The translations under genes and the position numbers were made by a program. Under the pieces are notes generated by a model. That model had not been told where the DNA came from. It saw only the letters and a list, made by a program, of their open reading frames with translations, and searched no databases. From positions 140,505 through 204,504 of the forward strand of contig CAWJWO010000003.1 in assembly GCA_963846585.1 (NCBI GenBank): a stretch of DNA of 64,000 nucleotides, written 5' to 3'. This document shows, piece by piece, positions 1 through 64,000 of the stretch. The stretch's first letter is position 1. The number at the start of each line of letters is the position of its first letter. The stretch is from an uncultured Bacteroidota bacterium. GTDB lineage: Bacteria; Bacteroidota; Bacteroidia; Bacteroidales; JAAUTT01.

Positions 1-352
1 TTTTTTAAATTCATATTCAATCAGCACTCAAATACAAAACCTTATTAACCTTAACTCATATTTCTCTACCGTTGGTTCTGTAACATTGGCCAGCGGTTTA
101 ATATTTGAACTGCCTGTCTTTGCATTTTTTCTTGCTAAGATAGGAGTTATATCTGCCGCTTTTATGCGGAAATACAGAAGGCATTCCATTATTGCCAATA
201 TGATAGTTGCCGCCATTATTGCACCACCAGACGTTTTTAGCATGACATTGGTTGCATTGCCGCTAATTTTACTTTATGAAGTAAGTATTTGGATCGTAAG
301 GATCATTGAGAAAAAGAAAGCTAATGACAAATTACTGATTACTAATGACTGA
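1..352 (+). CDS. tatC: Twin-arginine translocase subunit TatC, C-terminal part (5' end outside window)
   Basis: Frame 2 is open from the window edge. The translation ...YFSTVGSVTLASGLIFELPVFAFFLAKIGV...APPDVFSMTLVALPLILLYEVSI looks like the conserved last TM helices of TatC. Stop codon at 350-352. Confidence 0.8.
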   Translation, partial: FLNSYSISTQIQNLINLNSYFSTVGSVTLASGLIFELPVFAFFLAKIGVISAAFMRKYRRHSIIANMIVAAIIAPPDVFSMTLVALPLILLYEVSIWIVRIIEKKKANDKLLITND

Positions 353-359
353 TGAAAAA

Positions 360-520
360 GACATGAGACATGAGACATGAGACATGGGAGGTGGGACCTG
401 GGACGTGCGTGGTACATGAAAATATGTGAATTAAAATAAATATTTTTGATCACTTCATTACTTCATCTCTTCATCACTTCATCACTTTTATCCTGGTTCC
501 TGGCTCTTGTCTCCTGGTTC
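360..520. repeat. Composite short-tandem-repeat block: (GACATGA)x~4 at 360-386, degenerate GGGACNT at 387-418, (CTTCATCA)-like x~4.5 at 451-487, (CTGGYTC)x4 at 491-520
   Basis: Read directly in the tatC-lptB spacer. Confidence 0.9.
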
Positions 521-551
521 TATTAAACTTAATATTATTAAATAATATAAC

Positions 552-1280
552 ATGATATTACGCACTGACAACCTGGTTAAAAGATACCGTTCACGATTGG
601 TAGTGAAAGGAGTTTCAATTGATGTTAACCAGGGAGAAATAGTAGGGCTGCTTGGCCCGAACGGAGCCGGTAAAACTACTTCATTTTATATGATTGTCGG
701 ATTAATTCCTCCCAATGAAGGTAAAATATATCTGAATGATGTTGATATAACCAGGGAACCTGTTTACAGGAGGGCTCAGTTAGGAATTGGTTATCTGGCA
801 CAGGAAGCAAGCGTTTTCAGGAAATTAAGTGTGGAAGATAACATCTTTGCAGTTCTTGAAATGACTAAAATGAATAAACATGAACGAATAGAAAGAACTG
901 AATCGTTGCTGACAGAATTTGGCCTCTTAAAGATCCGCAAGAGCTTTGGCTATCAGTTATCGGGCGGGGAAAGACGTAGGACCGAAATAGCCAGGGCACT
1001 GGCAATCGACCCTAAATTTATACTTTTGGATGAACCTTTTGCAGGAGTTGACCCTATAGCAGTAGAGGATATACAATCAATTGTTTCAAAATTAAAGGAA
1101 AAAAATATAGGTATATTAATAACTGACCACAACGTTCATGAAACCCTTTCGATAACTGACAGAGCCTATTTGTTATTCGAAGGTTCCATCCTTAAGGCCG
1201 GAACTTCTCACGATCTTGCAGAGGATGAGCAGGTCAGGAGAGTGTACCTTGGCAAAAGTTTTGAACTAAGAAACTATTAG
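552..1280 (+). CDS. lptB: LPS export ABC transporter ATP-binding protein LptB
   Basis: 242 aa. Walker [13 protein letters not shown] signature LSGGERRR, Walker [13 protein letters not shown]-loop TDHN. Size and overall pattern are typical of LptB. Confidence 0.88.
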
Positions 1281-1284
1281 TATA

Positions 1285-1497
1285 GTTGCTGGTTGTTAGT
1301 TGTTAGTGGATAAAAGTTTATTCGTTTAATTAGAATTCCATAAACATATAAACCTTATTAACCTTATTAACCTTATTAACCTTATTAACCTTATTAACCT
1401 TATTAACCTTATTAACCTTATTAACAATTTTCAAATTATTCCCATGCATTATTCTATTGTCTCCTATGCACCATGCACTAAGCACTATGCACTATTT
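1285..1497. repeat. Composite STR block: (GTTGTTA)-like at 1285-1309, (AACCTTATT)x8 at 1351-1425, (GCACTAW)x~4.5 at 1464-1495
   Basis: Read directly. The 9-mer array is 8 perfect copies. Confidence 0.95.
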
Positions 1498-2665
1498 CTG
1501 TTTTCCTTTGAGAAAGTAAATTACCTATTACCATTATAAAAATTGTTATAAATATAATCTGAGTAATAAGCCCTTCACTCATGAAAGGCAATTTCAGGCC
1601 TGCCGGAATACTTAAAAATAATAAAATGGTGATGAGTCCCCGTGGTGCAAAATAAAAAAGCGGAGCAAAAGGTTTATGCAATATAAATCTAAGGAATAAC
1701 CCTCTCAATAAAAATATTGAACAACTTATCGATACTGAAAAAATAAGGTTTTGAAGGTTAAGTAAAGCTACTATTGAAGTATAAAAGCCGAATATAAGAA
1801 AGAAAAAAGACCTGACTAAAAATGTTAGCTCTCCTGTAATTTGTTTAAATGCCCTTAAATTAATGTTGAAAGTTTTAAAATCAACATGATTTTTTATGTA
1901 ATCATTTTGAAAAAGAATGTTGTTGTTCATTATTAAACCAAATATCAGTACAACTATAAGTGAAGGCCAGTGAATAATGTTAGCTAAAACATAAATCAAT
2001 ACTACTAAAGTTATAATAATTACATATTTAACATGATGCCCTATTTTATGTAACATGTATGCAAGTCCAATACTTATTAATAATGCAAAAACAACTGATA
2101 CAATTACTTCAAAAATAAAGAGAACAAGTCCTTTCCCAATTGTTAACTCATTAAATAATAGAAAATTAAATAAAATAATACCAAATATATCGGAAACTGA
2201 ACTCTCATAAACTATAAACTCCCGGTCATTATTGTTAAGATTTGAAGCAGATGGAATTGCTACAGCTCCGCTAATAATACCGAAAGGTATAGCATTTATC
2301 AAAGCCATTTTAAAAGGGTAATGCATAAATGAATAAAGAAAAATAGCAAATAAATCTATAAAAAGCACTAATAATATTGCTGCAGAGGCAAATGATGTTT
2401 GTATTAAAGATCGTTTCTCCCTGCTTATAGTAAGATCCAAACTTCCTTCAAGAACTATTAAAATTAAACCCAAAGTACCCATTAACTGAAGCAGGATTGA
2501 AAAATCAGGTATTTTCAGGTTAAGATGAGCTGAAATATATCGTAACCCAATCCCCAGGGTCATTAATAATATAACTCCCGGAATTTTAGAAAATTTACTG
2601 GTTACCTCAAAAATATAAGCAAGCAATACTATAAAACAAAGAATAGCAAGTATATAGTAGTCCAC
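1478..2665 (-). CDS. Cation:proton antiporter (Na+/H+ exchanger family) membrane protein
   Basis: 395 aa, hydrophobic throughout with about 11-12 TM segments, resembling the CPA-type sodium/proton exchanger family. The last 5 codons and the TAG stop lie in an ATAGTGC repeat array. Confidence 0.7.
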   Translation of the reverse strand: MDYYILAILCFIVLLAYIFEVTSKFSKIPGVILLMTLGIGLRYISAHLNLKIPDFSILLQLMGTLGLILIVLEGSLDLTISREKRSLIQTSFASAAILLVLFIDLFAIFLYSFMHYPFKMALINAIPFGIISGAVAIPSASNLNNNDREFIVYESSVSDIFGIILFNFLLFNELTIGKGLVLFIFEVIVSVVFALLISIGLAYMLHKIGHHVKYVIIITLVVLIYVLANIIHWPSLIVVLIFGLIMNNNILFQNDYIKNHVDFKTFNINLRAFKQITGELTFLVRSFFFLIFGFYTSIVALLNLQNLIFSVSISCSIFLLRGLFLRFILHKPFAPLFYFAPRGLITILLFLSIPAGLKLPFMSEGLITQIIFITIFIMVIGNLLSQRKTEIVHSA

Positions 2666-2743
2666 ATTATTTTAAATTAGTTTAAATACACCCTATAAAG
2701 TTATTAATTGTTTTTTATTGCAGGTTATCCCTATATGAAAAAT

Positions 2744-2810
2744 GCAACCTGCAACCTGCAACCTGCAACCTGCAACCTGCAACCTGCAACCTGCAACCTG
2801 CAACCTGCAA
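2744..2810. repeat. (GCAACCT)x9.6 perfect heptamer array
   Basis: Read directly, in the divergent spacer between the antiporter and MBL genes. An inverted copy, TTGCAGGTT, lies at 2719-2727. Confidence 0.95.
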
Positions 2811-2902
2811 TAATTAAATTCATATTAAAATAACATTTATTATATCAAAAATCCGGATAAAAAGTTATAATTTTAACAATTAACCAATTAAACTTTAAAG
2901 CC

Positions 2903-3736
2903 ATGCTAAGAAAAATAATTATTGGTATTGTTTCATTATTGGTATTGATTATTGTGCTTGTTTTAATTTTTGTATATCCTATGTTATCAAAAATGTTAAA
3001 AACTGAAACACACAAATATGACAGTTCTTTAACTATTGTTCTGGGAGGCGGGGGTAACAGTGGTATCCTGGTTACTGACAGTGCTGTAGTAGTTATTGAC
3101 ACTAAGATGAGCAAACCTGCTGCAGAATTTTCAAAAATGGCCAAGAAAATTGCTGGAAACAAGAAGATAATTGTGATTAATACACACTACCATCCTGATC
3201 ATATAAACGGAAATAAATATTATGCAGGTTCAACAATTTATATAGGAAATTATAACACAGATTTTCTTCATAAGAATGTTAAGCCGGAACTGATGCCGAA
3301 CATGTTTGTTAAAGACAGTATTACACTTGCTTTGGGAAAAGATACTGTACTACTCTATAACCTTGGCCAGGCACATACTATGGACGATGTGGTTGTTTAT
3401 TTAAAAAGCAGGAAGCTTTTGTTTTCAGGCGATCTGGTTTTTAACAGAAGGAATCCAGCAATTATGAAATCAAGCGGTGCCAATATCGATAAATGGATAA
3501 ATGCACTTAACTTCATAATAAATAAAGATATAAAAACTATTGTGCCGGGACACGGAGATATAGGTGGAAAGGAACTTGCATCTTCACAGAAACAATATTT
3601 TGAAGATATGAAAATTGCCGCCTCCGATCCGGCCAAAGCTTCAGAATTAAAAGCAAAATATAAGGATTGGCAAAAAATGCCAATGATGGCTTCACCTGGT
3701 AAAACGATATCGTACATTAAGGAAAATAGTAAGTAA
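2903..3736 (+). CDS. MBL-fold metallo-hydrolase with N-terminal membrane anchor/signal
   Basis: 277 aa. HxHxDH zinc motif (THYHPDHING), later conserved His (GQAHT, PGHGD). Hydrophobic N-terminus. Confidence 0.8.
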   Translation: MLRKIIIGIVSLLVLIIVLVLIFVYPMLSKMLKTETHKYDSSLTIVLGGGGNSGILVTDSAVVVIDTKMSKPAAEFSKMAKKIAGNKKIIVINTHYHPDHINGNKYYAGSTIYIGNYNTDFLHKNVKPELMPNMFVKDSITLALGKDTVLLYNLGQAHTMDDVVVYLKSRKLLFSGDLVFNRRNPAIMKSSGANIDKWINALNFIINKDIKTIVPGHGDIGGKELASSQKQYFEDMKIAASDPAKASELKAKYKDWQKMPMMASPGKTISYIKENSK

Positions 3737-3742
3737 TAAATA

Positions 3743-3952
3743 GAGCCAGGAACCACGAACCAGGAACCAAGACTTGAGTTAGAAGTTTTTAGTTAATGAA
3801 AAGTTTATGCATTTATGCGTTTATCGGTTTATCGGTTTATCGGTTTATAAGGCTTATAATCTAAAATATATAACCAACAATCCGTCATCAGTAATCAGTA
3901 ATTGGTAATTTTCATATACACATCTGCACATTTTCACATCTGCACATTTTCA
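3743..3952. repeat. Composite STR block: (CCAGGAA/CCACGAA) at 3743-3773, (GGTTTATC)-like at 3803-3860, (CAGTAAT) at 3886-3910, (CATCTGCACATTTTCA)x2 at 3921-3952
   Basis: Read directly downstream of the MBL gene. Confidence 0.9.
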
Positions 3953-4247
3953 AATTTATTGATATCGTCCGTCAATTAAAAACTTCAATCTGTCAAATTT
4001 CTGAAGGTCAAAAATATAGCATAATATATTATATATTAGTTATTTAAAAATATTTGTTAGATATTTAAAAATAATCTTCGTAAAATAAAACTTATTATAT
4101 CAAATTTTAGTATACAATACTGAAACATCACCCGTAATCTCCAATTACCTCCCCGGGAATTAGCTAAATACAAATAGATTACAGAATTGCACATATAGCA
4201 AAATAATTGATTGATACTATAAACTTATTCTAACAAATAATATCTAA

Positions 4248-5564
4248 TTGGATAAGATGGAGAAAAAGACAAAACATAAAATTCAAAACAGTAAAAACAA
4301 AAAGCCATTTTTTATATCAATAAAGGCCTTTACGTTTATTGTTTGTTTTTATTTTTTGTCACTTCCGGTTTTTCCGTTCAATTCTGTATCAGTTCACTCA
4401 AACAGATCAGATAGCCTGATGGATAATACTGTTAATACTAATTTGATAAGCAGTGGCGATCCAAAAGATTTATTTGATTTATTCAGAAAACCTAAAAAAA
4501 TATACAAGGAAAATGTTTCAGACAGTTCAAAAAACAATGGGTTAGGTCCGTATTTTGCATTTTTACCAGCTGTTGGATATGCAATAGCTTCAGGATATAT
4601 AGGAGGGTTAGCCACCTGCGTTTCATTTTTTACAGATGAAGAAAAATCAAAGAACTCTTCAATCCTGGCCGGAGCATATTACACGCAGTTTAACCAATAT
4701 TGGACAATTATAAATTCAAATATCTTTCTTGAAAAGGAAAAGTATAATTTCATAGGTGACTGGCGTTTATACAAATTCCCAACAAACACTTTCGGTTTAG
4801 GCAGCAATACCTTTCCTGATGAAGCTGATTCAATTACTTATAATTATCTCAAAATATATGAGGTAGCACTTGAGGAAATTCTTCCGAATTTATATATAGG
4901 AATAGGTTATCATATAGACTATCACTTTAATATATCTGAAGTGAATCATTTTTTTAAAATAACTGACTTCCAAAAATACGGATTAACCAATAACTCATTG
5001 TCTTCGGGTATTTCAGCAAACTTATTATACGATTCACGTGCTAATAATATTAATCCATTAAAAGGAACATATGCCAATTTACAGTTTAGACAGAATAGTA
5101 CTTTATTGGGAAGTGATAAAAACTGGAATTCTTTACTAATAGATGCAAGAGAATATATAAATCTCCCCGCTTCTTCGAATAATGTACTGGCTTTCTGGAG
5201 CTATAACGATTTTACATTTGGCAACCCTCCATATCTTGATTTACCAAGCATAGGGTGGGATTCATACAATAACACCGGAAGAGGTTATGCACAGGGAAGA
5301 TTTCGCGGCAAAGAACTTGTTTATCTCGAATCGGAATACAGGTTTGCCTTAACACAGAACGGATTGTTAGGTGGTGTAATATTTGGAAACGAAGAGTCCT
5401 GTTCCGGGTGGCCATCAAATGTGCTTGGCAGCTTAAAGCCAGGCTATGGCATTGGTATCCGGATTAAACTAAATAAACATTCCAGTACAAATTTAGCCAT
5501 CGACTATGGGTTTGGAACCAAAGGTTCGAGAGGGTTTTATTTTAACCTGGGAGAAGTGTTTTAG
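4248..5564 (+). CDS. Omp85/BamA-like (bacterial surface antigen family) outer-membrane beta-barrel protein
   Basis: 438 aa. Alternating aromatic/glycine beta-strand pattern. C-terminus ...GYGIGIRIKL...LAIDYGFG...GFYFNLGEVF ends in Phe, as in Omp85-family barrels. Start is TTG at 4248 or ATG at 4257. Confidence 0.6.
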   Translation: MDKMEKKTKHKIQNSKNKKPFFISIKAFTFIVCFYFLSLPVFPFNSVSVHSNRSDSLMDNTVNTNLISSGDPKDLFDLFRKPKKIYKENVSDSSKNNGLGPYFAFLPAVGYAIASGYIGGLATCVSFFTDEEKSKNSSILAGAYYTQFNQYWTIINSNIFLEKEKYNFIGDWRLYKFPTNTFGLGSNTFPDEADSITYNYLKIYEVALEEILPNLYIGIGYHIDYHFNISEVNHFFKITDFQKYGLTNNSLSSGISANLLYDSRANNINPLKGTYANLQFRQNSTLLGSDKNWNSLLIDAREYINLPASSNNVLAFWSYNDFTFGNPPYLDLPSIGWDSYNNTGRGYAQGRFRGKELVYLESEYRFALTQNGLLGGVIFGNEESCSGWPSNVLGSLKPGYGIGIRIKLNKHSSTNLAIDYGFGTKGSRGFYFNLGEVF

Positions 5565-5570
5565 TAGAAT

Positions 5571-5666
5571 ATAGTGCATAGTGCTTAGTAATCAGAATCC
5601 TATACAACTTTTACAACTTTTACAACTATTAATTCAATTGCATTTTATTTAGTTGTTAGTTGCAGG
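5571..5666. repeat. Composite STR block: (ATAGTGC)-like at 5571-5595, (TACAACTTT)x3 at 5603-5630, (TTAGTTG)x2 at 5649-5666
   Basis: Read directly in the convergent spacer between the Omp85-like and OmpA-family genes. Confidence 0.9.
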
Positions 5667-5692
5667 ATAAAAGTTATTAAGATATTAAGTGA

Positions 5693-7873
5693 TTATTCTA
5701 CTGATAGAACCTTAAACTCAGTTCTTCTGTTTTTCTGGTGTTCCTCTTCAGTGCATTTCACTCCTTTTGCACATTGGTTCAGCAGCATTGTTTCGCCATA
5801 TCCTTTTCCAATAATCCTGTCCCTGGCAATACCTTTAGAATAAAGGTATTCAGCAGCAGATTTAGCCCGTCTGTCAGAAAGTATCATATTTGAGGCTGCA
5901 GTTCCGCGTGAATCAGTATGTGACCGTAACTCTATCTTCATTTTTGGATATTTATTCATGATATCCAATAACTTGTCAAGTTCTTTTGCGGCATCGGGAC
6001 GAATATTCCATTTAGCCAAATCGTAATAAATATTCTCCAACTTTATAACATCCCCAACACAAAATATAGGGAAAGATTCGTTAATATCTGCATCTTTAAA
6101 CATTCCGCGGGTTGTAAGTTCAATTGTATTTGAATTACATTTACTGTCTTTAATATTAACATTCACATTAATTATATAATCTTTTTCAGCTTGTAAATCA
6201 AAAGAAAAGGCACCATTTACATCGCTGGATATTACCTTTTTTGAAGTGTCGGACTTATTAATCAGGGAAGCAGTTGCATTTGAAATTGGCTTATTATTAT
6301 CTGCAGAATAAACCTTCCCGTTCAAGTGAATTTTTAGTGCCCGTTTATTCATAGGTATATATATAGTATCTCTTTCTTCCAATTTTTCCCGGGTTATTTC
6401 AATTTTAGTTTCCTCATATTTTTCTCTGTTTACGTCAAACCTGAATAGTTTCATTGGTTTTATCACTAGGTTTGCTATACCTTCTGTATTACTAACATTT
6501 CTTTCCTGTTCAGTTCCGTCAGCAGAAATAATAATATTGGCAGAAGAAAGCGGTTGCATACTATTTGCATCATATACCTTAATTATATAATTCCGGGAAA
6601 TCCGCTTAATACTAAAAATATCATCATCACCAATGGCATTATACCTGTCAGAGCTTATGTAACCGTCCCTGCCTCCATTTTGGGTAATAAATCCGAAATC
6701 ATCAAAGCTTGTATTTATTGGATAGCCAGGATTAACAGGTTTTTCAAACCTGCCGTCCTTTGCCCGTGCTACAAAAATATCGAGCCCGCCTAATCCCGGT
6801 AAGCCATTAGATGCAAACCAAAGGTTGCCTTCATTATCGATAAAAGGAAACATTTCATTACCCTTTGTATTAATATCAGAGCCCAGATTTTCAGGTTTTC
6901 CCCAGGTTTTTTTACCAATGGAATCAATTATCTGATGAGATACATAAATATCAGTACCACCGTTTCCTCCCGGCATATCGGATGCGAAATAAAGATCCCT
7001 GCCATTAGAGCTAAATGCCGGGTGACCCACAGAATACTGATCGTTGTTAAAAGGCATTGGGGTCACATTTACCCATTTATGCAGGTTATTATTCCAGGTG
7101 GCCTGAAATAATTTTAATTTATTTATTCCTTCATTACTTTTCCGAAAACGCCAATGGTAAAAATTGCTTCGTGTAAAGATTATTGTATCCTGATTTTTAC
7201 TGAAAGTAACAGGCCCTTCATGATAAATTGAATTAAGCTCTTTGGAGAAAGGGATCGCGTTTACAGAATCAGGATAAGCAAAATAAAGATCAAGAAAGGA
7301 TGTATACGTCCAGTTATAAAAAAGCCTTATCATTGAGAACTGATTCCTGGCACTAACAAATACGAGCCCTTTTCCGTAATAAGCAGGACTAAAATCAGAA
7401 ACATCAGAACAAAATGGCTCCTTTTGAATAATATAGGAAGTTGAATCCTTATAAAAAGATGATAAATTCCGGTAGGCCATAGTAAACTCTTTACCCCTGG
7501 GATCACTTGGTTCCAACTCATCGTATTTCTTATACCAGGTTATAGCTTTTTCATATTTACCATTACGCGACAATGCTTGTGAATAATACAAAACATACTC
7601 GTGTCTGACATTTGCAGTATCAACCAGAACAGCATAGCATCTCTCTGCATTCTTACTGTCGTTAATCCGTCTGTAGGAATCTGCCAGTTTCCCGTAAATT
7701 TCATAACTATGAGGATAAGTGTTTAAAAGCTGCTCATACATTGGAATAGCCGTATGATAGTCGAACCGGTTATAGTATCTGTCAGCCAGTTTCTTTTTCA
7801 TTACAAAATCCTGGGCTGAAATGTATGAACAAAGAAGAAAACATATAATTGTTAAAGGAATTTTCATAATCAT
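5693..7873 (-). CDS. OmpA-family protein with N-terminal TPR-like and TolB/WD40-like beta-propeller regions
   Basis: 726 aa with a signal peptide. C-terminal OmpA/MotB peptidoglycan-binding motif (IELRSHTDSRGT...NMILSDRRAKSAAEYL...NRRTEFKV). Starts 8 nt downstream of the PorP/SprF gene. Confidence 0.85.
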   Translation of the reverse strand: MIMKIPLTIICFLLCSYISAQDFVMKKKLADRYYNRFDYHTAIPMYEQLLNTYPHSYEIYGKLADSYRRINDSKNAERCYAVLVDTANVRHEYVLYYSQALSRNGKYEKAITWYKKYDELEPSDPRGKEFTMAYRNLSSFYKDSTSYIIQKEPFCSDVSDFSPAYYGKGLVFVSARNQFSMIRLFYNWTYTSFLDLYFAYPDSVNAIPFSKELNSIYHEGPVTFSKNQDTIIFTRSNFYHWRFRKSNEGINKLKLFQATWNNNLHKWVNVTPMPFNNDQYSVGHPAFSSNGRDLYFASDMPGGNGGTDIYVSHQIIDSIGKKTWGKPENLGSDINTKGNEMFPFIDNEGNLWFASNGLPGLGGLDIFVARAKDGRFEKPVNPGYPINTSFDDFGFITQNGGRDGYISSDRYNAIGDDDIFSIKRISRNYIIKVYDANSMQPLSSANIIISADGTEQERNVSNTEGIANLVIKPMKLFRFDVNREKYEETKIEITREKLEERDTIYIPMNKRALKIHLNGKVYSADNNKPISNATASLINKSDTSKKVISSDVNGAFSFDLQAEKDYIINVNVNIKDSKCNSNTIELTTRGMFKDADINESFPIFCVGDVIKLENIYYDLAKWNIRPDAAKELDKLLDIMNKYPKMKIELRSHTDSRGTAASNMILSDRRAKSAAEYLYSKGIARDRIIGKGYGETMLLNQCAKGVKCTEEEHQKNRRTEFKVLSVE

Positions 7874-7881
7874 CTTATTAA

Positions 7882-8814
7882 TCAGAAGAATCGTGGTGTT
7901 ATAATTCTGGCATGCGAAAAATCAAACAAATATTGCAGCATTATTTCGTGCGAACCACTGCTAAAAGTACTCAAAGCCGTAGTCGGATATTCATAAGCAT
8001 ATCCGAGGTATAGCTGGTCGGTAATTCTGACTTGCGCTAAAAAATCAATGGAGGCAAGACTCCTGTATGAAAAGCCCAATGCAATAAAATCGTAAAACCA
8101 AAAGACCCCGTTTAAATCCATTTCAATAGGTGACCCATTTACATATTTCAGTAATACAGAAGGTTTAAATTTTACATCGGGTGAAAGGTTTATAAGGTAA
8201 CCCGTATAAAAAAAGAAATGATTGGATAAATCAAGATTAATATTATCTGAATTACCATATAAAGCTTTTTGAATTGAATATCCTGCAATTTCAGGTATTG
8301 AAACTCCTGCAAAGAACTTATCGGAATAATAATATATACCAAATCCAAATATTGGAAGCGCCACATGATAATTGCTTTGGAAAGCAGGATCTGATGGACC
8401 TCCTCCATTGTTGTATAATACAGAAGTAAGATTGGAATTGGTGAAACCAACACCTAATTGAATACCAAGATTAAGAGAACTATTAGGAAATTTAAGTTTA
8501 TATGAATAATCGCCTGTTACATTTGTAAAACTGGTAACTCCGATCACATCAGATTCCACATTCAATCCAATTCCAACCCTCTGGTTCCTTAACGGTGCAT
8601 CAATTGACAACATTCCGGTTTTGGGAGCGCCGGGAATATTTAACCATTGATCCCTGAATAATAAAGCGGTATTAAGGAAATCACGCGTTCCTGCATATGC
8701 CGGGTTTATTATTAATCCGTCGAACACGTATTCCGAGTACATTGGGTCCTGCTGGGCAATTGAATTTAACGATATACCCAATAAAATAATAACAATATAA
8801 ATTGTTTTAGTCAT
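7882..8814 (-). CDS. PorP/SprF-family type IX secretion system membrane protein
   Basis: 310 aa. Signal peptide followed by the hallmark QQDPMYSEYVF...INPAYAG N-terminus of PorP/SprF. Starts 5 nt after the stop of the giant adhesin gene. Confidence 0.85.
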   Translation of the reverse strand: MTKTIYIVIILLGISLNSIAQQDPMYSEYVFDGLIINPAYAGTRDFLNTALLFRDQWLNIPGAPKTGMLSIDAPLRNQRVGIGLNVESDVIGVTSFTNVTGDYSYKLKFPNSSLNLGIQLGVGFTNSNLTSVLYNNGGGPSDPAFQSNYHVALPIFGFGIYYYSDKFFAGVSIPEIAGYSIQKALYGNSDNINLDLSNHFFFYTGYLINLSPDVKFKPSVLLKYVNGSPIEMDLNGVFWFYDFIALGFSYRSLASIDFLAQVRITDQLYLGYAYEYPTTALSTFSSGSHEIMLQYLFDFSHARIITPRFF

Positions 8815-8819
8815 GGTAA

Positions 8820-9095
8820 TTACCGGTTTATTGTGATGTATCCTATTTTTTCCTTTTCACCGTTATTGAAATTTATTATGTAGAAATAAGTTCCGTTTGG
8901 TAAATTATTGTTAATCAGTATTCCGGCATTTGCAACTCCATTCCAGTCGTTTTGATAATTTTTACTTTCATATACCTTATCACCCCATCTGTTGAATACC
9001 TGAAGTGTAATTTGGAACTGTTCAGCTCCTTTTATAACGAAATAATCGTTTATACCATCACCGTTGGGCGAGAAACCTTCAGGAATGAAAACCTT
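8820..9095 (-). other. T9SS type-B C-terminal sorting domain (coding sub-region of the giant adhesin)
   Basis: The last ~91 aa, KVFIPEGFSPNGDGINDYFVIKG...NRWGDKVYES...WNG...LPNGTYFYII...GYITINR, match the gliding-motility-associated C-terminal domain pattern. Confidence 0.8.
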
Positions 9096-12000
9096 CTGTG
9101 GCGTAACTATTATATTAACATTGGCCGCTGATGAATAAACTATCCCATCCGATGCAGTCCAGATAAATGAAGTCATACCTGTAAAGTCCTTTAAAGGAGC
9201 AAAAAATAAAATATTAAGGTTATCCTTCAAAATTTCCTGACCTATTGTAACATCAAGGCTATTAAGGGATAATGTACCATTAGCAGGTAATGAACCGATC
9301 TGAATTTTTACAAGTGTGTCATTATTAACATCTGTGAATTTTGAAGTAAACTGTGCAGACTGGAACTGAAGTGTCGTATTTTCTACTATTGTATCGACTA
9401 TATCCGAAATAACCGGTACGTGCATGATTGAATTATAACCTGTGTCATTTAATACCACTTCTCCCGTTACACATTGTGGAGGAATGGCATTATTACAAAC
9501 CTGGTAGGTGATGGTATCCATGCCAATATAGGTTGAGTCAGGAGAGTAAACCAGCAGTCCGGCCCCACTTATACTTGCCTTTCCATGGTCAGGCCCGCTT
9601 ATGATTGAATAGGTTAACGTATCTCCATCAATATTGGAAATATTATTTACAATATTGATTGTCTTTGCTCCTCCTTTTGATGGAATGGTGTCAATAATTG
9701 TTGGCGAAATAAGAATCGGAGTATGTTTTACCGGGATAACAATTATATTCACACTTGCATTCGATATGGAATAATATTTTCCGTCATAAGCATTCCATGC
9801 AAAGTTTGTACTGCCATACCAGTTATTATTTGGAACAAATGAAAGATTACCGATATCATAAATATTTATTGCTTCGGATATAACTACAGGGGAACCGGAT
9901 AACAACAGTTTACCGTTTTCAGGCAAACTCATAATTTCAATACTTACAAGACTATAGGCATTCGAATCGGAAAATGAAGATGTAAAGTCATTGGAAACAA
10001 ATTGAAGTGTATCGTTTTCCAAAATCGTCCTGGAAATATTTTTCAATGTAATACAAGGTAAAATTGAATCTTTCATAGCCAACCTGGCAGCAGATTCGCA
10101 CCCTCCAATTGTTTGGCCCGCGTAATATGTTAAACCGCTTATAAGGACAGTTGTATCCGCAATAAAAGTCCCGCCTGCAGAGGACATGTACCAGGTAATA
10201 TCCGATCCAAGTACAACAAAATCTGATAATTTTGGATTAGCCTCACCGCAAAATGTTTGGGGCGATACGCCTGTTGGTGCCGCCGGAGTTAATGGTTGGG
10301 CATTAATCACTGCATTATTTGATGACAAAGAGCTACAACTGCTGTCATTAGTTACTTTAAAGGTATAAGCCTTATTGGCTGCCAAATTACTAAAGATTGA
10401 CGTCGGGCCTGATCCTGTAATCTTTGTTGATTCTTCCGATTCTGTAATTGTCCATGCACCGGTAGCTGGAAGTCCTACCAATCCAACACTACCTGTTGAA
10501 ATAGTACAAGTAGGTTGAATTAAAGTATCAATAAGTGGAATTCCCGGTGTTTGTTTAACATTTATGGTAACCGAATCACATGCCGAATTATATTTACATG
10601 GCGCTCCATCTTCATATCGGCCATAATATGTTGTCGTTGTATCAGGATTCACTGCGACATTATTGCCAGTGCCGGTAAGTATGCCTCCACATGATTTAGT
10701 ATACCATTTTATAGTTTCATCTGCTCCTCCCCCACCTCCATTTAAAGTTAAGGTGGTTGTATCTCCTTGACAAATACTGGTTGAACCGGCAGTGGCCGAA
10801 GTTGGATCGGCCGAAAGGCGATTAACTGTTATAGTTACAGTTTTACATTCCGAAGAATAATTACACAAGGTAGTATCCTCATAACGACCGTAATAGATAG
10901 TATTGGTATCAGGGTTTACAAGCAGGTTATTCCCTGTACCAACGAGTATACCACCACATGATACAGTGTACCAAGCGATTATTTCGCCAGTACCACCACC
11001 GCCACCTTGGAGGTTTAGGGTGGTACTTCCACCAATACATATAGTATCTGCAGCAGCCGTTGCTGCGGTTGGGTCGGCCGATTTCTGATCAACAGTTATA
11101 GCAATAGATTTACAGGCCGAAGCATAGTCACATTGGGCCCCGTCTTCATATCGTACATAAAAAATAGTTGTAGTATCAGGGCTTAAAATCACAGTACGAC
11201 CTGTATCTGACAGTAATCCCCCACATATACCTGCATACCATTTTATGGTTTGGTAGTTACCGCCACCTCCGCCTATCAATGTTAGTGTTGTATTGCTTCC
11301 ATTACATATAGTTGCTGAACTTGCAACAATTGATGCAGGGTCAGCCGATTGCTGATTTACTGTTATTGTTACCCGGGCACATGCCGAACTATAATTACAC
11401 GGGGATCCGTCTTCATATCGTCCATAATATGTAGTAGTCGTGTCAGGAGTTACCAAAAGATCATTACCTGTCCCCACAAGTATGCCACCACACGATACAG
11501 TGTACCATTTGATTACTTCACCGGTGCCCCCGCCTCCACCGTTAAGTGTTAATATTGTAATGTCGCCAGTGCATATAGTGTCTGAACTGGCGGTGGACGA
11601 TGTTGGATCTGCAGAAATCTGATTAACCGTTATGGTTATCGTGTCACAGGCTGAAGCATAGCTACACGGTAAACCATCTTCATATCTTCCATAGTATGTA
11701 GTCGTTATGGTTGGGCCAACCACCAGGTTATTCCCCATACCTGCCAGGTTACCACTACATGAACCAGTATACCATTTGATTACTTCTCCGGTACCTCCAC
11801 CTCCCCCATTCAGGGTTAAAATGGTGTTATCCCCGTTACAGATAGTATCCGCGTTGGATGTAGCCGAGGTGGGATCAGCCGATGTCTGGTTTACCGCGAT
11901 AGTTATTGCTGCACAGGCCGAAGTATAGTTACACGGGATTCCATCTTCATAACGTCCAAAGTAGGTAGTATTAATAGTCGGACTTACAACCAGGTTATTA

Positions 12001-15000
12001 CCTGTACCGGCCAGTGTACCTCCACACGATCCGGTGTACCATGCAATAGATTCGCCAGTGCCGGCTCCTCCACCACTAAGGGTTAAGACAGTGTTATAAC
12101 CGTTACATATAGTATCAGCGCTTGCAGTAGCAGAACCGGGATCCGCCGAAGTCTGGTTTACCGTGATTGTTATTGTTGCGCATACCGAATTATAATTACA
12201 TGGCGTGCCATCCTCATAACGTCCATAATATGTAGTTGAAATAGCTGGGCTTACTGTCAGGTTATTTCCAGTGCCTGCCGGTGTACCTCCACATGATCCG
12301 CTGTACCATTGAATCACTTCACCGGTTCCACCTCCTCCACCGTTAAGTGTTAATATTGTGGTTCCTCCGTTACAAATCGTATCAGTACTTGCACTGGCAG
12401 TACCAGGATCTGCCGAAGTCTGGTTTACCGTGATGGTTATTGTTGCACATGCTGAATTATAATTACATGGGGCACTATTTTCATACCGTCCATAGTAGGT
12501 AGTTGTTACAACCGGGCTTACCTCAAGGTTATTGCCTGAACCTGCGAGTGTTCCGCCACATGAACCTGTATACCATTTTATTGATTCAGATTCTCCACCA
12601 CCACCTCCGTTAAGCGTTAACACAGTGTTTCCTCCATTACAAATAGTTGTCGAACTGGCTGTGGCTGAAGCCGGATCTGCAGATTTCTGATTTACAGTGA
12701 TGGTTATTGTTGCACATGCTGAATTATAATTACAAGGTGCGCCATCTTCATACCGTCCATAATAGGTAGTTGTTATAGCAGGATTTACGTTCAGGTTATT
12801 CCCTGTTCCTGCTAATGTACCTCCACACGATCCAGTGTACCAATGAATTATTTCGCCGGTACCTCCGCCTCCACCATTAAGAGTTAAGATAGTATTACCT
12901 CCATCACATATAGTGGTTAAACTGGCAGTTGCAGAAGTTGGGTCAGTCGATTTTTGATTCACTGTAATAGTCACTGTGGCACATGCAGAATTATAGCTGC
13001 ATGGAGAACCATCTTCATAGCGTCCGTAATATTTAGTTGTAGTGATTGGGCTCACTATTATATTATTGCCAGTGCCGGCCAAAGTGCCTCCACACGATGC
13101 TGTATACCAGGTGACTACTTCACCGATACCACCACCTCCACCATTAAGTGTTAATGTAGTGCTTCCCCCATTACAAATAGTTGTTGAAGTTGCAGTTGCA
13201 GAAGCCGGATTGGCCGATTTCTGGTTTACAGTTATAGTTATTGTTGCACAAGCTGAATTATAATTACATGGTGCACCATCTTCATAGCGTCCGTAATATG
13301 AAGTTGTTACAACCGGATTTACTACCAGGTTATTCCCTGAACCAGCGAGAGTGCCACCACACGATGCTGTATACCATTTTATAGATTCAACTGCTCCACC
13401 ACCGCCTCCATTTAGAGTTAAGGTAGTGTTTTGTCCATTACATATTGTTGAAGAGGTTGCAGTTGCCGAGGTTGGATTGCCCGATTCCTGGTTTACAGTA
13501 ATAGTGGTTGCCGAAGAATTCGCCGATGCACATCCACCACTTGTTACTACGGCACGGTATTGTGTAGAAGTATTTAAATTGGTTGCTGTAAGTGTATTAG
13601 TTGTATTTGCAATATCCACCGGTGTAACCCAATTATCTATGCTTGATTGCCATTTGGTTACAGAGCCTGTATTACCTGACAATGTTAAACCTGTACTATT
13701 AATACCTGCACAAACGGTTGTACCCCCGGTCACAGTTCCGCCAACTGATGCAGGGCTTACTATAAATGAAGCTCCCGGGCTGGTATAATCGCAATTGGAT
13801 GAATTGCTCGTGTTAAGACGATATTGATATGTTCCGGTAGCAGTAGTACCTGAGATTGTCATACCTGAAGTTGTCGCGTTGGTATAAGTGGTTCCTGCAG
13901 GTGTTCCGTTTACTACATTTCCCCATGCAGATCCGTTATAATATTGCCACTGGTAAGTGGGAATACCTGTTCCTCCGCTTATATTACTGCTAACTACCGT
14001 GCTCCCACCGATACATATATTACTATTCGTGAATATTGGTGCAGTAAGTGTTGGATCTGCATCTACAGTGACAATAACAGTATTGGATGTTGCAGTAGTG
14101 CATCCACTCCCGGCGGCTTTTACCAAACATTGATACTGATAGCTTCCTGCATTTGAAATACCTGCTACAGAAAAAGTAGTACTTGTTTTTCCTGTATAAG
14201 TACTACCGGCCGGAGTACCATTAACCACATTACCCCAGGAAGAACCATTATAATATTGCCATTGATAAGTCAGGGAAGGTGTACCTCCATTGCCTGCAAT
14301 TGTCATGTTGGCTGAAGTACCTCCTGTACATATACTTGCAGGGCTTAGAGGTTGGGTTGAAACGGATGGGTCGGCATCAACAGTAATTGTTACAATATTT
14401 GATGTTATTTGTGTACAAACAGGATTAGTAATTTGCACCACCAACTGGTATGATTGGGCACCTGTTGCTGTAGTTCCACTAACGGTCATACTTGCAGTAG
14501 TACTGTTGGCATAGGTGCTACCGGCCGGTGTACCATTAACTACATTTGCCCATGTTCCGCTATTATCATACTGCCATTGATATGTATAGCCAATAGCTGG
14601 TACACCAACAACCGTCGCTGCTGTTAAAACAGAACTTCCACCGGCACAGATTGCAGAATTTGATGCGGAAGGCTGGGTTGAAATAAGTGGAACATAAACT
14701 GTCGCGCAGCTGGATGTTGCCGGATTACAATCGCTGCCAGTTGCAGAAACTATTACTTCGTAATAAGTTGTTTGAGTTAATAAAGCAGTGGTATAATTAC
14801 TGCTTGTTGCGCCAGCTATAGGAGTCCATGAGCCTCCGCAACCCGTCGTATTGGAATACCATTGATAATTAAGTGACGGGGTACCACCTGTTGCTGTTAC
14901 AGATAATGTAGTGGTAGTGCCACTGCAAATGGTTGTAGATGTAGCAGGTTGTACAGTTATTGTTGGTTCAGCTATAACACTTACTGTTACCGGATTAGAT

Positions 15001-18000
15001 ATATTTGTTATACAACCGCTTCCAGAAGCCGTAATAACACATTGATACTGATAATTTCCGGCTAATGTAGTACCGGCTACCGAAAAAGTTGTACCTGTAG
15101 CTCCTGTATAAGTACTCCCGGTTGGTGTTCCGGCGGATACATTAACGAATGAAGTGCCGTTATAATACTGCCATTGATAAAATAGTGAAGGTGTGCCTCC
15201 TGTTGCTGCCACTGTCATGCCGGTTGTAGTTCCACCCACGCAGATACCTGCCGGGCTGGAAGGTTGTGAAGTGAAAATGGGATCAGCAAGTACGGTTAAA
15301 GTTGCCGTATTGGATGTAAGTGGTGCACAAACAGGTGATGTAACCTGGATAACTACCTGGTATTTTTGGGTACCGATAGGGGTAATTCCATTAACAGTCA
15401 TGCTATTTGTTGTTGCATTAGTATAGGTACTTCCTAAAGGTGTGCCGTCTGCAACATTGTTCCAGGTACCGCTGTTATATTGCCATTGATAGGAATAATC
15501 AATTGTACCGCCACCAGGATCGGTAGCGACAGTAATTGTAGATCCCCCGCTAACACAAATGTTTGTATTTGCTGGTGTCGGTTGTGTAGTGATGCCCGGT
15601 ACATAAACTGTTGCACAGTTAGATGTTACCGTATTACAATCGCTTCCGGTAGCTGAAACCTGAACCCTGAAATAAGTAGTTTGAGTTAGTGCCAAAGTAG
15701 TATAACTATTGCTGGTGGCTCCGGGAATACTGGTCCAGGAACCTCCGCAACCTGTTGTATTTGATTGCCATTGGTAATTAAGTGAAGGTGCTCCACCTGT
15801 AGCTGTCACCGACAATGACGTGGTGCTGCCATTGCAAATAGTTGTTATGGCCGCGGGTTGCAATGTAATAGCTGGATCATCTGCAACAGTTAAGGTTGCT
15901 GCACCAGATATAACGGTATTACAATCACTTCCGGTTGCTGAAACCAGACATTGATACTGGAAGTTTCCTGCTGAAGAAATTGACGCGACGGTTAATACCG
16001 AAGTTGTTGCATTTGTATAAACAGAACCTGCCGGAGTACCATTCACAACATTGTTCCATGAAGTTCCGTTATAATATTGCCATTGGTAAATTAATGCCGG
16101 AGTACCTCCCGTGGCTGTTAAACCGATATTGGCTGTACCTCCTATGCAAATAGCCGTGGGGTCAACCGGTTGTACCGAAATAGCCGGTTCAGCCGCAACA
16201 GAAAGTGTTACGGGGTTTGAGGTCGCTGTTGCACAACCATTGCCTGCAGCTTCAACCAACGCCTGATAATTATAGCTACCCGGAATTGAAATCCCTTCAA
16301 CTGAAAAAGATGTGCCGTTTGATCCTGTATAAGTACTTCCTGCAGGTGTTCCGTTGACCACATTCTCCCACGTACCACTATTATTATATTGCCATTGATA
16401 GGTAAGTGAAGGTGTACCGCCTGATGCTGAAATATTCATATTGGCAGAAGTACCACCGATACAAATAGCGGCCGGAGTTGAAGGTTGAGAGGTAAAAGTT
16501 GGATCAGCTACTACAGTATAGGAAGATCCTGCACTGGTATAGTCGCAACCTGATGAATTACTGGTATTCAAGCGATACTGGTAATTCCCCGGGGAGGTAG
16601 TTCCGGTAATAGTCATCGACAAACTGTTTGCATTAGTATAGGTAGACCCGGCAGGTGTTCCGTTAACAACGTTATTCCATGCCGAACCATTATAATATTG
16701 CCACTGGTAAGCCGGAGTACCTATCCCGCCACTGATTGTACTGCTAACAACAGTACTTCCTCCTGCACAAATAGTAGCAATTGTATATATTGGTACAGTA
16801 AGAACAGGATCTGCTACTACATTTAATGTAACTGTATTGGATGTGGCAGTACTGCAGCCATTACCTGTTGCTGAAACAAGGCATTGATATTGGTAACTTC
16901 CTGTATTTGATATTCCTGATACTGAGAAAGTTTCAGTTGCAGCACCTGAATAGGAAGCACCTAAAGGTGTTCCATTTACTACATTATTCCATGAACCGTT
17001 ATAATATTGCCATTGATAATTTAGTGCCGGAGTGCCACCTGTTGCTATAATGCTCATATTGTCTGAAGTTCCACCCGCACATATGTTTGCAGGGCTCACA
17101 GGTTGAGTGGTTATGCCAGGAATATCAACAACAGTAACAGTAGCAGGTGTTGACGTTGTTAAACATCCTCCATCACCTGAAAGAACCTGATCAGTCACAA
17201 TAACCTTGTAAACATAATTCCCTGTAATGGCTAAGGAAGGAGTACTATAATTATTGGTATTTGTTCCAAGATTATTCCATATTCCTCCCGTGAAATACTG
17301 CCATTGATAGTTATATGAACCCGTTCCTCCGGAAGCAGAAACATTCAATGTTTGTGTACCATTCTGACAAATTGAGGCATTTGACGGTCCTGTCAAAATA
17401 ATTGGCACACGGTTTGTTACGGTAACTGTTGACAGGGAAGCAGAACATGTGCCATTTGTTATATTCCATTGGAGCACATATGTTCCTGGAATAGTTCCCG
17501 TGATAGTAGTTGCAGGAGATCCAGGAGTAGTTATACTCGGAGAATTCGGCCCACTTACTAAACTCCATGTGCCGGTACCATAAACAGGGGTATTCCCTGC
17601 CAGGGTAAAAGTTGTGGCATTGCAATAACTTTGTGCCGGACCCGCGTCAGAGGATGTAGGAAGATTATAGTTTATAACCTGTAAACTATCCGTTGAAATA
17701 CATGAACCATTTGCAATGGTATACATGAATACATAAACACCAGGCACTAAACCATTAACACTGGCAGGATTTGATCCGGTTATGGTTGGTGAATCAGTAC
17801 CGCTGAGCAAGGACCAGGTTCCGGTACCCGAAGAAGGAATATTTCCTGTAAGTGATGTATTTGAAGAGTTGCAAAGATATTGGTCAGCTCCTGCAACAGC
17901 CATTGACGGAATATTATTTATTGTTATATTCACAGTGGAGCTGCTGGAATCACAAATTCCATTAATAATAGTCCATCTTAACACGTATGTACCCACTATA

Positions 18001-21000
18001 GTACCCAAAAGTTCTGTATTTGGATCATTAGCATTTACGAATAATGCGGAACTGGGTCCTGAAACCTGTGTCCATGTTCCTGTGCCGACAACCGGGATAT
18101 TGGCGGTAAGTGTAATATCAGTGTAGTTACAAACTGATTGATTAGTACCTGCATTAGAGGCAGTGGGTGCCGGATCAATAATTATTTGCACGGTATCACT
18201 GGCAGAACAGGAGTTATAGGATGACGTCCATTCAATTAGATATGTGCCTGCTATTAAGCCTGTTGCTGTAGTTACAGGATTATTGACGTTGGTAAACGAA
18301 GCTGTATTTGGTCCGCTTAGCTGACTCCATGTGCCTGTACCAGTGTTAATAATATTACCCGCCAGCGAAACAGTGCTGACATTACATTGTTCCTGGTCAG
18401 GTCCTGCATCAGGGGCAGTAGGCGGAACATTGGTGTTTATTGTTAAATCTGCTGTACTTGGTGTACATACTCCATTTGATATTGTCCAGCTAAAAACATA
18501 CGATGATGCTTCGGCACATGTTACAGAACTGGAGGGTGAAATAGGTGATTCTATTGTTGCACCACCCGGGCCGCTGACCAATGACCAGTTTCCAACCCCT
18601 GTTGCAGGTGTATTACCTGATAAGGTAGTGGTATATCCGCATATATTTTGAGTAGCTCCAACAGTGGCTGTTGTCGGGGTAGCATAATCTTCAATTGAGA
18701 CCTGATCTGTAGATGAACAATTACCATTTGTAACAGTCCATTCCATTATGTAAGTTCCTGCCCCACCGGTGGGAGTAAATGATGTGTTGTAAATATTACC
18801 ATTAGCAAATGTACCTGCAGGTCCGCTTACTTCACTCCATGTACCTGTTCCAACTACAGGATTATTGCCATTCATGTTAAATAAGGCGGCATTGCACAAT
18901 TGTTGATCAGTTCCTGCATCAGGTACCGAAGGCACAGCTGAATTTACAACAGTTATATCAGCATAAGAGGAACTACAGCCATTTGAAATGGTAAAACGAA
19001 AATCGTAACTACCTGGTGTCATTCCGGTAACAACAGCAGTGTTTATTCCTGTTGAAGTAATAGTGCATGAAGGTCCTGATATTTGTGTCCAGATACCTGT
19101 AGCTTCTGAATTTCCAGTTAGATATGTTGTTGTTTCATTACATAAATTTTGGTTTGAGCCTGCATTGGCTGCAGGTGTAAAGTTAATTACCACTGTGTCG
19201 CTAGAGGAAGGACAATAAGGTCCATTCTGTGAAGTCCACAGCATTTGATATGTTCCATATATAAGGTTGGATAATACCGCTGCAGGAGAAGTGATGTTTG
19301 AAATTGCCGGGTAGTTTGGGCCTGATATGTATGACCAGGTACCTGAACCTACAGTTATTGCATTCGCGGCTAAGTCAGCTGTAGTTGCAGGAGGGCAGAT
19401 ATTCTGATTGGGACCGGCATTGGCAGTAGTTGGCGGACTGGAAACATATAGGTTAACATAGGAATAGTTTGATGGGCAGGCATAATTTGTGACATTCCAC
19501 TTAAAGGTATAAACTCCTGTAACCAGATTTGAAATAGTTGGCGTTGACGATAGTGTATCACTGATTGTTGCAAGGCCCGGACCTGATATCTGCGACCATG
19601 AACCTACACCTACTGATACAGCATTACCTGAAAGTGTAGTCGATGTTCCGCAAATTTGCTGTTCTGAACCTGCCAAAGAGGTAGTAGCAGGTTGTGAAAT
19701 TGTTACCATAACAGTATCAACCGTCGAAGAACAACCATTCCAATTAATTTCCCACTGAAACAGGTAGTTCCCCTTAGACATGCCGGTAACGGTAGTAGCC
19801 GGTGAATTAACGTCTGTAATAGAACAGGCAGGTCCGGAAATCTGCGACCATATACCTGTTCCTGATTCAGGATTATTTCCTGATTGTGTTATAACGGTAG
19901 TTGAAGCACTCTGACACTGATCGGGACCAGCATTTGCTTGTACGGGACCCTGAATACCACTAGTTGTTATAACAACTGTACTTGAATCAGCACCGCAGGC
20001 ATTTGCAATTTTCCACTGAAAAGTATAAACTGTATTTGCAATCAAACCTTTAACAATAGCATGCGGAGTGTGAATATCACTGAAAATAACACCTTCACCC
20101 GGAGTAACTGACCATGTACCTGTTTCATTTATTGCAGGAGAATTACCCTGCAAGATTGTAGTTGTAGCGTAACAAACAGTAGTAGAGTTTCCGGCAGCAG
20201 AAGTTGTAGGTGTAGGCGGTGAAACTATCACATTTACATCATCTTCACTAGTTGTACCGTTAGCACCGGCAGTTATCGACCAGCGAAACACATATTTTCC
20301 CGGTATTAAATTACTAATAGGTGAATCGTTGAAATTTGGATTACTTATTACTGCATTATTTGGCCCGCTTACCTGGTACCATACACCTGTTCCTACAGAT
20401 GGAATATTTCCGGCAAGTGCTGTGCTAAAAACATTACAAGCAAGATCCTGAGCAGTTCCTGCATTTGATGCCGTAGGCGTTTGGGAAATAAAAATATTCA
20501 TATCAGCATCAGCTTCCCCGCAACCTCCAATTCCACCATTGGTATATCTTCTGAACCTTATCACATATTGACCTTCAACATTGGGTACAGCCACTAATTG
20601 CGGGCTCTCGCTGTTAATCCAGGATGGATTGGATACGGTACCTGAAGGAGTTTCAACAATAGCGTATGATGTATTGGTACCACCTTCAAATGTATAAGTT
20701 ACAGTTGTGGATGTATCATTAACAGGCAGGATAACGTTTGTTGATGATGTTATAGAAATGGATGGTGGATCGAGTGTTGAATAACTAAGAGTTACAACTC
20801 CTGATGTAGATGAGCAGGCAGTAACAGAGTTTGTAATATTATATTCAAAAGTTGATGAAGCAGGTGGATTTAGTCCTGTAACAGTTGTTTGAGTATTGTT
20901 GGGACTTATTATAGTTCCTGCTCCGGATAATTTTGTCCAGGTAACCACTTCGTTCGCATATGTCGGGTTATCACCAATAAGAACTGCTTCAACCCGGGAA

Positions 21001-21980
21001 TCACAAAATGTCTGACTGCCCTGGGTAACGTTTGCTGCAGAGTTAGATCCTACCGGGGATGGAATAGTTACATTTACTGTACTGCTGCCACTTAAACAAG
21101 GGCCGGATACTGTCCATCTAAAAATATATGTCCCGCTTATAAGGTTGGTAACACTTGTTGTATTGGAAGAAGGGTTAGTTATATCAGGTGTATTTGGCCC
21201 GGTTACAACCGACCATAATCCTGATTGCCCTCCCGTTCCATTGCCTCCATAGGAACCTGAAAGGTTACAGGAAGTGGTGGTTGTAAAACAATGTGAAATA
21301 TTCTGGTTTGTACCGGCGCTGACAGGGCTTACTCCCCCCCTGTTTTTTATCACTACATCACTATATGATGAACATCCGTTTGTACTGGTCAATGTCCAGC
21401 GCAGGGTGGTAGCACCAGCCGAATTTTCTGACAATGTTATTGTACTTGTAGAAGATTCAGGTGAATTGATAGTTATACCATAATTATTTCCAACAATAGT
21501 CCATAGACCTGATTGTCCTATTCCCGGTGCATTACCTGCAAGTGAATATGTGCCCGGGCAATATGTTTCCGGTGTACCGGCCGTGGCAATAGCAGCGGAT
21601 TTTACAACTATACTTACATCATTGTACACTAATGTTCCATCCTGGCAGGTTGAAGATATTCTAAACTGGTAAGTGTTGCCGCCAGTGAACCCGGTGACAG
21701 TTGTTACAAGATTTTCAGGGTTAGTTATAATACAGGAAGGACCACCGATCTGGGACCAGGTTGTAATCCCGGAACCTTGAAATAATCCGGCTTTTGAGCC
21801 ATGTAATATCATGGCTTCATTCGCACAAATTGTATCATTAATGCCGGAATTGACCGAGCAGTTCTGACCTTTGGCAGTATGTATTATAATTATTGATAAA
21901 AGCAGACAACTAAGTAACCTGATACTAATATTTTTATAAATAATTAATAAATTCACATTTCTCCAACTTTTAAAATTCAT
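8820..21980 (-). CDS. Giant (4386 aa) repeat-rich cell-surface adhesin with T9SS type-B sorting (CHU_C / gliding-motility C-terminal) domain; SprB-like
   Basis: Single uninterrupted 13.2-kb ORF with an N-terminal signal-like segment. It contains three families of tandem Ig/PKD-like repeats and cadherin-like modules. The C-terminal FIPEGFSPNGDGINDYFVIKG...GTYFYII...GYITINR motif is typical of type-B T9SS sorting domains. Confidence 0.9.
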   Translation of the reverse strand: MNFKSWRNVNLLIIYKNISIRLLSCLLLSIIIIHTAKGQNCSVNSGINDTICANEAMILHGSKAGLFQGSGITTWSQIGGPSCIITNPENLVTTVTGFTGGNTYQFRISSTCQDGTLVYNDVSIVVKSAAIATAGTPETYCPGTYSLAGNAPGIGQSGLWTIVGNNYGITINSPESSTSTITLSENSAGATTLRWTLTSTNGCSSYSDVVIKNRGGVSPVSAGTNQNISHCFTTTTSCNLSGSYGGNGTGGQSGLWSVVTGPNTPDITNPSSNTTSVTNLISGTYIFRWTVSGPCLSGSSTVNVTIPSPVGSNSAANVTQGSQTFCDSRVEAVLIGDNPTYANEVVTWTKLSGAGTIISPNNTQTTVTGLNPPASSTFEYNITNSVTACSSTSGVVTLSYSTLDPPSISITSSTNVILPVNDTSTTVTYTFEGGTNTSYAIVETPSGTVSNPSWINSESPQLVAVPNVEGQYVIRFRRYTNGGIGGCGEADADMNIFISQTPTASNAGTAQDLACNVFSTALAGNIPSVGTGVWYQVSGPNNAVISNPNFNDSPISNLIPGKYVFRWSITAGANGTTSEDDVNVIVSPPTPTTSAAGNSTTVCYATTTILQGNSPAINETGTWSVTPGEGVIFSDIHTPHAIVKGLIANTVYTFQWKIANACGADSSTVVITTSGIQGPVQANAGPDQCQSASTTVITQSGNNPESGTGIWSQISGPACSITDVNSPATTVTGMSKGNYLFQWEINWNGCSSTVDTVMVTISQPATTSLAGSEQQICGTSTTLSGNAVSVGVGSWSQISGPGLATISDTLSSTPTISNLVTGVYTFKWNVTNYACPSNYSYVNLYVSSPPTTANAGPNQNICPPATTADLAANAITVGSGTWSYISGPNYPAISNITSPAAVLSNLIYGTYQMLWTSQNGPYCPSSSDTVVINFTPAANAGSNQNLCNETTTYLTGNSEATGIWTQISGPSCTITSTGINTAVVTGMTPGSYDFRFTISNGCSSSYADITVVNSAVPSVPDAGTDQQLCNAALFNMNGNNPVVGTGTWSEVSGPAGTFANGNIYNTSFTPTGGAGTYIMEWTVTNGNCSSTDQVSIEDYATPTTATVGATQNICGYTTTLSGNTPATGVGNWSLVSGPGGATIESPISPSSSVTCAEASSYVFSWTISNGVCTPSTADLTINTNVPPTAPDAGPDQEQCNVSTVSLAGNIINTGTGTWSQLSGPNTASFTNVNNPVTTATGLIAGTYLIEWTSSYNSCSASDTVQIIIDPAPTASNAGTNQSVCNYTDITLTANIPVVGTGTWTQVSGPSSALFVNANDPNTELLGTIVGTYVLRWTIINGICDSSSSTVNITINNIPSMAVAGADQYLCNSSNTSLTGNIPSSGTGTWSLLSGTDSPTITGSNPASVNGLVPGVYVFMYTIANGSCISTDSLQVINYNLPTSSDAGPAQSYCNATTFTLAGNTPVYGTGTWSLVSGPNSPSITTPGSPATTITGTIPGTYVLQWNITNGTCSASLSTVTVTNRVPIILTGPSNASICQNGTQTLNVSASGGTGSYNYQWQYFTGGIWNNLGTNTNNYSTPSLAITGNYVYKVIVTDQVLSGDGGCLTTSTPATVTVVDIPGITTQPVSPANICAGGTSDNMSIIATGGTPALNYQWQYYNGSWNNVVNGTPLGASYSGAATETFSVSGISNTGSYQYQCLVSATGNGCSTATSNTVTLNVVADPVLTVPIYTIATICAGGSTVVSSTISGGIGTPAYQWQYYNGSAWNNVVNGTPAGSTYTNANSLSMTITGTTSPGNYQYRLNTSNSSGCDYTSAGSSYTVVADPTFTSQPSTPAAICIGGTSANMNISASGGTPSLTYQWQYNNSGTWENVVNGTPAGSTYTGSNGTSFSVEGISIPGSYNYQALVEAAGNGCATATSNPVTLSVAAEPAISVQPVDPTAICIGGTANIGLTATGGTPALIYQWQYYNGTSWNNVVNGTPAGSVYTNATTSVLTVASISSAGNFQYQCLVSATGSDCNTVISGAATLTVADDPAITLQPAAITTICNGSTTSLSVTATGGAPSLNYQWQSNTTGCGGSWTSIPGATSNSYTTLALTQTTYFRVQVSATGSDCNTVTSNCATVYVPGITTQPTPANTNICVSGGSTITVATDPGGGTIDYSYQWQYNSGTWNNVADGTPLGSTYTNATTNSMTVNGITPIGTQKYQVVIQVTSPVCAPLTSNTATLTVLADPIFTSQPSSPAGICVGGTTTGMTVAATGGTPSLFYQWQYYNGTSFVNVSAGTPTGSTYTGATGTTFSVAGTTLAGNYQYQCVITASGSGCITNISNPVTVSVIAEPTITVQPATSTTICSGTTTTLSVTATGGTPSLNYQWYSNTTGCGGSWTPIAGATSSNYTTALLTQTTYYEVIVSATGSDCNPATSSCATVYVPLISTQPSASNSAICAGGSSVLTAATVVGVPAIGYTYQWQYDNSGTWANVVNGTPAGSTYANSTTASMTVSGTTATGAQSYQLVVQITNPVCTQITSNIVTITVDADPSVSTQPLSPASICTGGTSANMTIAGNGGTPSLTYQWQYYNGSSWGNVVNGTPAGSTYTGKTSTTFSVAGISNAGSYQYQCLVKAAGSGCTTATSNTVIVTVDADPTLTAPIFTNSNICIGGSTVVSSNISGGTGIPTYQWQYYNGSAWGNVVNGTPAGTTYTNATTSGMTISGTTATGTYQYRLNTSNSSNCDYTSPGASFIVSPASVGGTVTGGTTVCAGINSTGLTLSGNTGSVTKWQSSIDNWVTPVDIANTTNTLTATNLNTSTQYRAVVTSGGCASANSSATTITVNQESGNPTSATATSSTICNGQNTTLTLNGGGGGAVESIKWYTASCGGTLAGSGNNLVVNPVVTTSYYGRYEDGAPCNYNSACATITITVNQKSANPASATATSTTICNGGSTTLTLNGGGGGIGEVVTWYTASCGGTLAGTGNNIIVSPITTTKYYGRYEDGSPCSYNSACATVTITVNQKSTDPTSATASLTTICDGGNTILTLNGGGGGTGEIIHWYTGSCGGTLAGTGNNLNVNPAITTTYYGRYEDGAPCNYNSACATITITVNQKSADPASATASSTTICNGGNTVLTLNGGGGGESESIKWYTGSCGGTLAGSGNNLEVSPVVTTTYYGRYENSAPCNYNSACATITITVNQTSADPGTASASTDTICNGGTTILTLNGGGGGTGEVIQWYSGSCGGTPAGTGNNLTVSPAISTTYYGRYEDGTPCNYNSVCATITITVNQTSADPGSATASADTICNGYNTVLTLSGGGAGTGESIAWYTGSCGGTLAGTGNNLVVSPTINTTYFGRYEDGIPCNYTSACAAITIAVNQTSADPTSATSNADTICNGDNTILTLNGGGGGTGEVIKWYTGSCSGNLAGMGNNLVVGPTITTTYYGRYEDGLPCSYASACDTITITVNQISADPTSSTASSDTICTGDITILTLNGGGGGTGEVIKWYTVSCGGILVGTGNDLLVTPDTTTTYYGRYEDGSPCNYSSACARVTITVNQQSADPASIVASSATICNGSNTTLTLIGGGGGNYQTIKWYAGICGGLLSDTGRTVILSPDTTTIFYVRYEDGAQCDYASACKSIAITVDQKSADPTAATAAADTICIGGSTTLNLQGGGGGTGEIIAWYTVSCGGILVGTGNNLLVNPDTNTIYYGRYEDTTLCNYSSECKTVTITVNRLSADPTSATAGSTSICQGDTTTLTLNGGGGGADETIKWYTKSCGGILTGTGNNVAVNPDTTTTYYGRYEDGAPCKYNSACDSVTINVKQTPGIPLIDTLIQPTCTISTGSVGLVGLPATGAWTITESEESTKITGSGPTSIFSNLAANKAYTFKVTNDSSCSSLSSNNAVINAQPLTPAAPTGVSPQTFCGEANPKLSDFVVLGSDITWYMSSAGGTFIADTTVLISGLTYYAGQTIGGCESAARLAMKDSILPCITLKNISRTILENDTLQFVSNDFTSSFSDSNAYSLVSIEIMSLPENGKLLLSGSPVVISEAINIYDIGNLSFVPNNNWYGSTNFAWNAYDGKYYSISNASVNIIVIPVKHTPILISPTIIDTIPSKGGAKTINIVNNISNIDGDTLTYSIISGPDHGKASISGAGLLVYSPDSTYIGMDTITYQVCNNAIPPQCVTGEVVLNDTGYNSIMHVPVISDIVDTIVENTTLQFQSAQFTSKFTDVNNDTLVKIQIGSLPANGTLSLNSLDVTIGQEILKDNLNILFFAPLKDFTGMTSFIWTASDGIVYSSAANVNIIVTPQKVFIPEGFSPNGDGINDYFVIKGAEQFQITLQVFNRWGDKVYESKNYQNDWNGVANAGILINNNLPNGTYFYIINFNNGEKEKIGYITINR
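10569..13505 (-). repeat. 11 tandem in-frame 267-bp (89-aa) coding repeats, TITVNQxSADPxSATA..ICxG..T.LTLNGGGGG..E.I.WYTGSCGG.L.GTGNNL.V.P..TTTYYGRYEDG.PCNY.SACA
   Basis: I counted 11 units in the translation. Unit boundaries were verified at nt 13505 (TITVNQES) and 10569 (..ACDSV). The pattern resembles Ig-like domains associated with CHU_C proteins. Confidence 0.85.
13506..17410 (-). repeat. About 13 tandem ~100-aa Ig-like coding repeats carrying the Y(Q)WQYYNGS.W.NVVNGTPAGSTYT motif, with a higher-order duplication
   Basis: The YQWQ motif recurs 12-13 times. Blocks such as ..SGISN.GSYQYQCLV.A.G.GC.TATSNTV..V.ADP.LT.PI.T...IC.GGSTVVSS.ISGG.G.P.YQWQYYNGSAW.NVVNGTPAG.TYTNA.. appear twice, nearly identical. 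Confidence 0.8.
17411..21860 (-). repeat. About 16-17 tandem ~85-aa PKD/HYR-like coding repeats (AG.DQ..C....L.GN.P..GTGTWS..SGP.......P.T.V..L..G.Y...W...NG.C.S...V.I)
   Basis: The (T/S)G(T/I/L)WS..SGP motif recurs about every 85 aa through the N-terminal third of the protein. Confidence 0.75.
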
Positions 21981-22244
21981 CCAATTAATGTATTAAATTC
22001 AAATGTACAGATTAGAGAGTTACTTATTCTTTTATATTTGATTAACGATAATTAGTTATCAAAATAACTATTCAAAAATAAGATTTGCCTTACTTTAATA
22101 AAGTTAGGTATTTAATTATGTTAATTACCTAATTAAAGATGATATATGTTTAATTTATTGGTGATCTGTATCAATTAACAATCCGTTTTATGACTTATCT
22201 TTGTACGGTACCATAATTACTGTTTTTTGTTTACAGTTTATTTT

Positions 22245-22285
22245 TTACTGTTAACTGTTTACTGTTTACTGTTAACTGTTAACTG
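22245..22285. repeat. (ACTGTTW)x~6 heptamer array
   Basis: ttactgttaactgtttactgtttactgttaactgttaactg, read directly. Confidence 0.9.
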
Positions 22286-22339
22286 AATTGGTTAATATAT
22301 TACTCTAAAATTTTAAATATAAATAACATTGAAGAATCT

Positions 22340-23530
22340 ATGAATAAAGTCTTAATAACAGATGGTAAAATAAAAATTCTAAGATTACTGATTTTTAAAT
22401 GTTGCATTATATCAGGGCTATTATTAATTATTAATACCCATAAAATATCATCCCAATATGATAATTCAGCCTTTTGTATTTCTCAGTATATTAATCCTAA
22501 AGACAGCAATTCCCTGCATCTTACTATTGAAAACGGGAACTACTTCAAAAATATGTACTATACTGATAACGCTTTTGAAGCGGGATACAAGGAAATAGGG
22601 TATTTTGTTCAGCCACAACTGGCTTATTACCCCAATGGAAGGACTAAACTTTCGGCAGGTATTTACCTCTTAAAATATTCAGGTCTTTCAAATTATACAC
22701 AGGAGCAACCGGTTCTTTCATTTCAATACCATATCTGGGATGGCCTCGATATGGTTTTAGGAACACTCTATGGCACTACTAATCATAATCTTATTGAACC
22801 TGTTTTTCAATTTGACAGGTATATTAACGAACATGTAGAAAACGGTTTACAGTTTCTACTTGATAAAAGCAGGATTAAATCCGATTTATGGCTTAACTGG
22901 GAACAATTCATTTTTAATCTCTCCCCTATACAGGAAAGATTCACAGTCGGATCATCCAATACTTTTCAACTGACAAATTCCGATAGCAGGTTTCAGCTTA
23001 AAATACCTGTTCAATTTCTATTCGCACATAGGGGGGGTATGAATACAACTCAGTCAGCCCCTGTACAAACTCTTTTTAACCTGGTATACGGTGTGGATGC
23101 TGTTTATAATATAAACGGAGCCTTATTCCGCAGGATAGGTATAAGAGGTTATGTTGCCCATTATGCTGATTTGTCAACGAAAAAGGAACAACCCTTCGTT
23201 AATGGCTATGGGCTGTATCCAAACTTTATAATGGAAGGCAAACATTGGGATATAATGCTTGGATACTGGAATGCATGTAAATTTATCGCTCCAAGGGGAG
23301 ATTACCTGTTTCAGTCGGTTTCAGAATTAGATAGTTCCTATACTGAGGCCAGAAGACAATTATTGAATTTTAAATTAACTTATCATCATACAATAAAGAA
23401 AGGCATAGAACTTGGTACCAGATTCGAATCATATTATGATTTAATGAAAACCAATTTTGATTATACTTATAGTGTTTACATTATCTTTAACGGTGATTTC
23501 TTTATATCAAAAGTTGTTGCCGGAAATTAG
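22340..23530 (+). CDS. Hypothetical protein, probably envelope/outer-membrane associated
   Basis: 396-aa ORF with a hydrophobic N-terminal segment and aromatic-rich, beta-strand-like composition. I recognise no motif. Confidence 0.5.
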   Translation: MNKVLITDGKIKILRLLIFKCCIISGLLLIINTHKISSQYDNSAFCISQYINPKDSNSLHLTIENGNYFKNMYYTDNAFEAGYKEIGYFVQPQLAYYPNGRTKLSAGIYLLKYSGLSNYTQEQPVLSFQYHIWDGLDMVLGTLYGTTNHNLIEPVFQFDRYINEHVENGLQFLLDKSRIKSDLWLNWEQFIFNLSPIQERFTVGSSNTFQLTNSDSRFQLKIPVQFLFAHRGGMNTTQSAPVQTLFNLVYGVDAVYNINGALFRRIGIRGYVAHYADLSTKKEQPFVNGYGLYPNFIMEGKHWDIMLGYWNACKFIAPRGDYLFQSVSELDSSYTEARRQLLNFKLTYHHTIKKGIELGTRFESYYDLMKTNFDYTYSVYIIFNGDFFISKVVAGN

Positions 23531-23610
23531 TTGTTTATAAATCAAAAGTTTATTCGTTTATAAAGTTTATGAGGTTAATATGGATTATGGAATTACTTAA
23601 TCACTTTTAT

Positions 23611-23641
23611 CTTGATTCCTGGTTCTTGGCTCCTGGCTCTC
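23611..23641. repeat. (CTTGGYT/CCTGGYT)x~4 heptamer array
   Basis: cttgattcctggttcttggctcctggctctc, read directly. Confidence 0.85.
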
Positions 23642-23667
23642 ATTATCATGTCTTAATTTTGAAGTTT

Positions 23668-24171
23668 TCAGTATGTCTTATAGGCGATTTGCTCTAACTG
23701 TGAGCTTAATGCCAAACCATGCCTGACTATATTTGACCTTTTAATTTCAAATTTGATAGTATTGTTCCTTATCACAAAGTTAATCCCCGAACCAGCATCG
23801 ATAAGCCCATCTTTTTCACTAATTATCAATGTATGGGCATCACCTATTTTTTCCGCAACTACATGCATATCTTTACTCTGCCAAAAACCAACAAAAAGTA
23901 TCTGGCATGGAGATATATTATTGCATGATTCAAGATAGCGCACTATTATAACTCTTGTACCTACTTTTTTCCCGACTGTAAGTTCCATAAGTTTATCATA
24001 AACTGATTTATGGCCAATTATATCTATATAAAAGTTTGTTGAGCCGTCATCCGGCCAATCAATATAACGTGTAAAATTATAAATTGCCGAGGCTATAACA
24101 TTTTCTTCCTGTGCTTTGGATCCTGCAATGCTTATCCATAAACCAATAATAATAAAACAAATTTTTCTCAT
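23668..24171 (-). CDS. YfiR-family (DUF4154) periplasmic protein
   Basis: 167 aa with a signal peptide. Pattern ASAIYNFTRYIDWPD...F.IDIIG.......L....G.KVG.R.I.V.Y......I..CQILFVG is typical of DUF4154/YfiR. Confidence 0.65.
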   Translation of the reverse strand: MRKICFIIIGLWISIAGSKAQEENVIASAIYNFTRYIDWPDDGSTNFYIDIIGHKSVYDKLMELTVGKKVGTRVIIVRYLESCNNISPCQILFVGFWQSKDMHVVAEKIGDAHTLIISEKDGLIDAGSGINFVIRNNTIKFEIKRSNIVRHGLALSSQLEQIAYKTY

Positions 24172-24197
24172 AAAACATAAGCGTTTATGACATAATC

Positions 24198-25964
24198 TTA
24201 ATCCTCTATAGAAAACCTTAAAGTTTCAACTGATTTGTTCCTTAGCATGTCATAAGCGGTTATTTCAATATCATAGTTTCCGGGAACAAGCCCTTTAATA
24301 GGGATAATATTCTGAGAAAGTTTTCCATTTATACGATATTCAATCAAATCGCTCCCAACTGCATTGTCAGTAGCCGCGATATATAACATGGTATTGGAAG
24401 GATAAATTGTATACTTTTCATCGCGTATAGTCTTTTCGCCTATTGCTTTAATGCTAAAATTATAATGAATCTGAGGGGGGGTATTATCAACAAAAAACGA
24501 AAATTTCTTAATAGCTTCAGCGTTATTAACCTTATCTGCAGCAAAATATTCAATTGTATGTAAGCCTTCTTTATTAACTGAAATTGGCGCAGAATAAGCT
24601 GTTTTAACTTCACCGTCAATGGAATATTGAACTGATTGAATTCCAGATCCCGTTTCTTTTGCAGTAAGTACAATCTTTGTCTGGCTTGTAATAAAAGAAG
24701 TATCACGGTTTTTATATATGAGCCCGTTAAAAGACAGAGTAGTATTAGGTGTAATTTTATCCATATAAACCTGTTGAGATTTTGGCAGGGCAATATTCCC
24801 AACATTATCCGATGCAGTGAAGAAAATTGTTTGAACACCTTCGCCATTGATTGCAAAAGGGTCGCTATATATTTGATTTACCAGGGTATTGTTGATGGAA
24901 TACGTAACTTTGTCCACTCCCGATTTATCATCCTTAGCATTGATTTTAAAACGGCTGCGGGAAGATAAGTACAAATATTTCCCGGTGTATTGGTCTCCAA
25001 CTATTTCGTAATTAACCTCGGGAGGTTCTTTATCTATATAAAAACTAAATGCTGATGATTCGTTTTTTTCATCCGGTTTGTCTGTAGATGTGGCAATTAC
25101 CTTTGTTGCTTCCCTGTTGCCTGCATTATCTACCGCATAGTATGAAATTTTCGATTTACCTTCCTTTAACCACGATATTGGAATAGGAACAGTATATATA
25201 TTTTCAGGACCATCATTAATTGAATATATAATCCTGTTAACCCCGGAAAGACTGTCTTTTGAGTTAAGTGAAACAGAAGCTTTGGAAGATAATACCTTTC
25301 CTTTGCTCTCTCCTATAATTTTAAAGTCGGTTTTTGGAGGAGTGTTATCAATAAAAAATTTCGTCGTTTTAGGTTTTTCAACATTTCCGACCCTGTCAAC
25401 AGAATAATAAGCAATAACATATTCCTTTTCTTCATCAAACACCGGATTTATCTTTGTCAAATCAGTGTATACCCCATGGTTAACAGAAACGTAAGTGGCT
25501 TCAACACCAGATACTTCATCATTTGTTAAAAATTCCAATTTTACATCCTTGCCATAATATACCATTCCGTTTTTAATGAATTTATGGCTATATTTAATTT
25601 TAAGATTAGTTACCGGAGGTTTACCGTCAGCAAATACTTCGTATATTATTTCGATTTTAGGTTCTACCGGCATTTTGGTAACAGTATCAACTGCCCACGG
25701 TGACCTCAAAGTATTGCGACCTTCAGTATCAAAATACATAGGGTTGGCATACTTAGCAGTAACAATGCTTGGAAGGGTAAAAGACGGGGATTTGTCATCC
25801 GGAGATGTTGAAATCTTAACATAAATGGGAAGATGCTTGTTTACAAAAACCTTACCCTCAGGACTCACAAATATCTTTTTAGCATGATTTAACTGGGTTT
25901 GTGCAAAAGATAGGGAAAAATCCAAAACAGCTATTGAAATTAAAATAAAGTATTTAATAGACAT
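24198..25964 (-). CDS. Secreted repeat protein with about 5 Ig-like (OmpL47-type / SG(V/I)..(V/I).YSI(N/D)G....Y..P......G...I.Y.A.D..GN.E) modules
   Basis: 588 aa. Signal peptide MSIKYFILISIAVLDFSLSFAQ. Five recurrences of the SGV..I.YSIN.G...Y..P...G...I.Y.A.DN.GN motif. Confidence 0.6.
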   Translation of the reverse strand: MSIKYFILISIAVLDFSLSFAQTQLNHAKKIFVSPEGKVFVNKHLPIYVKISTSPDDKSPSFTLPSIVTAKYANPMYFDTEGRNTLRSPWAVDTVTKMPVEPKIEIIYEVFADGKPPVTNLKIKYSHKFIKNGMVYYGKDVKLEFLTNDEVSGVEATYVSVNHGVYTDLTKINPVFDEEKEYVIAYYSVDRVGNVEKPKTTKFFIDNTPPKTDFKIIGESKGKVLSSKASVSLNSKDSLSGVNRIIYSINDGPENIYTVPIPISWLKEGKSKISYYAVDNAGNREATKVIATSTDKPDEKNESSAFSFYIDKEPPEVNYEIVGDQYTGKYLYLSSRSRFKINAKDDKSGVDKVTYSINNTLVNQIYSDPFAINGEGVQTIFFTASDNVGNIALPKSQQVYMDKITPNTTLSFNGLIYKNRDTSFITSQTKIVLTAKETGSGIQSVQYSIDGEVKTAYSAPISVNKEGLHTIEYFAADKVNNAEAIKKFSFFVDNTPPQIHYNFSIKAIGEKTIRDEKYTIYPSNTMLYIAATDNAVGSDLIEYRINGKLSQNIIPIKGLVPGNYDIEITAYDMLRNKSVETLRFSIED

Positions 25965-26174
25965 AACCTTTAAGTTTAAAGAGTTGATAGTTTAATTGTA
26001 GTTATGCAATTTAATAATATTATATTATATTTATTATATTACATTTAGTAATTTTTAACAACTTAAATTAGAATAATTTCAATAGTTTCTATCAATGATT
26101 TAGAAAATTTGCCTATTTTGCTATAATTTTTAAAATATTAATTGTGTAATAACCATCTGCTTAGAAACAACCTG

Positions 26175-29100
26175 ATGAAGAAATTTAAAAGAATTAATAA
26201 CATTGCGGGCTGGGTAATCTTTGCTACTGCTGCAATAGTTTACATGTTTACCAGTGAACCCACTGCCAGTTTCTGGGATTGCGGCGAATTTATTTCGTGC
26301 GGGTATAAACTTGAAGTAAGTCACCCCCCGGGATATCCGATGTTTGCGATGATTTGCCGTGTAGTAGCCATGTTTGCCGGTGGTGACGTCCATAAAGTCC
26401 CTATGGCCATGAACACCTATTCCGGAATGGCAAGTGCATTTGCTGTGTTATTCCTGTTTTGGATTATAACTCATCTTGCCATGAAGATAGTTGGCAAAAA
26501 AGATGAGTATTCGCTTAAGGAAATAATTATGGTTATAGGTAGCGGCGCGGTTGGGGCACTTGCTTTTACCTTTTCCGACAGTTTCTGGTTTTCGGCATCT
26601 GAAACAATTGTCTTCTCATCATCTACAATGTTTGCTGCATTAATTGTCTGGTCAATCTTAAAATGGGAAAATTGTGCAGATGAGAAGTATTCCAACCGGT
26701 GGCTTGTGTTGATTGCATATTTAATGGGATTAACAATTGGTATACATTTACTTAACCTTTTATCTATACCTGCCCTGGGACTTGTGTATTATTTCAGGAA
26801 ATACAAGGTATCCCGCAAAGGCTTAATTATTGCCATTTTAGTTTCAATAACAGTTCTTGGGGTTATTATGTACGGGATAATTCAGGGCACCTTCGTGGTT
26901 GCCTCCTGGTTTGAATTATTGTTCGTAAATGGATTCGGACTTCCATATAATTCAGGATGGATTTTCTTTATAGTAGCCCTTATTACATTTATTGTATGGG
27001 GAATCAGATATACCGCCAGAAATGGTAAACCGTTATGGAACACAATTCTTTTGTGTTTTTCTATGATAATGCTTGGATATTCGTCATATACTATGACAAT
27101 AATACGCTCGAATGCAGGGACTCCATTAAGTGAAGGCAGTCCTTCAAATTTGTTTTCTCTTATCGCGTACCTGAGCAGGGAACAATATGGGGACAGGCCA
27201 TTACTATATGGTCAATATTACAATGCCCCTGTTACAGATCAGAAAGAAGGCGCAACAATCTGGGGTCAAAAAGATGGCAAATATGTTGCAACAGGACATA
27301 AACCGGTTTATGTATACGATCCGCGATTTTGCACATTATTTCCGAGGATGTGGAGTGCCGAGAGCAATCATGTGGGTGAATACAAAAAGTGGGCAAATAT
27401 TAAAGGTACTCCCATAGAGACAACCAACCAGCAAGGCGAACCACAAACACTTTACAAACCGACTTTTGCTGAAAACATGTCATTTTTTCTTCAATATCAG
27501 GTTGGCTGGATGTATTTAAGATATTTCATGTGGAACTTTTCGGGCCGTCAGAATGATCTTCAGGGATATGGAGATAACTTAAACGGAAACTGGATTTCAG
27601 GAATAAATTTTGTGGATGAATGGAGGTTAGGCCCACAAAATAATCTGCCTGAGATAAAATCAGGCTATAAATTTAAACACAACCCGGCACATAATACTTA
27701 TTTTATGCTTCCCCTGATACTTGGATTGATAGGGTTGCTTTTCCATTACCAAAAGCATAATAAAGATTTTTGGGTTGTATTGATATTATTTTTAATGACC
27801 GGATTAGGTATTTTACTTTACCTCAACCAATATCCTATGCAACCACGTGAACGTGATTATTCATATGTAGGTTCATTTTTTGCATTTTCAATCTGGATAG
27901 GTCTTGGCGTAATGTCATTGATTTACTGGGCTGGTAAACACTTACCCGGAGTATTGGCCGCAATTGGAGTTACTGTAGTTTGCCTTGCATGTGTACCGAT
28001 ACGAATGGCACAACAAAACTGGAATGATCATAATCGGTCGGGTCGGTTTACAAGTACCGATTTTGCATTTGATTATCTGAATTCGTGCGAGAAAAATGCT
28101 ATAATTTTTACCAATGGTGACAACGATACATTTCCTCTATGGTGCGTGCAGGAAGTATTCGGGGTGCGTCCTGATGTAAGAGTCGTAAATTTAAGTTATC
28201 TGGGCGCAGATTGGTATATTGACCAAATGGAGCGCAAGGTAAATGATTCTGATCCTTTACCATTCTCAATGACTCATGAAAAATATAAAACAGGCACCAG
28301 AGATGCCCTTTACGTTGTAGATCGACTTAACGGACAGTATGCCGATCTAAAGGAAGTGATGAAATTTGTGGCAAGTGATAATGAAGAAACTAAAACCCTG
28401 CCAAATGCAAGGGAAAAGGTGGATTATTTACCTGCCAAAAACTTTAGCATGAAGGTTGACAAACAAGCAGTAATTGATAATAAGGTTGTTAGTGAAAAAT
28501 TTGATAATTATATAGTACCTGAAATGAAATTTGAGCTTACCAATCCAAGGTCACGTGAAAAAAAATCGTACCGGTCAGTTATCTTTAAAAACGATATGAT
28601 GGTGCTTGACCTGATAGCTCAAAATGATTGGAAACGCCCTATTTATTTTGCCATTACAGTAGGTGATGAAAACTACCTGGGCCTTGAAAAATATTTCCGG
28701 CTCGATGGCCTGGCTTATCGCCTTGTACCTATCGCAAGTCAGGGTGATAGACAGGATGGCCAATACGGTATTATTGATACAAAAATTTTATATGAAAATC
28801 TCATGAATAAATTTAAATGGGGAAATGTTGCCAATCCTAAAGTTTATATTGATGAGAATAATATGAGAATGCTTTCAAATTTCAGGAATAATTTTGCACG
28901 GCTTGCCCAACAACTTATTAATGAAAATAAGGTTGATTCTGCTGTGAAAGTACTGGATAAATGCTTTAAAGTTTTGCCTGTTGACCAGGTGCCGGTAAAC
29001 GTTTGGACGCTTCCTTTAATTGAGCAGTATTACAGAGCTAATCAAATTGCAAAAGCAAATAATTTAACTCAAAAGCTTTACGATAGCATTAATGATGAAG

Positions 29101-29285
29101 CGCGCTATTATTTCAGGCTCAAGGGAAACAAGGCTAAAAACATTGACTCCGAAAAGCAGATGTGTTTGTATACATTAAATCAATTGGCCAGATATACTGA
29201 AGTTTTTAAACAAAAAGATTTGAGTGCCAAAATACAAAATACTTTGCAGGGCTATGTTCAAAATATGGCACCAAACGAACAATAA
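26175..29285 (+). CDS. DUF2723-domain (TMEM260-like, GT-C type putative glycosyltransferase) large membrane protein
   Basis: The ORF is open from 26142; the likely start is ATG at 26175 (MKKFKRINNIAGW..). The N-terminal half has many TM segments (..FWDCGEFISCGYKLEVSHPPGYP..) and the C-terminal half is soluble. Architecture and size (~1036 aa) are typical of Bacteroidota DUF2723 proteins. Confidence 0.7.
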   Translation: MKKFKRINNIAGWVIFATAAIVYMFTSEPTASFWDCGEFISCGYKLEVSHPPGYPMFAMICRVVAMFAGGDVHKVPMAMNTYSGMASAFAVLFLFWIITHLAMKIVGKKDEYSLKEIIMVIGSGAVGALAFTFSDSFWFSASETIVFSSSTMFAALIVWSILKWENCADEKYSNRWLVLIAYLMGLTIGIHLLNLLSIPALGLVYYFRKYKVSRKGLIIAILVSITVLGVIMYGIIQGTFVVASWFELLFVNGFGLPYNSGWIFFIVALITFIVWGIRYTARNGKPLWNTILLCFSMIMLGYSSYTMTIIRSNAGTPLSEGSPSNLFSLIAYLSREQYGDRPLLYGQYYNAPVTDQKEGATIWGQKDGKYVATGHKPVYVYDPRFCTLFPRMWSAESNHVGEYKKWANIKGTPIETTNQQGEPQTLYKPTFAENMSFFLQYQVGWMYLRYFMWNFSGRQNDLQGYGDNLNGNWISGINFVDEWRLGPQNNLPEIKSGYKFKHNPAHNTYFMLPLILGLIGLLFHYQKHNKDFWVVLILFLMTGLGILLYLNQYPMQPRERDYSYVGSFFAFSIWIGLGVMSLIYWAGKHLPGVLAAIGVTVVCLACVPIRMAQQNWNDHNRSGRFTSTDFAFDYLNSCEKNAIIFTNGDNDTFPLWCVQEVFGVRPDVRVVNLSYLGADWYIDQMERKVNDSDPLPFSMTHEKYKTGTRDALYVVDRLNGQYADLKEVMKFVASDNEETKTLPNAREKVDYLPAKNFSMKVDKQAVIDNKVVSEKFDNYIVPEMKFELTNPRSREKKSYRSVIFKNDMMVLDLIAQNDWKRPIYFAITVGDENYLGLEKYFRLDGLAYRLVPIASQGDRQDGQYGIIDTKILYENLMNKFKWGNVANPKVYIDENNMRMLSNFRNNFARLAQQLINENKVDSAVKVLDKCFKVLPVDQVPVNVWTLPLIEQYYRANQIAKANNLTQKLYDSINDEARYYFRLKGNKAKNIDSEKQMCLYTLNQLARYTEVFKQKDLSAKIQNTLQGYVQNMAPNEQ

Positions 29286-29286
29286 G

Positions 29287-29346
29287 TGTCAGTAAGAAAA
29301 CACCAATTTTTTTGTTACGCTCGTCAGAAAAATGCTCATTTGTTAA
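29287..29346 (+). repeat. Single copy of a ~57-bp repeat module (TGTCAGYAAGAAAACACCAA...GTTAYGCTCRTCA.AAAAATGCTCATTT)
   Basis: About 85% identical by eye to the left arm of the 36911-37029 palindrome. Begins 1 nt after the DUF2723 gene stop codon. Confidence 0.8.
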
Positions 29347-29349
29347 ATT

Positions 29350-29374
29350 AGGGACACGCACAAGGCGTGTCCCT
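29350..29374. terminator. GC-rich perfect hairpin between convergent genes (candidate bidirectional terminator)
   Basis: AGGGACACGC (29350-29359), loop ACAAG, GCGTGTCCCT (29365-29374), giving a 10-bp perfect stem. It is followed by ACATTTTC and lies between the DUF2723 gene (+) and mdh (-). Confidence 0.55.
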
Positions 29375-29426
29375 ACATTTTCAATCTTTACAACTATATT
29401 AAATTTAATTGTCTCAGATTTTTAAT

Positions 29427-29496
29427 CCTGGTTCCTGGCTCTTGGCTCTTGGCTCTTGGCTCTTGGTTCCTGGTTTTTGGTTCTTGGTTCTTGATT
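29427..29496. repeat. (CYTGGYT)x10 heptamer array abutting the mdh stop codon
   Basis: CCTGGTT CCTGGCT CTTGGCT x3 CTTGGTT CCTGGTT TTTGGTT CTTGGTT CTTGATT. The mdh TAG stop is at 29497-29499. Confidence 0.95.
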
Positions 29497-30438
29497 CTAC
29501 AAAACTTTCATTTCATACAGGACATTATTCATACTCCGCACTGCTTCGGCACTTTTATTAAAAACGGCCTGCTCCTCAGTATTCAGTTTGTAATCAATAA
29601 TTTTTTCCCAACCGCTTTTTCCTATAACTACAGGCACTCCCATACAAATATCTTTTTGTGAGTATTCTCCCTCCAGGAATATGCAACAAGGGATGGTTTT
29701 CTTTTCATCACGCACAATGGATTCAACCAATGCACCACAAGCTGCACCGGGGGCATACCAGGCTGAAGTACCCAATAATTTGGTAAGCGTGGCGCCCCCT
29801 ACCATTGTGTCATCTGCTACTTTTTTTACAGTTTCCTTGTCAAGTAATGTTGACACAGGAACACCCTGATAAGTGGCAAAACGCGTAAGAGGTATCATAG
29901 TTGTATCACCATGTCCTCCAATAACAACCCCTTGTATATCGCTTGCCGGTGTATTTAATGCCTGGCTTAAATAATATTTAAAACGCGAACTGTCAAGTAT
30001 ACCTCCCATGCCGATTATCCGGTTTTTAGGTAACCCGCTTGATTTAAGTGCCAGATAGGTCATCGTATCCATAGGATTACTAATAACGACTATAATTGCA
30101 TTTGGGGAATATTTAAGAATATTTTGCGTAACATCTTTTACAATACCGGCATTGATGCCAATTAAATCTTCTCTTGACATACCAGGTTTACGTGGTATTC
30201 CGGATGTTATTACTACTACATCGGATTTTGAAGTTTTGCTGTAATCGCCTGTAACCCCAATTATTCGGCTATCGAAACCAATTAATGCAGAGGTTTGCAA
30301 CATATCCAATGCTTTACCTTCGGCTATTCCTTCCATAATGTCGAGTAATACTATTTCGCTCGCCAATTCTTTCTGTGCTATTACATTTGCACAGGTTGCA
30401 CCGACGTTGCCGGCACCTATCACAGTAATTTTACTCAT
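29497..30438 (-). CDS. mdh: Malate dehydrogenase (LDH-like family)
   Basis: 313 aa. N-terminal Rossmann motif KITVIGAGNVGA, catalytic region IGGHGDTTMIPL. Overall LDH-like MDH pattern. Confidence 0.88.
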   Translation of the reverse strand: MSKITVIGAGNVGATCANVIAQKELASEIVLLDIMEGIAEGKALDMLQTSALIGFDSRIIGVTGDYSKTSKSDVVVITSGIPRKPGMSREDLIGINAGIVKDVTQNILKYSPNAIIVVISNPMDTMTYLALKSSGLPKNRIIGMGGILDSSRFKYYLSQALNTPASDIQGVVIGGHGDTTMIPLTRFATYQGVPVSTLLDKETVKKVADDTMVGGATLTKLLGTSAWYAPGAACGALVESIVRDEKKTIPCCIFLEGEYSQKDICMGVPVVIGKSGWEKIIDYKLNTEEQAVFNKSAEAVRSMNNVLYEMKVL

Positions 30439-30499
30439 ATATTTTTATGTTTTATCAGATTTAAAATTGCGCTAATTTAGGAAAAAAACCAAATATTTA

Positions 30500-30543
30500 G
30501 CAACTTGCAACCTGCAACTAACAACTATCAACTATCAACTAAA
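30500..30543. repeat. (GCAACYT)x3 followed by (CAACTAW)x3
   Basis: gcaacttgcaacctgcaactaacaactatcaactatcaactaa, read directly. Confidence 0.85.
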
Positions 30544-30547
30544 TTTA

Positions 30548-31204
30548 ATGACAACTACAAGATTTCAATCAGAAATAATAAGCATACGGTTTTTAACTGA
30601 AAGCACCTATATACTCAGATTTGATCGCCAGGGACTGGAATTTATGCCCGGTCAGTATATTGTTGTTGGCCCTCAAGGTACTAAACAAAAAAGGGAATAT
30701 TCAATATACAGCCCCGTTAATGTACCTTACCTGGAAGTACTGATAAAGGAAGTTGACAATGGATTTTTATCTAAAAAGTTAAAACAAGGCCATCCAGGTG
30801 AAAATGTTGAAATAGAAGGACCCTTTGGATATTTCGTCCTGGATGAAAAAATAATAAAAGAGAGAAAATATTTATTTATATCCAGTGGTACCGGCATTTC
30901 TCCATTTCACAGCATTATATTAAGCTACCCCGATATTGATTATAAATTGTTGCACGGAGTACGTTTTGAAATAGAAGGATACGAACAGACAGATTACAAA
31001 AAGGGGCGTTATATACAGTGTACTTCCAAAGAACCAGGAGGTGAGTTTCACGGAAGGGTTACCGATTATTTACTGAATTATTCAATCGACCTTAACAGCT
31101 TGGTGTACATATGTGGTAACAGCTCTATGATTGACGATGCATATAGTATCCTTGAAAAAAAAGGTATACAACCGAACAGGATTCATGCTGAAGTGTACTT
31201 TTAA
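30548..31204 (+). CDS. Ferredoxin-NADP+ reductase-like FAD/NAD(P)-binding oxidoreductase
   Basis: 218 aa. FAD-binding RxYS motif (REYSIYS), GPFG, NAD(P)-binding SSGTGISP, and a C-terminal aromatic (..AEVYF). Confidence 0.7.
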   Translation: MTTTRFQSEIISIRFLTESTYILRFDRQGLEFMPGQYIVVGPQGTKQKREYSIYSPVNVPYLEVLIKEVDNGFLSKKLKQGHPGENVEIEGPFGYFVLDEKIIKERKYLFISSGTGISPFHSIILSYPDIDYKLLHGVRFEIEGYEQTDYKKGRYIQCTSKEPGGEFHGRVTDYLLNYSIDLNSLVYICGNSSMIDDAYSILEKKGIQPNRIHAEVYF

Positions 31205-31206
31205 TA

Positions 31207-31423
31207 GAACCAGGAGCCAAGAGCCAGGATTTGAGATGTTAAAAAGAGGACAGAGAACAGAAGACAGATATAAGATAAATGATTTGAGATTTGAGATTTG
31301 AGAATCCAGATTTAAGATTTGAGATTTTTAATTCAGTAAGACTATTAAAATCCTAATTCTAGAATCAAAAATCTAGAATCTTAAATCATAAAGTCTTGGT
31401 TCCTGGTTCCTGGTTCCTGGTTC
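31207..31423. repeat. Composite STR block: (GAACCAGG-like) at 31207-31229, (GACAGAA) at 31247-31270, (GATTTGA)x~6 at 31281-31327, (TCTAGAATC) x2 at 31357-31387, (TGGTTCC)x4 at 31395-31423
   Basis: Read directly. The two outermost arrays are reverse complements of each other. Confidence 0.9.
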
Positions 31424-31432
31424 TAATTTTAT

Positions 31433-31690
31433 TTATTCCGGCGTAATGCTGAATTTTTCAAGATCGTTGTAAAAATTTAAAATAAAGTCATTAATATAGT
31501 CTACGAAATAACTCTGGTTTGACCCGCATTTAAATATAATTTTACCGCCTGAATAACTCAGGGAATATTGTATTTGGTTCTTACCGTTAATGATAAGATT
31601 GTTCCCATCAGAAAATTTAAAAATACTTTTATTTACAGGATCTATCCAGGAAGAATTACTTATCATTCCATTAATAATTTCAGTGCTCAT
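31433..31690 (-). CDS. Small hypothetical protein (85 aa)
   Basis: The ORF has plausible protein-like composition and sits between repeat-filled and promoter-like spacers. No motif recognised. Confidence 0.4.
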   Translation of the reverse strand: MSTEIINGMISNSSWIDPVNKSIFKFSDGNNLIINGKNQIQYSLSYSGGKIIFKCGSNQSYFVDYINDFILNFYNDLEKFSITPE

Positions 31691-31867
31691 GGCCTTAGAA
31701 TTTAAAATTATTTCTATTGTATAATCCTTTAATAAATTTAACGATTTTTACATAAAAAGTCAATTAGATTTGTAATTAATATTTACTTTGATACAAATTA
31801 TTACAAGTATAACCAATATAAAATTATAACGTATAAATCCAAGACTTCTAACTAGTTATTAAAATAT

Positions 31868-33742
31868 ATGAATCCAAAATTATTATTGACCTGTCTTATC
31901 TTATTATTAATTTATTACGAGAAGGTTTCATCCCAGAAATATGATGCTGAAGTAATTAAATATTCAACCACTTGTAAAATTGAAAAAGATAATTTAATTA
32001 AAACTGATTCCGTTACAATTAAAATAAATAACCGTGTAGGTGACAAATATGCTGTAATAGAAATACCTTATTCTAAAAATGAAAAATTATCGAACGTATC
32101 TGGATGGATAGAAAATATGAATGGTACAAAAGTCAGGATCCTTAAAAAAAGCGATATGGTTGACAATAGTGCTATATCCAATATTTCCATATATGAGGAT
32201 AATTTTAAAAGATGTTTCCAGTTAAAGCACAATATTTACCCTTATAAAATTACTTATTCTTACACGACAACATATAGGGATTTCATTACAATTACAGAGT
32301 GGGATCCTGTTTTACATTACGCAATACCCACTCACTTAGCTACTCTTAAGGTAATTTTGCCAAAAAATTATCAGTTTTTAAAATATGAAAGAAAAATAAT
32401 TAATTGTTTGAAAGACTCTTCAGATAAAAACGTAGAGTTATTTTGGAAGTCAGCTTATGATAAACCATTTAAAAATGAGGTTTTTTCGCAGAGCTTTAAT
32501 GACGAACCTCTTGTAATTATAACACCATTAATTTTTAATTATGGAATAAAAGGACTTTCACATGACTGGAATAGTTTCGGCAACTGGCAATACGAATTAT
32601 TACAAGGATTAGATATTTTGCCCGATGATGAGAAAATTAAAGTTAAATCTCTGATTAATGGCATTACAGATAAAAGGGAAATTATAAAAATTTTATATCA
32701 TTATTTGCAGGACAATACGCGGTATATAAATGTATCAATCGGTATAGGGGGCCTTAAACCATACCCAGCTTCTTACGTTGCCCATAACAAGTATGGCGAT
32801 TGTAAAGCATTGACCAATTACATGAAAGCATTATTGCAATTTGCAGGAATTGAATCTTATTATACAATAGTTTATGCCGGTGAGCAACCGGTAGATTTAA
32901 TAAAAGAACTTCCATGTCAACAATTCAATCATGTTATTTTAGCAGTACCAATTGAAAATGACACAATATGGCTGGAGAATACAAGTAACATCAACCCTTT
33001 TGGATTCTTTGGAACATTTACACAAAACCGGTATGCTCTTCTGGTATCAAAAGATAATAGCCATATAGTTAAAATACCGGCATTAAAAAAAGATGATTGC
33101 CTTGAATCGGAAAAAATGGAATTTAATCTTAATACTTCCGGATGTGCCACTTTAAAATTAAACAGTGCATTTAAAGGATGGTCATTTGAATTGTTCAATG
33201 AATTAAATTATTTATTAAATGGCTATGATAAAAATAAATTTATACAGGAAAGAATTAAATTTTTTCATAAAATAGTGCCTTATGACAATTTTGATATTAT
33301 TGACTGGAATTTGAAGAAACAAAACAGAGATTCTATAAATATAGGATTAAATTCAACAATAACGCTGAATAAATTTTTAAACCAATTGGGAAACGAATTA
33401 TATTTCAATACTACTTCTATTGTAATTCCTGACTTTACTGTTCCTGCAACGAGGACACTTCCGGTAAATTTGCCGTATCCAATTTATAATGTTGATACAC
33501 TTATTTATAACGTCCCAAATGGATATGAAGTAAAAACCATACCTGATAATGCAATTATTAAAACTCAATTCGGAGAATTTCGTACAAGTTATAGTTCTAC
33601 AGGTAATAAGGTATTAGCATCAAAAAGCTTTGAACTGTACCCGGGGCATTATATGCAAAATGAATATCCTGATTTTTATAAGTTTATAAAAACAGTAAAA
33701 GATACTGATGCAAAAGGTGTAGTTATTAAACCAGACAAATGA
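31868..33742 (+). CDS. DUF3857/transglutaminase-like superfamily protein
   Basis: 624 aa with a signal peptide. Transglutaminase-core-like Cys motif (KYGDCKALTNYMKALL), later His/Asp-containing segment (FNHVILAV...D). Paralogous in architecture to the next gene. Confidence 0.65.
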   Translation: MNPKLLLTCLILLLIYYEKVSSQKYDAEVIKYSTTCKIEKDNLIKTDSVTIKINNRVGDKYAVIEIPYSKNEKLSNVSGWIENMNGTKVRILKKSDMVDNSAISNISIYEDNFKRCFQLKHNIYPYKITYSYTTTYRDFITITEWDPVLHYAIPTHLATLKVILPKNYQFLKYERKIINCLKDSSDKNVELFWKSAYDKPFKNEVFSQSFNDEPLVIITPLIFNYGIKGLSHDWNSFGNWQYELLQGLDILPDDEKIKVKSLINGITDKREIIKILYHYLQDNTRYINVSIGIGGLKPYPASYVAHNKYGDCKALTNYMKALLQFAGIESYYTIVYAGEQPVDLIKELPCQQFNHVILAVPIENDTIWLENTSNINPFGFFGTFTQNRYALLVSKDNSHIVKIPALKKDDCLESEKMEFNLNTSGCATLKLNSAFKGWSFELFNELNYLLNGYDKNKFIQERIKFFHKIVPYDNFDIIDWNLKKQNRDSINIGLNSTITLNKFLNQLGNELYFNTTSIVIPDFTVPATRTLPVNLPYPIYNVDTLIYNVPNGYEVKTIPDNAIIKTQFGEFRTSYSSTGNKVLASKSFELYPGHYMQNEYPDFYKFIKTVKDTDAKGVVIKPDK

Positions 33743-33771
33743 CATTTTACTAACCATCAAATAATAAATAT

Positions 33772-35739
33772 ATGTACAAAATCCTTTTTTTTATTGGGGC
33801 TATAGGAATTTCAGGAATATCCATTGGTCAGGAATATTCACATGAATTTGGAAAAATAAGTAAAGAAGAATTACAGCTTCAAAGATATGATAAAGATACA
33901 TCTGCTGAGGCAGTAGTAATTTATGATATTGGGCAAACAAGTTTTGCTCAGGTTGAAGGCAATTTTGAATTATTGTTCGAAAGAAAAATGAAAATTAAAA
34001 TTTTTACCAAGGCGGGATTAAATTGGGCATCTTTATTAATACCATGTTATAAAGGGAAAAATGGTTATAATGAAAAAATTGAAGAAATTAAAGGAAATAC
34101 ATATAATCTTGAAAATAGTGAAATAAAAACAACTCCTTTAAGCAATATTAATGCATTCACTGAAAAAGAAAGCAAGAACTGGTCAAATAAAAGAATTGCC
34201 ATGCCTGACGTTAAAGAAGGTTCGGTAATTGAATTATCCTACACAATTAGAAGTCCTTATGATTTTAACTTAAATGCCTGGGAATTTCAACTTAATATTC
34301 CTGTAATTTATAGCGAATATACTGTTAAAATTAACCCATTTTACGAATATGTTTCAATTCTGAAAGGTACAAATAAAGTTGACCAATATAAAAGCTATGT
34401 GGAAAAAGCTGCGCCAAATAGGCTATATACTGATATCCATGATATGGTATATTTTTATGCAATGAATAATATTCCTGCTTTTAAAGATGAGTCATTTATC
34501 ACCTCAATAAATGATTGTAAAATAAGGCTTGAATTTCAGCTTGCTGTTATACGTTATGATTATAAACCACCCCGTGAAATTATAAGTACATGGCCAAAAC
34601 TTTGTAAAGATATGCTTAATGAAGAAAAAGTTAGTGAATATTTAAGTGATTCTAAAAAGGCAGGTAAAAAAATAATAGATGATCTTAACCTTATAAATAA
34701 ACCAAAAATTGAAAAAGCTAAAACTATATACAATTATGTAAAAGATAATTATAATTGGGGTAATAACTATAGTATTTACCCAACAAAAAGCTGCAAAGAA
34801 TTTTTATTGGACAAAACCGGTAATTGCACAAATATTAATCTGTTTTTGACCGGTTTATTAAATGCTGCAGATATAGAAGCATATCCTGTTCTGTTAAGTA
34901 CCCGTGACCACGGGAAAATAAACCTCAAGTATCCTTTCCTTGATTGCTTCAATTATACGGCAGTATTTGCTAACATTGACAGTTTTATGGTATTGCTTGA
35001 TGCTACTGAACCATTATGCAATTTTAATCAAATCCCGACACGATGTTTAAATGATAATGGTTTAATAGTTAATAAAAGTAAAGAGGATCAATGGGTAAAA
35101 TTTAGAAGTAGTTTGGTTTCTGAAAAAAAATACGACTTTATTTTACAGCCAAATGCAGCTAATGATAGTATATACAATATCATTAAATTACAAACTACGG
35201 GTTATGAAGCAATAGGATACAGGAAAAAATTATCAGCTTCCTATGATAATTTGAAAAAAGAGTTAATTGACAATAATGCTACTTCTGAAGATTCATTGCG
35301 ATTTATTAATAAAACACAAAACGACAAACCTTTTGGAATAAACTATAAGGAAATTTTACGTATAGAAACAATCGATAACAAATTAATTGTTACACCTTTC
35401 TGCAACCAAACAATAGCAAGTAACCCTTTAAAAATGAAGGATAGGACTTACCCTGTTGATATGACCTATAAACAATCCGTCAAATACAAATCCATAATAA
35501 AAGTACCAAATGGTTACAAACTACTCTCAATGCCTTCTGATACGGTCATTACCAACAGCCTGGTAAATATATCTTATAAGGTATTGCCCCCAACTAATGG
35601 TGTAATGATGATTTTAGGGTATTATGAATTTAAGAAAGATGTGTATGATGTTACTGATTATGCTGACCTGAAAAATTATTTCGGTATTATAGTTGATAAA
35701 TTTAACGAAAAACTGGTGTTCGTTAAGAGTGAACAATAA
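33772..35739 (+). CDS. DUF3857/transglutaminase-like superfamily protein (paralogous neighbour)
   Basis: 655 aa with a signal peptide. Cys motif KTGNCTNINLFLTGLLNAADI. Same overall layout as 31868-33742 and located 29 nt downstream of it. Confidence 0.65.
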   Translation: MYKILFFIGAIGISGISIGQEYSHEFGKISKEELQLQRYDKDTSAEAVVIYDIGQTSFAQVEGNFELLFERKMKIKIFTKAGLNWASLLIPCYKGKNGYNEKIEEIKGNTYNLENSEIKTTPLSNINAFTEKESKNWSNKRIAMPDVKEGSVIELSYTIRSPYDFNLNAWEFQLNIPVIYSEYTVKINPFYEYVSILKGTNKVDQYKSYVEKAAPNRLYTDIHDMVYFYAMNNIPAFKDESFITSINDCKIRLEFQLAVIRYDYKPPREIISTWPKLCKDMLNEEKVSEYLSDSKKAGKKIIDDLNLINKPKIEKAKTIYNYVKDNYNWGNNYSIYPTKSCKEFLLDKTGNCTNINLFLTGLLNAADIEAYPVLLSTRDHGKINLKYPFLDCFNYTAVFANIDSFMVLLDATEPLCNFNQIPTRCLNDNGLIVNKSKEDQWVKFRSSLVSEKKYDFILQPNAANDSIYNIIKLQTTGYEAIGYRKKLSASYDNLKKELIDNNATSEDSLRFINKTQNDKPFGINYKEILRIETIDNKLIVTPFCNQTIASNPLKMKDRTYPVDMTYKQSVKYKSIIKVPNGYKLLSMPSDTVITNSLVNISYKVLPPTNGVMMILGYYEFKKDVYDVTDYADLKNYFGIIVDKFNEKLVFVKSEQ

Positions 35740-35783
35740 TAAAAAGTTAATTGTTATACAGCCGTTACTTTCAAAATCAAAAT

Positions 35784-36284
35784 ATGCGGCGCGTTTATAT
35801 AGCTCTTATACTTTTCTTTATAGTATGGAAGATAAATATGGCACAGGTATCCGGTTCGGATAACGTTCCGGTCATGAATTTCAACCAGTTTGAGCCAAAT
35901 CTTCATTATGTCAATGACAGTGTTTACCTCGTAAATTTCTGGGCTACATGGTGTGTGCCATGCAGAAAAGAATTGCCTGCAATAGAACAGGTCGGTACAA
36001 AATATTCCAATAAAAAATTCCGTGTAATCCTGGTTAGTATGGATTTTCAATATCAACTCGAAACCCAGTTATTGCCATTTATAAAGTCGCACCAAATAAA
36101 ATCAAAGGTAGTTTTACTTCACGATCCTGATCAAAACCGGTGGATCGACAAAGTTGATCCGGGATGGTCAGGAGAAATTCCATTTACAGTAATATATGGC
36201 AGAAATTTTCGTAACTCTTTTGCTAAATCGTTTAATTTTAACGAATTAGATTCAATTATCAGTAATAAATTAAATTCTTTATAA
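35784..36284 (+). CDS. TlpA/ResA-like thiol:disulfide oxidoreductase (thioredoxin fold)
   Basis: CxxC motif in FWATWCVPCRKELP with an N-terminal anchor. The ORF is open from 35751; ATG at 35784 (MRRVYIALILFF) is the likely start. Confidence 0.75.
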   Translation: MRRVYIALILFFIVWKINMAQVSGSDNVPVMNFNQFEPNLHYVNDSVYLVNFWATWCVPCRKELPAIEQVGTKYSNKKFRVILVSMDFQYQLETQLLPFIKSHQIKSKVVLLHDPDQNRWIDKVDPGWSGEIPFTVIYGRNFRNSFAKSFNFNELDSIISNKLNSL

Positions 36285-36297
36285 AAACTATATTCTT

Positions 36298-36909
36298 ATG
36301 AAAAAAATCACTTTAATAATAGGCATGCTTGTGTCATTAAACACAATAATGTTTTCAGAAGGTTATAAAACCGGTGATAATGCATCCGACTTTAAACTGA
36401 AAAACGTAGACGGAAAATTTGTTTCCCTGGCAGACTTCCCCAACGCCAAAGGTTTCGTGGTTATTTTTACGTGTAACCATTGTCCGTTTGCAAAAGCTTA
36501 CCAGGACAGGATTATAGAAATAGATAGAAAATATAAACAGTTAGGATATCCTGTGGTTGCAATAAATTCTAACGATCCGGGTCTCTCGCCTGAAGATTCA
36601 TATGATCAGATGATTGTAAGGGCCAAAGAAAAAGGTTTCACCTTCCCGTATTTGTTTGATGAAACCCAGACTGTATATCGTACTTATGGCGCTACAAGGA
36701 CACCACATGTATTTCTGCTTCAAAAGCAGGGTAAGAATTTAGTTGTGAAATATATTGGTGCAATAGACGATAATTACGAGGATGCAACAAAAGTGTCCCA
36801 ACCTTATCTTGCAAATGCTTTAAATAGTGTAATAGCAGGCAAATCTCCCGATCCGTCATATACCAAAGCTATAGGCTGTTCCATTAAAGATAAAACTGCT
36901 TCTAATTAA
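36298..36909 (+). CDS. Thioredoxin-fold (redoxin/AhpC-TSA-like) protein
   Basis: 203 aa with a signal peptide and CxxC motif FTCNHCPFAKAY. Starts 13 nt after the TlpA-like gene. Confidence 0.7.
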   Translation: MKKITLIIGMLVSLNTIMFSEGYKTGDNASDFKLKNVDGKFVSLADFPNAKGFVVIFTCNHCPFAKAYQDRIIEIDRKYKQLGYPVVAINSNDPGLSPEDSYDQMIVRAKEKGFTFPYLFDETQTVYRTYGATRTPHVFLLQKQGKNLVVKYIGAIDDNYEDATKVSQPYLANALNSVIAGKSPDPSYTKAIGCSIKDKTASN

Positions 36910-36910
36910 T

Positions 36911-37029
36911 TGTCAGCAAGAAAACACCAATATCTTCGTTATGCTCATCATAAAAATGCTCATTTACTAAAGTAAACTGCGCTTTTTATGATTTCGCATG
37001 CCTTGATCTTGGCGTTTTCTTATCTGACA
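36911..37029. repeat. 119-bp imperfect palindrome made of two inverted copies of the ~57-bp module (MITE/REP-like or structured RNA)
   Basis: Left arm TGTCAGCAAGAAAACACCAATATCTTCGTTATGCTCATCATAAAAATGCTCATTTAC. The reverse complement of the right arm is TGTCAGATAAGAAAACGCCAAGATCAAGGCATGCGAAATCATAAAAAGCGCAGTTTAC. Centre is TAAA. Begins 1 nt after a stop codon. Confidence 0.85.
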
Positions 37030-37086
37030 AGATTTAAGTAAATAGATTTTTATATTGTAATTTGACTTTAATGGCAATAGTTTGGA

Positions 37087-37190
37087 TCATAAAGTTCGTA
37101 GCCGAGGCTTGCGAAGTTTAAAAATCAGGAGTTTACTTACGTAAATGACTGATTTTTAAACGAGCGTAACGAAGGCTACGGACTTTATGG
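37087..37190. repeat. Second ~104-bp imperfect palindrome sharing the module core (CTTCGTTACGCTCGTTTAAAAATCAGTCATTTAC) but with different termini
   Basis: Arms are TCATAAAGTTCGTAGCC...GTTTAAAAATCAG..TTTAC and their inverse. A 13-bp perfect inner stem, GTTTAAAAATCAG/CTGATTTTTAAAC, flanks the centre TTACGTAA. Confidence 0.8.
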
Positions 37191-37201
37191 ACAAACTGTA
37201 A

Positions 37202-38182
37202 TTATTCGAATTCCAATGCCAACCCTATAGCAATGGGGTATAGCAAAGGACCTTTATTCGATTCAAATAACGGTGTAAGGTAATAATTTGCAAAAACCAG
37301 CAGGGAATGATAGCCAACCCTTGCCGTTACTCCATATCTGAAAGGATTAAGGTTGAAATCGTCATAATTTTTAGCAGTTTTTTCATTGCCATTGGCAGTA
37401 TATATAACTTTAGTGTGATCACCAAGCTTCAAGGCCCCAATAATTCCTGCTGAAAAATTAATCCCGTCATTAAACTTAATTTCAAAAATTATTGGAATAG
37501 TAAGGAAAACCGTTGCCAATTTGCTCTTTTCTATTGCAGTATCTTTTAAGTTATAATAATATCCAATTGTATTGCCGTTTATATCTTTACCCAAGGTATT
37601 ATTATTCTCAAAATAGTAATTGCATAATTCAAGACCTAACCCGGTAACTGCTCCAAATTTATCAGAAACAATACCAAAACTGTGCTGGAAAAAATTTATA
37701 TTAAAATCCAGTGATCTGCTGGTCCTGATATTCATAAAACTGTTTGATGAATTCCGCACGATTGAAAAATTATTGTCCGCAAAATTATTTAATGCCAACT
37801 CAATTCCGGCATATTGACCCTTGAACCTGTGATGTTTATCATAATTATTCTTGTTATTATCTTCATAACCGTTATCTTCAAAATCGTCATTTTTAATATC
37901 AGAAACGGTATCATTTTGACCCTTTGTTTTAATAGTAATAACCGTTCCATTGGACGTTTTGGTTATAATTACCATTTTATTACCAATCCTTAAACGTGTG
38001 GTATCTTTTTTATGTTCAACATTACTAATCGTATTATTATCAACTATTACTCTTGTACTGTCTTTATCTTTAACTACTGTAAGAGTATTATCATCAACTT
38101 TAACCGTTGTAGAGTCAGCCTGACTGTATAATGTTATCATATACAGCATTAATCCTGACAGAATTAAGTATGTTTTTTTCAT
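37202..38182 (-). CDS. Outer-membrane beta-barrel (porin-family) protein
   Basis: 326 aa with a signal peptide. The C-terminal half has alternating beta-strand patterns ending ..YPIAIGLALEFE. Lies downstream of the sigma/anti-sigma pair. Confidence 0.55.
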   Translation of the reverse strand: MKKTYLILSGLMLYMITLYSQADSTTVKVDDNTLTVVKDKDSTRVIVDNNTISNVEHKKDTTRLRIGNKMVIITKTSNGTVITIKTKGQNDTVSDIKNDDFEDNGYEDNNKNNYDKHHRFKGQYAGIELALNNFADNNFSIVRNSSNSFMNIRTSRSLDFNINFFQHSFGIVSDKFGAVTGLGLELCNYYFENNNTLGKDINGNTIGYYYNLKDTAIEKSKLATVFLTIPIIFEIKFNDGINFSAGIIGALKLGDHTKVIYTANGNEKTAKNYDDFNLNPFRYGVTARVGYHSLLVFANYYLTPLFESNKGPLLYPIAIGLALEFE

Positions 38183-38250
38183 ATAATCTTTTTTAAATGG
38201 ATTATTATATAAACTTTCAGGAATAGGACGGATATGGGAGATTAAAAGTT

Positions 38251-38313
38251 ACAGGTTACAGGTTACAGGTTGCAGGTTACAGGTTACAGGTTGCAGGTTG
38301 CTGATTACAGGTT
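38251..38313. repeat. (RCAGGTT)x9 heptamer array abutting the anti-sigma stop codon
   Basis: ACAGGTT x3, GCAGGTT, ACAGGTT x2, GCAGGTT, GCTGATT, ACAGGTT. The TAA stop (38312-38314) overlaps the array by 2 nt. Confidence 0.95.
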
Positions 38314-39343
38314 ATTGGGTATTTTTTGATTGGTAAAAACCGATCAGAGGCGTTTCAAAAGATATTATTTTTCTTGATTTTCCCTTTTTATTTGAAAATT
38401 TCAAATAATTACCAGTTATATCGTTGATTTGTTGAATTTTAGATTTAACAAATGCCATTATTACTGAACTCGCATAATTGTTAATTATTGAATCAGGCTT
38501 TGACCTTGCCAATAAATTCATAGGGTCTATAGTATCTCTTGTAGAATTTATCAGTTTTATTGTCCTGGCGGGAATTATATTTAATTCCAATACATAAAGG
38601 GTCCTGTCAGGATTCAAATCATTATCGGACGATAATTTATCCACGCTATCTGTTAAGTTTGTTATTCCTGTATCTTTAACAGTCCGAATAATATTCCTTT
38701 TTGTATATTGCTGATATGCCTGACTGAATATGACTTTATTTGAGGTACTGTTTTTAGTTATGTTTTGGCTGATAGCTATATGTTTTTGATTCTTAGGAAC
38801 TGAAATTGATATTTTATTAATATGGTTAATATCACTTTTATTATATCGTGAAAAAACCGATGCTATCACCAGAAAAACAACTATTGATGCAGCTATTCCC
38901 AATAAGCCGGCAACCGACACTGAACCTATATTATGCCTCTTTAATCTTCCTTTATACTGGTACCGGATTGTATTATCGGGCTGAAACCTTGATTTTGTAA
39001 ACAATTCAAAATCTTTTGATTTAGAAGGATTGTTAATGATAAACTTTTTTAACTCATCTTTCTGGATATCAGAAAGGTCATCTTCAGTATAAGCAATGCA
39101 AAAGTCATTAAAATTATAACGGTTTACAGGTAATTGCAGTTTTTTACCTTTTTTCAGGTATTCTTTATCAGCAAATGAAATATTATCCTGATTTACAGGC
39201 TTAACTTCCATTTCTTCCAGTTGCTGCTTAATATCAGGATTTTCAGATAAAAACAATAGAAAGTATTCCATCTCCGGTGGACTAAGTTTGCCTTCGAGGT
39301 AATCTATGCAATATTGTTCGTAATTATTTCTATTTATGATCAT
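38312..39343 (-). CDS. Putative membrane-anchored anti-sigma factor
   Basis: 343 aa. The N-terminal YCIDYLEGKLSPPEMEYFLLFLSENPD segment is typical of Bacteroidota anti-sigma N-termini. Single TM (VAGLLGIAASIVVFLVIASVF). Sits downstream of an ECF sigma gene. Confidence 0.55.
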   Translation of the reverse strand: MIINRNNYEQYCIDYLEGKLSPPEMEYFLLFLSENPDIKQQLEEMEVKPVNQDNISFADKEYLKKGKKLQLPVNRYNFNDFCIAYTEDDLSDIQKDELKKFIINNPSKSKDFELFTKSRFQPDNTIRYQYKGRLKRHNIGSVSVAGLLGIAASIVVFLVIASVFSRYNKSDINHINKISISVPKNQKHIAISQNITKNSTSNKVIFSQAYQQYTKRNIIRTVKDTGITNLTDSVDKLSSDNDLNPDRTLYVLELNIIPARTIKLINSTRDTIDPMNLLARSKPDSIINNYASSVIMAFVKSKIQQINDITGNYLKFSNKKGKSRKIISFETPLIGFYQSKNTQ

Positions 39344-39360
39344 TGCATTTGTTTAATTTA

Positions 39361-39575
39361 GAACCAGGAACCAAGACCTGAAAATAGTTGTTAGTTTTTA
39401 GTTGCTGGTTGTTAGTATATAGATTTTAGTGCATAGTGCTTAGTGCTTAGTATTTAACAACCTTTATAATTTATATAAACATTATAAACTTTAAACGAAT
39501 AAACAAATAAACGAATAAACTAAATAAGCACTATGCATCAAACACTATGCACTAAGCACTATGCACTATGCACTA
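39361..39575. repeat. Composite STR block between ECF sigma and anti-sigma genes: GAACCAGG at 39361-39378, TAGTTGY at 39385-39417, TAGTGCW at 39427-39452, (AAACGAAT/AAACAAAT) at 39493-39527, inverted GCACTAW at 39528-39575
   Basis: Read directly. The arrays at 39427-39452 and 39528-39575 are reverse complements of each other. Confidence 0.9.
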
Positions 39576-40058
39576 AATTACCGCCTCAGGACTCCCGATA
39601 TAATTCTTTAAAAAGAGCCTTGCCCTGTAAATGTATACTTTCACCTGAGATTCATTAAGTTCGGTTATTTTACCAATTTCTTCATATGAATATCCTTCAT
39701 AATCCCTGAGCAATACAACAGACTTTTGAATTTCAGGCAGCATTTCCAAACCCTTGTCGAGAACTTCACTAAGATCGGAATACTGATTGTTATGAATTAA
39801 AGCTTCGGGTTTAACCTCATTAAAGTTACCTTGTTTTTTTTCATGTCGTAACAAGTCAATAATCAGGTGATAAGCTGTAGTAAATAGGTATGATTTTGAT
39901 TTTTCGAATTGCACCTCATCAACCCTTATCCATAATTTTTCAAAGCTATCCTGCACAATATCAGATGATTTATCTTTATCCTTCAGATTTTTAAGGATAA
40001 ATCTGTAGAGATTATCAGAAAATAAATCAACACATGTATTGAATTCCCCGGTAGTCAT
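39573..40058 (-). CDS. ECF-type RNA polymerase sigma-70 family factor
   Basis: 161 aa. Region 2 (..DIVQDSFEKLW...YLFTTAYHLIIDLLR) and region 4 HTH (..VVLLRDYEGYSYEEIGKITELNESQVKVYIYRAR). Confidence 0.85.
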   Translation of the reverse strand: MTTGEFNTCVDLFSDNLYRFILKNLKDKDKSSDIVQDSFEKLWIRVDEVQFEKSKSYLFTTAYHLIIDLLRHEKKQGNFNEVKPEALIHNNQYSDLSEVLDKGLEMLPEIQKSVVLLRDYEGYSYEEIGKITELNESQVKVYIYRARLFLKNYIGSPEAVI

Positions 40059-40317
40059 TAAAAATATACACTCATTTTTACTATGACGGGTATAACATAT
40101 AAAAAGTTACAGCTGTTATTGTAACATTTTGGTCACTTAACCGTCATACGATTAACAATTTTAAAATTAATTTCATTACCATCTCCAATTTTGCATAATA
40201 AAATTTTATTATGATAAAAACAAACAACAGACATTATTTACAAGTGTTGATTTTAAATTATATTAAGATATTGGGTTCAGTATAGGTGCCGGATACAATT
40301 TCAGCAATAAAATGAGC

Positions 40318-40416
40318 TTATATAACAATATTGCTAGCTAACAACCTAACATCCTCAAAAATCTCTTTGGATTTTAAAACCCGATAATCAATATAATCTT
40401 GCTTTGTGCCAGGCAT
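40318..40416 (-). pseudogene. Truncated HEPN-domain toxin remnant (32 codons) coupled to the MNT gene
   Basis: I translated this by hand as MPGTKQDYIDYRVLKSKEIFEDVRLLASNIVI*. Its ATG overlaps the MNT stop (TAATG). The sequence resembles the first helix of HEPN partners of MNT nucleotidyltransferases, but stops after 32 aa where about 110-130 would be expected. Confidence 0.55.
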
Positions 40417-40736
40417 TATAAATAAATCCCCTCTCTTTTAATATTTTGATAAAGAGGAGTAATTCCATGTTTTTGCTCCCACTCACTTTTTGAAAATACA
40501 AATGTTGAAATAGGTTCTCCTATTTCAAGCTCAATATCAAAAAGTTCATCTCTATATTCTTTCTCTATCATTCGAGTAACATCGGTTTGATTAAGAAGTA
40601 TCAATATATCCCAATCTGAATCATTATGGGATTGTCCACGAGCATGTGAACCAAAAAGAATTATATCAGCAGAAGGATTTTTCTTCTTAATCCTTGCCTT
40701 AATCAATTGTGTGATATTAATTTCCTTTGTATTCAT
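40416..40736 (-). CDS. MNT-type nucleotidyltransferase-domain protein (antitoxin-like)
   Basis: Minimal NTase motif ILFGSHARG......SDWDILIL. The likely start is ATG at 40736 (MNTKEINITQ); the ORF track extends to 40778. Confidence 0.8.
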   Translation of the reverse strand: MNTKEINITQLIKARIKKKNPSADIILFGSHARGQSHNDSDWDILILLNQTDVTRMIEKEYRDELFDIELEIGEPISTFVFSKSEWEQKHGITPLYQNIKREGIYL

Positions 40737-40914
40737 ATAGCAAATATAACCTGAACTATGTAGATTCGCAAATAACATGATACTTCAAATTATAGCCCGG
40801 GTTTATTTCCCGTGCATAGCTTATGGGATTGTTTGGAGATCCCCGCACACCCGGGATTAAGTCCGGACTGCGTTCTATAGTATAGCTTATATAGAAAAAG
40901 AATTTAGTATCTTT

Positions 40915-41106
40915 GTGAAAAATATGCATATGAGCACTAAAACTGTAAAACCAACCAAGGAAAAAAGTTGGGCTCTTCCTGGAGCAAAGTTTACACATGT
41001 AGAATTTGTTGAGAAAATACGCAAAGCTGAAGAAGGCCCTTTCTACACGCTTGTAGAAATAAAAGAAATGCGTAAACAATGGAAGAATTCAAAGAAAGAC
41101 CTGTAG
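40915..41106 (+). CDS. Small putative antitoxin (positional call)
   Basis: 63-aa ORF (GTG at 40915; alternative ATGs at 40924 and 40930) immediately upstream of the ParE/RelE-like toxin gene, overlapping it by 28 nt. Confidence 0.45.
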   Translation: MKNMHMSTKTVKPTKEKSWALPGAKFTHVEFVEKIRKAEEGPFYTLVEIKEMRKQWKNSKKDL

Positions 41107-41414
41107 CGTATTCCAAACAATATGCAATAGATACACTTGAAATATATCTCTACGGTATAGAAACTTTTGGAGAATACCTAGCCAATAAATACGAAGATCT
41201 TATAGATAAAATTACATCCGAACTTTCTCAAAATTATTGGATGTACCCTGAATGTAGACATTTACCCACAAAAGGACATATATATCGGAATGTCATTCTT
41301 GAATCTCATTTGATTATTTACCGTGTAAAGACTGAAAGATTAGAAGTGCTGGGTGTTTTTCACTCCAAATCAAGTATTACCAGGATAAGAACAGCCCGCA
41401 ATCTTAAAATTTAA
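41079..41414 (+). CDS. ParE/RelE-family type II toxin
   Basis: 111 aa. Pattern ..YSKQYAIDTLEIYLY....G......YEDLIDKI...L...P..........YR......HLIIYRV....LEVLGVFH is typical of ParE-like toxins. Confidence 0.65.
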   Translation: MEEFKERPVAYSKQYAIDTLEIYLYGIETFGEYLANKYEDLIDKITSELSQNYWMYPECRHLPTKGHIYRNVILESHLIIYRVKTERLEVLGVFHSKSSITRIRTARNLKI

Positions 41415-41426
41415 TGCAGGATTTCT

Positions 41427-42191
41427 TTAACCCTCCCAATTTCTAAAAAACTTCTTGCTATAAGCCACACAAAATACCAGTATAATTGCTGAACTTATAA
41501 AAGGCTGCCAATGCATAGCCGATTCCTTTAAAATACATTGAGTTTCGTCAGGTAAATGAGTCGGGGAATATAACCCGGCTTTACCGAGCATAGAAATACC
41601 CACTGATAAAAAGGTAGTACCCAATGCCAAAATACCTGCTAATAAAGAAGTTTTGACCAAAATGCTATAAAAAATAGTAATAAACTGAATGACTATTAAA
41701 TACAAAAGTAAGACAAACACAATTTTAGTAATAACAATAATTGGAAATGATCCAAAAAAAACATGTGTGTACAATACTATCGTAATATATCCTGCAAACA
41801 TGGAAACAAAAAGGGAAATCAATTGAGATGAAAACTTGCTAAAAATAAACAGATTTCTTGAAACAGGTTTAACAAGCAAAAAAACAGCCGTTCCAGTTTC
41901 CTTTTCCTTTGCGACTGTCCCCATATTCAGCAGAATTAATATAAAAACACCCAGTTGAGAAATATTTTTTGTGTATTGCGCGATTGCATCTTTCCATGTA
42001 CTTTCAGGAACTTTTATATAGATATTTTGGTCTTTCATCGTGGAAGAAAGCATTGCCGGTAAATATTTTGCAAGAAGAGGAGAAATGATTCCAAAAAATA
42101 TAAATACCACAACTAAAATTATAAAACGCCCCGACCTTATTTGTTCAATCAACTCTTTATGGATAAGCACCCCAAATTGGTTTGTTTTCAT
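41427..42191 (-). CDS. ABC-2 type transporter permease
   Basis: 254 aa with 6 predicted TM segments. Starts 10 nt downstream of the ABC ATPase gene. Confidence 0.7.
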   Translation of the reverse strand: MKTNQFGVLIHKELIEQIRSGRFIILVVVFIFFGIISPLLAKYLPAMLSSTMKDQNIYIKVPESTWKDAIAQYTKNISQLGVFILILLNMGTVAKEKETGTAVFLLVKPVSRNLFIFSKFSSQLISLFVSMFAGYITIVLYTHVFFGSFPIIVITKIVFVLLLYLIVIQFITIFYSILVKTSLLAGILALGTTFLSVGISMLGKAGLYSPTHLPDETQCILKESAMHWQPFISSAIILVFCVAYSKKFFRNWEG

Positions 42192-42201
42192 TTGATTGGA
42201 A

Positions 42202-43125
42202 TTATTGTAACAACTTCACAAAAATATCTTCAAGGTTGGCATCTAAAATTTCAAACTTGCTGACAGAAAAATGTTTTACAGAAATAAATTCAAAAATTTC
42301 ATTCTTAATTTGCTCAATATTCAATGCATTTATCCGTAATTTATTATTTTCATCATTAGAAACAATATCCCAATTCAGGTCGCGTACAGAATTTATAAAT
42401 GATTGCATTGACTCACCGGTTTCAAACACCATTTCGATTTGCCGGGACGAATACTTCTTTTTCAACTCCTGCATGGATCCCTGAATCACCAATTTTCCTT
42501 TATCGATAATGGCAACTGCATCACATATTCTTTCAACATCAGAAAGAATATGTGTAGACATAAAAATGGTTATGTCCTTTTTAAGATGCATGATAAATTC
42601 CAATATTTTTTTTCTGCCCATTGGATCAAGTGCTGAAGTCGGTTCATCCAAAAACAATACATCAGGTTTGCCCATCAGTGCCTGTGCTATCCCCAACCGT
42701 TGGAGCATCCCCCCTGAATAAGCTGAGATTTTTTTATTTGCTGCTTCACTCAAACCTGCAATGTCTAATAATTCACCGGCCCTTTTTTTGCTTTCAACAT
42801 GGGAAAAACCAAATACCTTTCCAACAAATACCAATAGTTCCATGCCTCTCATAAAACCGTACATCCTGGGTTCCTGACCAAGATACCCGATTTTTTGCCT
42901 CAGCCGGATTGAGTTTGCTTTTACTTCCTCGCCGGCTACAGTGGCTTCACCACTAGTGGGTTTCATCAATCCTGTTAAAATCTTTATTGTAGTAGTTTTC
43001 CCTGAACCATTGGGACCCAGAAAACCAAATACAGTATTCTCCTTCACAGATAAGTCAAGGCCGCTTAAAGCAAACAAGGATTCACCCGCATACCGTTTTT
43101 TTATGCCACTACAGTTTATTATCAT
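42202..43125 (-). CDS. ABC transporter ATP-binding protein
   Basis: 307 aa. Walker A GPNGSGKTT, signature YSGGMLQR, Walker B VLFLDEPTSALD. Confidence 0.88.
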   Translation of the reverse strand: MIINCSGIKKRYAGESLFALSGLDLSVKENTVFGFLGPNGSGKTTTIKILTGLMKPTSGEATVAGEEVKANSIRLRQKIGYLGQEPRMYGFMRGMELLVFVGKVFGFSHVESKKRAGELLDIAGLSEAANKKISAYSGGMLQRLGIAQALMGKPDVLFLDEPTSALDPMGRKKILEFIMHLKKDITIFMSTHILSDVERICDAVAIIDKGKLVIQGSMQELKKKYSSRQIEMVFETGESMQSFINSVRDLNWDIVSNDENNKLRINALNIEQIKNEIFEFISVKHFSVSKFEILDANLEDIFVKLLQ

Positions 43126-43321
43126 CCGGGGTTTTGATTAGGACAATATAAAGGATAGACCCGATAAAGGATATACAGATAAATAAAGCCAGCCATAACC
43201 ATTTGCTCATCCATCTGAATTGTTTTCTTTTCAGCCAGTCGAAAAGGCAATACAGAATCAGTCCGAACTGTATAATAACTATAGGAATGATTGCCCACAA
43301 ATTCATCATCTCATTTTTCAT
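43109..43321 (-). CDS. PLD-nuclease-N-terminal-domain (PLDc_N) small membrane protein
   Basis: 70 aa with two TM helices and a conserved W...........G...Y layout (..KWLWLALFICISFIGSILYIVL). Overlaps the ABC ATPase start by 17 nt. Confidence 0.55.
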   Translation of the reverse strand: MKNEMMNLWAIIPIVIIQFGLILYCLFDWLKRKQFRWMSKWLWLALFICISFIGSILYIVLIKTPDDNKL

Positions 43322-43388
43322 ATTATTTTATATTATAAATCCTTATATTATCCTTCCGTTTATAAAGTTAAATTTTTCATAGGTTACA

Positions 43389-43607
43389 TTATTTTAATAT
43401 GAATTGCGATAACACTATAATTAATACAATACAAATAAATAATATCCAGGCATATGGACTTGTAAAATTTACAGTCCAACCCAATAGTGGATAAATTTTG
43501 GGAACAATTAACCCAGGGTCTTTACGATTATAGTAAAATGGGCCTTTCCAATTACCCGGGTCTTTCCTCATCGTATCAAGGATTTCTTTTTCAATTTTAA
43601 TTTTCAT
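43389..43607 (-). CDS. DUF5808-like small membrane protein
   Basis: 72 aa. The motif WKGPFYYNRKDPGLIVPK....GWTVNF resembles the DUF5808 signature. Confidence 0.55.
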   Translation of the reverse strand: MKIKIEKEILDTMRKDPGNWKGPFYYNRKDPGLIVPKIYPLLGWTVNFTSPYAWILFICIVLIIVLSQFILK

Positions 43608-44218
43608 AATAAGTGCGTGTTGTATATTGAAATCAGATACAGAGAAAACAACAAAGTCAGAATTATTGAAATTATAAATACGATGATAAAAAGTACAACT
43701 GATTTTGTTCCTTTCAGGTTTGCAGAAAGTCTGATCGCGTTAAACATAAGTGTGATCATCCATATTGTAGTTAATAAATTAAAAATCATCAAGGAGACAG
43801 CAATTATAACATTACCTGTTGTTAAATTAACCGGATTACCGTAATGAAGTCCTTTCCAAAGTATATATTTTGAAAATAGATTATAGGAATTTGAGAAGAA
43901 GCCTGTAAATGAAGCAAAGAAATATGGATATCGTGCCAGTGCCTGTGTACCTATGATATCGATAAAACGCACCGAAGATGCTGAAAAAATGATGGTCCCT
44001 AAATATAATATTATAGAAAAAATAAGCCAGTTCGCGAGACTTTGAATTATAAAATAGCAAAGTGGAAAGGAAGGACAAAGTTTTACAGAAATTAAATCAG
44101 GAAAATGTGTATGGCTTAAAAATCCTATACAAGCTGTGGCCAATATGATTAAAATTCCTGCAATAAGAGATTTTACACCTGCAATAAATTTAAACGGATT
44201 AAATAAAATTGAAATCAT
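43604..44218 (-). CDS. Multi-pass membrane protein (hypothetical; Yip1-like topology)
   Basis: 204 aa with about 5 TM segments. Its start overlaps the upstream gene and its stop overlaps the downstream gene, each as a 4-nt ATGA overlap. Confidence 0.5.
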   Translation of the reverse strand: MISILFNPFKFIAGVKSLIAGILIILATACIGFLSHTHFPDLISVKLCPSFPLCYFIIQSLANWLIFSIILYLGTIIFSASSVRFIDIIGTQALARYPYFFASFTGFFSNSYNLFSKYILWKGLHYGNPVNLTTGNVIIAVSLMIFNLLTTIWMITLMFNAIRLSANLKGTKSVVLFIIVFIISIILTLLFSLYLISIYNTHLL

Positions 44219-44496
44219 TGGTTATCTTTTTTAAGTTTAACAATTTTATATATAAGGTCATCCAACATATTACGCACAGTCGGATAACTTAATTTTAACT
44301 TTTGTGACATAATTTTTAAGCTGCCGCTGCACTGGATAAAATCCATAATAAACTCCTGTTCCTGCTGCTCCAGTTGCAGCAGGACAGGTAACTCATAGGT
44401 TCCGCTTATGGTGGTTTGACATGAATCACAAACGAGGCTTTGCACATTTAATGATGATTTGCAACTTGGACAAATCACAGGCAACTTCTTATCCAT
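44215..44496 (-). CDS. DUF2089-family protein (zinc ribbon + HTH)
   Basis: 93 aa. CPSC...(11)...CDSC zinc ribbon followed by an HTH-like segment, LKLSYPTVRNMLDDLI. First gene of the 6-gene operon. Confidence 0.65.
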   Translation of the reverse strand: MDKKLPVICPSCKSSLNVQSLVCDSCQTTISGTYELPVLLQLEQQEQEFIMDFIQCSGSLKIMSQKLKLSYPTVRNMLDDLIYKIVKLKKDNQ

Positions 44497-44654
44497 ATTT
44501 TCATTTTAATTTTCACAAATATAAACACGAAATTCATAAATACAAATAAATTATTAATATTATTTAATATACATTTAATTATATTTATATATTACTAAAT
44601 AAATTTGAAATCAGACCGGTTTTTATATCATTTCCAATAACTATCAAGAAACAA

Positions 44655-45113
44655 CTAACTCTTAAGTATGATGTCTATCGCCTTAAAAATAAGATCGGCC
44701 TCGAAACCTCTTCCCGCTGCAAATCGGAACAATTTTGCCCTTAAAGTATAATCATCCTTATCTTTTAAGGTATTTTTCTTCTTTATTATTTCCTCCTTCA
44801 AAATCCTTATATATTCTTCCGGATTTAACTGTTCCAGGGCAGCTGTAATAGCAACGTCATCTATTTTTTTTTGCTGTAACATAATTCGTATTTTTACTTT
44901 GCCCCATTTATTAAAACTTAGTTTATCGTTTGTATAAAACCTTGCCATCCGGAAATCATCAATAAATTTTTCTTTACGTAACTGCTTTGTCACCCATTCT
45001 ATCTCAGGTAAAGGTATCCCCCATTCATTAAGTTTTATCTCAATTTCTGAAGATGCATATTCTCTACTGCTACAGAGTTGCATTGCTTTAGATAATGCCT
45101 GGTATTTATTCAT
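44655..45113 (-). CDS. recX: Regulatory protein RecX
   Basis: 152 aa with a helical-repeat composition and RecX-like N-terminus (..ALSKAMQLCSSREYASSEIEIKL). Its start overlaps the prmC stop (ATGA). Confidence 0.65.
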   Translation of the reverse strand: MNKYQALSKAMQLCSSREYASSEIEIKLNEWGIPLPEIEWVTKQLRKEKFIDDFRMARFYTNDKLSFNKWGKVKIRIMLQQKKIDDVAITAALEQLNPEEYIRILKEEIIKKKNTLKDKDDYTLRAKLFRFAAGRGFEADLIFKAIDIILKS

Positions 45114-45955
45114 TGGAATATTGCTTTAATCATTCGTAACCTTCCATTTATATCCTTGCGCATTTCGGTATAAAATCCTGAATTAGTAAGGTAATCTTCG
45201 GTTAAATCTGCTATTTCAGAGTTAATTTCCAAATACACGGAACCTTCTGTTGAAAGCGCTTTTTTTGCAAACTGAAAAATAGCCTTATAATATAAAAGGG
45301 GATCGTCGCCAGGAACAAATAAAGCAATATGAGGCTCGTAATCCAGTACGTTTTTCTCCATAACTGTCTTTTGATCACGTGTAATGTAAGGAGGATTACT
45401 TACAATGATTTTGAATTTCCCTATATCCGGCAACGAATTGCTAAGAATATCAATTTTTCTGAAATCAACATTCACTTCATTTAAAATAGAATTCTTTTTA
45501 GCTGTCGCTAATGCATCTTCTGATATATCAATTCCAAAAACTTTGGCATTTGGTAGAATTTTAGCCAATACCACTGCAATGCAACCACTTCCTGTTCCAA
45601 TGTCTATAATTCTGTCTGAACAATTCAAATTTTCATCAAGTACCCATTTAACAAGTTCCTCTGTCTCGGGACGGGGAATAAGTACTGAATCGTCAACCAG
45701 AAACTTTAGGTCATAAAATTCTGTATTTCCGATTATATATTGTATTGGCCGGTTTTGTTTCAATTGTTCAATTATATTGTAAATTTGTTCCTGTTGTTTT
45801 TCAGTCAATACTTCATTGGCATGAAGATATAAATCATGATGTTTATAACTGAGTATTGCCTTAATGACTATAATTATAAAACTCTCAATTTCTGATAAAG
45901 GATACTGATTGTTTAGTTCTTTTTTGAATATAGCGGATAATTCTTTTATTGTCAT
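45110..45955 (-). CDS. prmC: Peptide chain release factor N5-glutamine methyltransferase
   Basis: SAM-binding DIGTGSGCIAV and the catalytic NPPY motif (VSNPPYI). The likely start is ATG at 45955 (MTIKELSAIF). The ORF-track extension to 46087 would overlap ribD. Confidence 0.85.
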   Translation of the reverse strand: MTIKELSAIFKKELNNQYPLSEIESFIIIVIKAILSYKHHDLYLHANEVLTEKQQEQIYNIIEQLKQNRPIQYIIGNTEFYDLKFLVDDSVLIPRPETEELVKWVLDENLNCSDRIIDIGTGSGCIAVVLAKILPNAKVFGIDISEDALATAKKNSILNEVNVDFRKIDILSNSLPDIGKFKIIVSNPPYITRDQKTVMEKNVLDYEPHIALFVPGDDPLLYYKAIFQFAKKALSTEGSVYLEINSEIADLTEDYLTNSGFYTEMRKDINGRLRMIKAIFQ

Positions 45956-45977
45956 GACATAAAAATACAAAATTACA

Positions 45978-47027
45978 ATGAACCACGAACTATACATGCA
46001 GCGATGTTTCGATCTGGCCCTGGCAGGATTGGGAAATGCAGCGCCAAATCCAATGGTAGGTGCAGTAATTGTGCATGACCAATCCATAATAGGAGAAGGC
46101 TACCATCGTAAGTTTGGGGAATCGCATGCTGAAGTAAATGCTGTTAATTCTGTAAAAAATAAATTTCTTCTTGCCGAATCTACACTTTATGTCAACCTTG
46201 AGCCTTGTATTCACTTTGGAAAAACACCACCTTGCACTGATTTTATTATAGAACATCACATCCCAAGGGTGGTTATTTCAAATCCTGACCCTTACTCAAA
46301 AATGAAAGGAAAAGGAATTGAAAAATTAAGAAATGCCGGTATTGAAGTAATCACGGGAATACTAAAAACAGACGGCGAAGTACTGAACAAAAGGTTCTTC
46401 ATGTATCATAATAAAAGCCGGCCCTATATTTTCCTGAAATGGGCACAGACAGAAGATCATTTTACAGATATTATCCGCGACCCGTCGCATCCACAGCAAC
46501 CCAACTGGATTACAAATGAAGAAGCAAGGATGCTTGTTCATAAGTGGAGATCCGAAGAACAAGCCATAATGGTTGGCACTAATACTGCCTTATTTGATAA
46601 TCCTAAATTGAATGTAAGGTACTGGAAGGGAAGAAGCCCTCTCAGGATAACAGTTGACAGATCACTGCGTCTTCCCAATAATCTTAATATTTTTGACGGA
46701 ACGCTTCCTACTATCATTTTTACTGAAAATGAAGCTGAAGATGAGAACAGCCCAAATATAGAATACATTACCATCCCTTTTGATGAATACCTGCCGGAAC
46801 ATATTCTCGGGCAACTTTATCATCGTCAGATCACATCACTAATAATTGAAGGCGGAACAAAAATGATAAACAGCTTTATTGAAGCCAATTTATGGGACGA
46901 GGCAAGGGTATTTACAGGCAAAAAATATTTTACCGAAGGTATTCCTGCTCCAGTAATAAAAGGGCCTCCGGTATTGACTGAACTTTGGGATGAGTTTAAG
47001 CTGGAGGTATACCGTAATAATTCATAG
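45978..47027 (+). CDS. ribD: Bifunctional riboflavin biosynthesis deaminase/reductase RibD
   Basis: 349 aa. Deaminase zinc motifs HAEVNA and PCIHFGKTPPC, followed by a reductase domain. Confidence 0.88.
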   Translation: MNHELYMQRCFDLALAGLGNAAPNPMVGAVIVHDQSIIGEGYHRKFGESHAEVNAVNSVKNKFLLAESTLYVNLEPCIHFGKTPPCTDFIIEHHIPRVVISNPDPYSKMKGKGIEKLRNAGIEVITGILKTDGEVLNKRFFMYHNKSRPYIFLKWAQTEDHFTDIIRDPSHPQQPNWITNEEARMLVHKWRSEEQAIMVGTNTALFDNPKLNVRYWKGRSPLRITVDRSLRLPNNLNIFDGTLPTIIFTENEAEDENSPNIEYITIPFDEYLPEHILGQLYHRQITSLIIEGGTKMINSFIEANLWDEARVFTGKKYFTEGIPAPVIKGPPVLTELWDEFKLEVYRNNS

Positions 47028-47097
47028 AAATTTAAAGCAAGCAATATTTGATATCTTAGATATTTCAATTAAATTCAACCACTTAAAAAAAATATTT

Positions 47098-48684
47098 ATG
47101 ACTGCAATATCCGAAAATTTCTATCGCTTATATTCCGAAAAACCGTTGCTTGTAATCATAATGCTTGCTCTGATTGTACGTCTTGTGGCCGTTGTATTGT
47201 CGCAGGGATATGGTATGCATGACGATCATTTTTTAGTAATAGAAACTGCACAAAGCTGGGCAGACGGAACTGACTATGATTATTGGCTTCCACAAAATCA
47301 GATTAATCCTGTGCCTGGCGGACACAGTTTTTTTTATCCGGGAATACATTATTATTTATTTAAAGGATGCCAATTATTTGGAATTACCAATCCGGTTCAT
47401 AAAATGTACCTGGTTCGCCTGTTACACGCACTGCTTTCATTATTGACTGTAATTTATGGCTATAAAATAACACTCCGCTTATCTAACCAAAAAACCGCTA
47501 ACCTTGCAGGTTTATTTTTGGCACTTCTTTGGTTTATGCCTAATCTTAGTGTTAGAAACCTTGTCGAAGTAGTTTGCATTCCCTTTTTATTGATAAGTAC
47601 CTGGCAGCTATTGGTAGCTGATGAACGCAAATACAAGTATTTTAATTATTTAATTGCTGGTTTTGTTATCGGCGTGGCAGTTTCTATAAGATATCAAACC
47701 ATGCTTTGTGTTATTGGTTTTGGGCTTGCCTTACTAATATCACGTAAATGGAAAGAAGCACTTTTTTATGGATTAGGTTCTGTTATTTGTATTTCCCTCA
47801 CTCAGGGAGTTGTCGATATGGTAATATGGCACAGGCCTTTCAGTGAACTTCAGGAATATATCCGTTACAACATTGTAGCACGCCATGTATACGGAACCGA
47901 TAACAATCTTATGTACTTCGAAATAGTTCTGGGTTTTCTGATTCCTCCTGTAAGCTTATTTCTGTTTTATGGTTTCTTGCGAACCTGGAAAAAATACCTG
48001 CTGATATTCCTGCCAACTGCCATCTTTTTTCTCTTTCATACCTTTTTTTCAAATAAACAGGAACGCTTTATAATGTCAATAATTCCGTTTATTGTTATCC
48101 TGGGATTTATTGGATGGAATGAGTATGTTGCCGGTTCATCCTTTTGGAGCAAACGACCAAAAATATTAAAAGGATGTTTCGTTTTCTTCTGGATTGTTAA
48201 TATTCTGGCATTGATTATATTTTCAACTTCATACTCAAAACGTTCCAGAGTTGAATCCATGGTATATTTATCCCGGTATAAATCAACATTGAACAGTGTA
48301 TTGGTTGAAGACTCCAATCGTAACGATGCTACTTTCTTCCCATGCTTTTATATGGGAAAATGGATTGAATTATATAATTATGCGAAATATCCTCAAAAGG
48401 ATACTGCTAAAATTGATTCCATTATTAATTTCGGACGATTCCGTAAAAAAATTATTTCATTGAAGGTATTTTTACATAATTCAAATTTAATCCCTCCCGG
48501 ATATGTTCTTTTTGTTGATGAGAAGAACCTTAAACCAAGAACTGAATATGTAAAAACTATATTCCCTCATTTACAATACGAAACAACCATTGAGCCCAGT
48601 TTTCTGGATAAATTGATGCAAAAATTAAACCCGATTAATAAAAATTATCCGGTGTTCATATATCGGACTAATGTGAAGAATTGA
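47098..48684 (+). CDS. Integral-membrane GT-C type glycosyl/mannosyltransferase (ArnT/PMT/Alg9-like)
   Basis: About 528 aa from ATG at 47098 (MTAISENFY). Many TM segments and an early acidic loop motif (GYGMHDDHF). The ORF-track start at 46990 overlaps ribD. Confidence 0.6.
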   Translation: MTAISENFYRLYSEKPLLVIIMLALIVRLVAVVLSQGYGMHDDHFLVIETAQSWADGTDYDYWLPQNQINPVPGGHSFFYPGIHYYLFKGCQLFGITNPVHKMYLVRLLHALLSLLTVIYGYKITLRLSNQKTANLAGLFLALLWFMPNLSVRNLVEVVCIPFLLISTWQLLVADERKYKYFNYLIAGFVIGVAVSIRYQTMLCVIGFGLALLISRKWKEALFYGLGSVICISLTQGVVDMVIWHRPFSELQEYIRYNIVARHVYGTDNNLMYFEIVLGFLIPPVSLFLFYGFLRTWKKYLLIFLPTAIFFLFHTFFSNKQERFIMSIIPFIVILGFIGWNEYVAGSSFWSKRPKILKGCFVFFWIVNILALIIFSTSYSKRSRVESMVYLSRYKSTLNSVLVEDSNRNDATFFPCFYMGKWIELYNYAKYPQKDTAKIDSIINFGRFRKKIISLKVFLHNSNLIPPGYVLFVDEKNLKPRTEYVKTIFPHLQYETTIEPSFLDKLMQKLNPINKNYPVFIYRTNVKN

Positions 48685-48920
48685 AGATGTGCAGATGTGT
48701 AAATTTACAGATGGTGAATAATTACTTATTACTAATGACAAATGAAAAGAGAGCCAGGAACCAAGAACCAGGAACCAAGACTAGGAACATGTAACTTGTA
48801 ACCTGTAACCTGCAACCAGTAATATATTAATACATAAACCTTATAGACCTTATCAACCTTATCAACCTTATCAACCTTATAAATTGAATAAACGAAAATA
48901 CTTTATAAACTTCATAAACG
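48684..48920. repeat. Composite STR block: (CAGATGTG-like) at 48684-48716, (CCAGGAACCAAGA) at 48750-48787, (TGTAACC/TGCAACC) at 48788-48823, (AACCTTATC)x~4.5 at 48837-48881, (CATAAAC-like) at 48901-48920
   Basis: Read directly downstream of the GT-C gene. Confidence 0.9.
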
Positions 48921-48934
48921 ATTAATAATAAGCT

Positions 48935-51280
48935 ATGAAAACTATCCTTCTATCTTTATTGACTGTTTTATTTATTGGATCAGTAAATGGCCAAAATGCT
49001 AAAAAATTTTTTAAAACAGGTGACGAGTTTTATAAAGCAGGAAATTTCAAGGATGCTATTAATCAATTTACCAATGCAATAAGCGTAAATCCGGAATATA
49101 AGGAAGCTTATTTCATGAGAGGCAAAGCTTATATAATTTTGAAAAATTTCGATAAAGCTGTGGATGATTTAAATCGTGCAATAATTTTCGAACCACAGAA
49201 TGAAGAGATATTTTATAACCTTGGGGTAACTTATAACAATCTTAATAAATATAAGGAAGCTCTTGATGATTTAAATCATGCAACATTCCTGAATAAAAAA
49301 TATATTCCGGCTTACCAGGAAAAAATAATCAGTTTGATGGCCCTGGATCAAAATTACAGTGCTTTAAAAGTTAGTGACACTGCTCTTGCTCTTGAAGGAA
49401 GTGCCCGTAATTATTACTTATACGGATTGGTAACACAAAATCTGAATTCTGCGCAAAAAGCAGAATGGGCCTTTACAAAAGCAATAAAGGAAGATAAAAA
49501 ATATATCGATGCATATGTTGCATTGGCCATATTGCAGGCGAATTATCTGAATAAGCCGGAAGAAGCTATGGTGCATTGTAATGAAGCACTTAAAATGGAA
49601 CCAAATTCGATATCAGCCCTTATTGCCCGAAGCAAAGTATATATAAAAATACTTGATTACCGTAATGCCATTGACGACTTATCAAAGGCAATAGTTATTA
49701 ATCCAGACAACGAAGATTTATTCCTGCTTCGTGGAATATATTATCAGGAATTTAAGCAGCATCAGAATGCAATAGACGATTTTAATAAAGTGATTGATCT
49801 GGATCCTAAAAATGCCGAGGCCCTATACAAACGTGCCAATTCCTATGAAGAAATATCTGATTTTAAAGGAGCTATAAAGGATTATCAAACACTGGTCCAA
49901 CTATCCGAATATGATGTAAAAGCAAAAAAATTATTAAAACAATCAAAGGATAGGCTATATGAACTTAAAAGAGAATCTAACAACCCTGTAATAACAATAC
50001 AGGATCCGGCTCCAAAAGACAAAAAAATCATTGAAATACCTAATAATAAGCATGTTGTCCAAATAAAGGGTTATGTAACAGATGAAAGTGATCTAAGCTA
50101 TATAAGGATTAATAATAAAAATATAACCTATAAAAATATTGACGGACAGAACCAATTTATAGCCGGTTTAAATATTGACAGCCTTGAATCAATATATATA
50201 TCTGCCTCTGACGTTTATAATAATGTTGAAAAGATGAATTTTATTATAAAAAGAACTGAAACTAATCCGCCTAAAGTAACAATATTAGCACCTTTGGCTT
50301 CCGATAACGGTGAAATTTATCTTGACAACAATGATGCCGTACTTTATGTGGAAGGGAAAATAACTGACGAAAGTCCTATAAAATCAATAATAATCGATGA
50401 TGTTTCTGCAAGTTTTGCAATTGATGAATTAAATCCAAAGTTTTCCGCCAATATAAATATTTCCAACAAAAATAAATTCACTGTAACAGCAACTGATATT
50501 TATGGAAACGGAATACCGGTCACTTTCAGGATTAACCGTGAAAATGCCTCTTTATTCGGATCAAACCCTATGGGTAAGACCTGGGTGATTTTTATCGAAA
50601 ATTCCAATTACCGTACATTTGCAAGCCTTGAAGGGCCAACTAAAGATGTTACCCTTATGAAAACTGCACTGGCTAAATACCAGGTTAATAACTTTGTTCA
50701 CAAAAAAGACCTTACAAAGGAACAAATGGAAAAATTCTTTTCAATTGAGTTAAGAGACCTGGTTAAAAGTAACCGCGTAAATACTTTATTGATATGGTAT
50801 GCCGGCCATGGTAAGTTTATTAACGAAACAGGCTATTGGATTCCAATTGATGCTAACCGCGACGATGAATTCACATATTTTAATATTAACTTTTTGAGGG
50901 CATCGTTACAATCCTATTCAACAGTTACACATAAACTTGTAATTTCAGATGCCTGCGAGTCGGGACCGACATTTTTCCAGGCTATGCGTTCCTCCTTAAA
51001 GGAACGAAGTTGCGATGACTGGCAGGCAACCCGGCTTAAATCGTCACAGGTATATTCCTCAGCCGGATATGAACTTGCCCAAGACTATTCTAAATTTACG
51101 AAAGCAATTGCCAATTTATTAGCTAGTAATCCGAATGCTTGTATTCCAATAGAAAGCATAGTTTTAAAGGTAAATTCATCATTACCCCAGGATAGCCAGC
51201 AAAAACCAAAATTTGGCAAAATCGCGGGCCTTGCTGATGAAGACGGAACTTTTTTCTTTATTGCCAGGGAAAGAAGATAG
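48935..51280 (+). CDS. Secreted TPR-repeat / Ig-like / caspase (peptidase C14) domain protein
   Basis: 781 aa. Signal peptide, about 8 TPR units (aa 20-340), beta-sandwich-like middle region, and a C-terminal caspase His/Cys dyad (LLIWYAGHGKF ... KLVISDACESGPTF). Confidence 0.8.
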   Translation: MKTILLSLLTVLFIGSVNGQNAKKFFKTGDEFYKAGNFKDAINQFTNAISVNPEYKEAYFMRGKAYIILKNFDKAVDDLNRAIIFEPQNEEIFYNLGVTYNNLNKYKEALDDLNHATFLNKKYIPAYQEKIISLMALDQNYSALKVSDTALALEGSARNYYLYGLVTQNLNSAQKAEWAFTKAIKEDKKYIDAYVALAILQANYLNKPEEAMVHCNEALKMEPNSISALIARSKVYIKILDYRNAIDDLSKAIVINPDNEDLFLLRGIYYQEFKQHQNAIDDFNKVIDLDPKNAEALYKRANSYEEISDFKGAIKDYQTLVQLSEYDVKAKKLLKQSKDRLYELKRESNNPVITIQDPAPKDKKIIEIPNNKHVVQIKGYVTDESDLSYIRINNKNITYKNIDGQNQFIAGLNIDSLESIYISASDVYNNVEKMNFIIKRTETNPPKVTILAPLASDNGEIYLDNNDAVLYVEGKITDESPIKSIIIDDVSASFAIDELNPKFSANINISNKNKFTVTATDIYGNGIPVTFRINRENASLFGSNPMGKTWVIFIENSNYRTFASLEGPTKDVTLMKTALAKYQVNNFVHKKDLTKEQMEKFFSIELRDLVKSNRVNTLLIWYAGHGKFINETGYWIPIDANRDDEFTYFNINFLRASLQSYSTVTHKLVISDACESGPTFFQAMRSSLKERSCDDWQATRLKSSQVYSSAGYELAQDYSKFTKAIANLLASNPNACIPIESIVLKVNSSLPQDSQQKPKFGKIAGLADEDGTFFFIARERR

Positions 51281-51455
51281 TGCATAGTGAATAGTGCATA
51301 GTGCATAGTGCATAGTGCATAGTAATTTGTGCTTAGTATATACAATATAACATTTTAACTGATGGCATTTATTGCTTTGGCCCCAGGCCTCTGGCCCCTG
51401 ATCCCTGGCCCCTGGTCCCTGATCCCTGGCCCCTGGTCCCTAGCCCCTAGCCCCC
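51277..51455. repeat. (ATAGTGC)x~8 at 51277-51338 and a C-tract array (CCCTGRYC-like)x~10 at 51379-51455
   Basis: Read directly. The first array supplies the TAG stop of the caspase gene (51278-51280). Confidence 0.95.
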
Positions 51456-51458
51456 GAC

Positions 51459-51502
51459 ACTCTGACGAGCATAACGGAGAAGTTGGCTTTTTCTTATTGA
51501 CA
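51459..51502 (-). repeat. Truncated inverted copy of the ~57-bp module
   Basis: The reverse complement reads TGTCAATAAGAAAAAGCCAACTTCTCCGTTATGCTCGTCAGAGTG. It matches the module up to GTTATGCTCGTCAGA and then runs into the C-tract array. Confidence 0.7.
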
Positions 51503-54500
51503 CTAATTAAGGCTTGTAGTAAAACTTTTATTATAAGTATAGTATTTACTTTTTTATCTGTTACTTCAAAATCCCAGTCATATTTTTTTGATAATTATTC
51601 ACTGGAAGACGGGTTAGCACACTCTAAGATTTATTCTATTATTCAGGACAGGAATCATCTTATTTGGATGGGTACTCCAGGCGGAGTAACAACCTACGAC
51701 GGGGTTAAATTTCAAAAATATACATCCGGAAATGGTTTGGCAGAAAGCGGAGTATGGTCTATTTATCAGGATTCAAAAGGTTTATTGTGGTTTGGTCATC
51801 TCGATGGCAGTATATCGCGCTGGAATGGCAGTAAATTCGAAAATATTCCGGGAGGCATTATATTTAAAGAAGTAGTGTATTCATTTTGTGAAAATGAAAA
51901 AGGTGAACTTTGGATTACTTCCTATGGATCAGGAGCTGCTCTGATTTCAAACCCCACTGCTCAGCTGACTAAACTAAAATATGAAAATTATAAAGGAAAA
52001 CGGCTTGGAGACCGTGTTTATGGATGTTTCAGGTTAAGTGACAATAAAAATTATTTTATAACCGATGCAGGAATAAAGGTATTCAATGACAATAATAAAA
52101 CTTTTGAAAATTTTTTTATTGACGGAATGCCTAGATTTTTCCCTATCACTACTCTTTTTGAGGACAAAAATAAGAATTTGTGGTTTGGAACAATGCATGG
52201 AGGACTTTACAGGTATAATAGAAAATCAGGAAAGTTTAAAATATTTGATATCCGTGATGGATTATCTTCTAATTTTATTACCTGTATTGCTGAAGACCGT
52301 TATGGGAAAATATGGGTTGGAACTGAAGCTGGTATTACAAAAATATACGGGGATAATTTAACAGTTTATAACCAAACCAATGGTTTCCTTGGCGGTATGG
52401 TAATTTGCATAACAATTGACGCCGAAGATAATATTCTAATTGGCACCTTTGAAAATGGGTTATCTATATATAAAGGGGAATTTCTTATCTTTTCACAACC
52501 TTGTAACCTTCCTGATCAACAAATTTTCAGTATTTTGGAAGATTCTAATAAAAAAATATGGTTTGGTACCGATGATGGTATATTTTTATATGATCCAAGC
52601 CATAAGAAGAACACTCATTTTGAATGGATTAAAGGAGCTATTGACAAACCTGCAAAGATAAGGTTTATAAAGGAAGACAGGCAAAAGAATATATGGATAG
52701 GGACTTATAACAACGGACTTTTTGAATATTTTTCAAAAACAGGAAAGCTTGAATCAAATTTCGATATTTTTTCAACTCTTCCATCCACCAGTAAACAAAT
52801 TACGGCTCTTGATACAGATAATAACGGATCACTTTGGATTGGAGCAAATGATCGTCTTTTAAACTATAATATATCTACAGGACATATACATGGTTATTCA
52901 CAGTATGATGGACTTTCAGGTAATATTATTACTGCTGTACATACCGATGTGAAAAATATTAAATATATTGGATCACAAGATCGCGGAATTACAGTATTTA
53001 AAGACACATTAACACCCCAATCATTAAAGTTTCCCTTGCTTGGCAATACAACGCCAACATGCATTACTTCCGATAATTCAGGCAATATTTGGATAGGCAC
53101 TGAAGGTCAGGGTGTAATTTGCTTTTCAAATGGAAAAATTAAAAAAAGGTTTCAGGAAAAAGATGGCCTGATTTCTGACCTGATAAGTTTTATTGCTCTT
53201 GATAAAACAGGCAATATTTATGCAGGTACTAATCAGGGCCTGAATGTAATAAATTCAAAAACAAATCTCATTGCCACTTTTTCTAAACGAAACGGATTTA
53301 TTGGAATAGAAGCAAAAAATAATGCCGTTTTTAAAGATTCAAAAGGATTTTTGTGGTTTGGCACAGCAAAAGGAGCAATACGTTTCGATCCACAAATAAC
53401 TCAGTACAAACCTGGTGAACCCTTTACTCATATAAGGCGATTCAGGGTAAATTATGAAGACCGCCCTTTAAAAAATGGTACAATACTATCTTATAACGAG
53501 AATTTTATCATTTTTGATTATATAAGTGTTTGCCTGAAAGACCCTGAAGCTGTACTTTACCAGGTAATGCTTGAAGGAGCCGACAAAGACTGGCATCCGG
53601 TTACCAGACAAACCATGGTAACATATTCGGCACTTCCTCCAAATCACTACATATTTAAACTACGTGCCAAAAATAGTTCTGGAGCATGGAACACTAACCC
53701 CGTTTGTTTCGAATTTCAGATACTTTCAGCTTTTTATAAAACCTGGTGGTTTATTAGCAGTTGTATAGGTATTATTTTAATTGCCATTTATACATATATT
53801 AAAAGAAGAGAAAGAAACCATATTAAAGAAAAACAGATTCTCGAATTTAGAATTGAACAGCGTACAAAAGAAGTTTCTCATATCAATTATGAACTTTCAT
53901 TAAAAAACAAGGATATAACTGACAGTATTTTATATGCAAGCAGAATACAAAATGCTTTGCTTCCCCCAAAACTGCCATTTGATAATTCATTCGTGCTTTT
54001 TTTGCCAAAAGATATTGTCAGCGGTGATTTCTTCTGGTTTACCATTAACGGGGATAAAGAGTGGCTTGCAGCAGTTGATTGTACAGGACACGGAGTACCG
54101 GGAGCATTTATGTCCATAATTGGCCACAATTTATTAAATAAAATTGTAAATGAGCTCGGAATTGTAAAACCATCCGAAATATTAAATCATTTGAATACAG
54201 AAATTTCTAATACCCTGCATCAATATCATCATGACGAAGAAATTCATGACGGAATGGACATATCCCTGATAAGTTATGATAACGTTACACATATTATTGA
54301 ATATTCAGGTGCATTTAACCCCTTGTGGATAATCCGTAAAAATGAAATTATAGAGACAAAAGCCAACCGCTATGCAATAGGTATTGCCCCGGGACTTGAA
54401 AAAGATTTTGTTAATAATGTTATTCCATTACAAACAGGAGATACACTTTACCTGTTTACTGACGGATATGCCGATCAGTTTGGAGGAACAGCCGGGAAAA

Positions 54501-54658
54501 AACTTAAACTTTCATATTTCAGAGAAGTAATTTTAAGTGTTCAGGGAATTACAATGGAAAAACAAAAAAAGGAATTAGAGGCTTTTTTTAATACCTGGAA
54601 AGGAAATAACGTTCAGGTGGATGATATTTTGGTTATAGGACGTAAATTCGATTTTTGA
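51497..54658 (+). CDS. Sensor protein: two-component-regulator beta-propeller repeats + Y_Y_Y domain + TM + PP2C/SpoIIE phosphatase
   Basis: Repeated ..LWFGT..G...Y propeller blades, a Y_Y_Y-like segment (..YQVMLEGADKDWHPV...), TM WWFISSCIGIILIAIYTYI, and PP2C motifs (SGDFFWF, DCTGHGVPGAF, DGMDISL, LFTDGYADQFGG). The start is uncertain. ATG at 51362 would translate repeat DNA; TTG at 51497 gives a signal-like N-terminus. Confidence 0.8.
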   Translation: MTLIKACSKTFIISIVFTFLSVTSKSQSYFFDNYSLEDGLAHSKIYSIIQDRNHLIWMGTPGGVTTYDGVKFQKYTSGNGLAESGVWSIYQDSKGLLWFGHLDGSISRWNGSKFENIPGGIIFKEVVYSFCENEKGELWITSYGSGAALISNPTAQLTKLKYENYKGKRLGDRVYGCFRLSDNKNYFITDAGIKVFNDNNKTFENFFIDGMPRFFPITTLFEDKNKNLWFGTMHGGLYRYNRKSGKFKIFDIRDGLSSNFITCIAEDRYGKIWVGTEAGITKIYGDNLTVYNQTNGFLGGMVICITIDAEDNILIGTFENGLSIYKGEFLIFSQPCNLPDQQIFSILEDSNKKIWFGTDDGIFLYDPSHKKNTHFEWIKGAIDKPAKIRFIKEDRQKNIWIGTYNNGLFEYFSKTGKLESNFDIFSTLPSTSKQITALDTDNNGSLWIGANDRLLNYNISTGHIHGYSQYDGLSGNIITAVHTDVKNIKYIGSQDRGITVFKDTLTPQSLKFPLLGNTTPTCITSDNSGNIWIGTEGQGVICFSNGKIKKRFQEKDGLISDLISFIALDKTGNIYAGTNQGLNVINSKTNLIATFSKRNGFIGIEAKNNAVFKDSKGFLWFGTAKGAIRFDPQITQYKPGEPFTHIRRFRVNYEDRPLKNGTILSYNENFIIFDYISVCLKDPEAVLYQVMLEGADKDWHPVTRQTMVTYSALPPNHYIFKLRAKNSSGAWNTNPVCFEFQILSAFYKTWWFISSCIGIILIAIYTYIKRRERNHIKEKQILEFRIEQRTKEVSHINYELSLKNKDITDSILYASRIQNALLPPKLPFDNSFVLFLPKDIVSGDFFWFTINGDKEWLAAVDCTGHGVPGAFMSIIGHNLLNKIVNELGIVKPSEILNHLNTEISNTLHQYHHDEEIHDGMDISLISYDNVTHIIEYSGAFNPLWIIRKNEIIETKANRYAIGIAPGLEKDFVNNVIPLQTGDTLYLFTDGYADQFGGTAGKKLKLSYFREVILSVQGITMEKQKKELEAFFNTWKGNNVQVDDILVIGRKFDF

Positions 54659-54662
54659 ATAA

Positions 54663-54693
54663 GGGGTTAGGGATCAGGGACTAGGGATTAGTG
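54663..54693. repeat. G-tract array GGGGTTA GGGATCA GGGACTA GGGATTA
   Basis: Read directly, 5 nt after the PP2C sensor stop codon. Confidence 0.9.
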
Positions 54694-54766
54694 TGTTATT
54701 GTAACTTTATTTAGATTGTTACAGTTATTATTGCATTGCAGTAATAGGATTTACAACTAACAACTT

Positions 54767-55303
54767 TTATTGGCAGACACTGAATAATTGGGATGGAGTG
54801 TCAATAATATGCCACAAATTCCTGTTTTTATCCTGCATGAATTTTTTATTTATCAACTCATTAATAAATAACATAAATGTGTTATAAAAACCATTTGTAT
54901 TCACAATTATAATAGGTATATCAATCCTTCCCAATTGTTTTAAAGTGGTTACTTCCATTAGTTCTTCCAATGTCCCTATTCCTCCAGGTAAAGCTATTAC
55001 TGCATCAACATTTTCAATCAATCTTTTTTTGCGTTCATGCATATCTTCAACCAATATCATGTCCGCAACATTGCTGTGTGCCCATTCCAAATCCACCATG
55101 AAATTTGGAATAACACCTGTAATTTTGCCATTAAGTTTTAACACCCTGTCTGCAAATGCTCCCATTAACCCCTTAGCCCCGCCACCAAACAAAACATGAA
55201 TTCCATTTTCAACACAAATATCAGCCAATTTGACTGCAACATCAAGATATATTTGATCTGCTTCACTACTTGATGCACAAAACAAACATATTGTCTTTAA
55301 CAT
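54767..55303 (-). CDS. LOG-family (TIGR00730) Rossmann-fold nucleotide-binding protein
   Basis: GGGAKGLMGA and PGGIGTLEE motifs. The likely start is ATG at 55303 (MLKTICLFCASS). The ORF-track extension to 55441 translates tandem-repeat DNA. Confidence 0.8.
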   Translation of the reverse strand: MLKTICLFCASSSEADQIYLDVAVKLADICVENGIHVLFGGGAKGLMGAFADRVLKLNGKITGVIPNFMVDLEWAHSNVADMILVEDMHERKKRLIENVDAVIALPGGIGTLEELMEVTTLKQLGRIDIPIIIVNTNGFYNTFMLFINELINKKFMQDKNRNLWHIIDTPSQLFSVCQ

Positions 55304-55304
55304 G

Positions 55305-55532
55305 TGGGGGGGGGTAGGGATTAGTGGCCAGGGGTTAGTGGTTAATTGCAGGTTACAGGATAAAAGTGATGAAGTGATGAAGTGATGAGGTGATGAAGTG
55401 ATTAAGTTTATAAGATTTCCCATAAACTTTATAAACCTCATAAACCAATTAGTAATTTGTAATCAGTAATTTGTAATTTGTAATTTGTCATCTGCACATC
55501 TGCACATCTGCACATTTTCACATCTGCACATT
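55305..55532. repeat. Composite STR block: G-tract words at 55305-55341, GCAGGTT at 55346-55360, (GTGATGAA)x~5 at 55365-55406, (CATAAAC-like) at 55421-55446, (AGTAATTTGTAAT-like) at 55448-55488, (CATCTGCA)x~5 at 55489-55532
   Basis: Read directly. The block fills the whole spacer between trxA and the LOG-family gene. Confidence 0.9.
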
Positions 55533-55537
55533 ATTTT

Positions 55538-55855
55538 TTACAGTAAAGCTTCCAGTTTAGAAGAAATTACATTTTTTGGGACTGCCCCAACCTGTTTGTC
55601 AACTATTTTTCCATTTTTAAAAAATAAAATAGTAGGGATGTTACGAATACCAAATTTGGCAGACACTTCAGGGTTACTGTCTACATCAAGTTTAGCAACT
55701 TTGGCACGTCCTTCATATTCCTGCCCGATTTCTTTTACCAAAGGTCCAACCATACGGCAAGGGCCACACCATTCTGCCCAAAAATCTACCAGAACAGGCA
55801 CTTCCGAATTAATAACAACTTCATCAAAGTTGCCATCAGTTACTTCAATAGTCAT
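55538..55855 (-). CDS. trxA: Thioredoxin
   Basis: 105 aa with the canonical WAEWCGPCR active site. Confidence 0.92.
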   Translation of the reverse strand: MTIEVTDGNFDEVVINSEVPVLVDFWAEWCGPCRMVGPLVKEIGQEYEGRAKVAKLDVDSNPEVSAKFGIRNIPTILFFKNGKIVDKQVGAVPKNVISSKLEALL

Positions 55856-55938
55856 ATATTAATTTTTAAGTTATTATTTATTCATTAATAGTTATTGTCT
55901 GTAAAATAACCAAAAATAATCATTTTTTTTACTAACAA

Positions 55939-58900
55939 CTAATTTAATCTAAACTCAATATCTTCACGATTTTGCAGGTAGGAAATAAAATCTTCAGAAA
56001 GATCGATACGTTGGTTGCGGGAAAACATATCAATGGTTATGTTTTCGGACCTGTCTATTATTTTAAATTTTAATTCAACTTTTCCTTTTTTATTGTCAGT
56101 AAATGATTTGATTTCAGTAATTAATTCGTTAGTAACCAGTTGTACAGGCAACATAATGGAAATGCTTTTAACTGTATCACTTCGTATGTTAGCAAGCATA
56201 TCAATTGATTTAATTTTAATTTCCAGTTCGGAGATATCTCCATATGCCTTTGGTTGTACTTTACCTTTAAAATACAAGGCATATCCCATGTTGAAATATT
56301 TATTGAATTCAAGGTAATCGTTCGAGAAAAACAGTAATTTTATTGAATCGCTGTAATCTTCAATAGTAATTGCACTATACGGTTTCCCGTTTTTTGTAGT
56401 ACCATTTTTAACTTCTTTAATAATGCCTGCAAAAGAAATATCCTTACCTTTTAAATCCGGAAGATTTTTTAAATCAGATAGCTGGTGATTACAAAAGTTA
56501 TTTATTTCAATCCGGTACTTATCAAGAGGATGTGCTGAAATATACATGCCAATCAATTCCTTTTCACGATTTAATTTCTCAAGCATTGACCAGTCTTCAA
56601 CAACTGGTATTGCAGGACGCGTAATTCCTATGAAATTATATCCTCCAAAAAGCGAGCTCTTTACAGTTACCTTGTCATTCTGAAATTTACTGCCATACCT
56701 TATAAGGTTATCTATGAATGATATCTTATTTGCATCCTCTGCTAAATATTGGCTACGCGCTAATTCAGTAAAACCATCAAATGCTCCGGATAAGGCAAGA
56801 GCTTCCAGGTTTTTTTTGTTTATTGCTGCAAGGTTTACCCGTTCCACAAAATCAAAAATACCGCCAAATGAGCCGTTATTTTTACGTTCCTCAACAATAA
56901 AATTTATAGCGGCCTCCCCTGCTCCTTTTATAGATCCCAGTCCAAACCGAATATTCCCCTGACTGTTTACAGCGAAAGCGAAGTTACTTTCATTAACATC
57001 CGGCCCAAGAACCTGAATTCCCATACGCTTACATTCATCCATAAAAAATGTGATTTTTTCTATATTGCTTGCGTTATTAAGTACCGAAGCCATATATTCA
57101 GCAGGGTAATGTGCTTTCAGGTATGCTGTTTGAAATGCAACATAGGCATAACAGGTTGCATGCGATTTATTAAATGCATAAGATGCAAAAGCTTCCCAGT
57201 CAGTCCATATTTTTTCATTTATTTTTGAATCAAAACCTTTTGCCTGGCATTCTTCCATGAATTTTGATTTCATTTTGTCCAGTACGGCAATCTGTTTTTT
57301 GCCCATGGCCTTACGCAGGATGTCGGCATCTCCTTTCGTAAATCCGGCCAGTTTTTGCGAAAGTAACATCACCTGTTCCTGGTATACTGTTATCCCATAA
57401 GTTTCTTTAAGAATTCCTTCCATTTCAGGCAAGTCGTATACAACTTCTTCCCGGCCATTCTTGCGGGATATATATTTTGGGATATATTCAATAGGTCCCG
57501 GACGATACAAAGCATTCATTGCAATTAAATCATCAAATTTATCAGGCCGTAAATCACGTAAATACTTTTGCATACCGGGTGATTCAAATTGGAATGTTCC
57601 ATTAGTATCACCTCTCTGGTAAAGTTCAAATGTTTTCTGATCGTCAAGAGGAATATTATCAATATCAATTTCAATGCCGTGATTCTGTTTAATAAGTTCA
57701 AGAGCGTCCTTTAAAATGGAAAGAGTTTTTAAACCCAGAAAATCCATTTTTATAACACCTGCATCTTCAATTACTTTTCCTTCATACTGGGTGACAAGTA
57801 AATCAGAATCCTTAATAGTTGCCACAGGAATAAGTTCTGTTAAATCCACCGGGGCAATAATTATTCCTGCAGCATGAACACCGGTATTACGGACTGATCC
57901 TTCAAGTAAACGTGCTTCTTTCAGGACTTGTGCCTGTAAGCCATTGCCATTAATTATTTCACGAAGGCGCTTAATATTATTAATTTCATCCGAATTTAAG
58001 CCCTCTTTTCCCTTAAGTCCCTTTTCACCATCAAAAGGTGCCTCGAATACACGATCCAGCTTTATTCCGGGAGTTTCAGGAACCAACCTCGTAAGTTCAT
58101 TGGATTCGTTCAATGGCAGGTCAAGAACCCTGGCAACATCCTTAATGCTCATCTTGGCTGCCATTGTTCCATAAGTAATAATCTGTGCTACCCGGTTTCT
58201 GCCATATTTTTGAGTAACATATTCAATTACCTTTTGCCGGCCTTCATCGTCAAAATCGGTATCGATATCAGGCATACTTTTACGGTCAGGATTAAGAAAC
58301 CGTTCAAAAAGAAGGTTGTATTTGATTGGGTCTATATTAGTAATCCCAATCGCATAGGCAACTACAGAGCCAGCTGCTGAACCCCTGCCGGGTCCTATAA
58401 ATACTCCCATATTCCGGCCTGCCTTAATAAAATCCATTACTATTAAAAAATATCCTGCAAAACCCATGGATTCAATAGTTTGCAGTTCGAAATTAATCCT
58501 TTCCTCAATTTCCGGTGTTATTTCGTCATATCTTCTTTTTATGCCTTCAAAAGTTAAATGGCGTAAATATTGATCCTGTGTCAGAAATTCCGATGGAACA
58601 GGAAAGTTTGGCAAAAGAATATCTCTTTTTAAATCGAGGAGTTCAATTTTATCTACAATCTCGTTGGTATTGTCTATAGCTTGAGGCATATCGGCAAACA
58701 AGCTGATCATTTCGCCTGTGGTTTTGAAATAAAACTGATCGTTATAAAATGCAAACCTCTTGTTTTTCTCAGTTGAATCGTCATCTTCAGCATAATCTTT
58801 CCTGGTTGGGGTATTCTTCTTTTCACCGGTATTAAGACAAAGCAATATGTCGTGTGCATTATAATCACTCACATCTACATAATGGGAATCGTTGGTTGCA

Positions 58901-59541
58901 ATTGTTTTCACCTTGTATTTACCGGCCCACTTACTGAGAATTTCGTTTACTGTATCCTGTTCAGGAATTCCATGACGTTGAAATTCAATATAATAATCCT
59001 CGCCGAACATGTCGAGCCACCAGCGAAATTCAGTTTCACCGTCAGATTCCCCTTTTTTCAAAATTGTTTTTGGAACCGATGCCCCCAGGCAGCAGGTTGT
59101 TGCAATAAGCCCATCGTGGTATTTTTCGATTAATTCCTTATCAATCCTTGGATATTTACCATACAGGCCTTCAATGTAGCCTAACGAACATAATTTGGTA
59201 ATATTCCTGTACCCGGCCTCATTCTTAGCAAGCAATACCTGATGATACCTGATATCCTTCTCATCACGTGTAAACTGACGTTTATGCCTGTTTTGAACAA
59301 GGTAGAATTCACATCCTACAATTGGCTTTATTTTCAAACGTTTATCGTTTTTATCCCCGGGGTTTAATTTATACTTATATGCCTCTGCAACAAAATCAAA
59401 CACTCCGAACATATTACCGTGATCAGTAATGGCAATAGCAGGTTGACCATCATTTACAGCCTTTTTAAATAATTGTTTTATATCAGCAGCCCCATCAAGT
59501 AATGAAAACTGAGTATGTACGTGTAGATGTGTAAATTGCAT
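55939..59541 (-). CDS. dnaE: DNA polymerase III alpha subunit
   Basis: 1200 aa with an N-terminal PHP domain (FTHLHVHTQFSLLDGA). Polymerase core, HhH and OB regions are recognisable. Confidence 0.93.
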   Translation of the reverse strand: MQFTHLHVHTQFSLLDGAADIKQLFKKAVNDGQPAIAITDHGNMFGVFDFVAEAYKYKLNPGDKNDKRLKIKPIVGCEFYLVQNRHKRQFTRDEKDIRYHQVLLAKNEAGYRNITKLCSLGYIEGLYGKYPRIDKELIEKYHDGLIATTCCLGASVPKTILKKGESDGETEFRWWLDMFGEDYYIEFQRHGIPEQDTVNEILSKWAGKYKVKTIATNDSHYVDVSDYNAHDILLCLNTGEKKNTPTRKDYAEDDDSTEKNKRFAFYNDQFYFKTTGEMISLFADMPQAIDNTNEIVDKIELLDLKRDILLPNFPVPSEFLTQDQYLRHLTFEGIKRRYDEITPEIEERINFELQTIESMGFAGYFLIVMDFIKAGRNMGVFIGPGRGSAAGSVVAYAIGITNIDPIKYNLLFERFLNPDRKSMPDIDTDFDDEGRQKVIEYVTQKYGRNRVAQIITYGTMAAKMSIKDVARVLDLPLNESNELTRLVPETPGIKLDRVFEAPFDGEKGLKGKEGLNSDEINNIKRLREIINGNGLQAQVLKEARLLEGSVRNTGVHAAGIIIAPVDLTELIPVATIKDSDLLVTQYEGKVIEDAGVIKMDFLGLKTLSILKDALELIKQNHGIEIDIDNIPLDDQKTFELYQRGDTNGTFQFESPGMQKYLRDLRPDKFDDLIAMNALYRPGPIEYIPKYISRKNGREEVVYDLPEMEGILKETYGITVYQEQVMLLSQKLAGFTKGDADILRKAMGKKQIAVLDKMKSKFMEECQAKGFDSKINEKIWTDWEAFASYAFNKSHATCYAYVAFQTAYLKAHYPAEYMASVLNNASNIEKITFFMDECKRMGIQVLGPDVNESNFAFAVNSQGNIRFGLGSIKGAGEAAINFIVEERKNNGSFGGIFDFVERVNLAAINKKNLEALALSGAFDGFTELARSQYLAEDANKISFIDNLIRYGSKFQNDKVTVKSSLFGGYNFIGITRPAIPVVEDWSMLEKLNREKELIGMYISAHPLDKYRIEINNFCNHQLSDLKNLPDLKGKDISFAGIIKEVKNGTTKNGKPYSAITIEDYSDSIKLLFFSNDYLEFNKYFNMGYALYFKGKVQPKAYGDISELEIKIKSIDMLANIRSDTVKSISIMLPVQLVTNELITEIKSFTDNKKGKVELKFKIIDRSENITIDMFSRNQRIDLSEDFISYLQNREDIEFRLN

Positions 59542-59549
59542 TATATTGT

Positions 59550-59647
59550 TAATTGGTAATTGATTATTAAAACTATTACTTCATCACTTCATCACTTCAT
59601 CACTTTTATTTCATTTGTCATCAGTAATTAGTAATTAGTAATTACCT
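59550..59647. repeat. Composite STR block: (TAATTGG/TAATTGA) at 59550-59568, (CTTCATCA)x~3.5 at 59578-59607, (CAGTAAT/TAGTAAT)x~4 at 59619-59647
   Basis: Read directly upstream of dnaE. Confidence 0.9.
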
Positions 59648-59849
59648 AACAACCAAGAATCAGCACCTGACAACTAATCCCCAAAGTTACATAATAAAGC
59701 GCCTGTATTATTCATTGTTAATAAATAAAGACTGTAAATTTGTTTGGTTTCTGATTAGAAAATATAACATAATCATAATATAAATCTTAAATCATTTTGT
59801 TTTATATTTCGTATCTTAGTGGTCACAAAATCAGTTACATTTTTTGCCT

Positions 59850-61214
59850 ATGAAAATTCATATCATTGCTATTGGAGGTAGTGCGATGCATAATCTTGCA
59901 ATAGCTTTGCATGAAATGGGATATGACGTTACCGGCTCCGATGATGAAATATTTGAACCCTCATTTTCCCGATTGAAAAAACATGGTTTGTTGCCTGAAC
60001 AATTAGGTTGGTTTCCGGGCAAAATTACAAGTGATATCGATGCAGTCATTTTAGGAATGCATGCCCTGGAGAATAACCCTGAACTAATAAAAGCCAGGCA
60101 GTTGTGGCTTAAAATTTATTCCTACCCTGAGTATCTCTTCAACCAGACAATGGATAAGAAGAGGGTGGTTATAGCGGGAAGCCATGGTAAGACTACCATT
60201 ACATCGATGATTATGCATGTGCTCAAACATTGCGAAAGGGAATTTGATTACATGGTAGGGGCAAGTATTGAGGGATTCGAAACCATGGTAAGAATTTCTG
60301 ATTCATCTCCGGTTGCAATTTTTGAAGGTGATGAATACTTATCTTCCGCCCTGGACCGACGTCCTAAATTTCATTTATACAGGCCGCATATAGCTTTAAT
60401 TTCAGGTATTGCATGGGACCATATAAATGTTTTCCCGGATTTTGACAGTTATAAACGGCAATTCAGGGAATTCATTGAATACATTGAGCCAAACGGAACC
60501 TTATATTACTTTGATGGCGACCCGGTGTTAAAGGACATTGTCGAAAGGAGCATAAACCCCATTGATATAATTCCTTATAAGGAACACCTTCATATGATCC
60601 GTGACCATCATAGTTACCTTCTTACACAATCAGGATCATATAAGTTTCACTTATTGGGCAAACATAATTTACTAAATGTTGAAGGAGCCAGGTTAATCTG
60701 CAAACAACTGGAAGTTACGGATGTAGAGTTTTATAAAGCCATTTCGACTTTCCAGGGAGCTTCAAAACGGCTTCAGGTAATTCATTCAACTGATAATTCA
60801 TCTGTATTTATGGATTTTGCCCATGCTCCTTCAAAAGTTAAAGCTACAGTGGAGGCATTAAAGACCCATTACCCTGAACGTAAACTGATAGTATGCCTTG
60901 AATTACATACTTATAGCAGTCTGAATAAAGATTTTATCGGTGAATATCATGGTACTCTGACGGGTGTTGAGCATGCTGCAATATTTTATAACCCTGAAAC
61001 CGTAAAACATAAACGTTTGGAAAAAATATCCTCAAAAGACATTCAAAAAGCATTTGACAGGGATAATCTTGATGTAATAACGGAAACTTCTGAATTGGAA
61101 GCATGGATAAAAAAATCAGCTTTTCAGGATTCGAACCTTTTATTTATGAGTTCAGGAAATTTTGGAGGGCTGGATGTTCATGGTATATTAAAGGGACTAG
61201 GGGCTAGGGACTAG
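59850..61214 (+). CDS. mpl: Mur-ligase family UDP-N-acetylmuramate:tripeptide ligase (Mpl-like)
   Basis: N-terminus IIAIGGSAMHNLAIAL, P-loop GSHGKTTITSM. ATG at 59850 (the ORF track starts at TTG 59844). The last 6 codons and the TAG stop lie in the GGGRCTA repeat array. Confidence 0.75.
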   Translation: MKIHIIAIGGSAMHNLAIALHEMGYDVTGSDDEIFEPSFSRLKKHGLLPEQLGWFPGKITSDIDAVILGMHALENNPELIKARQLWLKIYSYPEYLFNQTMDKKRVVIAGSHGKTTITSMIMHVLKHCEREFDYMVGASIEGFETMVRISDSSPVAIFEGDEYLSSALDRRPKFHLYRPHIALISGIAWDHINVFPDFDSYKRQFREFIEYIEPNGTLYYFDGDPVLKDIVERSINPIDIIPYKEHLHMIRDHHSYLLTQSGSYKFHLLGKHNLLNVEGARLICKQLEVTDVEFYKAISTFQGASKRLQVIHSTDNSSVFMDFAHAPSKVKATVEALKTHYPERKLIVCLELHTYSSLNKDFIGEYHGTLTGVEHAAIFYNPETVKHKRLEKISSKDIQKAFDRDNLDVITETSELEAWIKKSAFQDSNLLFMSSGNFGGLDVHGILKGLGARD

Positions 61215-61323
61215 GGGCTAGGGGCTAGGGACTAGGGACTAGGGGCTAGGGACCAGGGACTAGGGACTAGGGACCAGGGACTAGTTGTTGGTTGCAGGTT
61301 ACAGGTTGCAGGTTGCAGGTTTT
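61193..61323. repeat. (GGGRCYA)x13 heptamer array at 61193-61284, followed by (GCAGGTT/ACAGGTT)x~5 at 61285-61323
   Basis: The 13 heptamers were counted by hand. The array begins inside the last codons of mpl. Confidence 0.95.
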
Positions 61324-61429
61324 AGATTGGTTTAATAAGTTACTATCAAAAAGTAACCGTACCCTGAGCGGAGTAGAAGGGTACAACATTTACAAACTAA
61401 TATTCTCTAATAACATTATAGATATTAAC

Positions 61430-61470
61430 ACATACAACTAACAACCAACAACCAACAACTAACAACTAAA
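61430..61470. repeat. (CAACTAA/CAACCAA)x~5 heptamer array
   Basis: acatacaactaacaaccaacaaccaacaactaacaactaaa, read directly. Confidence 0.85.
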
Positions 61471-61507
61471 TTCAACAAAGAATAATATCAAAAACAAGAG
61501 CAATATT

Positions 61508-61537
61508 TTTGAAGAAAAAAATAATCGTTTACCTTTG
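61508..61537 (+). promoter_or_regulatory. Candidate Bacteroidota-type promoter for tRNA-Glu (-33 TTTG / -7 TAnnTTTG)
   Basis: TTTG at 61508-61511 and TACCTTTG at 61530-61537, 18 nt apart, ending 20 nt upstream of the tRNA 5' end. Confidence 0.4.
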
Positions 61538-61557
61538 CACTCTCAAAAATAAAAAAT

Positions 61558-61632
61558 GGCCTGTTCGTCTAACGGTTAGGACGCAAGATTTTCATTCTTG
61601 AAATAGGGGTTCGATTCCCCTACGGGCTACCA
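61558..61632 (+). tRNA. tRNA-Glu (anticodon UUC), CCA encoded
   Basis: Hand-folded cloverleaf. Acceptor GGCCTGT/ACGGGCT, D arm GTCT-AACGGTTA-GGAC, anticodon arm CAAGA-TTTTCAT-TCTTG (TTC at positions 34-36), variable loop AAAT, T arm AGGGG-TTCGATT-CCCCT, discriminator A plus CCA. The layout parallels E. coli tRNA-Glu. Confidence 0.85.
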
Positions 61633-61645
61633 TCATAGCATAAGG

Positions 61646-61678
61646 ATTGGAATCAAACATTCCAATTCTTCTCGTTTT
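61646..61678 (+). terminator. Rho-independent terminator after tRNA-Glu
   Basis: Perfect 8-bp stem ATTGGAAT / ATTCCAAT with loop CAAAC, followed by TCTTCTCGTTTT. Confidence 0.6.
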
Positions 61679-61740
61679 AAGGGGGTTACGAAGTTATTGG
61701 AAAAAGGATTTTAATCAAATATTTCGCTGTTTCAAGCTTT

Positions 61741-61762
61741 TTGTATGACAATTGTATGACAA
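61741..61762 (+). repeat. Tandem 11-bp direct repeat TTGTATGACAA x2 just upstream of the integrase gene
   Basis: Read directly: ttgtatgacaa ttgtatgacaa, ending 18 nt before the integrase ATG. May be an arm-type or operator site. Confidence 0.5.
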
Positions 61763-61780
61763 TTTAAAAACAAAAAGACT

Positions 61781-62701
61781 ATGAACACTTATGCCAAAAT
61801 AATTCTGCGACAAAATTTTACAAAAACAGATGGTACTAAACCCATATATCTTAGGGTTACCATTGGGAGAATACAGAAGTATTTTAACCTGAATGTTTCG
61901 GTGCATCCAGATTCCTGGGATACGAAGAAATTTATGGTTCGTAAAAATTATCCTAATGCCAATAAAATAAATTTAATAACAAAAAATGCAATTAATAAAG
62001 CTGAAAAAATCTTATTCGATTATTCAATTCAAGGCAAACAAATATCGGTAGGAGAATTTGAGAGAAATTTTCTTCAATCGGAAGTACCCAATGATTCATT
62101 TTACGAATATGCTGAATCTGTAATTCAACAATCGGAAAAAAGATTTTCATTTTATACACTTAAATCGCTAAAAAGCCATTTACGAAAATTTAAACGATTT
62201 TCGACTGAACTATCTATGGCCGATTTAACCTATAGCTTTATTAAATCATATGATAATTACATGTTAAAACAGGGTAACAGTGAAAATACCCGGTTTAAAT
62301 CAATGGCAGTGTTGAAAAGTTTTATAAATAAGGCTATTAAGGACGGGCATATCAAGGAGAACCCATTTAAAATGTATCCAATTGGCAAGAAAGCTGGTAA
62401 TAAGGAATTCCTCACCATTGAAGAATTAAAAATTTTGGAAACCTATTTTAATAATGGTGTATCAATTGGTTTAAAGAATACGTTAAGGTATTTCTTATTC
62501 TCATGCTATACCGGGTTGCGTTACCAGGACATTAAAAAACTACGCCATTGTGAAATAAGTGATAATATGATTACTTTGATTATAACTAAGGAAATTGATT
62601 TTTCAATATTTTTTCCAAAATCTTTGATTATTTCTTCTGGTATTTTTCTGTATTGTATTTCAATATTTTTAGTCATTTCAGGTTTTTTAGTTGGTCTTTG
62701 A
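61781..62701 (+). pseudogene. Tyrosine-type site-specific integrase, 3'-truncated (Arm-binding + SAM-like domains, only the start of the catalytic domain)
   Basis: The N-terminus KIILRQNFTKTDGTKPIYLRVTI.. and the SAM-like core ..FIKSYDNYMLKQG.. are typical of Bacteroidota integrases. Homology reaches the first catalytic Arg (CYTGLRYQDIKKL) and is lost near 62590. The HxxR and Tyr regions are missing (306 aa, where about 400 would be expected). Confidence 0.7.
62521..62676 (-). pseudogene. Short ORF (51 codons), translationally coupled (ATGA) to the 181-aa gene; probably the 5' stump of a gene truncated at the ~62590 junction
   Basis: Hand translation: MTKNIEIQYRKIPEEIIKDFGKNIEKSIS, then hydrophobic read-through that is antisense to the integrase remnant. 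It is below the ORF-track length cutoff. Confidence 0.35.
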
Positions 62702-63218
62702 ATATGCAGAGAATATCCTCAAGTTCTGATGCTGTTAATTTATTTTTATGCAAAGCAACAGGTATTTCATCAATTAGCAAGTATTCTTTTTTTCCAAGTC
62801 GTCCAAATAAATTTTTCGCACCAACCCTTGTTCCACTATGAAGGTAAACTTTGTCTGGATTAATATTCAAGTATGCACCAATACGAGTTGCAGTGTCGTA
62901 TTTAGTAAGCTCTCCTATACCCTCACATTTTGTTCTTGAAACAATAGCCATAATTTCGTCAAACGATTTAGCAATTTTAATTTCATTCTCATGCTTTTTA
63001 AGTTCTTTTGAAAAATTAATTAAGTTTTTATTGCTTATTCGTCTTTGATGATTATGCCGTTTATTACATTTGTCTATTGCCTTTGCTGCAATTTCTATAA
63101 CACTCATCAAATCCGGTTGGGATTTACTATATTGTATATGGTTGTCAGGTTGTTTTTGACGCATTGCATTATATTGTCTAATAATTGTGTCAAAAGAAAT
63201 ATGATTTCTTGTCTTCAT
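62673..63218 (-). CDS. Hypothetical protein (181 aa) with a helix-hairpin-helix-like GIG motif
   Basis: Clean ORF with protein-like composition. The segment CEGIGELTKYDTATRIGAYL resembles an HhH GIG hairpin. No family confidently recognised. Confidence 0.5.
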   Translation of the reverse strand: MKTRNHISFDTIIRQYNAMRQKQPDNHIQYSKSQPDLMSVIEIAAKAIDKCNKRHNHQRRISNKNLINFSKELKKHENEIKIAKSFDEIMAIVSRTKCEGIGELTKYDTATRIGAYLNINPDKVYLHSGTRVGAKNLFGRLGKKEYLLIDEIPVALHKNKLTASELEDILCIFKDQLKNLK

Positions 63219-63305
63219 AATGTTTTCACTAAATGAGGTATTTAGATACTATTAATATTCAATACAAATGATTATATAAATCAAATACTTAACATTGAAT
63301 AATAT

Positions 63306-63875
63306 TTATTTTTCCACATTCTCCAGGTCTTCTAAAAACAAATGTAGAAGAGTTGAAGGATTCTCGAATGGCTCATTTTTTTTTGATCTATTAATAGCCT
63401 GAATCTTATGGGTTGCCAACTTTTCCTTCAATTTAAAAGACAGCTCTCCTTTCTTATAATTTGGACATAGGGCTTGAAGTTTCTTCTTACAATTTTCTGA
63501 ACTTATTTCAGCATTTAGATTGATAAAATGATAAATGTACCATAACTCAAAACATGGATTAGACACAATCAATTCTGTATGGATCTGTTGTTGAATTTGA
63601 TCCTGAATTAACTTTAATTTTTGCAGAAAGTCCTTAACATCAATATCATACATGAGATAAATCTTATCTTTTTTGTGGGTTGTTGAATTTTTAATATTTT
63701 CCCTGATTTTACGTACACTTACCTGGTTTCGGGTAATTTTAGAAACTATTTCAACCGGTACCCGGTAAGTTTTTCTTAAAAGTTGAATATATGTTTCCTC
63801 AGATTCCCCTTCACAAAACACAAAGAAGGTTGGTTTGATTTTTTTCCCTTTAGTTTCCCTTTTACGCCTTGCCAT
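63306..63875 (-). CDS. RloB-like protein (AbiLii-like partner of an AAA ATPase)
   Basis: 189 aa. The N-terminus RRKRETKGKKIKPTFFVFCEGESEETYIQLL matches the RloB signature (basic stretch plus (I/V)xCEGxxxExxY). Confidence 0.7.
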   Translation of the reverse strand: MARRKRETKGKKIKPTFFVFCEGESEETYIQLLRKTYRVPVEIVSKITRNQVSVRKIRENIKNSTTHKKDKIYLMYDIDVKDFLQKLKLIQDQIQQQIHTELIVSNPCFELWYIYHFINLNAEISSENCKKKLQALCPNYKKGELSFKLKEKLATHKIQAINRSKKNEPFENPSTLLHLFLEDLENVEK

Positions 63876-64000
63876 GTATGAGAGATTTTAGAGTAGCTAA
63901 CGATGTGTCAATATATGGTACTGCGTCAAACCGACCTTGAAGATATCCTTTCTCAGCATCCATTGTCTCTCTGAAGTCCTTATAATCAAAAAGAGAATAT
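63862..64000 (-). CDS. C-terminal end of an upstream gene (probable AAA ATPase partner of RloB); 5' end outside window
   Basis: Hand translation: ..YSLFDYKDFRETMDAEKGYLQGRFDAVPYIDTSLATLKSLIHGKA*. The frame is open to the window edge and the stop overlaps the RloB start by 14 nt. The ATPase identity is inferred only from the usual RloB gene pairing. Confidence 0.4.
   Translation of the reverse strand, partial: YSLFDYKDFRETMDAEKGYLQGRFDAVPYIDTSLATLKSLIHGKA

Follow-up and report, generated by a model that had tools for sequence, protein, structure and literature searches.

The window, a stretch of 64,000 nucleotides, carries genes of Bacteroidota type (PorP/SprF, CHU_C, DUF3857 and TMEM260-type), and the best matches of its DnaE, about 65% identical, are in Chitinophaga and Bacteroidia MAGs, as expected from the host type proposed in a first-pass annotation. 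Between the genes lie head-to-tail arrays of short words. Tandem Repeats Finder (TRF), run on the window with periods of 5-11 bp and at least 2.9 copies, returns 53 arrays against 0-4 in each of 20 shuffles; a stricter custom detector returns 28 against 0-1. Heptamers dominate (31 arrays of period 7, 9 of period 8, 6 of period 9, 3 each of periods 5 and 6, and 1 of period 10). All arrays that had been listed by eye were recovered in place or within a few bases, including the heptamers GCAACCT, CYTGGYT, RCAGGTT and GGGRCYA (2743-2810, 29429-29498, 38248-38314 and 61192-61284), the 9-mer counted as eight copies (AACCTTATT x8.8 at 1347-1425), and the recurrent 8-mers CTTCATCA and CATCTGCA, at three loci each; the GAACCAG loci of that list are also present, but two further RGAACCA loci (491-521 and 29426-29498) were missing from it. 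The features are given below by window coordinates, with the strand where one is assigned.

331..521, TatC-LptB spacer, composite of five arrays: ATTACTG, AGACATG, GACGTGG, the 8-mer ATCACTTC, and TCCTGGC, the reverse complement of RGAACCA (TRF, pattern search)
1283..1495, convergent spacer with three arrays: TAGTTGT x3.6, AACCTTATT x8.8, and CTATGCA x4.6, which overlaps the minus-strand gene's stop codon (TRF)
2743..2810, GCAACCT x9.7, perfect, in the middle of a divergent spacer (TRF)
3742..3957, composite starting 6 nt past a stop codon: RGAACCA, GTTTATSS 8-mers, AATCAGT, then CACATCTG/CACATTTT (TRF, pattern search)
5571..5695, convergent spacer taken up by three arrays: ATAGTGC, TACAACTTT x3.2, AAGTTATT (TRF)
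22217..22285, TTACTGT x9.9 in a divergent spacer (TRF)
23545..23640, arrays of AAAGTTTAT and of RGAACCA, the second one sense-oriented and past the stop of the minus-strand DUF4154 gene (TRF, pattern search)
29426..29498, minus strand, RGAACCA x10 (TGGTTCT x10 in the TRF output), directly beside the stop codon of the malate dehydrogenase (MDH) gene (TRF, pattern search)
30500..30542, GCAACCT x2.7 then CAACTAA x4, upstream of the start of an FNR-like gene (TRF)
31205..31432, quasi-palindromic convergent spacer (inverted repeats I7, I8, I10): outer arms RGAACCA and TGGTTCY, inner arms of GATTTRA type, AGAGGAC in between
38248..38314, GTTACAG x9.6, equal to AACCTGT on the opposite strand, directly beside a stop codon (TRF)
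39360..39576, composite: RGAACCA, TAGTTGT, TTAGTGC, a loop with TAAACRAA 8-mers, GCACTAW (TRF)
40059..44654, array-free segment: toxin-antitoxin modules and an ABC/DUF2089 operon (TRF)
48677..48920, composite: inverted CATCTGCA block, RGAACCA, AACCTGT, AACCTTATM 9-mers, ACTTCATAA (TRF)
51277..51454, ATAGTGC x6.7, overlapping the stop codon of a TPR-caspase gene, then TGGCCCC x11, taken by gene callers for an N-terminal extension of the next ORF (TRF)
55310..55531, LOG/thioredoxin spacer, almost all arrays: GGGRYTA, GGTTRCA, AAGTGATG x5.5, CATAAACCT, AATTTGT x6, CATCTGCA x5.4 (TRF)
59578..59644, ACTTCATC x3.5 and AGTAATT x3.1, upstream of dnaE (TRF)
61192..61469, AGGGACT x13.3, starting 22 nt inside a Mur-ligase ORF and providing its stop codon, GGTTGCA x4.6, a gap, and ACAACTA x5.1 upstream of tRNA-Glu (TRF; inverted repeat I6)
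61633..64000, array-free probable island with an integrase-like ORF, adjoining tRNA-Glu

The arrays are, as had been noted, essentially confined to non-coding DNA, which makes up 8.9% of the window yet holds 1498 of the 1900 array bases (79%); the remainder lies mostly where an ORF start or end had been carried too far, across an array (at 51362, at 54767 and in the spurious ORF 55485-55862). About 16-19 of the 25-27 spacers bear arrays, close to the 18 of about 25 counted initially, and convergent, divergent and co-directional spacers are represented alike. The claim that the same words recur at unlinked loci was also borne out: when identity is scored allowing rotation and reverse complement, the 31 heptamer arrays form 14 same-word pairs where 0.44 are expected (maximum 4 in 2000 simulations), an excess of about 30-fold over chance, and 27 one-mismatch pairs where 8.9 are expected, while a pattern search for RGAACCA yields 26 matches against 0.26 expected, at 8 array loci. 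The vocabulary is not closed: in the 64 kb plus flanks that were analysed, words not met before turn up alongside old ones in the 9.4 kb preceding the window (L085).

Insight into how the arrays change comes from metagenome assemblies (assemblies rather than single reads) that are 99.7-100% identical to the window. Strain indels of at least 7 nt all fall inside arrays, and all are whole numbers of units. These near-identical strains differ in this way at five arrays: at 29426-29498, L001 has 7 nt more (AGAGCCA) and L003 21 nt less (L002 has a messy loss of 4 nt); L215 has one ATAGTGC unit fewer (-7 at 51291); and L213 has lost one AAGTGATG unit (-8 at 55364), one AATTTGT unit (-7 at 55472-55476) and one AGTAATT unit (-7 at 59623). 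Elsewhere, L086 has a small indel at the edge of the 2743-2810 array, and L214 shows substitutions at 7-nt spacing within 61192..61469. Runs of identical variant units in the RGAACCA family (AGAGCCA x5) fit local duplication. A comparison of copy numbers between strains had been proposed; it shows polymorphism, and the whole-unit differences point to slippage.

Slippage need not be the only process, since blocks of several arrays, joined at identical junctions, are found in more than one unlinked spacer, which suggests that arrays have also been spread by copying. The border-crossing junction ATCACTTTTATC[CT]TG recurs at three loci (alignment A1), and the junction ATCACTTTTATCCTG in the 331..521 composite is common to 23592-23640 and 55349-55405. 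A block of the form (GTAATYWG)n-(CATCTGCA/CATTTTCA)n is found three times (alignment A2), with an identical alternation of unit variants in two of the loci; the 3878-3955 block matches 55446-55523 at 79% identity and has an inverted copy at 48677-48745. In addition, blocks of the 55310..55531 spacer are common to 446-502, 3878-3955 and 61256-61305, and the 38248..38314 array is 84% similar to that at 2743-2810. No enzyme or target site for copying was identified in the 64 kb and flanks.

In a sister species, represented by contig L089 (fully syntenic, of the same GC, MDH 85% identical), a 21-kb stretch that holds 19 arrays in the window lineage is without comparable ones, and the spacers are shorter (87 vs 229 nt, 103 vs 228, 1 vs 137 and 118 vs 359). 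The 359-nt spacer is the one that contains TTACTGT x9.9 (22217..22285), array-free in L089, and the 137-nt spacer is that of 23545..23640, whose flanking genes overlap in L089. Because of this comparison the arrays appear to have been gained recently and in a lineage-specific manner. Promoter-proximal sequence is kept in all three species compared, with the arrays inserted distal to it; those at 30500..30542, for example, lie distal to a promoter block conserved upstream of MDH. The third species, L091, a closer relative (MDH 88%), shares AACCAGG, AAACCTTAT and CAACTAA/GCAACC, but at other positions and in other orders. It does share the RGAACCA arms at both ends of the convergent spacer 31205..31432, the interior of which has turned over; retention of the arms could reflect selection.

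The two array-free segments had been taken to indicate that arrays mark long-resident DNA. Within them, arrays occur in none of 5 spacers of at least 80 nt; outside them the figure is 16 of 20 (p = 0.0024, hypergeometric). L089 runs directly from RecX into the sigma-70 gene and lacks the 40.06-44.65 kb segment, which is thus an indel between the species, in agreement with that idea. Both segments are probably islands.

The arrays are also polar. Same-family arrays place a word at the left edge of a spacer and its reverse complement at the right in 49 of 62 related pairs (permutation p = 0.0004). At 160 unrelated loci (80 from Bacteroidota and 80 from metagenomes), arrays beside stop codons have more G than C on the coding strand (36:11 and 33:10), and paired inverted arrays have the G-rich arm first at 25 loci and the C-rich arm first at 3; in array-free spacers this G/C-skew polarity is weak, and at convergent ones it is absent. 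The polarity relative to the nearest gene is not predicted by a purely neutral model. It would follow if the arrays were functional cis elements that insulate transcription units, such that G-rich, C-poor RNA leaves a gene and C-rich, G-poor RNA enters one; such elements could be extended A-tract/U-tract arms of bidirectional terminators, Rho-loading sites, or sites for RNA- or DNA-binding proteins, as MacGregor suggested for TAACTGA (PMC4679880), and G-quadruplex effects were suggested by Rehm for G-rich heptamers (PMC4692102). Consistent with this, 40 of 49 arrays lie less than 150 nt from a flanking gene end and 16 of them within 30 nt, inverted arrays flank terminator-like hairpins in other Bacteroidota (e.g. 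L041:3040-3230), and AGGGACT x13 and (GGGGCCA) x11 fit the G3-N4 sequence criterion for quadruplexes in the geometry of Rehm 2015 (PMC4692102). However, the operons in question are expressed in the syntenic sister species, which has no arrays there, words change between spacers and between genomes, co-occurring strains vary in copy number, and arrays are indifferent to spacer type. RGAACCA, the most polar family of the window, is not G-rich and breaks the G rule, and its geometry was not reproduced in other organisms (a 13 vs 19 split).

Very long hairpins are predicted in two spacers, both of which sit 3' of genes: 31205..31432 (-78.5 kcal/mol, z -8.6) and 39360..39576 (z -6.1), where TTAGTGC pairs with GCACTAA as the two arms of a foldback (27 nt, 96% complementary; inverted repeat I5). 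Most array-bearing spacers are unstructured (z -1.8 to +1.9), including 1283..1495 (z -0.7). Terminator-like sites are not enriched in the window (15 vs 10.3 +/- 3.4), the one strong site in a spacer lies outside the arrays, and the Rfam search of the window that had been proposed finds the tRNA alone, with no match for the repeat words. On balance, a role as cis elements seems unlikely.

The foldbacks bear on a second alternative, that the arrays are arms or debris of small MITE- or REPIN-like mobile elements whose inverted arms are tandem arrays, and which would land in spacers and in one another's loops and later lose an arm. REPINs, MITEs and the small dispersed repeats of cyanobacteria are, like the window's arrays, short, intergenic, spread by copy, nested and hairpin-capable. 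Inverted arrays nested in one another (31205-31432), two foldbacks (39425-39577 and 61282-61461), the inward orientation of RGAACCA arrays (8 of 8), the composite blocks with common junctions, and the frequency of same-word foldback pairs in other Bacteroidota all fit this proposal, and descent from master copies would give a fixed arm order. Those elements, however, are of defined sequence, have defined ends and lack an internal tandem structure; in the window neither reproducible ends nor convincing target-site duplications are seen, spacers differ in word order and content, palindromic spacers number 2-4 of about 19 that bear arrays, and no transposase, RAYT-like gene or other mobilising enzyme was found in the window or flanks. 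Moreover, a G-first rule that spans unrelated words and phyla is inexplicable by common descent, and we consider a foldback origin more doubtful still. An artefact of the metagenome-assembled genome, suggested by 1-nt indels in ENA contigs that split TMEM260, DnaE and RecQ (as long-read errors would), is scarcely credible and was rejected, because independent long-read and short-read assemblies reproduce the arrays: about 50 match base for base in assemblies from ENA and in short-read ones from Logan, with coordinates that agree in at least four independent assemblies from different samples (L004, L087 and L216 being 100% identical), every array is shorter than one short read, and similar arrays occur in both related and unrelated genomes.

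The STRR (short tandemly repeated repetitive sequences) of heterocystous cyanobacteria, reportedly described by Mazel et al. in 1990 and matching the Calothrix heptanucleotide report to which PMC4692102 refers, had been named as a parallel; the small dispersed repeats of cyanobacteria were reportedly treated by Elhai et al. in 2008. The parallel holds for anatomy: in both, tandem heptamers of several word families are scattered over numerous intergenic sites, single spacers string together several different words, and a demonstrated function is lacking. It does not extend to the words, none of which equals a classical unit (STRR1-3), the nearest being one mismatch away (AGGGACT vs CCCCAGT, TTACTGT vs CAACAGT); the host phylum differs, and the window has many 8- and 9-mers. 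The window thus works in the manner of STRR but, having no identical word, lies outside that set.

The statement that no equivalent had been described for Bacteroidota does not stand. MacGregor 2015 (PMC4679880) reports TAACTGA and "other heptamer direct repeats", intergenic, in five Bacteroidetes, among them Gramella forsetii, Aequorivita sublithincola and Flexibacter litoralis, and TAACTGA also in Beggiatoaceae and cyanobacteria; some Bacteroidetes and Cyanobacteria have long arrays (as many as 43 copies, taking the two groups together). The TAACTGA spacers hold further heptamer repeats too, and, as here, close relatives are without the repeats and have shorter spacers. TAACTGA itself is absent from the window, AATCAGT and ATTACTG being one mismatch off. 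MacGregor's study follows one word, rare in its Bacteroidetes (2-14 sets per genome), whereas the window has dozens of words, about two thirds or more of its spacers occupied, and no preference for the site immediately upstream of start codons. The repeats of Rehm et al. 2015 (PMC4692102), GGGAATC in Xanthomonas and GGGGA(C/T)T in Nostoc, resemble the window in being intergenic heptamers 0-50 bp from ORFs with the same edge geometry (coding strand past stops, non-coding strand before starts), paired inverted copies, variable length among relatives and none on plasmids; they differ in that each genome uses one G-rich word that forms quadruplexes, with four copies preferred, against a broad vocabulary here in which only two of about 50 arrays have G3 tracts. 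The long simple-sequence repeats of Mrazek, Guo and Shah 2007, with units of 5-11 nt, are likewise longer than chance, commonest as heptamers and kept out of genes where the unit is not a multiple of three, and polymerase slippage was proposed for them; as summarised in PMC4679880 and PMC4060949, that survey, unlike the present analysis, reports no sharing of words or multi-array blocks between loci. Arrays of like anatomy are thus on record from cyanobacteria, Xanthomonas, Beggiatoaceae and some Bacteroidetes, with no demonstrated function (PMC4679880, PMC4692102), and those of the window are a known kind of bacterial repeat rather than a new system.

Overall, it is fairly probable that the arrays are STRR-like long simple-sequence repeats, spread by copying and slippage and tolerated only outside genes and promoters. 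Whole units are gained and lost between strains, as is characteristic of replication slippage, and a loop of 7-9 nt would be expected to evade mismatch repair. Arrays, often as blocks of two or three words, would then be copied from spacer to spacer, possibly by ectopic recombination, gene conversion or template switching, which would account for the presence of the same words, even with their unit variants alternating in an identical way, at unlinked loci and in a sister species. Finally, selection would purge copies that disrupt a reading frame or promoter, so that arrays accumulate in gene-distal and stop-codon-proximal positions and lengthen spacers by about 25-240 bp. On this favoured reading, a recent proliferation in one uncultured Bacteroidota lineage would have left arrays that are tolerated genomic passengers, dispensable for the expression of flanking genes, and newly arrived DNA would still be without them.

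The arrays considered here, head-to-tail runs of words of 5-11 nt, lie in DNA that encodes Pfam domains usual for Bacteroidota, namely PorP/SprF, DUF3857/3858, TMEM260 and those of a giant CHU_C adhesin. Among the matches listed for DnaE, which come from Chitinophaga and various Bacteroidia MAGs, identity to species representatives does not exceed about 65%; the lineage is accordingly uncultured and sparsely represented. (The adhesin-like gene, at 8820-21980 on the minus strand, encodes a 4386-aa product that combines Ig, cadherin and PKD domains with a CHU_C tail for type IX secretion; the gene adjoins PorP/SprF and an OmpA/TPR gene, and its internal repeat at 11377-13505 comprises eight tandem 267-bp (89-aa) units with 73% identity.) The first-pass annotation had named a lack of read support as a finding that would count against the arrays. 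Proteins of the window are found, however, on ENA contigs (ERZ25039501 contig_26872, 310 kb, and ERZ25039473) as well as on short-read Logan contigs, and because these contigs are 99.7-100% identical to the window and contain the arrays as well, the possibility of an assembly artefact is ruled out. In one ENA assembly, single-base indels split the TMEM260 homologue and dnaE (strain contigs L001 and L213, respectively) and recQ (L085, the 9.4 kb upstream of the window); all three genes are unsplit in the window or the other assembly, and the splits are probably long-read consensus errors rather than pseudogenes.

Tandem Repeats Finder (TRF) returned 92 rows for the whole window, and a cut-off of a 5-11 nt unit and at least 2.9 copies kept 53 arrays, compared with 0-4 in twenty shuffles; a stricter, purpose-built detector gave 28 arrays versus 0-1 in shuffles. 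Every array listed in the first-pass annotation was found by TRF at its position. Units of 7 nt predominate (n = 31), followed by those of 8 nt (n = 9) and 9 nt (n = 6), with periods of 5, 6 and 10 nt jointly contributing seven. The gene map, built from long ORFs and checked against gene calls on public contigs, bears out the earlier claims that most spacers are array-rich and that arrays lie mostly outside genes: arrays are present in about 16-19 of 25-27 spacers, whether close to a stop, close to a start or mid-spacer, and non-coding DNA, which makes up 8.9% of the window, contains 1498 of the 1900 array bases (79%). The array bases on the coding side are mostly due to ORFs whose start or end extends across an array, as in the following cases:

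51362, 1098-aa ORF, over-extended at its N-terminus through an array
55304-55441, LOG gene, over-extended ORF
55485-55862, spurious ORF opposite the real thioredoxin gene

The 1098-aa protein is a Y_Y_Y/SpoIIE regulator whose public gene-call start (51362-51499) lies inside a TGGCCCC array, so that its N-terminus reads ...PGPWSLIPGPW.... An AGGGACT array provides the end of the Mur-ligase gene (61192-61214), namely its last seven codons and its stop codon.

The words are shared among arrays to an extent that upholds the proposal of a common vocabulary. When rotation and reverse complement are allowed, the 31 heptamer arrays form 14 same-word pairs versus 0.44 expected (maximum 4 in 2000 simulations), and 27 one-mismatch pairs versus 8.9 expected. 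The heptamer family RGAACCA, which includes rotations such as AACCAGG, has 26 matches versus 0.26 expected, located in eight array loci. Words are further linked into families through single changes and unit length:

AACCAGG, AACCAAG, AGCCAGG
AACCTGC, AACCTGT
AACCTTATT, AACCTTATC, CATAAACCT, GATAAACC

The vocabulary is open, in that the DNA immediately upstream of the window (L085) has both old and new words.

Insight into how the arrays change comes from contigs of near-identical strains. The comparison of copy number between strains that had been suggested as a check for slippage polymorphism reveals whole-unit differences at five arrays (strain contig in brackets):

29426-29498, RGAACCA x10, gain of 7 nt (AGAGCCA) [L001]
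29426-29498, RGAACCA x10, loss of 21 nt [L003]
51291, ATAGTGC, loss of 7 nt [L215]
55364, AAGTGATG, loss of 8 nt [L213]
55472-55476, AATTTGT, loss of 7 nt [L213]
59623, AGTAATT, loss of 7 nt [L213]

Since all indels of at least 7 nt between these strains, which are 99.7-100% identical, are whole units within arrays, the arrays are hypermutable through unit slippage. In the AGGGACT array of a further strain contig (L214), substitutions lie exactly 7 nt apart. The other indels are of 1-4 nt, some of them in or beside arrays (29460-29466, 2740-2742, 55306 and 59599-59604); isolated 1-nt changes outside arrays are probably long-read errors. (The window and ERZ25039501 also differ by 17 substitutions in the ECF sigma-factor gene and adjoining spacer, 39481-40049, and by one substitution only in the neighbouring 19 kb; this cluster looks like a short recombination tract.)

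Spacer-versus-spacer BLAST, together with two alignments, identifies blocks that cross array borders and recur among spacers. In particular, the junction ATCACTTTTATC[CT]TG lies between a CTTCATCA array and one of GGTTCCTG type, and two other arrangements recur as well:

473-521, 23592-23640 and 55349-55405 (reverse complement), junction ATCACTTTTATC[CT]TG
3878-3955, 55446-55523 and, inverted, 48677-48745, block [GTAATYWG]n-[CATCTGCA/CATTTTCA]n
55310-55359 and 61256-61305, junction GGGRCTA to GGTTRCA

The copies at 3878-3955 and 55446-55523 have an identical alternation of unit variants. Because independent slippage on local seeds cannot yield shared junctions, these alignments suggest that arrays have also been copied from spacer to spacer. 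The best explanation of the arrays would combine copying between spacers with unit slippage, under purifying selection.

The age of the arrays can be judged from three informative loci that were reached via malate dehydrogenase (MDH) homologues. In the sister-species locus L089 (MDH 85% identical, GC 34%), gene order is kept from RecX to the lipid-A deacylase, but there are no comparable arrays over 21 kb where the window lineage has 19, and spacers are 87 versus 229, 103 versus 228, 1 versus 137, and 118 versus 359 nt in L089 and the window, respectively. In the two loci of a closer relative (L091 and L092, MDH 88%), arrays are present in the same spacers; some use words of the window vocabulary (AACCAGG, AAACCTTAT, CAACTAA/GCAACC) in different positions and orders, and further arrays use words of their own. 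A promoter-proximal block 5' of MDH (tttttcctaaattagcgcaat) is kept in all three species, with the arrays distal to it. Taken together, the lack of arrays in L089, its shorter spacers and the conserved promoter block argue that spacers acquired the arrays recently and in a lineage-specific manner, and that the flanking genes do not need them.

Within the window, arrays had been proposed to mark long-resident DNA, and the distribution supports accumulation with residence time: vocabulary arrays occur in 0/5 spacers of at least 80 nt within 40.06-44.65 and 61.63-64.0 kb versus 16/20 elsewhere (hypergeometric p = 0.0024), and the first of these segments is missing altogether from L089, in which the ECF sigma gene comes immediately after RecX. 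This 4.6-kb segment is thus an indel between species:

40059-44654, NTP_transf_2 and ParE-type toxin modules, ABC transporter, DUF2089

The second lies in a small tRNA-linked island without arrays (61558-64000), in which tRNA-Glu(TTC) precedes an integrase-like ORF (61781-62701) and two hypothetical genes; the C-terminal part of the ORF seems degenerate.

Heptamer arrays in intergenic DNA have been on record since 1990, and no generator of such arrays and no function for them is known to have been identified. Those of the window have the 5-11 nt units and greater-than-chance length of long simple-sequence repeats (Mrazek 2007), and share with them whole-unit changes in length, no indel of at least 7 nt being seen outside arrays. 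The parallel drawn earlier with the STRR of heterocystous cyanobacteria holds for anatomy, that is, dispersed intergenic tandem heptamers (31/53 arrays have period 7), but not for unit sequence or host. STRR1 (CCCCAGT), STRR2 (TTGGTCA) and STRR3 (CAACAGT) are not among the window words, the nearest of which, AGGGACT and TTACTGT, have one mismatch each, with STRR2 at least two mismatches away; the gene content and homologues of the window are those of Bacteroidota. A literature search for STRR and heptameric repeats in Nostoc gave nothing beyond the works cited here. The G-quadruplex heptamers of Rehm 2015 (PMC4692102), for which no function was found and a functional role is still to be elucidated, have at least four G3+ tracts spaced by a heptamer unit, a sequence criterion that applies to two window arrays only, the remaining words having no G3 tracts:

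61192-61284, + strand, AGGGACT x13.3
51378-51454, - strand, GGGGCCA x11

Both obey the geometry described in that work for GGGAATC and GGGGAYT, in which arrays that follow a stop have their G-rich strand as the coding strand, and those that precede a start have it as the non-coding one. Five Bacteroidetes have TAACTGA along with other heptamer repeats, close relatives lacking them, and translational regulation has only been suggested (MacGregor 2015, PMC4679880). That system is defined by direct repeats of the exact TAACTGA, in forward orientation a few nt upstream of start codons, whereas the window has no TAACTGA array, AATCAGT and ATTACTG being one base off. No window word is identical to STRR1-3, TAACTGA or GGGAATC. 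The window arrays are a real, unusually dense case of a known kind of repeat and not a new system.

Other classes fare less well. Mirrored arrays make long quasi-palindromes of two strongly structured spacers, 31205-31432 (z -8.6) and 39344-39572 (z -6.1), but most array-bearing spacers are unstructured, and a hairpin hypothesis for all of them is rejected. MITE or REPIN elements are a poor fit in that defined termini and target-site duplications are lacking (none convincing at RGAACCA arrays, where the flanks of the eight arrays show only an A/T-rich context), word order is variable, and only 2-4 spacers are palindromic. (A dispersed, non-tandem repeat of about 68 nt, at 29283-29350 and 36907-36974 with 84% identity, lies directly 3' of a stop codon in each case and appears to be a distinct family of REP or MITE type; the second copy lies within a 70-nt inverted repeat, 36934-37003/37105-37174, owing to which spacer 36910-37201 folds with z -7.3.) Phase-variation contingency repeats, in which unit changes within an ORF or between the promoter hexamers of a surface or variable gene switch expression, do not fit arrays that are excluded from ORFs, lie distal to the conserved promoter block and neighbour housekeeping genes (MDH, DnaE, LptB and RibD). 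Intrinsic terminators are defined by a GC-rich hairpin with a T run after it; terminator-like sites in the window are not enriched (15 versus 10.3 +/- 3.4 expected) and none coincides with an array, the sole strong intergenic site (29349-29375) lies outside arrays, and a scan for terminator and promoter consensus finds no enrichment at arrays. The proposed check against Rfam, run on the window at gathering score, matched only tRNA-Glu. CRISPR arrays, with repeats of 24-48 nt and unique spacers, are dismissed by directly abutting units of 7-9 nt.

Heptamer arrays have a sporadic distribution across 80 Bacteroidota DnaE loci (Sandaracinomonas, Emticicia, Aquirufa, Sediminibacterium and several MAGs), with words that are genome-specific and often form foldback pairs around terminator-like hairpins. 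(In a Chitinophagaceae MAG, L021:16749-19455, thirteen 9-bp, ACAGGAGCT-like arrays on one strand within 2.7 kb probably encode a repetitive, perhaps collagen-like, protein rather than being intergenic arrays.) A query of (AACCAGG)x2.7 finds (AACCAGG)n arrays in JGI metagenome contigs, at least 120 of them with GC contents of 35-75%; the window's other words are in none of the 80 of these contigs that were examined. AACCAGG is widespread; the vocabulary as a set is lineage-specific.

The arrays of the window are also polar. Within a family, a word lies near the left spacer edge and its reverse complement near the right edge; put in terms of genes, the word reads along the coding strand where the array follows a stop codon and along the non-coding strand where it precedes a start codon. 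On inspection, this pattern is seen for RGAACCA (8/8), TAGTTGT (5/5) and ATAGTGC (5/5), and 49 of 62 related array pairs in the window are concordant (permutation p = 0.0004). A cause in stop codons, by which the word after a stop has stops in all frames, fits ATAGTGC and AGGGACT but fails on reading RGAACCA, which has stops on neither strand, and TAGTTGT, which has them on both. A compositional version of the polarity was tested on independent loci. In the Bacteroidota set (80 DnaE loci), the coding strand has G>C in arrays nearest a stop (36:11) and C>G in arrays nearest a start (21:6); at 80 metagenome loci the ratios are 33:10 and 19:12. Array-free spacers have a faint G/C trend only, and none at convergent spacers. 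Same-word inverted pairs within 300 nt have the G-rich arm first at 25 loci and the C-rich arm first at 3, an order that is independent of strand and gene calls. Because RGAACCA is strictly polar without being G-rich, the compositional rule describes a tendency rather than a law. The edge geometry of RGAACCA is not reproduced in the metagenome contigs (13 versus 19).

We consider it unlikely that these biases amount to a general, cross-phylum rule for short-unit intergenic arrays, in which the G-rich strand runs 5' to 3' away from the nearest gene and inverted pairs are invariably G-first, and which would hold because selection favours, or the generating process yields, arrays that act as bidirectional transcription insulators or as foldback elements. 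If this were true, the present lineage and the array-free syntenic sister found alongside it in the same samples would offer a natural setting in which to look for the responsible factor. The polarity across 160 unrelated loci and the comparison of array-rich and array-free sisters are the parts worth follow-up. The comparison set comprises an array-saturated species, co-occurring strain variants that differ by single units, a relative sharing part of the vocabulary, and an array-free sister species that is fully syntenic and comes from the same study; gene content and transcript ends across this set could separate a tolerated passenger from an insulator.

Follow-up and report, generated by a model that had tools for sequence, protein, structure and literature searches.

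The window analysed here, by which we mean the whole stretch of 64,000 nucleotides, carries four related repeats. The first (A) directly follows the stop codon of a 1047-amino acid TMEM260-like gene and faces a malate dehydrogenase gene; B lies after an AhpC/TSA gene; C lies after a convergent gene specifying a 326-amino acid protein without a Pfam match; and D is antisense in the 5' region of a sensor gene, where it adjoins a GC-rich heptamer array. The gene content of the window is Bacteroidota-like, a giant CHU_C protein which adjoins a PorP/SprF gene being one among other such features. All four copies claimed in the original prediction are present: two complete hairpins (B and C), the left half of one (A) and a truncated left end (D). 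Their parts, where X and Y are the two arms of the core and types i and ii are two kinds of outer arm, are located as follows.

29287..29346, + strand: copy A, an exact left half comprising a type ii arm, the X core and the 5' side of the inner stems
29350..29383, + strand: ordinary intrinsic terminator downstream of A, AGGGACACGC-ACAAG-GCGTGTCCCT, then ACATTTTC
36903..36908, + strand: TAATTA hexamer at the target-duplication position at the left end of B, its geometry assigned by analogy with bounded relatives
36909..37031, + strand: element B, foldback copy, complete, its outer arms of type ii, TGTCAGCAAGAAAACACCAA / TTGGCGTTTTCTTATCTGACA
36934..36948, + strand: X core of B, CTTCGTTATGCTCAT, a motif also found in the family consensus
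36991..37005, + strand: Y core of B in + strand reading, ATTTCGCATGCCTTG, the reverse complement of CAAGGCATGCGAAAT
37061..37080, + strand: TTGACTTTAATGGCAATAG, which resembles the R2 repeat of type i elements (consensus GACTTTATGGACAGAC)
37078..37201, - strand: element C, foldback copy, complete, its outer arms of type i (- strand reading: CAGTTTGTCCATAAAGTCCGTAGCC)
37103..37117, + strand: Y core of C, CGAGGCTTGCGAAGT
37160..37174, + strand: X core of C in + strand reading, ACGAGCGTAACGAAG
37199..37204, - strand: TAATTA hexamer at the duplication position at the left (X) end of C
51459..51502, - strand: copy D, a truncated left end with a type ii arm and the X core

The repeat had been described as a 57-bp module. 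The sequence does recur, and it corresponds to one arm of a hairpin of approximately 125 nt rather than to the whole unit. The different termini noted for C are likewise real; they represent two outer-arm subfamilies, both common outside the window, since the family has at least two kinds of outer arm, the GTCTGTCCATAAAG type (as in C) and the GCAAGAAAAC type (as in A, B and D). The arms of the core are not equivalent, X carrying CTTCGTTAYGCTCRT and Y carrying CRAGGCWTGCGAART, and the cores of B and C are reverse complements of each other. In B the + strand, sense for the upstream AhpC/TSA gene, has the X arm first, and the - strand pairs better; in C it is the - strand, sense for the convergent gene, that has X first, and the + strand pairs better. 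Each hairpin thus faces its own upstream gene alike, and so does A. The predicted folding energies are -42.7 kcal/mol on the + strand (z -8.0) and -52.1 on the - strand (z -9.0) for B (36911-37029), and -57.8 on the + strand (z -12.2) and -42.4 on the - strand (z -9.2) for C (37087-37190, extending to 37080-37196). None of these values was equalled by any shuffle.

A covariance model of the family recognises B (119.9 bits, E 2.6e-30) and C (123.6 bits, E 2.4e-31), the only strong matches within the window, and the closest relative of B, locus L039, has the same ATTGTCAGCAAG end. Copy A, which ends at the hairpin tip, gives a weak match to the model (E 0.075) and shares 87% identity with the left arm of B across 55 nt (E 1.7e-10). 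Copy D is weak by BLAST; the truncated inverted copy is nevertheless genuine, for the degenerate pattern TGTCANNAAGAAAANNCCAAN7GTTAYGCTCRTCA, which joins the outer arm to the inner motif, matches exactly A, the left arm of B, and D, with 0 matches expected from shuffles. No ORF of at least 60 amino acids lies inside the window copies. No Rfam family matches the repeats: at the gathering threshold the window contains a tRNA-Glu alone, and a permissive search of Rfam 15 with the window copies and two relatives returned only generic miRNA-precursor hairpins, far below threshold.

Further copies had been anticipated, and many relatives of the repeat exist beyond the window. Genomes were scanned for the two inner motifs at a spacing of 35–50 nt, which matched at least 119 stretches, and the tally for the family stands at no fewer than 150 copies spread over at least 119 genome stretches. 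Within the first 100 loci a covariance model, for which 117 non-redundant copies were used, finds 135 copies; the exact search pattern is missing from 31 of these. The near-invariance of the inner motifs is partly inflated because the search pattern itself required these core motifs; the copies found by the model only still keep them with few changes. Among the matches listed, most are in Bacteroidota. Within the Bacteroidales the carriers are Alistipes, Tidjanibacter, Bacteroidaceae, Paludibacteraceae, Marinilabiliaceae (among whose matches are many copies from Anaerophaga thermohalophila) and Prolixibacteraceae; elsewhere in the phylum they are Flavobacteriales, Cytophagales (Fulvivirga) and Saprospiraceae. 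A few matches fall in MAGs labelled Desulfobacteraceae, Deltaproteobacteria, Melainabacteria, Chlorobiota and Caldiserica. The G+C content of the host loci ranges from 31% to 65%. Copy number can be considerable: two Anaerophaga thermohalophila assemblies contain at least 22 copies and MAG S143_32 at least nine, and the density in the window is four copies in 64 kb. The core pattern had 0 matches in 2.9 million viral contigs, and BLAST searches of element C against plasmids and of the Anaerophaga copy L062 against phages gave no match. The literature holds no account of the family that could be found by sequence string or keyword; it seems to be undescribed so far, with the proviso that absence there is no proof of novelty.

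The better preserved relatives reveal the anatomy of a complete element, a long imperfect palindrome of ca. 125–165 bp. In the 22 Anaerophaga copies the order is: a hexamer, a left repeat L (GTGTCTGTCCATAAAG..), the core hairpin, a first right-hand repeat R1, a short spacer, a second right-hand repeat R2, and the identical hexamer. R1 and R2 are inverted copies of L, such that the outer arms double as terminal inverted repeats; R2 is also present in other well-preserved relatives. The core hairpin enclosed by these arms is approximately 67 nt long and reads, on the better-pairing strand, ..CAAGGCUUGCGAAGU-stem-apical stem-loop-stem-ACGAGCRUAACRCAG... Over 51 elements the L and R2 ends agree at 10–13 of 14 positions, with the consensus end GTGTCTGTCCATAA; the family end sequences for comparison are GTGYCTGTCCATAAAG or of the GCAAGAAAAC type. 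An IHF site is not conserved and the Bacteroidota promoter motif TAnnTTTG is absent, both judged from the consensus by eye.

The flanking hexamers constitute a 6-bp target-site duplication with the consensus TAWWTA, the length between the duplications being 115–164 bp. The two hexamers are exactly alike in 38 of 55 elements and share at least five of six bases in 44 of 55. The next hexamer outward yields 0 exact pairs, and permuted partners give 6.6 on average and 14 at most. Twenty-six of the exact pairs are non-palindromic direct repeats, and no pair at all is inverted without also being direct. For this count the ends were set solely by similarity to the consensus end and the flanks were not used in placement. 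Ends chosen by arm-to-arm match alone slid into the palindromic TAATTA, which made the flanks meaningless, and were discarded in favour of the consensus-anchored ones. In tandem arrays neighbouring copies have one hexamer in common, and at locus L073 the same terminal repeat and duplication surround unrelated interiors. In Rikenellaceae the copies are simple hairpins whose outer stems vary greatly, and they show no clear duplications.

Based upon these characters the four repeats very probably belong to a non-autonomous, foldback MITE-like family of elements ca. 125–165 bp long which is widespread in Bacteroidota. The family displays every MITE feature tested except an identified autonomous partner. 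The original prediction had spoken of MITE/REP-like mobile elements; terminal repeats, duplication, copy number and empty sites uphold the first half of that description, and the REP half is not supported. The copies in the window are old or damaged. They have neither the right-hand duplication nor R2, only the L and R1 arms being left: B and C have lost R2 and the right duplication, A is a half broken at the tip, and D is a stub. The sequence at 37061–37080, which contains a direct repeat shared with 37181–37194, is possibly the remnant of another copy.

Comparison with related genomes bears on the history of these sites. In a related species, whose AhpC is 82% identical, gene order is kept over ca. 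20 kb with none of the four copies, ordinary terminators being present, and the syntenic loci L126 and L131 are without all four. At site A the alignment with L131 holds to CAATAAG and breaks exactly at the start of the element. The gene end facing C reads GAATAATTTACA in the orthologue, which has no element, and GAATAATTA followed by the element in the window. At site D the orthologue lacks the copy and has a different 5' gene end. The gap between the AhpC gene and its convergent neighbour in the related species is 141 bp and contains a conventional bidirectional terminator; in a more distant relative only 28 bp separate the convergent genes. This pattern of occupied and empty sites fits insertion; two species being compared, a loss from the other lineage is in principle conceivable. 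It is these sites, together with the relatives, that suggest mobility for the window copies themselves.

The preference for positions just past stop codons that had been proposed from the window was borne out in the family, with a ca. 17-fold enrichment over comparable TAWWTA sites. Of 51 bounded copies, 17 have a duplication that overlaps the stop of an ORF of 100 codons or longer, or creates that stop, against 1.9% of the non-disruptive TAWWTA sites in the same loci that overlap a stop (p 4e-17). Twelve of the stop cases are on the L side and five on the R2 side. The stop is formed either by TAA at positions 1–3 of the hexamer or by the TA of the hexamer together with the first G (or A) of the element. 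Since TAWWTA often contains TAA or makes such a junction stop, copies come to lie at or 1–2 nt past stops. Of 127 pattern matches, two of which are B and C of the window, 40 have the stop of a same-strand ORF 15–36 nt before the core. The stops that had been placed one nucleotide ahead of TGTCAG were located at 29283–29285 (A) and 36907–36909 (B), and that of the convergent gene near C at 37202–37204 on the - strand. The junction originally read as TAA-N-TGTCAG is a consequence of the duplication overlapping or creating a stop codon: in A and B the stop spans the junction, with TA before it and A after it, so that the AhpC/TSA stop straddles hexamer and element, and in C the first three bases of the TAATTA hexamer (- strand) are the stop of the 326-amino acid gene. 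The enrichment may reflect either insertion bias or retention bias.

Copies that begin past stops in a preferred orientation, as imperfect palindromes with conserved unpaired bases and strand-specific folding, bring to mind the attC sites of integrons, the palindromes at the 3' ends of cassettes which fold on one strand and are recombined by IntI; the GTTAYGC motif even has a superficial likeness to the GTTRRRY core site. That motif is internal, 20–27 nt from the end, and its partner is GCAWGCC and not RYYYAAC. The neighbouring genes are syntenic housekeeping genes rather than cassettes, the copies do not form arrays of one orientation, the duplications at their flanks are of varying sequence, identity within the family is far above that among attC sites, and no integrase was found either in the window as far as annotated or in the family loci. 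The core-site test and the genomic context effectively refute an origin as attC sites, to which we would assign next to no probability.

The stems of the family co-vary, and the compensatory changes by which the original prediction proposed to judge it are present. In the 135-copy alignment 84.3% of the cells pair compared with 65.7% after shuffling, and changes on both sides occur in 1,001 cells compared with 324, these figures leaning towards pairing since the alignment was fitted to a related structure; slid controls pair at 37–48%. A 3-bp core helix, UGC/GCR, is paired in 99.2% and shows clean compensations in the raw divergent sequences. The alternative core register UUGCG/CGUAA, which is the favourite of single-sequence folding, was rejected, being 90% paired with no compensatory change. 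The internal loops (GAA opposite GA, and GCU opposite UAA) are near-invariant across orders. A K-turn was considered and dropped, for the position of the would-be sheared G·A co-varies, as read by eye, as a Watson-Crick pair.

The pairing is also strand-specific. The strand with the Y arm first is the more stable in 115 of 117 copies (means of -50.2 and -37.1 kcal/mol), and within the lower stem, which is variable, there are 209 G·U pairs to 15 A·C mismatches, G·U being in excess in 54 of the 59 subfamilies defined by terminal sequence. The two arms of a DNA palindrome can come to co-vary even if the single strand has no function, and the case for such a function is made by the G·U asymmetry alone. 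Changes private to one copy within a genome present another picture, with 34 G·U against 44 A·C (p 0.31) and many transversions. We infer that pairing on the Y-first strand is selected in the sequences that spread and not in each inserted copy; with private mutations unbiased, the hairpin seems to serve the spread of the element rather than the neighbouring gene. One orthologous pair from Tidjanibacter with three compensatory changes hints at host-level or conversion-driven maintenance in some lineages.

The same data must be set against a second proposal of the original prediction, in which the repeats are structured RNAs of 3' UTRs under host selection, serving as terminators or as stabilisers of 3' ends, which are co-transcribed and end or protect the mRNA, and are not primarily mobile. 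Copies directly after stop codons, the strong covariation and the Tidjanibacter pair are what such RNAs would be expected to show, and B and C sit where the related species has its bidirectional terminator. The adjacent gene reads along the X-first strand about twice as often as along the other, and canonical terminators after the element favour that direction (14, compared with four in the other). The corollary is that the strand under selection for pairing is usually antisense to its neighbour, at ca. 2:1; the gene 3' of the better-pairing strand is on the opposite strand in 67 cases and on the same strand in 34, the median distance being 0. The hairpins have no U tract after them, the flanks past the arms being TAATTA-like and not runs of T, and a terminator scan yielded only a spurious 5-bp sub-hairpin inside B. 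Copy A and many relatives are followed by a canonical terminator of its own, separate from the element, from which it follows that A itself is not the terminator. Exact 6-bp direct duplications with terminal inverted repeats, orthologous sites without copies, private mutations which break pairs without bias, and the lack of a matching Rfam family are likewise difficult to reconcile with host-selected RNAs. Orientation and the missing U tract argue against a terminator or 3'-UTR family in particular, and, together with decay that is blind to pairing, they leave this proposal without support as the primary nature of the repeats; we consider it unlikely. Particular copies may have taken on such a role. 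Given the conventional terminator at the same place in the related species, one might speculate that B and C are now the 3'-end hairpins of the two convergent genes. The window repeats are no evidence of a novel regulatory system.

A mobile element could be propagated in more than one way. REP/BIME palindromes, as characterised in PMC3733652, are extragenic, occur in inverted pairs and are thought to act as single-stranded hairpins; they are spread by RAYT, a Y1 transposase like that of IS200/IS605. Strand-specific pairing, the extragenic location, the adjacent inverted copies B and C and a CGTAGCC string in the arm of C would all suit such an origin. REPs, on that same account, are 20–40 bp long with a GTAG or CGTC head and have neither terminal inverted repeats nor a duplication, and the present family shares none of these characters: its elements measure ca. 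125–165 bp, are bounded by terminal inverted repeats and a 6-bp duplication, and have no conserved GTAG or CGTC head in the consensus. Nor does any protein family recur beside the copies. We regard a REP/BIME origin as highly improbable.

For the MITE-like family that we favour, the enzyme was sought among the neighbours and by way of the terminal repeats. The earlier remark that no transposase is nearby holds for the Pfam-annotated part of the window (ca. 1–46.9 kb); a look-up of the protein encoded at 54767–55441 gave no record. All-versus-all clustering of 1,109 ORFs from the loci revealed no protein family recurrent beside the element; the only families obtained (SusC-like, ABC, FtsX, sensor kinase, sigma factor, SDR and LepA) each come from no more than 11 loci. 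An autonomous insertion sequence with the same terminal repeats was sought in ca. 0.85 Mb of loci as end pairs at IS distance with matching hexamers, as long repeats between loci and as solo ends. None was found; what the search did yield was limited to MITEs in tandem arrays, a repeat of 224 bp in the "Deltaproteobacteria" MAG, and further short MITEs with the same ends.

We propose that the element would be moved in trans by a putative transposase which makes 6-bp staggered cuts, insertion duplicating a TAWWTA target; the transposase is hypothetical, as an autonomous element with these terminal repeats was not found in the loci. The hairpin would be needed in cis, on one particular strand, for the propagation of the element, and that strand would act as single-stranded DNA or RNA. 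Strand-specific G·U pairing is a property of the subfamily consensus, with inserted copies gaining pair-breaking mutations without bias; the 2:1 orientation bias with respect to neighbouring genes could be the result of later host selection. A more specific version, which we think rather unlikely, has transposition proceed via a strand-specific single-stranded hairpin of DNA or RNA, in which pairing of L with R1 would restore a duplex terminal repeat and the invariant internal loops (GAA/GA and GCU/UAA) would dock the transposase or a host factor; or else the core would be a mobile RNA module which binds protein and has been passed between MITEs whose termini differ. If true, this would be a mode of mobility which combines hairpin recognition, as in IS200/IS605, attC and the CTX phage, with a classical 6-bp duplication and a strong preference for gene ends.

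Functionally, the closest known systems by analogy appear to be the ERIC and Correia elements. The ERIC or IRU sequences of Enterobacteriaceae and Vibrio are imperfect palindromes of ca. 127 bp, extragenic in transcribed regions by gene ends, conserved across genera, non-coding, and folding in an orientation-dependent manner; we know of no enzyme that mobilises them. The present family is alike in size, palindromic form, gene-end location, cross-genus conservation, non-coding nature and orientation-dependent folding. It differs in belonging to another phylum and having no sequence similarity, and in its clear 6-bp TAWWTA duplication, doubled right-hand repeat and variable arms on a fixed core. 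The Correia elements (CREE/NEMIS) of Neisseria are MITEs of ca. 100–155 bp with terminal inverted repeats, present in many copies and often next to genes; their transcripts can fold into hairpins, and they have a TA duplication, an IHF site and promoter-like ends. MITE size, terminal inverted repeats, target duplication, proximity to genes, hairpin potential and high copy number are held in common. Unlike them the present family duplicates 6 bp, has no conserved IHF site (as judged by eye), and is most conserved in its interior, not its termini.

A catalogue of prokaryotic MITEs lists tens of thousands in Bacteroidota, with terminal inverted repeats and duplications of 2–10 bp (PMC11602168). 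Its clusters rarely cross genus boundaries, many of its MITEs are linked to viruses, and no individual family, hairpin core or stop-codon preference is described (PMC11602168). With catalogued clusters mostly genus-specific the breadth of the present core, which spans several orders and has no viral-contig match, is noteworthy. As a kind, the MITE is known; the conserved structured core with changeable termini is unusual. For annotation, the core model, terminal repeats and TAWWTA duplication provide a precise and testable family definition. These repeats, which are abundant in Bacteroidota, break short-read assemblies, create or replace stop codons and are mistakable for a terminator or a small-RNA gene. 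Three features are jointly unusual for MITEs: a conserved core with changing termini, one-strand pairing selected at the level of spread, and the 17-fold enrichment at stops. Together they make a single-stranded transposition step and gene-end targeting testable in cultured hosts, among them Anaerophaga thermohalophila, Marinilabilia salmonicolor and Fulvivirga imtechensis.

Further short non-coding elements with the ends of the MITE-like foldback family were found at L073, a locus outside the window:

L073:2230-2454, short non-coding element
L073:5225-5402, short non-coding element
L073:6643-6830, short non-coding element

Their ends are those of the foldback family, with GTGYTTGTCCATAAAGTC as terminal repeat and a duplication of the TAAATA type, but their AT-rich interiors are unrelated to that of the family. 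Since common ends enclose unrelated interiors, this terminal repeat defines a MITE group wider than the foldback family. The core of the family, for its part, is kept in a repeated unit of 224 bp from a MAG labelled Deltaproteobacteria, the copies of which are 92% identical:

L015:2039-2262, copy of the 224-bp unit
L103:6627-6850, copy of the 224-bp unit

Because the core motifs are here enclosed by GC-rich stems, the core is maintained across hosts that differ widely in base composition.

Copies of the element often follow one another head to tail, in tandem arrays that repeat every 116-148 bp or so (L080:889-1310, L118, L007, L058 and L123); in some of these an identical hexamer lies between the units. 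Such arrays suggest either that the duplicated target was hit by insertion more than once or that recombination was unequal. The organism of the window was also assembled twice, independently, from short reads, and the Logan contigs L003 and L004 of these assemblies both end at about window position 36956, within the left arm of hairpin B; these breaks are probably due to the inverted repeat or to the family being repetitive.

Short tandem arrays with a unit of 7-9 nt are present in nearly every intergenic region of the window, the unit (TATTAACCT, TGCAACC, TTACTGT, TGGTTCT, GTTACAG, TGGCCCC, AGGGACT and others) differing from array to array.

Examples of tandem arrays in the window
1347-1425
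2743-2810
22217-22285
29429-29498
31281-31327
38248-38314
39525-39576
48750-48883
51277-51323
51378-51454
55364-55531
61192-61284

They are reminiscent of the STRR heptamer repeats, although those are cyanobacterial whereas the host here belongs to the Bacteroidota. A copy of the element in Tidjanibacter is flanked by comparable arrays (unit CAAAATT).

In the Y_Y_Y/Reg_prop sensor gene, the long ORF runs uninterrupted across a GC-rich heptamer array and the truncated copy D (51362-51700). The frame stays open through the array because its 21-nt superunit, with PGPWSLI as the encoded repeat, preserves it. Depending on which start codon is used, the region of array and copy D may encode an N-terminal extension of the sensor protein; the orthologue in the related species has an unrelated N-terminus (MIEDKLNKLIEN..).

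The syntenic locus of that species also lacks a block of ca. 4.5 kb, its sigma-70 gene lying directly beside recX:

about 40059-44654, block between the sigma-70 gene and recX (nucleotidyltransferase, ParE-like toxin pair, ABC transporter and DUF2089 gene)

Elsewhere in the window a PorP/SprF gene adjoins a giant ORF, in which a 267-nt repeat occurs in 8 copies (11377-13505):

7882-8814, PorP/SprF gene
8820-21980, - strand, ORF of 4386 aa with Ig-like, cadherin-like and CHU_C (type IX secretion) domains

Follow-up and report, generated by a model that had tools for sequence, protein, structure and literature searches.

Intergenic repeats described previously and how the present locus compares

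In enterobacteria, REP/BIME elements such as the malE-malF REP form hairpins that are able to stabilise the mRNA upstream of them and to shift the balance of expression between the genes of an operon. Each REP is a conserved, imperfect palindrome some 35 nt long, and RAYT transposases mobilise it. The closest precedent for the locus described here is a different kind of repeat, the cyanobacterial 7-bp STRR (short tandemly repeated repetitive) hairpin in the intergenic region between hupS and hupL of Anabaena, Nostoc and Lyngbya, for which a role in transcript stability or translational coupling has been proposed and is unproven (PMC2670836). Long simple sequence repeats (LSSRs) in prokaryotic genomes have units of 5-11 nt (Mrazek et al. 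2007); as that work is summarised in PMC4679880, heptamers are the commonest class of long SSRs in prokaryotes and polymerase slippage is proposed to give rise to them. Intergenic GGGAATC heptamer arrays in Xanthomonas are orientation-biased and some of them are inverted (Rehm et al. 2015, PMC4692102). TAACTGA heptamers occur in Beggiatoaceae, Cyanobacteria and Bacteroidetes (MacGregor 2015, PMC4679880), and for some Bacteroidetes the same article already mentions "assemblages of heptamer repeats".

We analysed a 64,000-nucleotide stretch of DNA from an uncultured Bacteroidota bacterium (the window), in which an ECF sigma factor gene and its probable anti-sigma factor gene are separated by 229 bp of short repeats. 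The repeats in this spacer are head-to-tail arrays with units of 7-9 nt, they belong to a non-coding, dispersed set, and their copy number varies between strains, as is the case for LSSRs and STRRs. Like the cyanobacterial STRRs, they are heptamer arrays in an intergenic region inside an operon, they can form a hairpin, and they are dispersed genome-wide. Unlike them, they are found in Bacteroidota, in a sigma/anti-sigma operon, and at least 10 words of 7, 8 and 9 nt are packed together in mosaics. With the LSSRs and the Xanthomonas and TAACTGA repeats they have in common an intergenic location, a predominance of heptamers, copy numbers that vary between close relatives, a bias of orientation and distance relative to ORFs, and some inverted pairs. 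They differ from those repeats in that the window is very dense (~10 arrays per 10 kb, ~12% of non-coding bases) and multi-word, and in that its arrays have no evident G-quadruplex potential and no preference for positions just upstream of starts. The resemblance to REP/BIME is that both are mosaic and intergenic, often lie between co-transcribed genes or at 3' ends, and form hairpins. Unlike REP/BIME, the blocks in the window are tandem arrays that have 7-9-nt words in common, and we found no conserved palindrome unit of greater length among them.

The spacer is therefore an unusually dense, multi-word example of intergenic heptamer-type repeats, and no conserved regulatory device. Our preferred explanation, which we regard as probable, is that it is a local case of the STRR/LSSR-like 7-9-nt repeats found between genes throughout the genome, that slippage made them grow into a formerly tight gene junction, and that its hairpin is a by-product. 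As a regulatory discovery in its own right, the sigma/anti-sigma spacer is of modest significance.

The probable sigma/anti-sigma operon

The operon and its putative control elements are as follows, in the direction of transcription (genomes and contigs other than the window carry L numbers):

40085..40111, minus strand: putative autoregulated ECF-type promoter TGTAAC-N17-CGTC upstream of sigma; aligns with the region upstream of the sigma ortholog in L005
39573..40058, minus strand: ECF sigma factor gene, 161 aa; Pfam Sigma70_r2 5e-8, Sigma70_r4_2 1.6e-15
39344..39572, minus strand: intergenic spacer of adjacent 7-9-nt tandem-repeat arrays, 229 bp; 257 bp in variant L001
38312..39343, minus strand: putative anti-sigma factor gene, 343 aa; one hydrophobic membrane-span-like segment near residues 141-163
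38248..38314, minus strand: GTTACAG array, 9.6 copies by Tandem Repeats Finder (TRF), between anti-sigma and the third gene; 14 nt longer in L001
38227..38253, minus strand: another copy of the ECF-type promoter motif TGTAAC-N17-CGTC, preceding the third gene; conserved in L005 and L008
37202..38182, minus strand: third gene of the triad, 326 aa, probably an outer-membrane beta-barrel protein; orthologs in L005, L125, L126 and L127 carry PF13568 OMP_b-brl_2

The original prediction was correct in placing both genes on the minus strand with 39344-39572 between them. The sigma factor belongs to the ECF type, being a 161-aa protein with regions 2 and 4 only, and its orthologs in L005, L007, L125 and L126 are likewise 161 aa long. 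The 343-aa protein itself has no Pfam or NCBIfam match. Among 16 homologs of it, eight match NCBIfam PRK13920 'putative anti-sigmaE' (best 4.8e-5) and six match NF052375 'anti-sigma factor', in both cases below the curated cut-offs, and one homolog (P0014) has a weak zf-HC2 match (E = 0.0017). The gene order sigma / 343-aa protein / OMP_b-brl_2 gene is conserved in seven lineages. This synteny and the family-level matches support the pairing of the two genes, and the 343-aa protein is probably an anti-sigma factor. A weak PDB profile match to DotF covered the membrane/low-complexity part of the protein, and we judged it meaningless as an identification. The window's own third-gene protein had no Pfam match.

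For the motif TGTAAC-N17-CGTC the window has four matches, with 0.08 expected; the copies preceding sigma and the third gene both align with corresponding positions in L005 and L008. Neither TGTAAC-N16-18-CGTC nor the Bacteroidota-type TAnnTTTG was found on the spacer's minus strand, so we rejected the idea that the anti-sigma gene has a promoter of its own there, and its mRNA probably derives from transcription that starts at the sigma promoter and reads through.

The last unit of the GTTACAG array is also the -35 element (TGTAAC) of the third-gene promoter (window 38227-38314). L005 and L008 have that promoter but lack the array, which may have grown out of a promoter heptamer that was already present or been attracted to it.

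Just upstream of the sigma operon, at 40416-41414, there is a gene for a nucleotidyltransferase-domain protein and a divergent ParE-toxin-like gene, which are likely a toxin-antitoxin pair. This segment is missing from the syntenic region of L005.

Repeat content of the spacer

Arrays in the spacer were called with TRF, and five of them have a period of 7-9. From the sigma stop codon towards the anti-sigma start, the features are:

39525..39576, minus strand: 5' arm of the hairpin; mRNA (UAGUGCW)n, ~7 units; plus strand GCACTAW (TAAGCAC); TRF period 7/14, 7.4 copies
39492..39527, minus strand: octamer array in the hairpin loop, TAAACAAA/TAAACGAA, mRNA UUCGUUUA/UUUGUUUA; TRF period 8, 4.4 copies
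39474-39493: tandem array (TRF)
39426..39452, minus strand: TTAGTGC/TAGTGCW array, the 3' arm of the hairpin; mRNA (WGCACUA)n, 3.7 units; TRF (39426-39451) and fold
39385..39416, minus strand: TAGTTGT/TGGTTGT array; mRNA reads ACAACYA; TRF; array also present in relative L009
39358..39380, minus strand: AGAACCAGG-family array (CCUGGUUCU on the mRNA); copy number variable between strains, 28 nt longer in L001
39344..39357, minus strand: A-rich stretch without repeats, immediately before the anti-sigma ATG; paired in none of the predicted folds

Tandem arrays make up ~75-80% of 39344-39572, compared with the earlier description of the spacer as consisting almost entirely of STR words. Two AACCAGG units are also found within it, at 39362-39375. 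The stop codon of the sigma gene (TAG, 39575-39573) is supplied by the GCACTAW array, being the first TAGTGCW unit on the minus strand. One detail needs correction: the region enclosed by the two arms was described as an A-rich loop, and on the transcribed (minus) strand it is U-rich (UUCGUUUA).

L001 and L002, two other assemblies independent of this one, contain the spacer too, which rules out an assembly artefact. Two Logan contigs built from short reads and belonging to the same species, L003 and L004, break inside the spacer (39376-39414). Such repeat mosaics break short-read assemblies and are therefore probably under-represented in MAGs. A search for small ORFs in the spacer turned up only an implausible 41-aa antisense ORF, and Rfam at the gathering threshold gave only a tRNA, at 61558-61629, in the window.

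The spacer in relatives and strains

ECF sigma and anti-sigma genes are normally tightly spaced, as the original prediction stated, and spacers of 3, 8, 14 and 35 nt at homologous loci agree with this. We compared the orthologous sigma/anti-sigma loci and found spacers of 3-87 nt without repeats and one of 158 nt in L009, the closest other lineage (z values refer to predicted folds):

L126: spacer 3 nt, no repeats
L008: spacer 8 nt, no repeats
L125: spacer 14 nt, no repeats
L127: spacer 35 nt, no repeats
L005: spacer 87 nt, AT-rich, no arrays; a small AGTAATT/AATTACT hairpin (one pair) right after the sigma stop codon, z -2.1
L009: spacer 158 nt; TAGTGC and ACAACTA arrays in the window's order; no inverted arm or hairpin, z -0.1
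Window and L002: spacer 229 nt; full mosaic with inverted arrays
L001: spacer 257 nt; CCTGGTTCT array, 17 nt upstream of the ATG, longer by two 14-nt units

Because the homologous junctions are tight, the 229-nt spacer is a derived insertion, and translational coupling between the two genes must be abolished. The series of spacers clearly shows stepwise and recent repeat growth in an ancestrally tight junction. The hairpin is absent from L009 and from all more distant orthologs. A junction that is tightly coupled elsewhere has thus been pulled apart quickly, from 3-35 nt to 229-257 nt within one clade, and both genes have remained intact, so the pair tolerates the loss of translational coupling.

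Strain-variant loci were located via the anti-sigma protein, the sigma protein having no exact entry in the assembly index. The anti-sigma protein is identical on five contigs, and the sigma and anti-sigma ORFs are both intact. The variation between strains extends beyond this spacer: the next one downstream, between the anti-sigma gene and the third gene, is 14 nt longer in L001 than in the window.

By malate dehydrogenase, the window has its best named matches in MAGs of uncultured Bacteroidales/Bacteroidota. L122 and L123, where this protein is 88% identical, are repeat-rich too and have part of their vocabulary in common with the window. L005 and L124 (84-85% identity) are repeat-poor.

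Predicted folding of the spacer transcript

The TAGTGCW and GCACTAW arrays are indeed reverse-complementary, as the original prediction stated, and give inverted arms at 39425-39451 and 39551-39577 that are 27 nt long, 96% complementary and 99 nt apart. For RNA of the minus strand the predicted fold has an energy of -70.7 kcal/mol (z about -5.5 to -6). None of 200 dinucleotide-shuffled versions was as stable, although a shuffled null is lenient for a sequence built from repeats. The plus strand of the spacer has a fold z of -5.0. The predicted stem is 20-27 bp with ~43% G+C and starts at, or up to 5 nt after, the sigma stop codon; the minimum-energy fold has the 5' arm paired. Between the arms, the loop of 75-99 nt carries arrays of its own. 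The ACAACYA array (39385-39416) is predicted to pair with the next array in a second, smaller hairpin. On the mRNA, the 3' arm is followed by AAAAUCUAUAUAC, without a U-tract.

In the three strain variants (window, L001 and L002) the hairpin is kept, with z of -6.1, -6.7 and -6.5 and a shifted pairing register. There are more units in the 5' arm than in the 3' arm, so several registers are possible. SNPs between the strains fall within the 5' arm; with one of them, found in L002, the first three units of this arm are perfectly complementary to the 3' arm. In L001 the additional 28 nt make the second hairpin longer (-84.3 kcal/mol, as against -70.7). In none of the three variants does the predicted fold pair the final ~30 nt ahead of the anti-sigma ATG, and the sequence of this stretch is the same in all of them.

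A stable RNA hairpin directly after a stop codon is a feature of intrinsic terminators. Unlike those, the spacer hairpin lacks a U-tract and has a loop of 75-99 nt as opposed to 3-8 nt and a stem of only ~43% G+C, and a consensus scan found no terminator-like site within 39344-39572. We therefore rejected an intrinsic terminator or attenuator of that type. Stems of 20 bp or more are in the size class recognised by RNase III, so RNase III processing of this hairpin is possible.

A rival explanation, in line with the original prediction, is that the hairpin is a dedicated intra-operon attenuator or processing element, which through termination, pausing or RNase III would lower anti-sigma relative to sigma mRNA or would separate their decay. 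We consider this unlikely, although several observations would suit it. The long and nearly perfect stem lies 5 nt past the sigma stop codon and within the RNase III size class, it is retained in all three strain variants, and in a spacer without a promoter the anti-sigma gene would depend on read-through. The same role has been proposed for the hupS-hupL STRR hairpins (PMC2670836). On the other side are the features that separate the hairpin from terminators, including the large loop and the missing U-tract, and its absence from L009 and more distant orthologs; furthermore, its arrays are drawn from a genome-wide vocabulary. Strong attenuation would also free a presumably autoregulated (positively) sigma factor from its inhibitor, whereas the two ORFs are intact and five contigs have an identical anti-sigma protein. 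It seems unlikely for this reason. It had been suggested that the spacer may uncouple or attenuate anti-sigma expression: uncoupling is supported by the derived 229-nt insertion in a tight junction, and a dedicated attenuator is neither shown nor favoured.

According to our preferred explanation, that of slippage-expanded repeats with the hairpin as a by-product, arrays of 7-9-nt repeats would accumulate next to gene ends throughout the genome and grow by replication slippage. Loops of at least 7 nt would escape mismatch repair, and units that are not a multiple of three would be kept out of coding sequence. Arrays would have expanded into the sigma/anti-sigma junction, originally a gap of just a few nucleotides, and two same-word arrays landing there in opposite orientation would have made the transcript able to form a 20-27-bp hairpin. 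Translational coupling of anti-sigma to sigma would be lost in the process. The anti-sigma factor would still be made from read-through transcripts begun at the ECF-type promoter upstream of sigma, its translation presumably starting from its own unstructured A-rich region, which the repeats have left free. The hairpin would contribute modestly at most, by stabilising the sigma segment at its 3' end, by making the polymerase pause or by offering RNase III a target, and would be no evolved attenuator. In favour of this explanation are the genome-wide distribution of the repeats, the derived, lineage-specific and unstable state of the spacer, the rarity of strong folds among the repeat blocks, the negative scans for terminators, Rfam families, promoter motifs and plausible ORFs, the unpaired and conserved anti-sigma initiation region, and the restriction of repeat richness to the nearer relatives.

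Three observations are counter-points to this explanation. The presence of the hairpin in all three variants, together with the L002 SNP that perfects the complement, might be a sign that pairing is maintained. In L005, the same sigma stop codon is directly followed by a small hairpin of another word. Pure neutral slippage also does not predict the non-random orientation of AACCAGG and TAGTGCW arrays in the window (see below). A real regulatory effect of the spacer hairpin is possible.

Strain variation in the spacer raises another possibility, namely that it is a contingency-type locus in which slippage alters copy number, hairpin register or the structure at the anti-sigma start, and thereby creates cell-to-cell differences in the sigma:anti-sigma ratio. 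The 28-nt difference between strains lies in the CCTGGTTCT array close to the ATG and lengthens the second hairpin, the main hairpin has several possible registers, and SSRs in 5' UTRs are known to tune expression (PMC4679880, PMC12721329). However, the neighbouring spacer varies equally, and a change of copy number is expected of any such repeat. The ~30-nt initiation region stays unpaired in all variants, and the repeats lie beside all kinds of genes, not mainly surface or stress genes. We think a contingency role improbable.

Repeats across the window

TRF reported 92 rows in the window, which reduce to 65 non-overlapping arrays of period 6-10, or ~10 per 10 kb. With a stricter detector, repeats covered 897 of 7512 non-coding bases (11.9%) and 107 of 56488 coding bases (0.19%), a 63-fold difference in favour of the regions outside genes. 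About 15 intergenic regions are mosaics of one vocabulary of 7-9-nt words, consisting of AACCAGG/CCTGGTT, TAGTGCW, GTTRCAG, TAGTTGT/ACAACTA, AACCTTAT, GTTTATNN, CACATCTG, ATCACTTC, AGTAATT, AGGGACT and GATTTGA. The arrays prefer the 3' flanks of genes, being present in 6 of 7 convergent regions and near the end of the upstream gene in long tandem regions, and the genes that they adjoin are of all kinds. The window is an unusually dense example of word mosaics in Bacteroidales, with repeats on ~12% of its non-coding DNA, and repeat-dense genomes for which metagenomic strain variants are available could serve for studying the origin of such repeats, their orientation and their effects on transcripts.

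Only 3 of the ~15 repeat blocks fold strongly compared with shuffles, namely 31205-31432, the sigma spacer and 61215-61480 (z -3.3), so we rejected hairpin formation as a general property of the blocks. The convergent region 31205-31432 has inverted AACCAGG arrays at both ends (TAGAACCAGG.../...CCTGGTTCTA) and a z of -8.2 on both strands. This region shows the same architecture more strongly than the sigma/anti-sigma spacer does.

Orientation of the words is not uniform across families. All eight AACCAGG arrays read away from the nearest gene, after stops and before starts alike; this polarity is a DNA-level dyad symmetry of the repeat blocks. For TAGTGCW, four of five arrays read away from the nearest gene by script and five of five by manual reading. 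The script's lower count goes back to one misassigned array, 1474-1494, that overlaps the stop codon of gene 1478-2563. Across nine word families, consistency of orientation is marginal (29/37, P about 0.06). Four stop codons are abutted or overlapped by TAGTGCW arrays in the sense orientation, in which three units give TAG in all three frames.

Inward-reading arrays are what one would expect if the block were a mobile or formerly mobile element (MITE- or REP/BIME-like) that had inserted between the genes with the arrays as its termini. Words do tend to read inward from both block ends, for instance at 31205-31432, and a non-repeat linker, ATTACTAATGAC..ATGAAAAGAGA, is common to the blocks at about 335-360 and 48730-48755. 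However, no two blocks have their overall order or length in common, no target-site duplication or transposase is evident, and the orientation tendency is the marginal one given above. Some of the arrays are moreover found in L009, in unchanged order, and this agrees with growth in situ, step by step. We regard insertion of a mobile element as very unlikely.

Several other repeats in the window are of a different nature or position. Two arrays, at 51362-51454 (TGGCCCC x11) and 55364-55441 (AAGTGATG x5.5), lie within the first codons of mechanically called longest ORFs. The true starts are probably downstream of both, and the arrays would then lie in 5' leaders. At 36910-37201 there is a strongly palindromic element (z -9.5) that is not made of STRs; its first ~64 nt (TGTCAGCAAGAAAACACCAAT...AAAAATGCTCATTT) recur at 29287 (29286-29350), downstream of another gene. 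This element may represent another type of dispersed repeat or a MITE-like hairpin. Eight tandem copies of a 267-bp (89-aa) repeat, with 73% identity, lie at 11377-13505 within a giant ORF (8820-21980, 4386 aa).

TAGTGCN arrays in other genomes

A literature search for the repeat sequence itself found no paper containing it. In a scan of species-representative genomes, a set that took in no genome of the window's own species, (TAGTGCW)3 gave at least 112 stretches in many phyla. Among the matches listed, many loci are repeat-rich, each with its own words. In viral contigs, triple repeats of TAGTGCW occurred 14 times, compared with 20, 13 and 28 for control heptamers of the same composition. 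Because the controls are equally common, this breadth is generic to heptamer arrays, and we rejected TAGTGCW as a special cross-phylum word.

The inverted arrangement of TAGTGCN is also found elsewhere. Among the matches listed, 14 of 15 inverted TAGTGCN pairs have the polarity of the window, with (TAGTGCN)n first. Six independent genomes are represented (Thermoguttaceae, another planctomycete, Acidobacteriota, Gemmatimonadales, Clostridia and Hymenobacter), and the TAG-first order holds in each of them. This raises the possibility that 5'-(TAGTGCN)n...(NGCACTA)n-3' is a recurrent hairpin module at gene ends that extends its stem by slippage and arm-to-arm copying, and that in the present operon it would set, and rapidly evolve, the sigma:anti-sigma ratio. 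We consider this a long shot. The gene context of the cross-phylum hairpins, as judged from crude stop-to-stop ORFs, is mixed.

Compact elements of the form (TAGTGCN)3-13 / 20-33-nt core / (NGCACTA)2-8 were seen at L042, L116 and L052 and at loci of the Thermoguttaceae MAG RGIG7588 (L050, L053, L056, L074, L083 and L101). In this MAG the arms flank a common small GC hairpin core (e.g. GAGGCGCTTTGCGCCTTTATTCC), which is present in either orientation.

Follow-up and report, generated by a model that had tools for sequence, protein, structure and literature searches.

In the window analysed here, a 64,000-nucleotide stretch of DNA from an uncultured Bacteroidota bacterium, short tandem repeat arrays abut or overlap the stop codons of many genes, and this pattern at gene ends is real and far from chance. 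The arrays are best explained as intergenic 7–9-base short tandem repeats, that is, slippage arrays of the STRR/LSSR type. Their units lie head to tail, they are in excess in non-coding DNA, and their copy numbers are polymorphic by whole units, as in STRR and LSSR. The G-rich heptamers of Xanthomonas and Nostoc and the TAACTGA repeats of Beggiatoaceae belong to this kind as well.

The window contains 47–51 tandem arrays of period 7–9 in 64 kb, with 2.6–13 copies each (TRF). Non-coding DNA makes up only 9.2% of the window, yet it holds 91% of the array bases, and 28% of this non-coding DNA consists of arrays. The array density reaches 28.8 nt/kb, compared with 2.9 nt/kb in 80 other Bacteroidota loci, which places the lineage at about ten times the usual level of the phylum; the sister species has 5.5 nt/kb and the related species L088 has none. 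The words fall into about a dozen families with periods of 7, 8 and 9, and a copy number of four units is not favoured among them. Tracts of three or four G (G3-4 tracts) are confined to the GGGRCTA/GGGGCYA family, with 3–13 per array, and most other families are without them. A recently acquired islet is free of arrays. The sampled sequence covers about 80 kb of the genome, in which adjacent arrays are not statistically independent. An assembly artefact was ruled out, as independent assemblies from other samples are 99.7–100% identical and nearly all of their differences lie within arrays.

Within the array-bearing intergenic regions, to which both the count and the shuffles were restricted, an array is located at most 10 nt from 13 of 18 stop ends, against 4.8±1.7 expected under random placement, and 0 of 20,000 shuffles gave as high a value. 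The proximity to stops described in the earlier note therefore holds against shuffled placement. Only one of the 18 start ends in the same regions has an array this close. For strong arrays, 12 of 28 stop ends and 1 of 26 start ends have one within 10 nt (Fisher p=0.001). The TAG stop is the TAG of TAGTTGT, TAGTTGC or TAGTGCA in 7 of 13 cases, compared with 2 of 232 in other Bacteroidota (p=6e-9), and in six of these seven genes it is the first TAG of the word that serves as the stop, where one third would be expected (binomial p≈0.007). The relatives compared show TAG to be the ancestral stop of sigma, RecX and lipid-A deacylase. A rise in TAG usage driven by the arrays is unsupported, since TAG accounts for 29% of stops here, 23% in the sister species and 20–21% in controls; only the context after the TAG is abnormal. 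The TAGTGCA-family arrays and their genes are as follows.

48935-51280, plus strand: TPR-caspase gene, with its TAG stop supplied by a TAGTGCA array.
51277-51323, plus strand: TAGTGCA array of 6.7 copies; its first TAG is the TPR-caspase stop (51278-51280).
39573-40058, minus strand: ECF sigma gene; its TAG stop opens a TAGTGCA-family array.
39525-39576, minus strand: TAGTGCA-family array, in phase from the ECF sigma TAG stop (39573-39575).
39426-39451, plus strand: inverted TAGTGCA array, reading away from the start of a 343-aa gene.
1478-2665, minus strand: cation/proton antiporter-like gene with an array-coded C-terminal tail.
1464-1495, minus strand: TAGTGCA array coding IVHSA (the last five codons) and the TAG stop (1478-1480) of the antiporter-like gene.
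5571-5589, plus strand: TAGTGCA array, 6 nt past the Omp85-like stop (5562-5564) and in phase with a tandem TAG at 5565.

Other word families contact gene ends in the same manner, either coding the stop, lying in phase with it or beginning shortly after it.

59850-61214, plus strand: Mpl gene, with its tail and stop inside a GGGRCTA array.
61192-61284, plus strand: GGGRCTA array with 13 G3-4 tracts, coding GLGARD and the TAG stop of Mpl (61193-61214).
38312-39343, minus strand: 343-aa gene, putative anti-sigma; its TAA stop is overlapped by an AACCTGY array.
38248-38314, minus strand: AACCTGY array of 9.6 copies, in phase with the TAA stop (38312-38314) of the 343-aa gene.
5693-7873, minus strand: OmpA/TPR gene, with its TAA stop in phase with a TAATMWCT array.
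5671-5695, minus strand: TAATMWCT 8-mer array, in phase with the OmpA/TPR stop.
331-353, plus strand: TTACTGA-like array, coding the TatC tail LLITND and its TGA stop.
48682-48715, plus strand: TGCAGATG 8-mer array; its variant first unit TGAAGATG holds the GT22 TGA stop.
55489-55531, minus strand: TGCAGATG 8-mer array of 5.4 copies, 6 nt past the thioredoxin stop (55538-55540).
54662-54690, plus strand: GGGRYTA array, 4 nt past the SpoIIE-phosphatase stop.
1283-1307, plus strand: TAGTTGT array, 2 nt past the ABC ATPase TAG stop, followed by junction GGATAAAAGT at 1308-1317.
29429-29498, minus strand: AACCAGG-family array of 10 copies, abutting the mdh TAG stop (29497-29499).
3746-3769, plus strand: AACCAGG array, 9 nt past the stop of an MBL-fold gene.
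31206-31226, plus strand: AACCAGG array, 1–2 nt past the FNR-like stop, followed by purine-rich AGAGGAC and GATTTGA arrays.
31397-31423, minus strand: AACCAGG array, 9 nt past the stop of an 85-aa ORF, inverted relative to 31206-31226.
23617-23639, minus strand: AACCAGG array, 28 nt past the YfiR stop, followed by junction AGATAAAAGT.
48750-48780, plus strand: AACCAGG array, 65 nt past the GT22 (GT-C fold) stop.

These coordinates bear out, with small corrections, what the earlier note had reported on abutting or overlapping arrays that in places code the last codons and the stop: the TAG of TAGTGCA as the stop of the caspase, ECF sigma and antiporter genes, the array origin of the last five antiporter codons, the GLGARD codons and TAG of mpl inside an array, and the CYTGGYT (AACCAGG-family) array against the mdh TAG. 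Its Omp85 array does start at 5571, at a gap of 6 nt instead of 7 and in phase with the second in-frame TAG. The RCAGGTT (AACCTGY) array overlaps the TAA as described, and the gene called anti-sigma has no family match. All six AACCAGG arrays listed in sense orientation downstream of genes are present, the one at the GT-C gene being 65 nt from the stop. Array-coded or array-phased stops absent from that note are found at TatC, OmpA, GT22 and UvrA, the last in the flank.

Comparison with relatives indicates that proteins mostly end at the same place with or without an array. The suggestion that arrays had replaced native stops is largely contradicted by the orthologues of the syntenic, array-poor sister species, in which length and C-terminus are the same without these arrays for caspase, sigma, RecX, lipid-A deacylase, Omp85, DnaE, Trx, SpoIIE, FNR, the 85-aa ORF, mdh and ABC. 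The caspase orthologues have 781 aa in all three species and the stop at the same position, the triplet being TAG here, TGA in L085 and TAA in L088. The ECF sigma orthologue of the sister species also has 161 aa and TAG at the same codon, without the TAGTGCA array, and its 343-aa orthologue has a tail of the same length and a TAG stop, again without an array. At the mdh site, the sister species has TAA and no array, and L220 carries a different array family. The C-terminus of Trx is conserved, the orthologous intergenic region in relatives being 64–77 nt long and array-free, while the convergent intergenic region at SpoIIE measures only 0–4 nt in both relatives; 3' spacers in relatives are tiny (0–20 nt). 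Array-derived tails are restricted to Mpl, the antiporter and TatC. Mpl homologues carry an unrelated C-terminal tail of 4–6 aa (the best Mpl match in a scan of GTDB species has 58% identity). The antiporter tail reads LVHSE* in the related species L098, where it is array-coded too, QREVKIT* in the sister species, and 10–15 unrelated residues in distant homologues. TatC of the sister species ends at a native TAA, which is followed by (GATGACT)x2.

The arrays gain and lose whole units between strains. Assemblies more than 99.6% identical differ by +7, -21, -7, -8 and +7 nt, and among the between-strain indels about ten events fall inside arrays, mostly of ±7, 8 or 21 nt, compared with four 1–2-base events elsewhere. 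The mdh array, for example, differs by +7 nt in L001 and -21 nt in L003, samples that are otherwise 99.9% identical. These unit changes do not disturb the reading frames, apart from the final residues of Mpl, whose tail is GLGARD* here and GLGTRG* in another strain; one strain has 7 nt more in this array. Related species have arrays at the same sites with different copy numbers. At the 3' site of the ABC ATPase, the sister species has a proto-array of two units, the window 3.6 units and L098 about 10, and L220 has a degenerate orthologous AACCAGG array at the FNR-like site. Since copy number varies among strains and the acquired islet is array-free, no gene needs a particular array.

We favour, with moderate confidence, the reading that these are STRR/LSSR-type slippage arrays, partly dispersed as composite modules, which dock on stops via loss of the spacer. 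The ancestral 3' spacers would have been tiny, like those of relatives. Nothing essential would lie between the stop and the array, and the spacer DNA would therefore be lost by deletion. A unit bearing TAG, TAA or TGA could slide into the register of the stop through 3-base microhomology, leaving the protein unchanged, and an array without a stop triplet, such as AACCAGG, would halt 2–9 nt past the native stop, the distance at which AACCAGG arrays begin. At dispensable tails (Mpl, antiporter and TatC), the frame would enter the array and be capped within three units, because a 7-base unit with a stop triplet shows it in all three frames. On the opposite side of the gene, promoters and leaders would hold the arrays 30–90 nt from the start codons. 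The docking-by-deletion step is one that we infer, and no intermediate of it was caught in the between-strain comparison.

The earlier note had regarded the arrays as 3'-UTR elements selected as terminators, RNA stabilisers or read-through backup stops. The tight fit against stops (13 of 18) agrees with such a role, as do the tandem in-frame or three-frame stops that trail many genes and the stop triplets of arrays within 15 nt of a stop, which are more numerous on the sense strand in 12 arrays and on the antisense strand in three, with five ties. In unrelated metagenome loci, TAGTGCA next to stops is sense in 13 cases and antisense in three. This count is the sole use made of the (TAGTGCA)3 metagenome scan, which matched very diverse genomes (29–66% GC) and says little on that word, because any heptamer is expected in so large a collection. 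However, the same families also occur upstream of starts and in divergent (5'-5') intergenic regions, so the arrays are not specific to 3' UTRs; AACCAGG and TGCAGATG contain no stop triplets, orthologues keep their protein ends without arrays, and the arrays are much longer than a backup stop needs.

Single arrays are also unstructured. Shuffled versions of their RNA fold equally well (z from -0.05 to +0.84; +0.62 for the caspase TAGTGCA array and +0.84 for the AACCTGY array at 38248-38314), and among arrays stems arise only from inverted pairs, for example in 39426-39576, where the arrays 39426-39451 and 39525-39576 share one intergenic region and pair into a hairpin of -56.7 kcal/mol (z=-8.6). 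Hairpin-plus-T terminators are present in 1 of 27 3' flanks, and terminator-like sites occur at the shuffle expectation. Because single arrays are unstructured and such sites are this rare, a function as intrinsic (Rho-independent) terminators was rejected. The share of terminator-like flanks, 1 of 27 here, does not differ significantly from the 2 of 26 of the sister species or the 82 of 619 of controls, and the idea that arrays substitute for lost terminators is thus unsupported. The only Rfam family found in the window is a tRNA. Taken as a whole, selection as 3'-UTR elements appears improbable to us: from the earlier note, stop abutment, array-coded ends and an orientation bias stand, and 3'-UTR specificity and terminator function do not, nor, for the most part, does stop replacement.

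The orientation bias takes a form other than sense to transcription. Arrays upstream of starts are inverted, so the bias is outward from the nearest gene, with the G-richer strand reading away from it, whichever end is concerned, in 49 arrays against 16 (32:10 at stop ends and 17:6 at start ends). Three arrays on the start side illustrate this arrangement.

491-517, minus strand: AACCAGG array on the non-coding strand of the ABC ATPase gene, 34 nt before its start, reading outward.
39361-39378, plus strand: AACCAGG array on the non-coding strand of the 343-aa gene (minus strand), 18 nt before its start, reading outward.
51378-51454, minus strand: GGGGCYA/GGGAYCA array carrying 10 G-tracts, located on the non-coding strand of the SpoIIE gene and upstream of it.

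The first two had been listed as antisense counter-examples (491-520 and 39361-39378); both exist and both obey the outward rule, and a third, 39426-39451, had been missed. Counts of 40:11 from 80 independent Bacteroidota loci and 32:12 from diverse metagenome loci show the same polarity. It is kept when the two strands have equal numbers of stop triplets (19:5) and where a native stop is retained at a gap of 3 nt or more (40:13), and AACCAGG, whose strands are both free of stop and start triplets, reads outward in 8 of 8 arrays. A filter on coding potential alone is therefore insufficient, and the stop triplets were ruled out as the only source of the polarity. In part it would reflect a tolerance filter that admits stop triplets downstream of genes and disfavours G and start triplets in leaders. 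Orientation by replication strand was considered for the ATAAACCTT 9-mers, which lie mostly on the plus strand, and was rejected because these 9-mers obey the outward rule and the remaining families have mixed orientations.

This polarity at both gene ends, which survives the stop-triplet control and recurs in the Bacteroidota and metagenome loci, speaks for a second alternative, namely that the arrays are functional polar boundary elements insulating transcription units in a lineage with few hairpin terminators. An outgoing polymerase would make G-rich RNA on a C-rich template and pause or stop at an R-loop or G-quadruplex, and an incoming one would make C-rich, G-poor RNA on which Rho loads. 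The near-zero skew of background 3' flanks in other Bacteroidota, the 10–13 G3-4 tracts of the GGGRCTA arrays and the scarcity of hairpin terminators (1 of 27 flanks) are in line with it, and Rehm et al. (PMC4692102) observed in Xanthomonas that G4-capable repeats coincide with transcript starts or stops more frequently than control repeats do. However, TAGTTGT, TAGTGCA and AACCAGG, like most of the words, are not capable of forming G4, the same or similar gene ends do without arrays in the sister species and in the acquired islet, copy number drifts among strains, and hairpin terminators are not scarcer here than in the array-poor sister. We consider this function rather unlikely, in its general form and in its polymerase mechanism alike. 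Speculatively, and with still less conviction, outward polarity at both gene ends, which holds for many unrelated words, could be a rule, so far unrecognised, for intergenic tandem repeats of bacteria in general, and this rule could reflect insulation of transcription units; if so, outward G-rich nascent RNA would stall exiting polymerases and C-rich RNA would recruit Rho to entering ones. A role as backup stops, or at transcription-unit boundaries, is possible for the slippage arrays that we favour.

Arrays at different loci have unit-variant orders and non-repeat junctions in common, which indicates that many of them belong to a dispersed composite module and did not originate independently. 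The junction GGATAAAAGT is the clearest example.

55358-55367, plus strand: conserved non-repeat junction GGATAAAAGT, between 7-mer arrays and GATGAAGT 8-mers.
484-493 (minus), 1308-1317 (plus), 5665-5674 (plus) and 23603-23612 (minus, one mismatch): further GGATAAAAGT copies.

The exact copies of GGATAAAAGT number four, all in intergenic DNA; TAGTTGCTGGTTGTTAG is present in three intergenic regions and GGAACCAAGAC in four to five. Separately, an unrelated 55-nt dispersed element lies flush with three gene boundaries and reads outward. The common junctions and variant orders would also fit a small composite element, mobile or recombining but non-autonomous, with a preference for insertion at gene boundaries (TA or TAG, for instance) and internal expansion afterwards. 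The different families at the orthologous mdh site, the sharp density difference between sister species and the boundary placement of the 55-nt element point the same way. However, reading of the intergenic regions revealed neither terminal inverted repeats nor target-site duplications nor a constant length, no transposase is nearby within 84 kb and no RAYT was seen. Moreover, the module make-up differs from site to site, the acquired islet is uncolonised, and the graded lengths of several arrays that are orthologous across species suggest growth in situ. We regard a mobile origin as distinctly unlikely.

The arrays affect how such genomes are read. Gene callers extend frames through the stop-free strand of arrays, as in the 1098-aa SpoIIE call, which takes array 51378-51454 as an N-terminal extension, and assemblies can break or be mis-sized at array sites. 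The tails and stops of real proteins (Mpl, antiporter and TatC) are repeat-coded and vary among strains. The cause of the polarity is a testable question on how intergenic DNA is shaped.

Among known systems, phase-variation simple sequence repeats also change unit number by slippage. They switch the expression of surface genes from within the 5' coding region or from between promoter elements, whereas the arrays here accompany housekeeping genes of all classes and lie after stops, as most do, or 30–90 nt upstream of starts, so they do not form a contingency locus. REP/BIME repeats of Enterobacteria and Pseudomonas lie in intergenic regions just after stops, often between convergent genes, with orientation rules and in clusters. 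The arrays here are likewise dispersed intergenic repeats concentrated after stops with orientation rules, but REPs are hairpin-forming imperfect palindromes of 20–40 nt mobilised by RAYT transposases, whereas these are non-palindromic direct repeats with 7–9-nt units and no RAYT was seen, which sets aside an identity with REP/BIME.

STRR (short tandemly repeated repetitive) sequences are a feature of heterocystous cyanobacteria, and the GGGGA(C/T)T unit of Nostoc PCC 7120 is the STRR1 word. STRR and Mrázek's LSSR (long simple sequence repeats) have units of 5–11 nt, 7 being the commonest, which are in excess in the non-coding DNA of scattered lineages and are attributed to polymerase slippage. 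The composite grammar and in-phase stop docking seen here are not known from these accounts. The literature searched yielded no description of a Bacteroidota genome of comparable array density.

For Xanthomonas, Nostoc and Beggiatoa, the docking on stops and the orientation pattern had been reported by 2015. MacGregor 2015 (Front Microbiol, PMC4679880) reported TAACTGA direct repeats in marine Beggiatoaceae, some Cyanobacteria and five Bacteroidetes, with 13 repeat sets overlapping upstream stop codons, and noted long mixed heptamer arrays in Gramella, Aequorivita and Elizabethkingia. Those repeats overlap ORF ends by at most about 18 nt because they hold stops in all three frames (PMC4679880), and an array-coded tail 'LITDN-' there is the same peptide as the TatC LLITND* here. 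Unlike the arrays here, they lie mainly 1 nt upstream of starts in forward orientation, for which translational control was suggested (PMC4679880); in this window TTACTGA-like words are a minor family and docking at stop ends dominates.

Rehm et al. 2015 (PLoS One, PMC4692102) described the heptamers GGGAATC of Xanthomonas and GGGGA(C/T)T of Nostoc PCC 7120, whose G-rich strand is the coding strand just after stops and the non-coding strand just before starts. The same polarity is found here (G>C outward, 49 against 16). As in those genomes, the arrays are intergenic and variable in copy number, some overlap the stop codon, and they lie nearer to the ORF on their 5' side regardless of its orientation; the heptamers are missing from plasmids in Xanthomonas and Nostoc, and the arrays here from the acquired islet. 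Unlike those heptamers, the arrays here occur in another phylum, show no preference for four units, comprise a dozen families of periods 7, 8 and 9 that are mostly not G4-capable, and are strung in a recurring order with conserved junctions. The known docking and orientation rule thus extends to a dozen unrelated words in an uncultured Bacteroidota, and the polarity is visible in independent Bacteroidota loci as well.

The genes of the window, which include those for a type IX secretion PorP/SprF protein, a 4386-aa CHU_C adhesin, ECF sigma factors, Mpl, DnaE and malate dehydrogenase, together with a G+C content of about 33%, identify it as Bacteroidota chromosome; the best species-level reference genome reaches just 58% identity at Mpl. 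Several independent metagenome assemblies carry the same sequence at 99.7-100% identity, which rules out an assembly artefact as the source of the repeats. Head-to-tail arrays of 7-, 8- or 9-base units crowd almost all sizeable intergenic regions and comprise about a dozen word families, including AACCAGG, TAGTGCA, TAGTTGT, GGGRCTA, AACCTGY, TGCAGATG, AAGTGATG and ATAAACCTT. Non-coding DNA makes up 9.2% of the window, holds 91% of the bases of the 51 strong arrays, and is 28% occupied by them. The giant CHU_C/type IX secretion surface protein gene (8820-21980), which PorP/SprF and OmpA-TPR genes follow, has at 11377-13505 a 267-bp (89-aa) unit repeated eight times in tandem.

The tRNA-linked islet and the toxin-antitoxin regions are without arrays (3.1 nt/kb). 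The former, probably a small integrated defence islet, occupies 61558-64000 and about 1.3 kb of the flank (L093 8597). It comprises a tRNA, a truncated tyrosine-integrase gene with no catalytic domain match, a 181-aa ORF, and RloB and AAA_21 genes, and copies of TTGTATGACAA mark its borders, with a pair at 61741-61764 and one past the window end. A block of small genes at 40416-44654 (nucleotidyltransferase, ParE toxin, ABC-2 transporter pair, DUF2089) lacks 7-9-nt arrays in its intergenic regions, in contrast to the rest of the window, and may be more recently acquired DNA.

The location of arrays at stop codons, described in an earlier note, is confirmed, and all its coordinates proved correct on rechecking. 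The caspase, ECF sigma and antiporter genes each stop at the TAG of TAGTGCA, arrays encode the C-terminal IVHSA-stop of the antiporter and GLGARD-stop of Mpl, and an AACCTGY array meets the TAA at 38312, an AACCAGG array the mdh TAG. The following had been overlooked:

TatC: LLITND-stop tail encoded by an array
OmpA: TAA stop in phase with an 8-mer array
GT22: TGA stop inside the first 8-mer of an array
Trx and SpoIIE: further arrays at stops in the window
UvrA, DnaB and a second LOG gene: arrays at stops just beyond the window
39426-39451: antisense TAGTGCA array

A strong array lies within 10 nt of 12 of 28 stop ends (3' gene boundaries) versus 1 of 26 start ends (p=0.001). When arrays were repositioned randomly, each within its own intergenic region, 4.8±1.7 stop ends were expected within this distance versus 13 of 18 observed, a value reached in 0 of 20,000 shuffles. 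Moreover, 7 of the 13 TAG stops in the window are the TAG of TAGTTGT, TAGTTGC or TAGTGCA (p=6e-9), compared with 2/232 in 80 other Bacteroidota loci and 0/9 in the sister species, and in six of the seven the first TAG of the word serves as stop. No rise in overall TAG stop usage was found in the window. Between AACCAGG arrays and the native stop a gap of 2-9 nt is left. Arrays also affect gene calls: at 51362-51496, public gene calls lengthen SpoIIE by about 45 codons by reading along the strand of a GGGGCYA array that has no stops, and the 125-aa plus-strand ORF at 55485-55862, whose beginning lies in a CATCTGCA array, is spurious, since thioredoxin is the true gene there (55538-55855, minus strand).

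The syntenic sister species (one 192-kb contig: L085, L097, L219; Mpl 84% identical) has fivefold fewer array bases, and in L088, a more remote relative (72%), they are absent. Twelve proteins end at the same residue in the sister species and the window: caspase (781 aa), sigma (161 aa), RecX, lipid-A deacylase, Omp85, DnaE, Trx, SpoIIE, FNR, the 85-aa ORF, mdh and ABC. Native stop positions, whose replacement the earlier note had proposed to check for in relatives, were therefore mostly retained, and the arrays adjoin them. The TAG of sigma, RecX and lipid-A deacylase is ancestral, whereas at caspase and ABC the stop position is fixed and the codon varies among TAG, TGA and TAA. True tail replacement is restricted to the poorly conserved tails of Mpl, the antiporter and TatC; that of Mpl varies among strains (GLGARD-stop versus GLGTRG-stop). 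Judging from the relatives, ancestral 3' spacers were very short: the SpoIIE/LOG spacer is 0-4 nt there versus 108 nt with arrays in the window, and the RecQ/DnaB spacer is 19 nt.

Folding of single-array RNAs is no more stable than that of shuffled sequence (z from -0.05 to +0.84), and long stems form only from inverted array pairs (the pair 3' of sigma, -56.7 kcal/mol, z=-8.6). Hairpin-plus-T terminators are at chance level, with no difference among the window (1/27 3' flanks), the sister species (2/26) and controls (82/619), and an Rfam search matched no family apart from a tRNA. The earlier interpretation is partly supported; that the arrays are 3'-UTR elements is very unlikely. A dispersed, non-tandem element of about 55 nt, TGTCAGYAAGAAAACACCAAT...GTTAYGCTCRTCA, occurs in three copies (81-87% identical), all reading outward from the gene:

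29286-29341, plus strand
36911-36965, plus strand
51461-51503, minus strand

It lies directly 3' of the TMEM260 and AhpC stops, and the third copy adjoins the probable TTG start of SpoIIE. The sole convincing hairpin-plus-T terminator of the window (29349-29375) comes after the first copy.

Among samples, about ten indels, mostly ±7, ±8 or 21 nt, fall inside arrays versus four, each 1-2 nt, outside. Some arrays are orthologous between species with graded length; unit numbers of the TAGTTGT array 3' of ABC are 2 in the sister species, 3.6 in the window and about 10 in the related species L098, whose antiporter likewise has an array-coded C-terminus (LVHSE-stop). Other sites, such as the 3' end of mdh, hold different families in different species. 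The variant order TAGTTGC-TGGTTGT-TAGTTGT is common to three intergenic regions and GGAACCAAGAC to four to five, and the non-repeat junction GGATAAAAGT has four exact copies, all intergenic and all between 7-mers and GATGAAGT 8-mers. These shared orders and junctions show that many arrays belong to a dispersed composite module; that this module is mobile and seeks gene boundaries is quite unlikely. Other differences among samples were also observed. Against a 21-kb stretch of L001, 15 of 18 substitutions cluster at 39655-40049 in the ECF sigma gene, which suggests a recombined or diversifying allele. In L002, the sequence flanking the DUF3857 genes on one side gives way, at positions 1-5320, to a different region that holds a 1016-aa ORF and A+T-rich repeats with a period of 30-45 nt, indicating a strain-level rearrangement or insertion. 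A G9 run at 55305-55313, which reads C9 on the strand of the LOG-family gene and lies 2 nt upstream of that gene's start (55303, minus strand), shows a 2-nt difference in another assembly and is possibly a phase-variable homopolymer or else a sequencing error.

The reported orientation bias is real, yet it does not follow the sense of transcription. Scored on the strand reading away from the nearest gene, the outward strand is the G-richer in 49 arrays versus 16 (p=5e-5, optimistic as neighbouring arrays are not independent), both at stop ends (32:10) and start ends (17:6), and in 13:2 beyond the window. All eight AACCAGG arrays comply, including the two earlier counter-examples, both of them on the non-coding strand in front of a start codon. 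Polarity persists among arrays with stop triplets equal on both strands (19:5) and among those with the native stop kept (40:13). Background flank skew in Bacteroidota (+0.10 at the 5' side, +0.018 at the 3' side) accounts for the 5' side generally and not for the 3' side; replication skew or transcription-coupled deamination would each give opposite signs at the two gene ends. That the arrays act as functional, polar boundary elements is unlikely.

On balance we lean towards arrays of STRR/LSSR type (short tandemly repeated repetitive sequences/long simple sequence repeats) that would arise by slippage, be carried in part by the dispersed module, and come to lie flush against stops through loss of dispensable 3' spacer DNA, while promoters would hold them off start codons. 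Microhomology may bring units bearing stop triplets into register with the stop; both the use of the first TAG and the offset of AACCAGG arrays agree with this.

For repeats of GGGAATC and GGGGA(C/T)T the outward rule is already known from Rehm et al. (2015; PMC4692102), and MacGregor (2015; PMC4679880) gave the reason why three-frame-stop heptamers overlap only the ends of reading frames. Our analysis extends the polarity to arrays of period 7-9 elsewhere: the ratio is 40:11 in 80 unrelated Bacteroidota loci (p=6e-5) and 32:12 in diverse metagenome loci. It is apparently general and the most interesting residue of the analysis. The phenomenon itself belongs to the kind described in 2015, of which this window is an unusually rich case.
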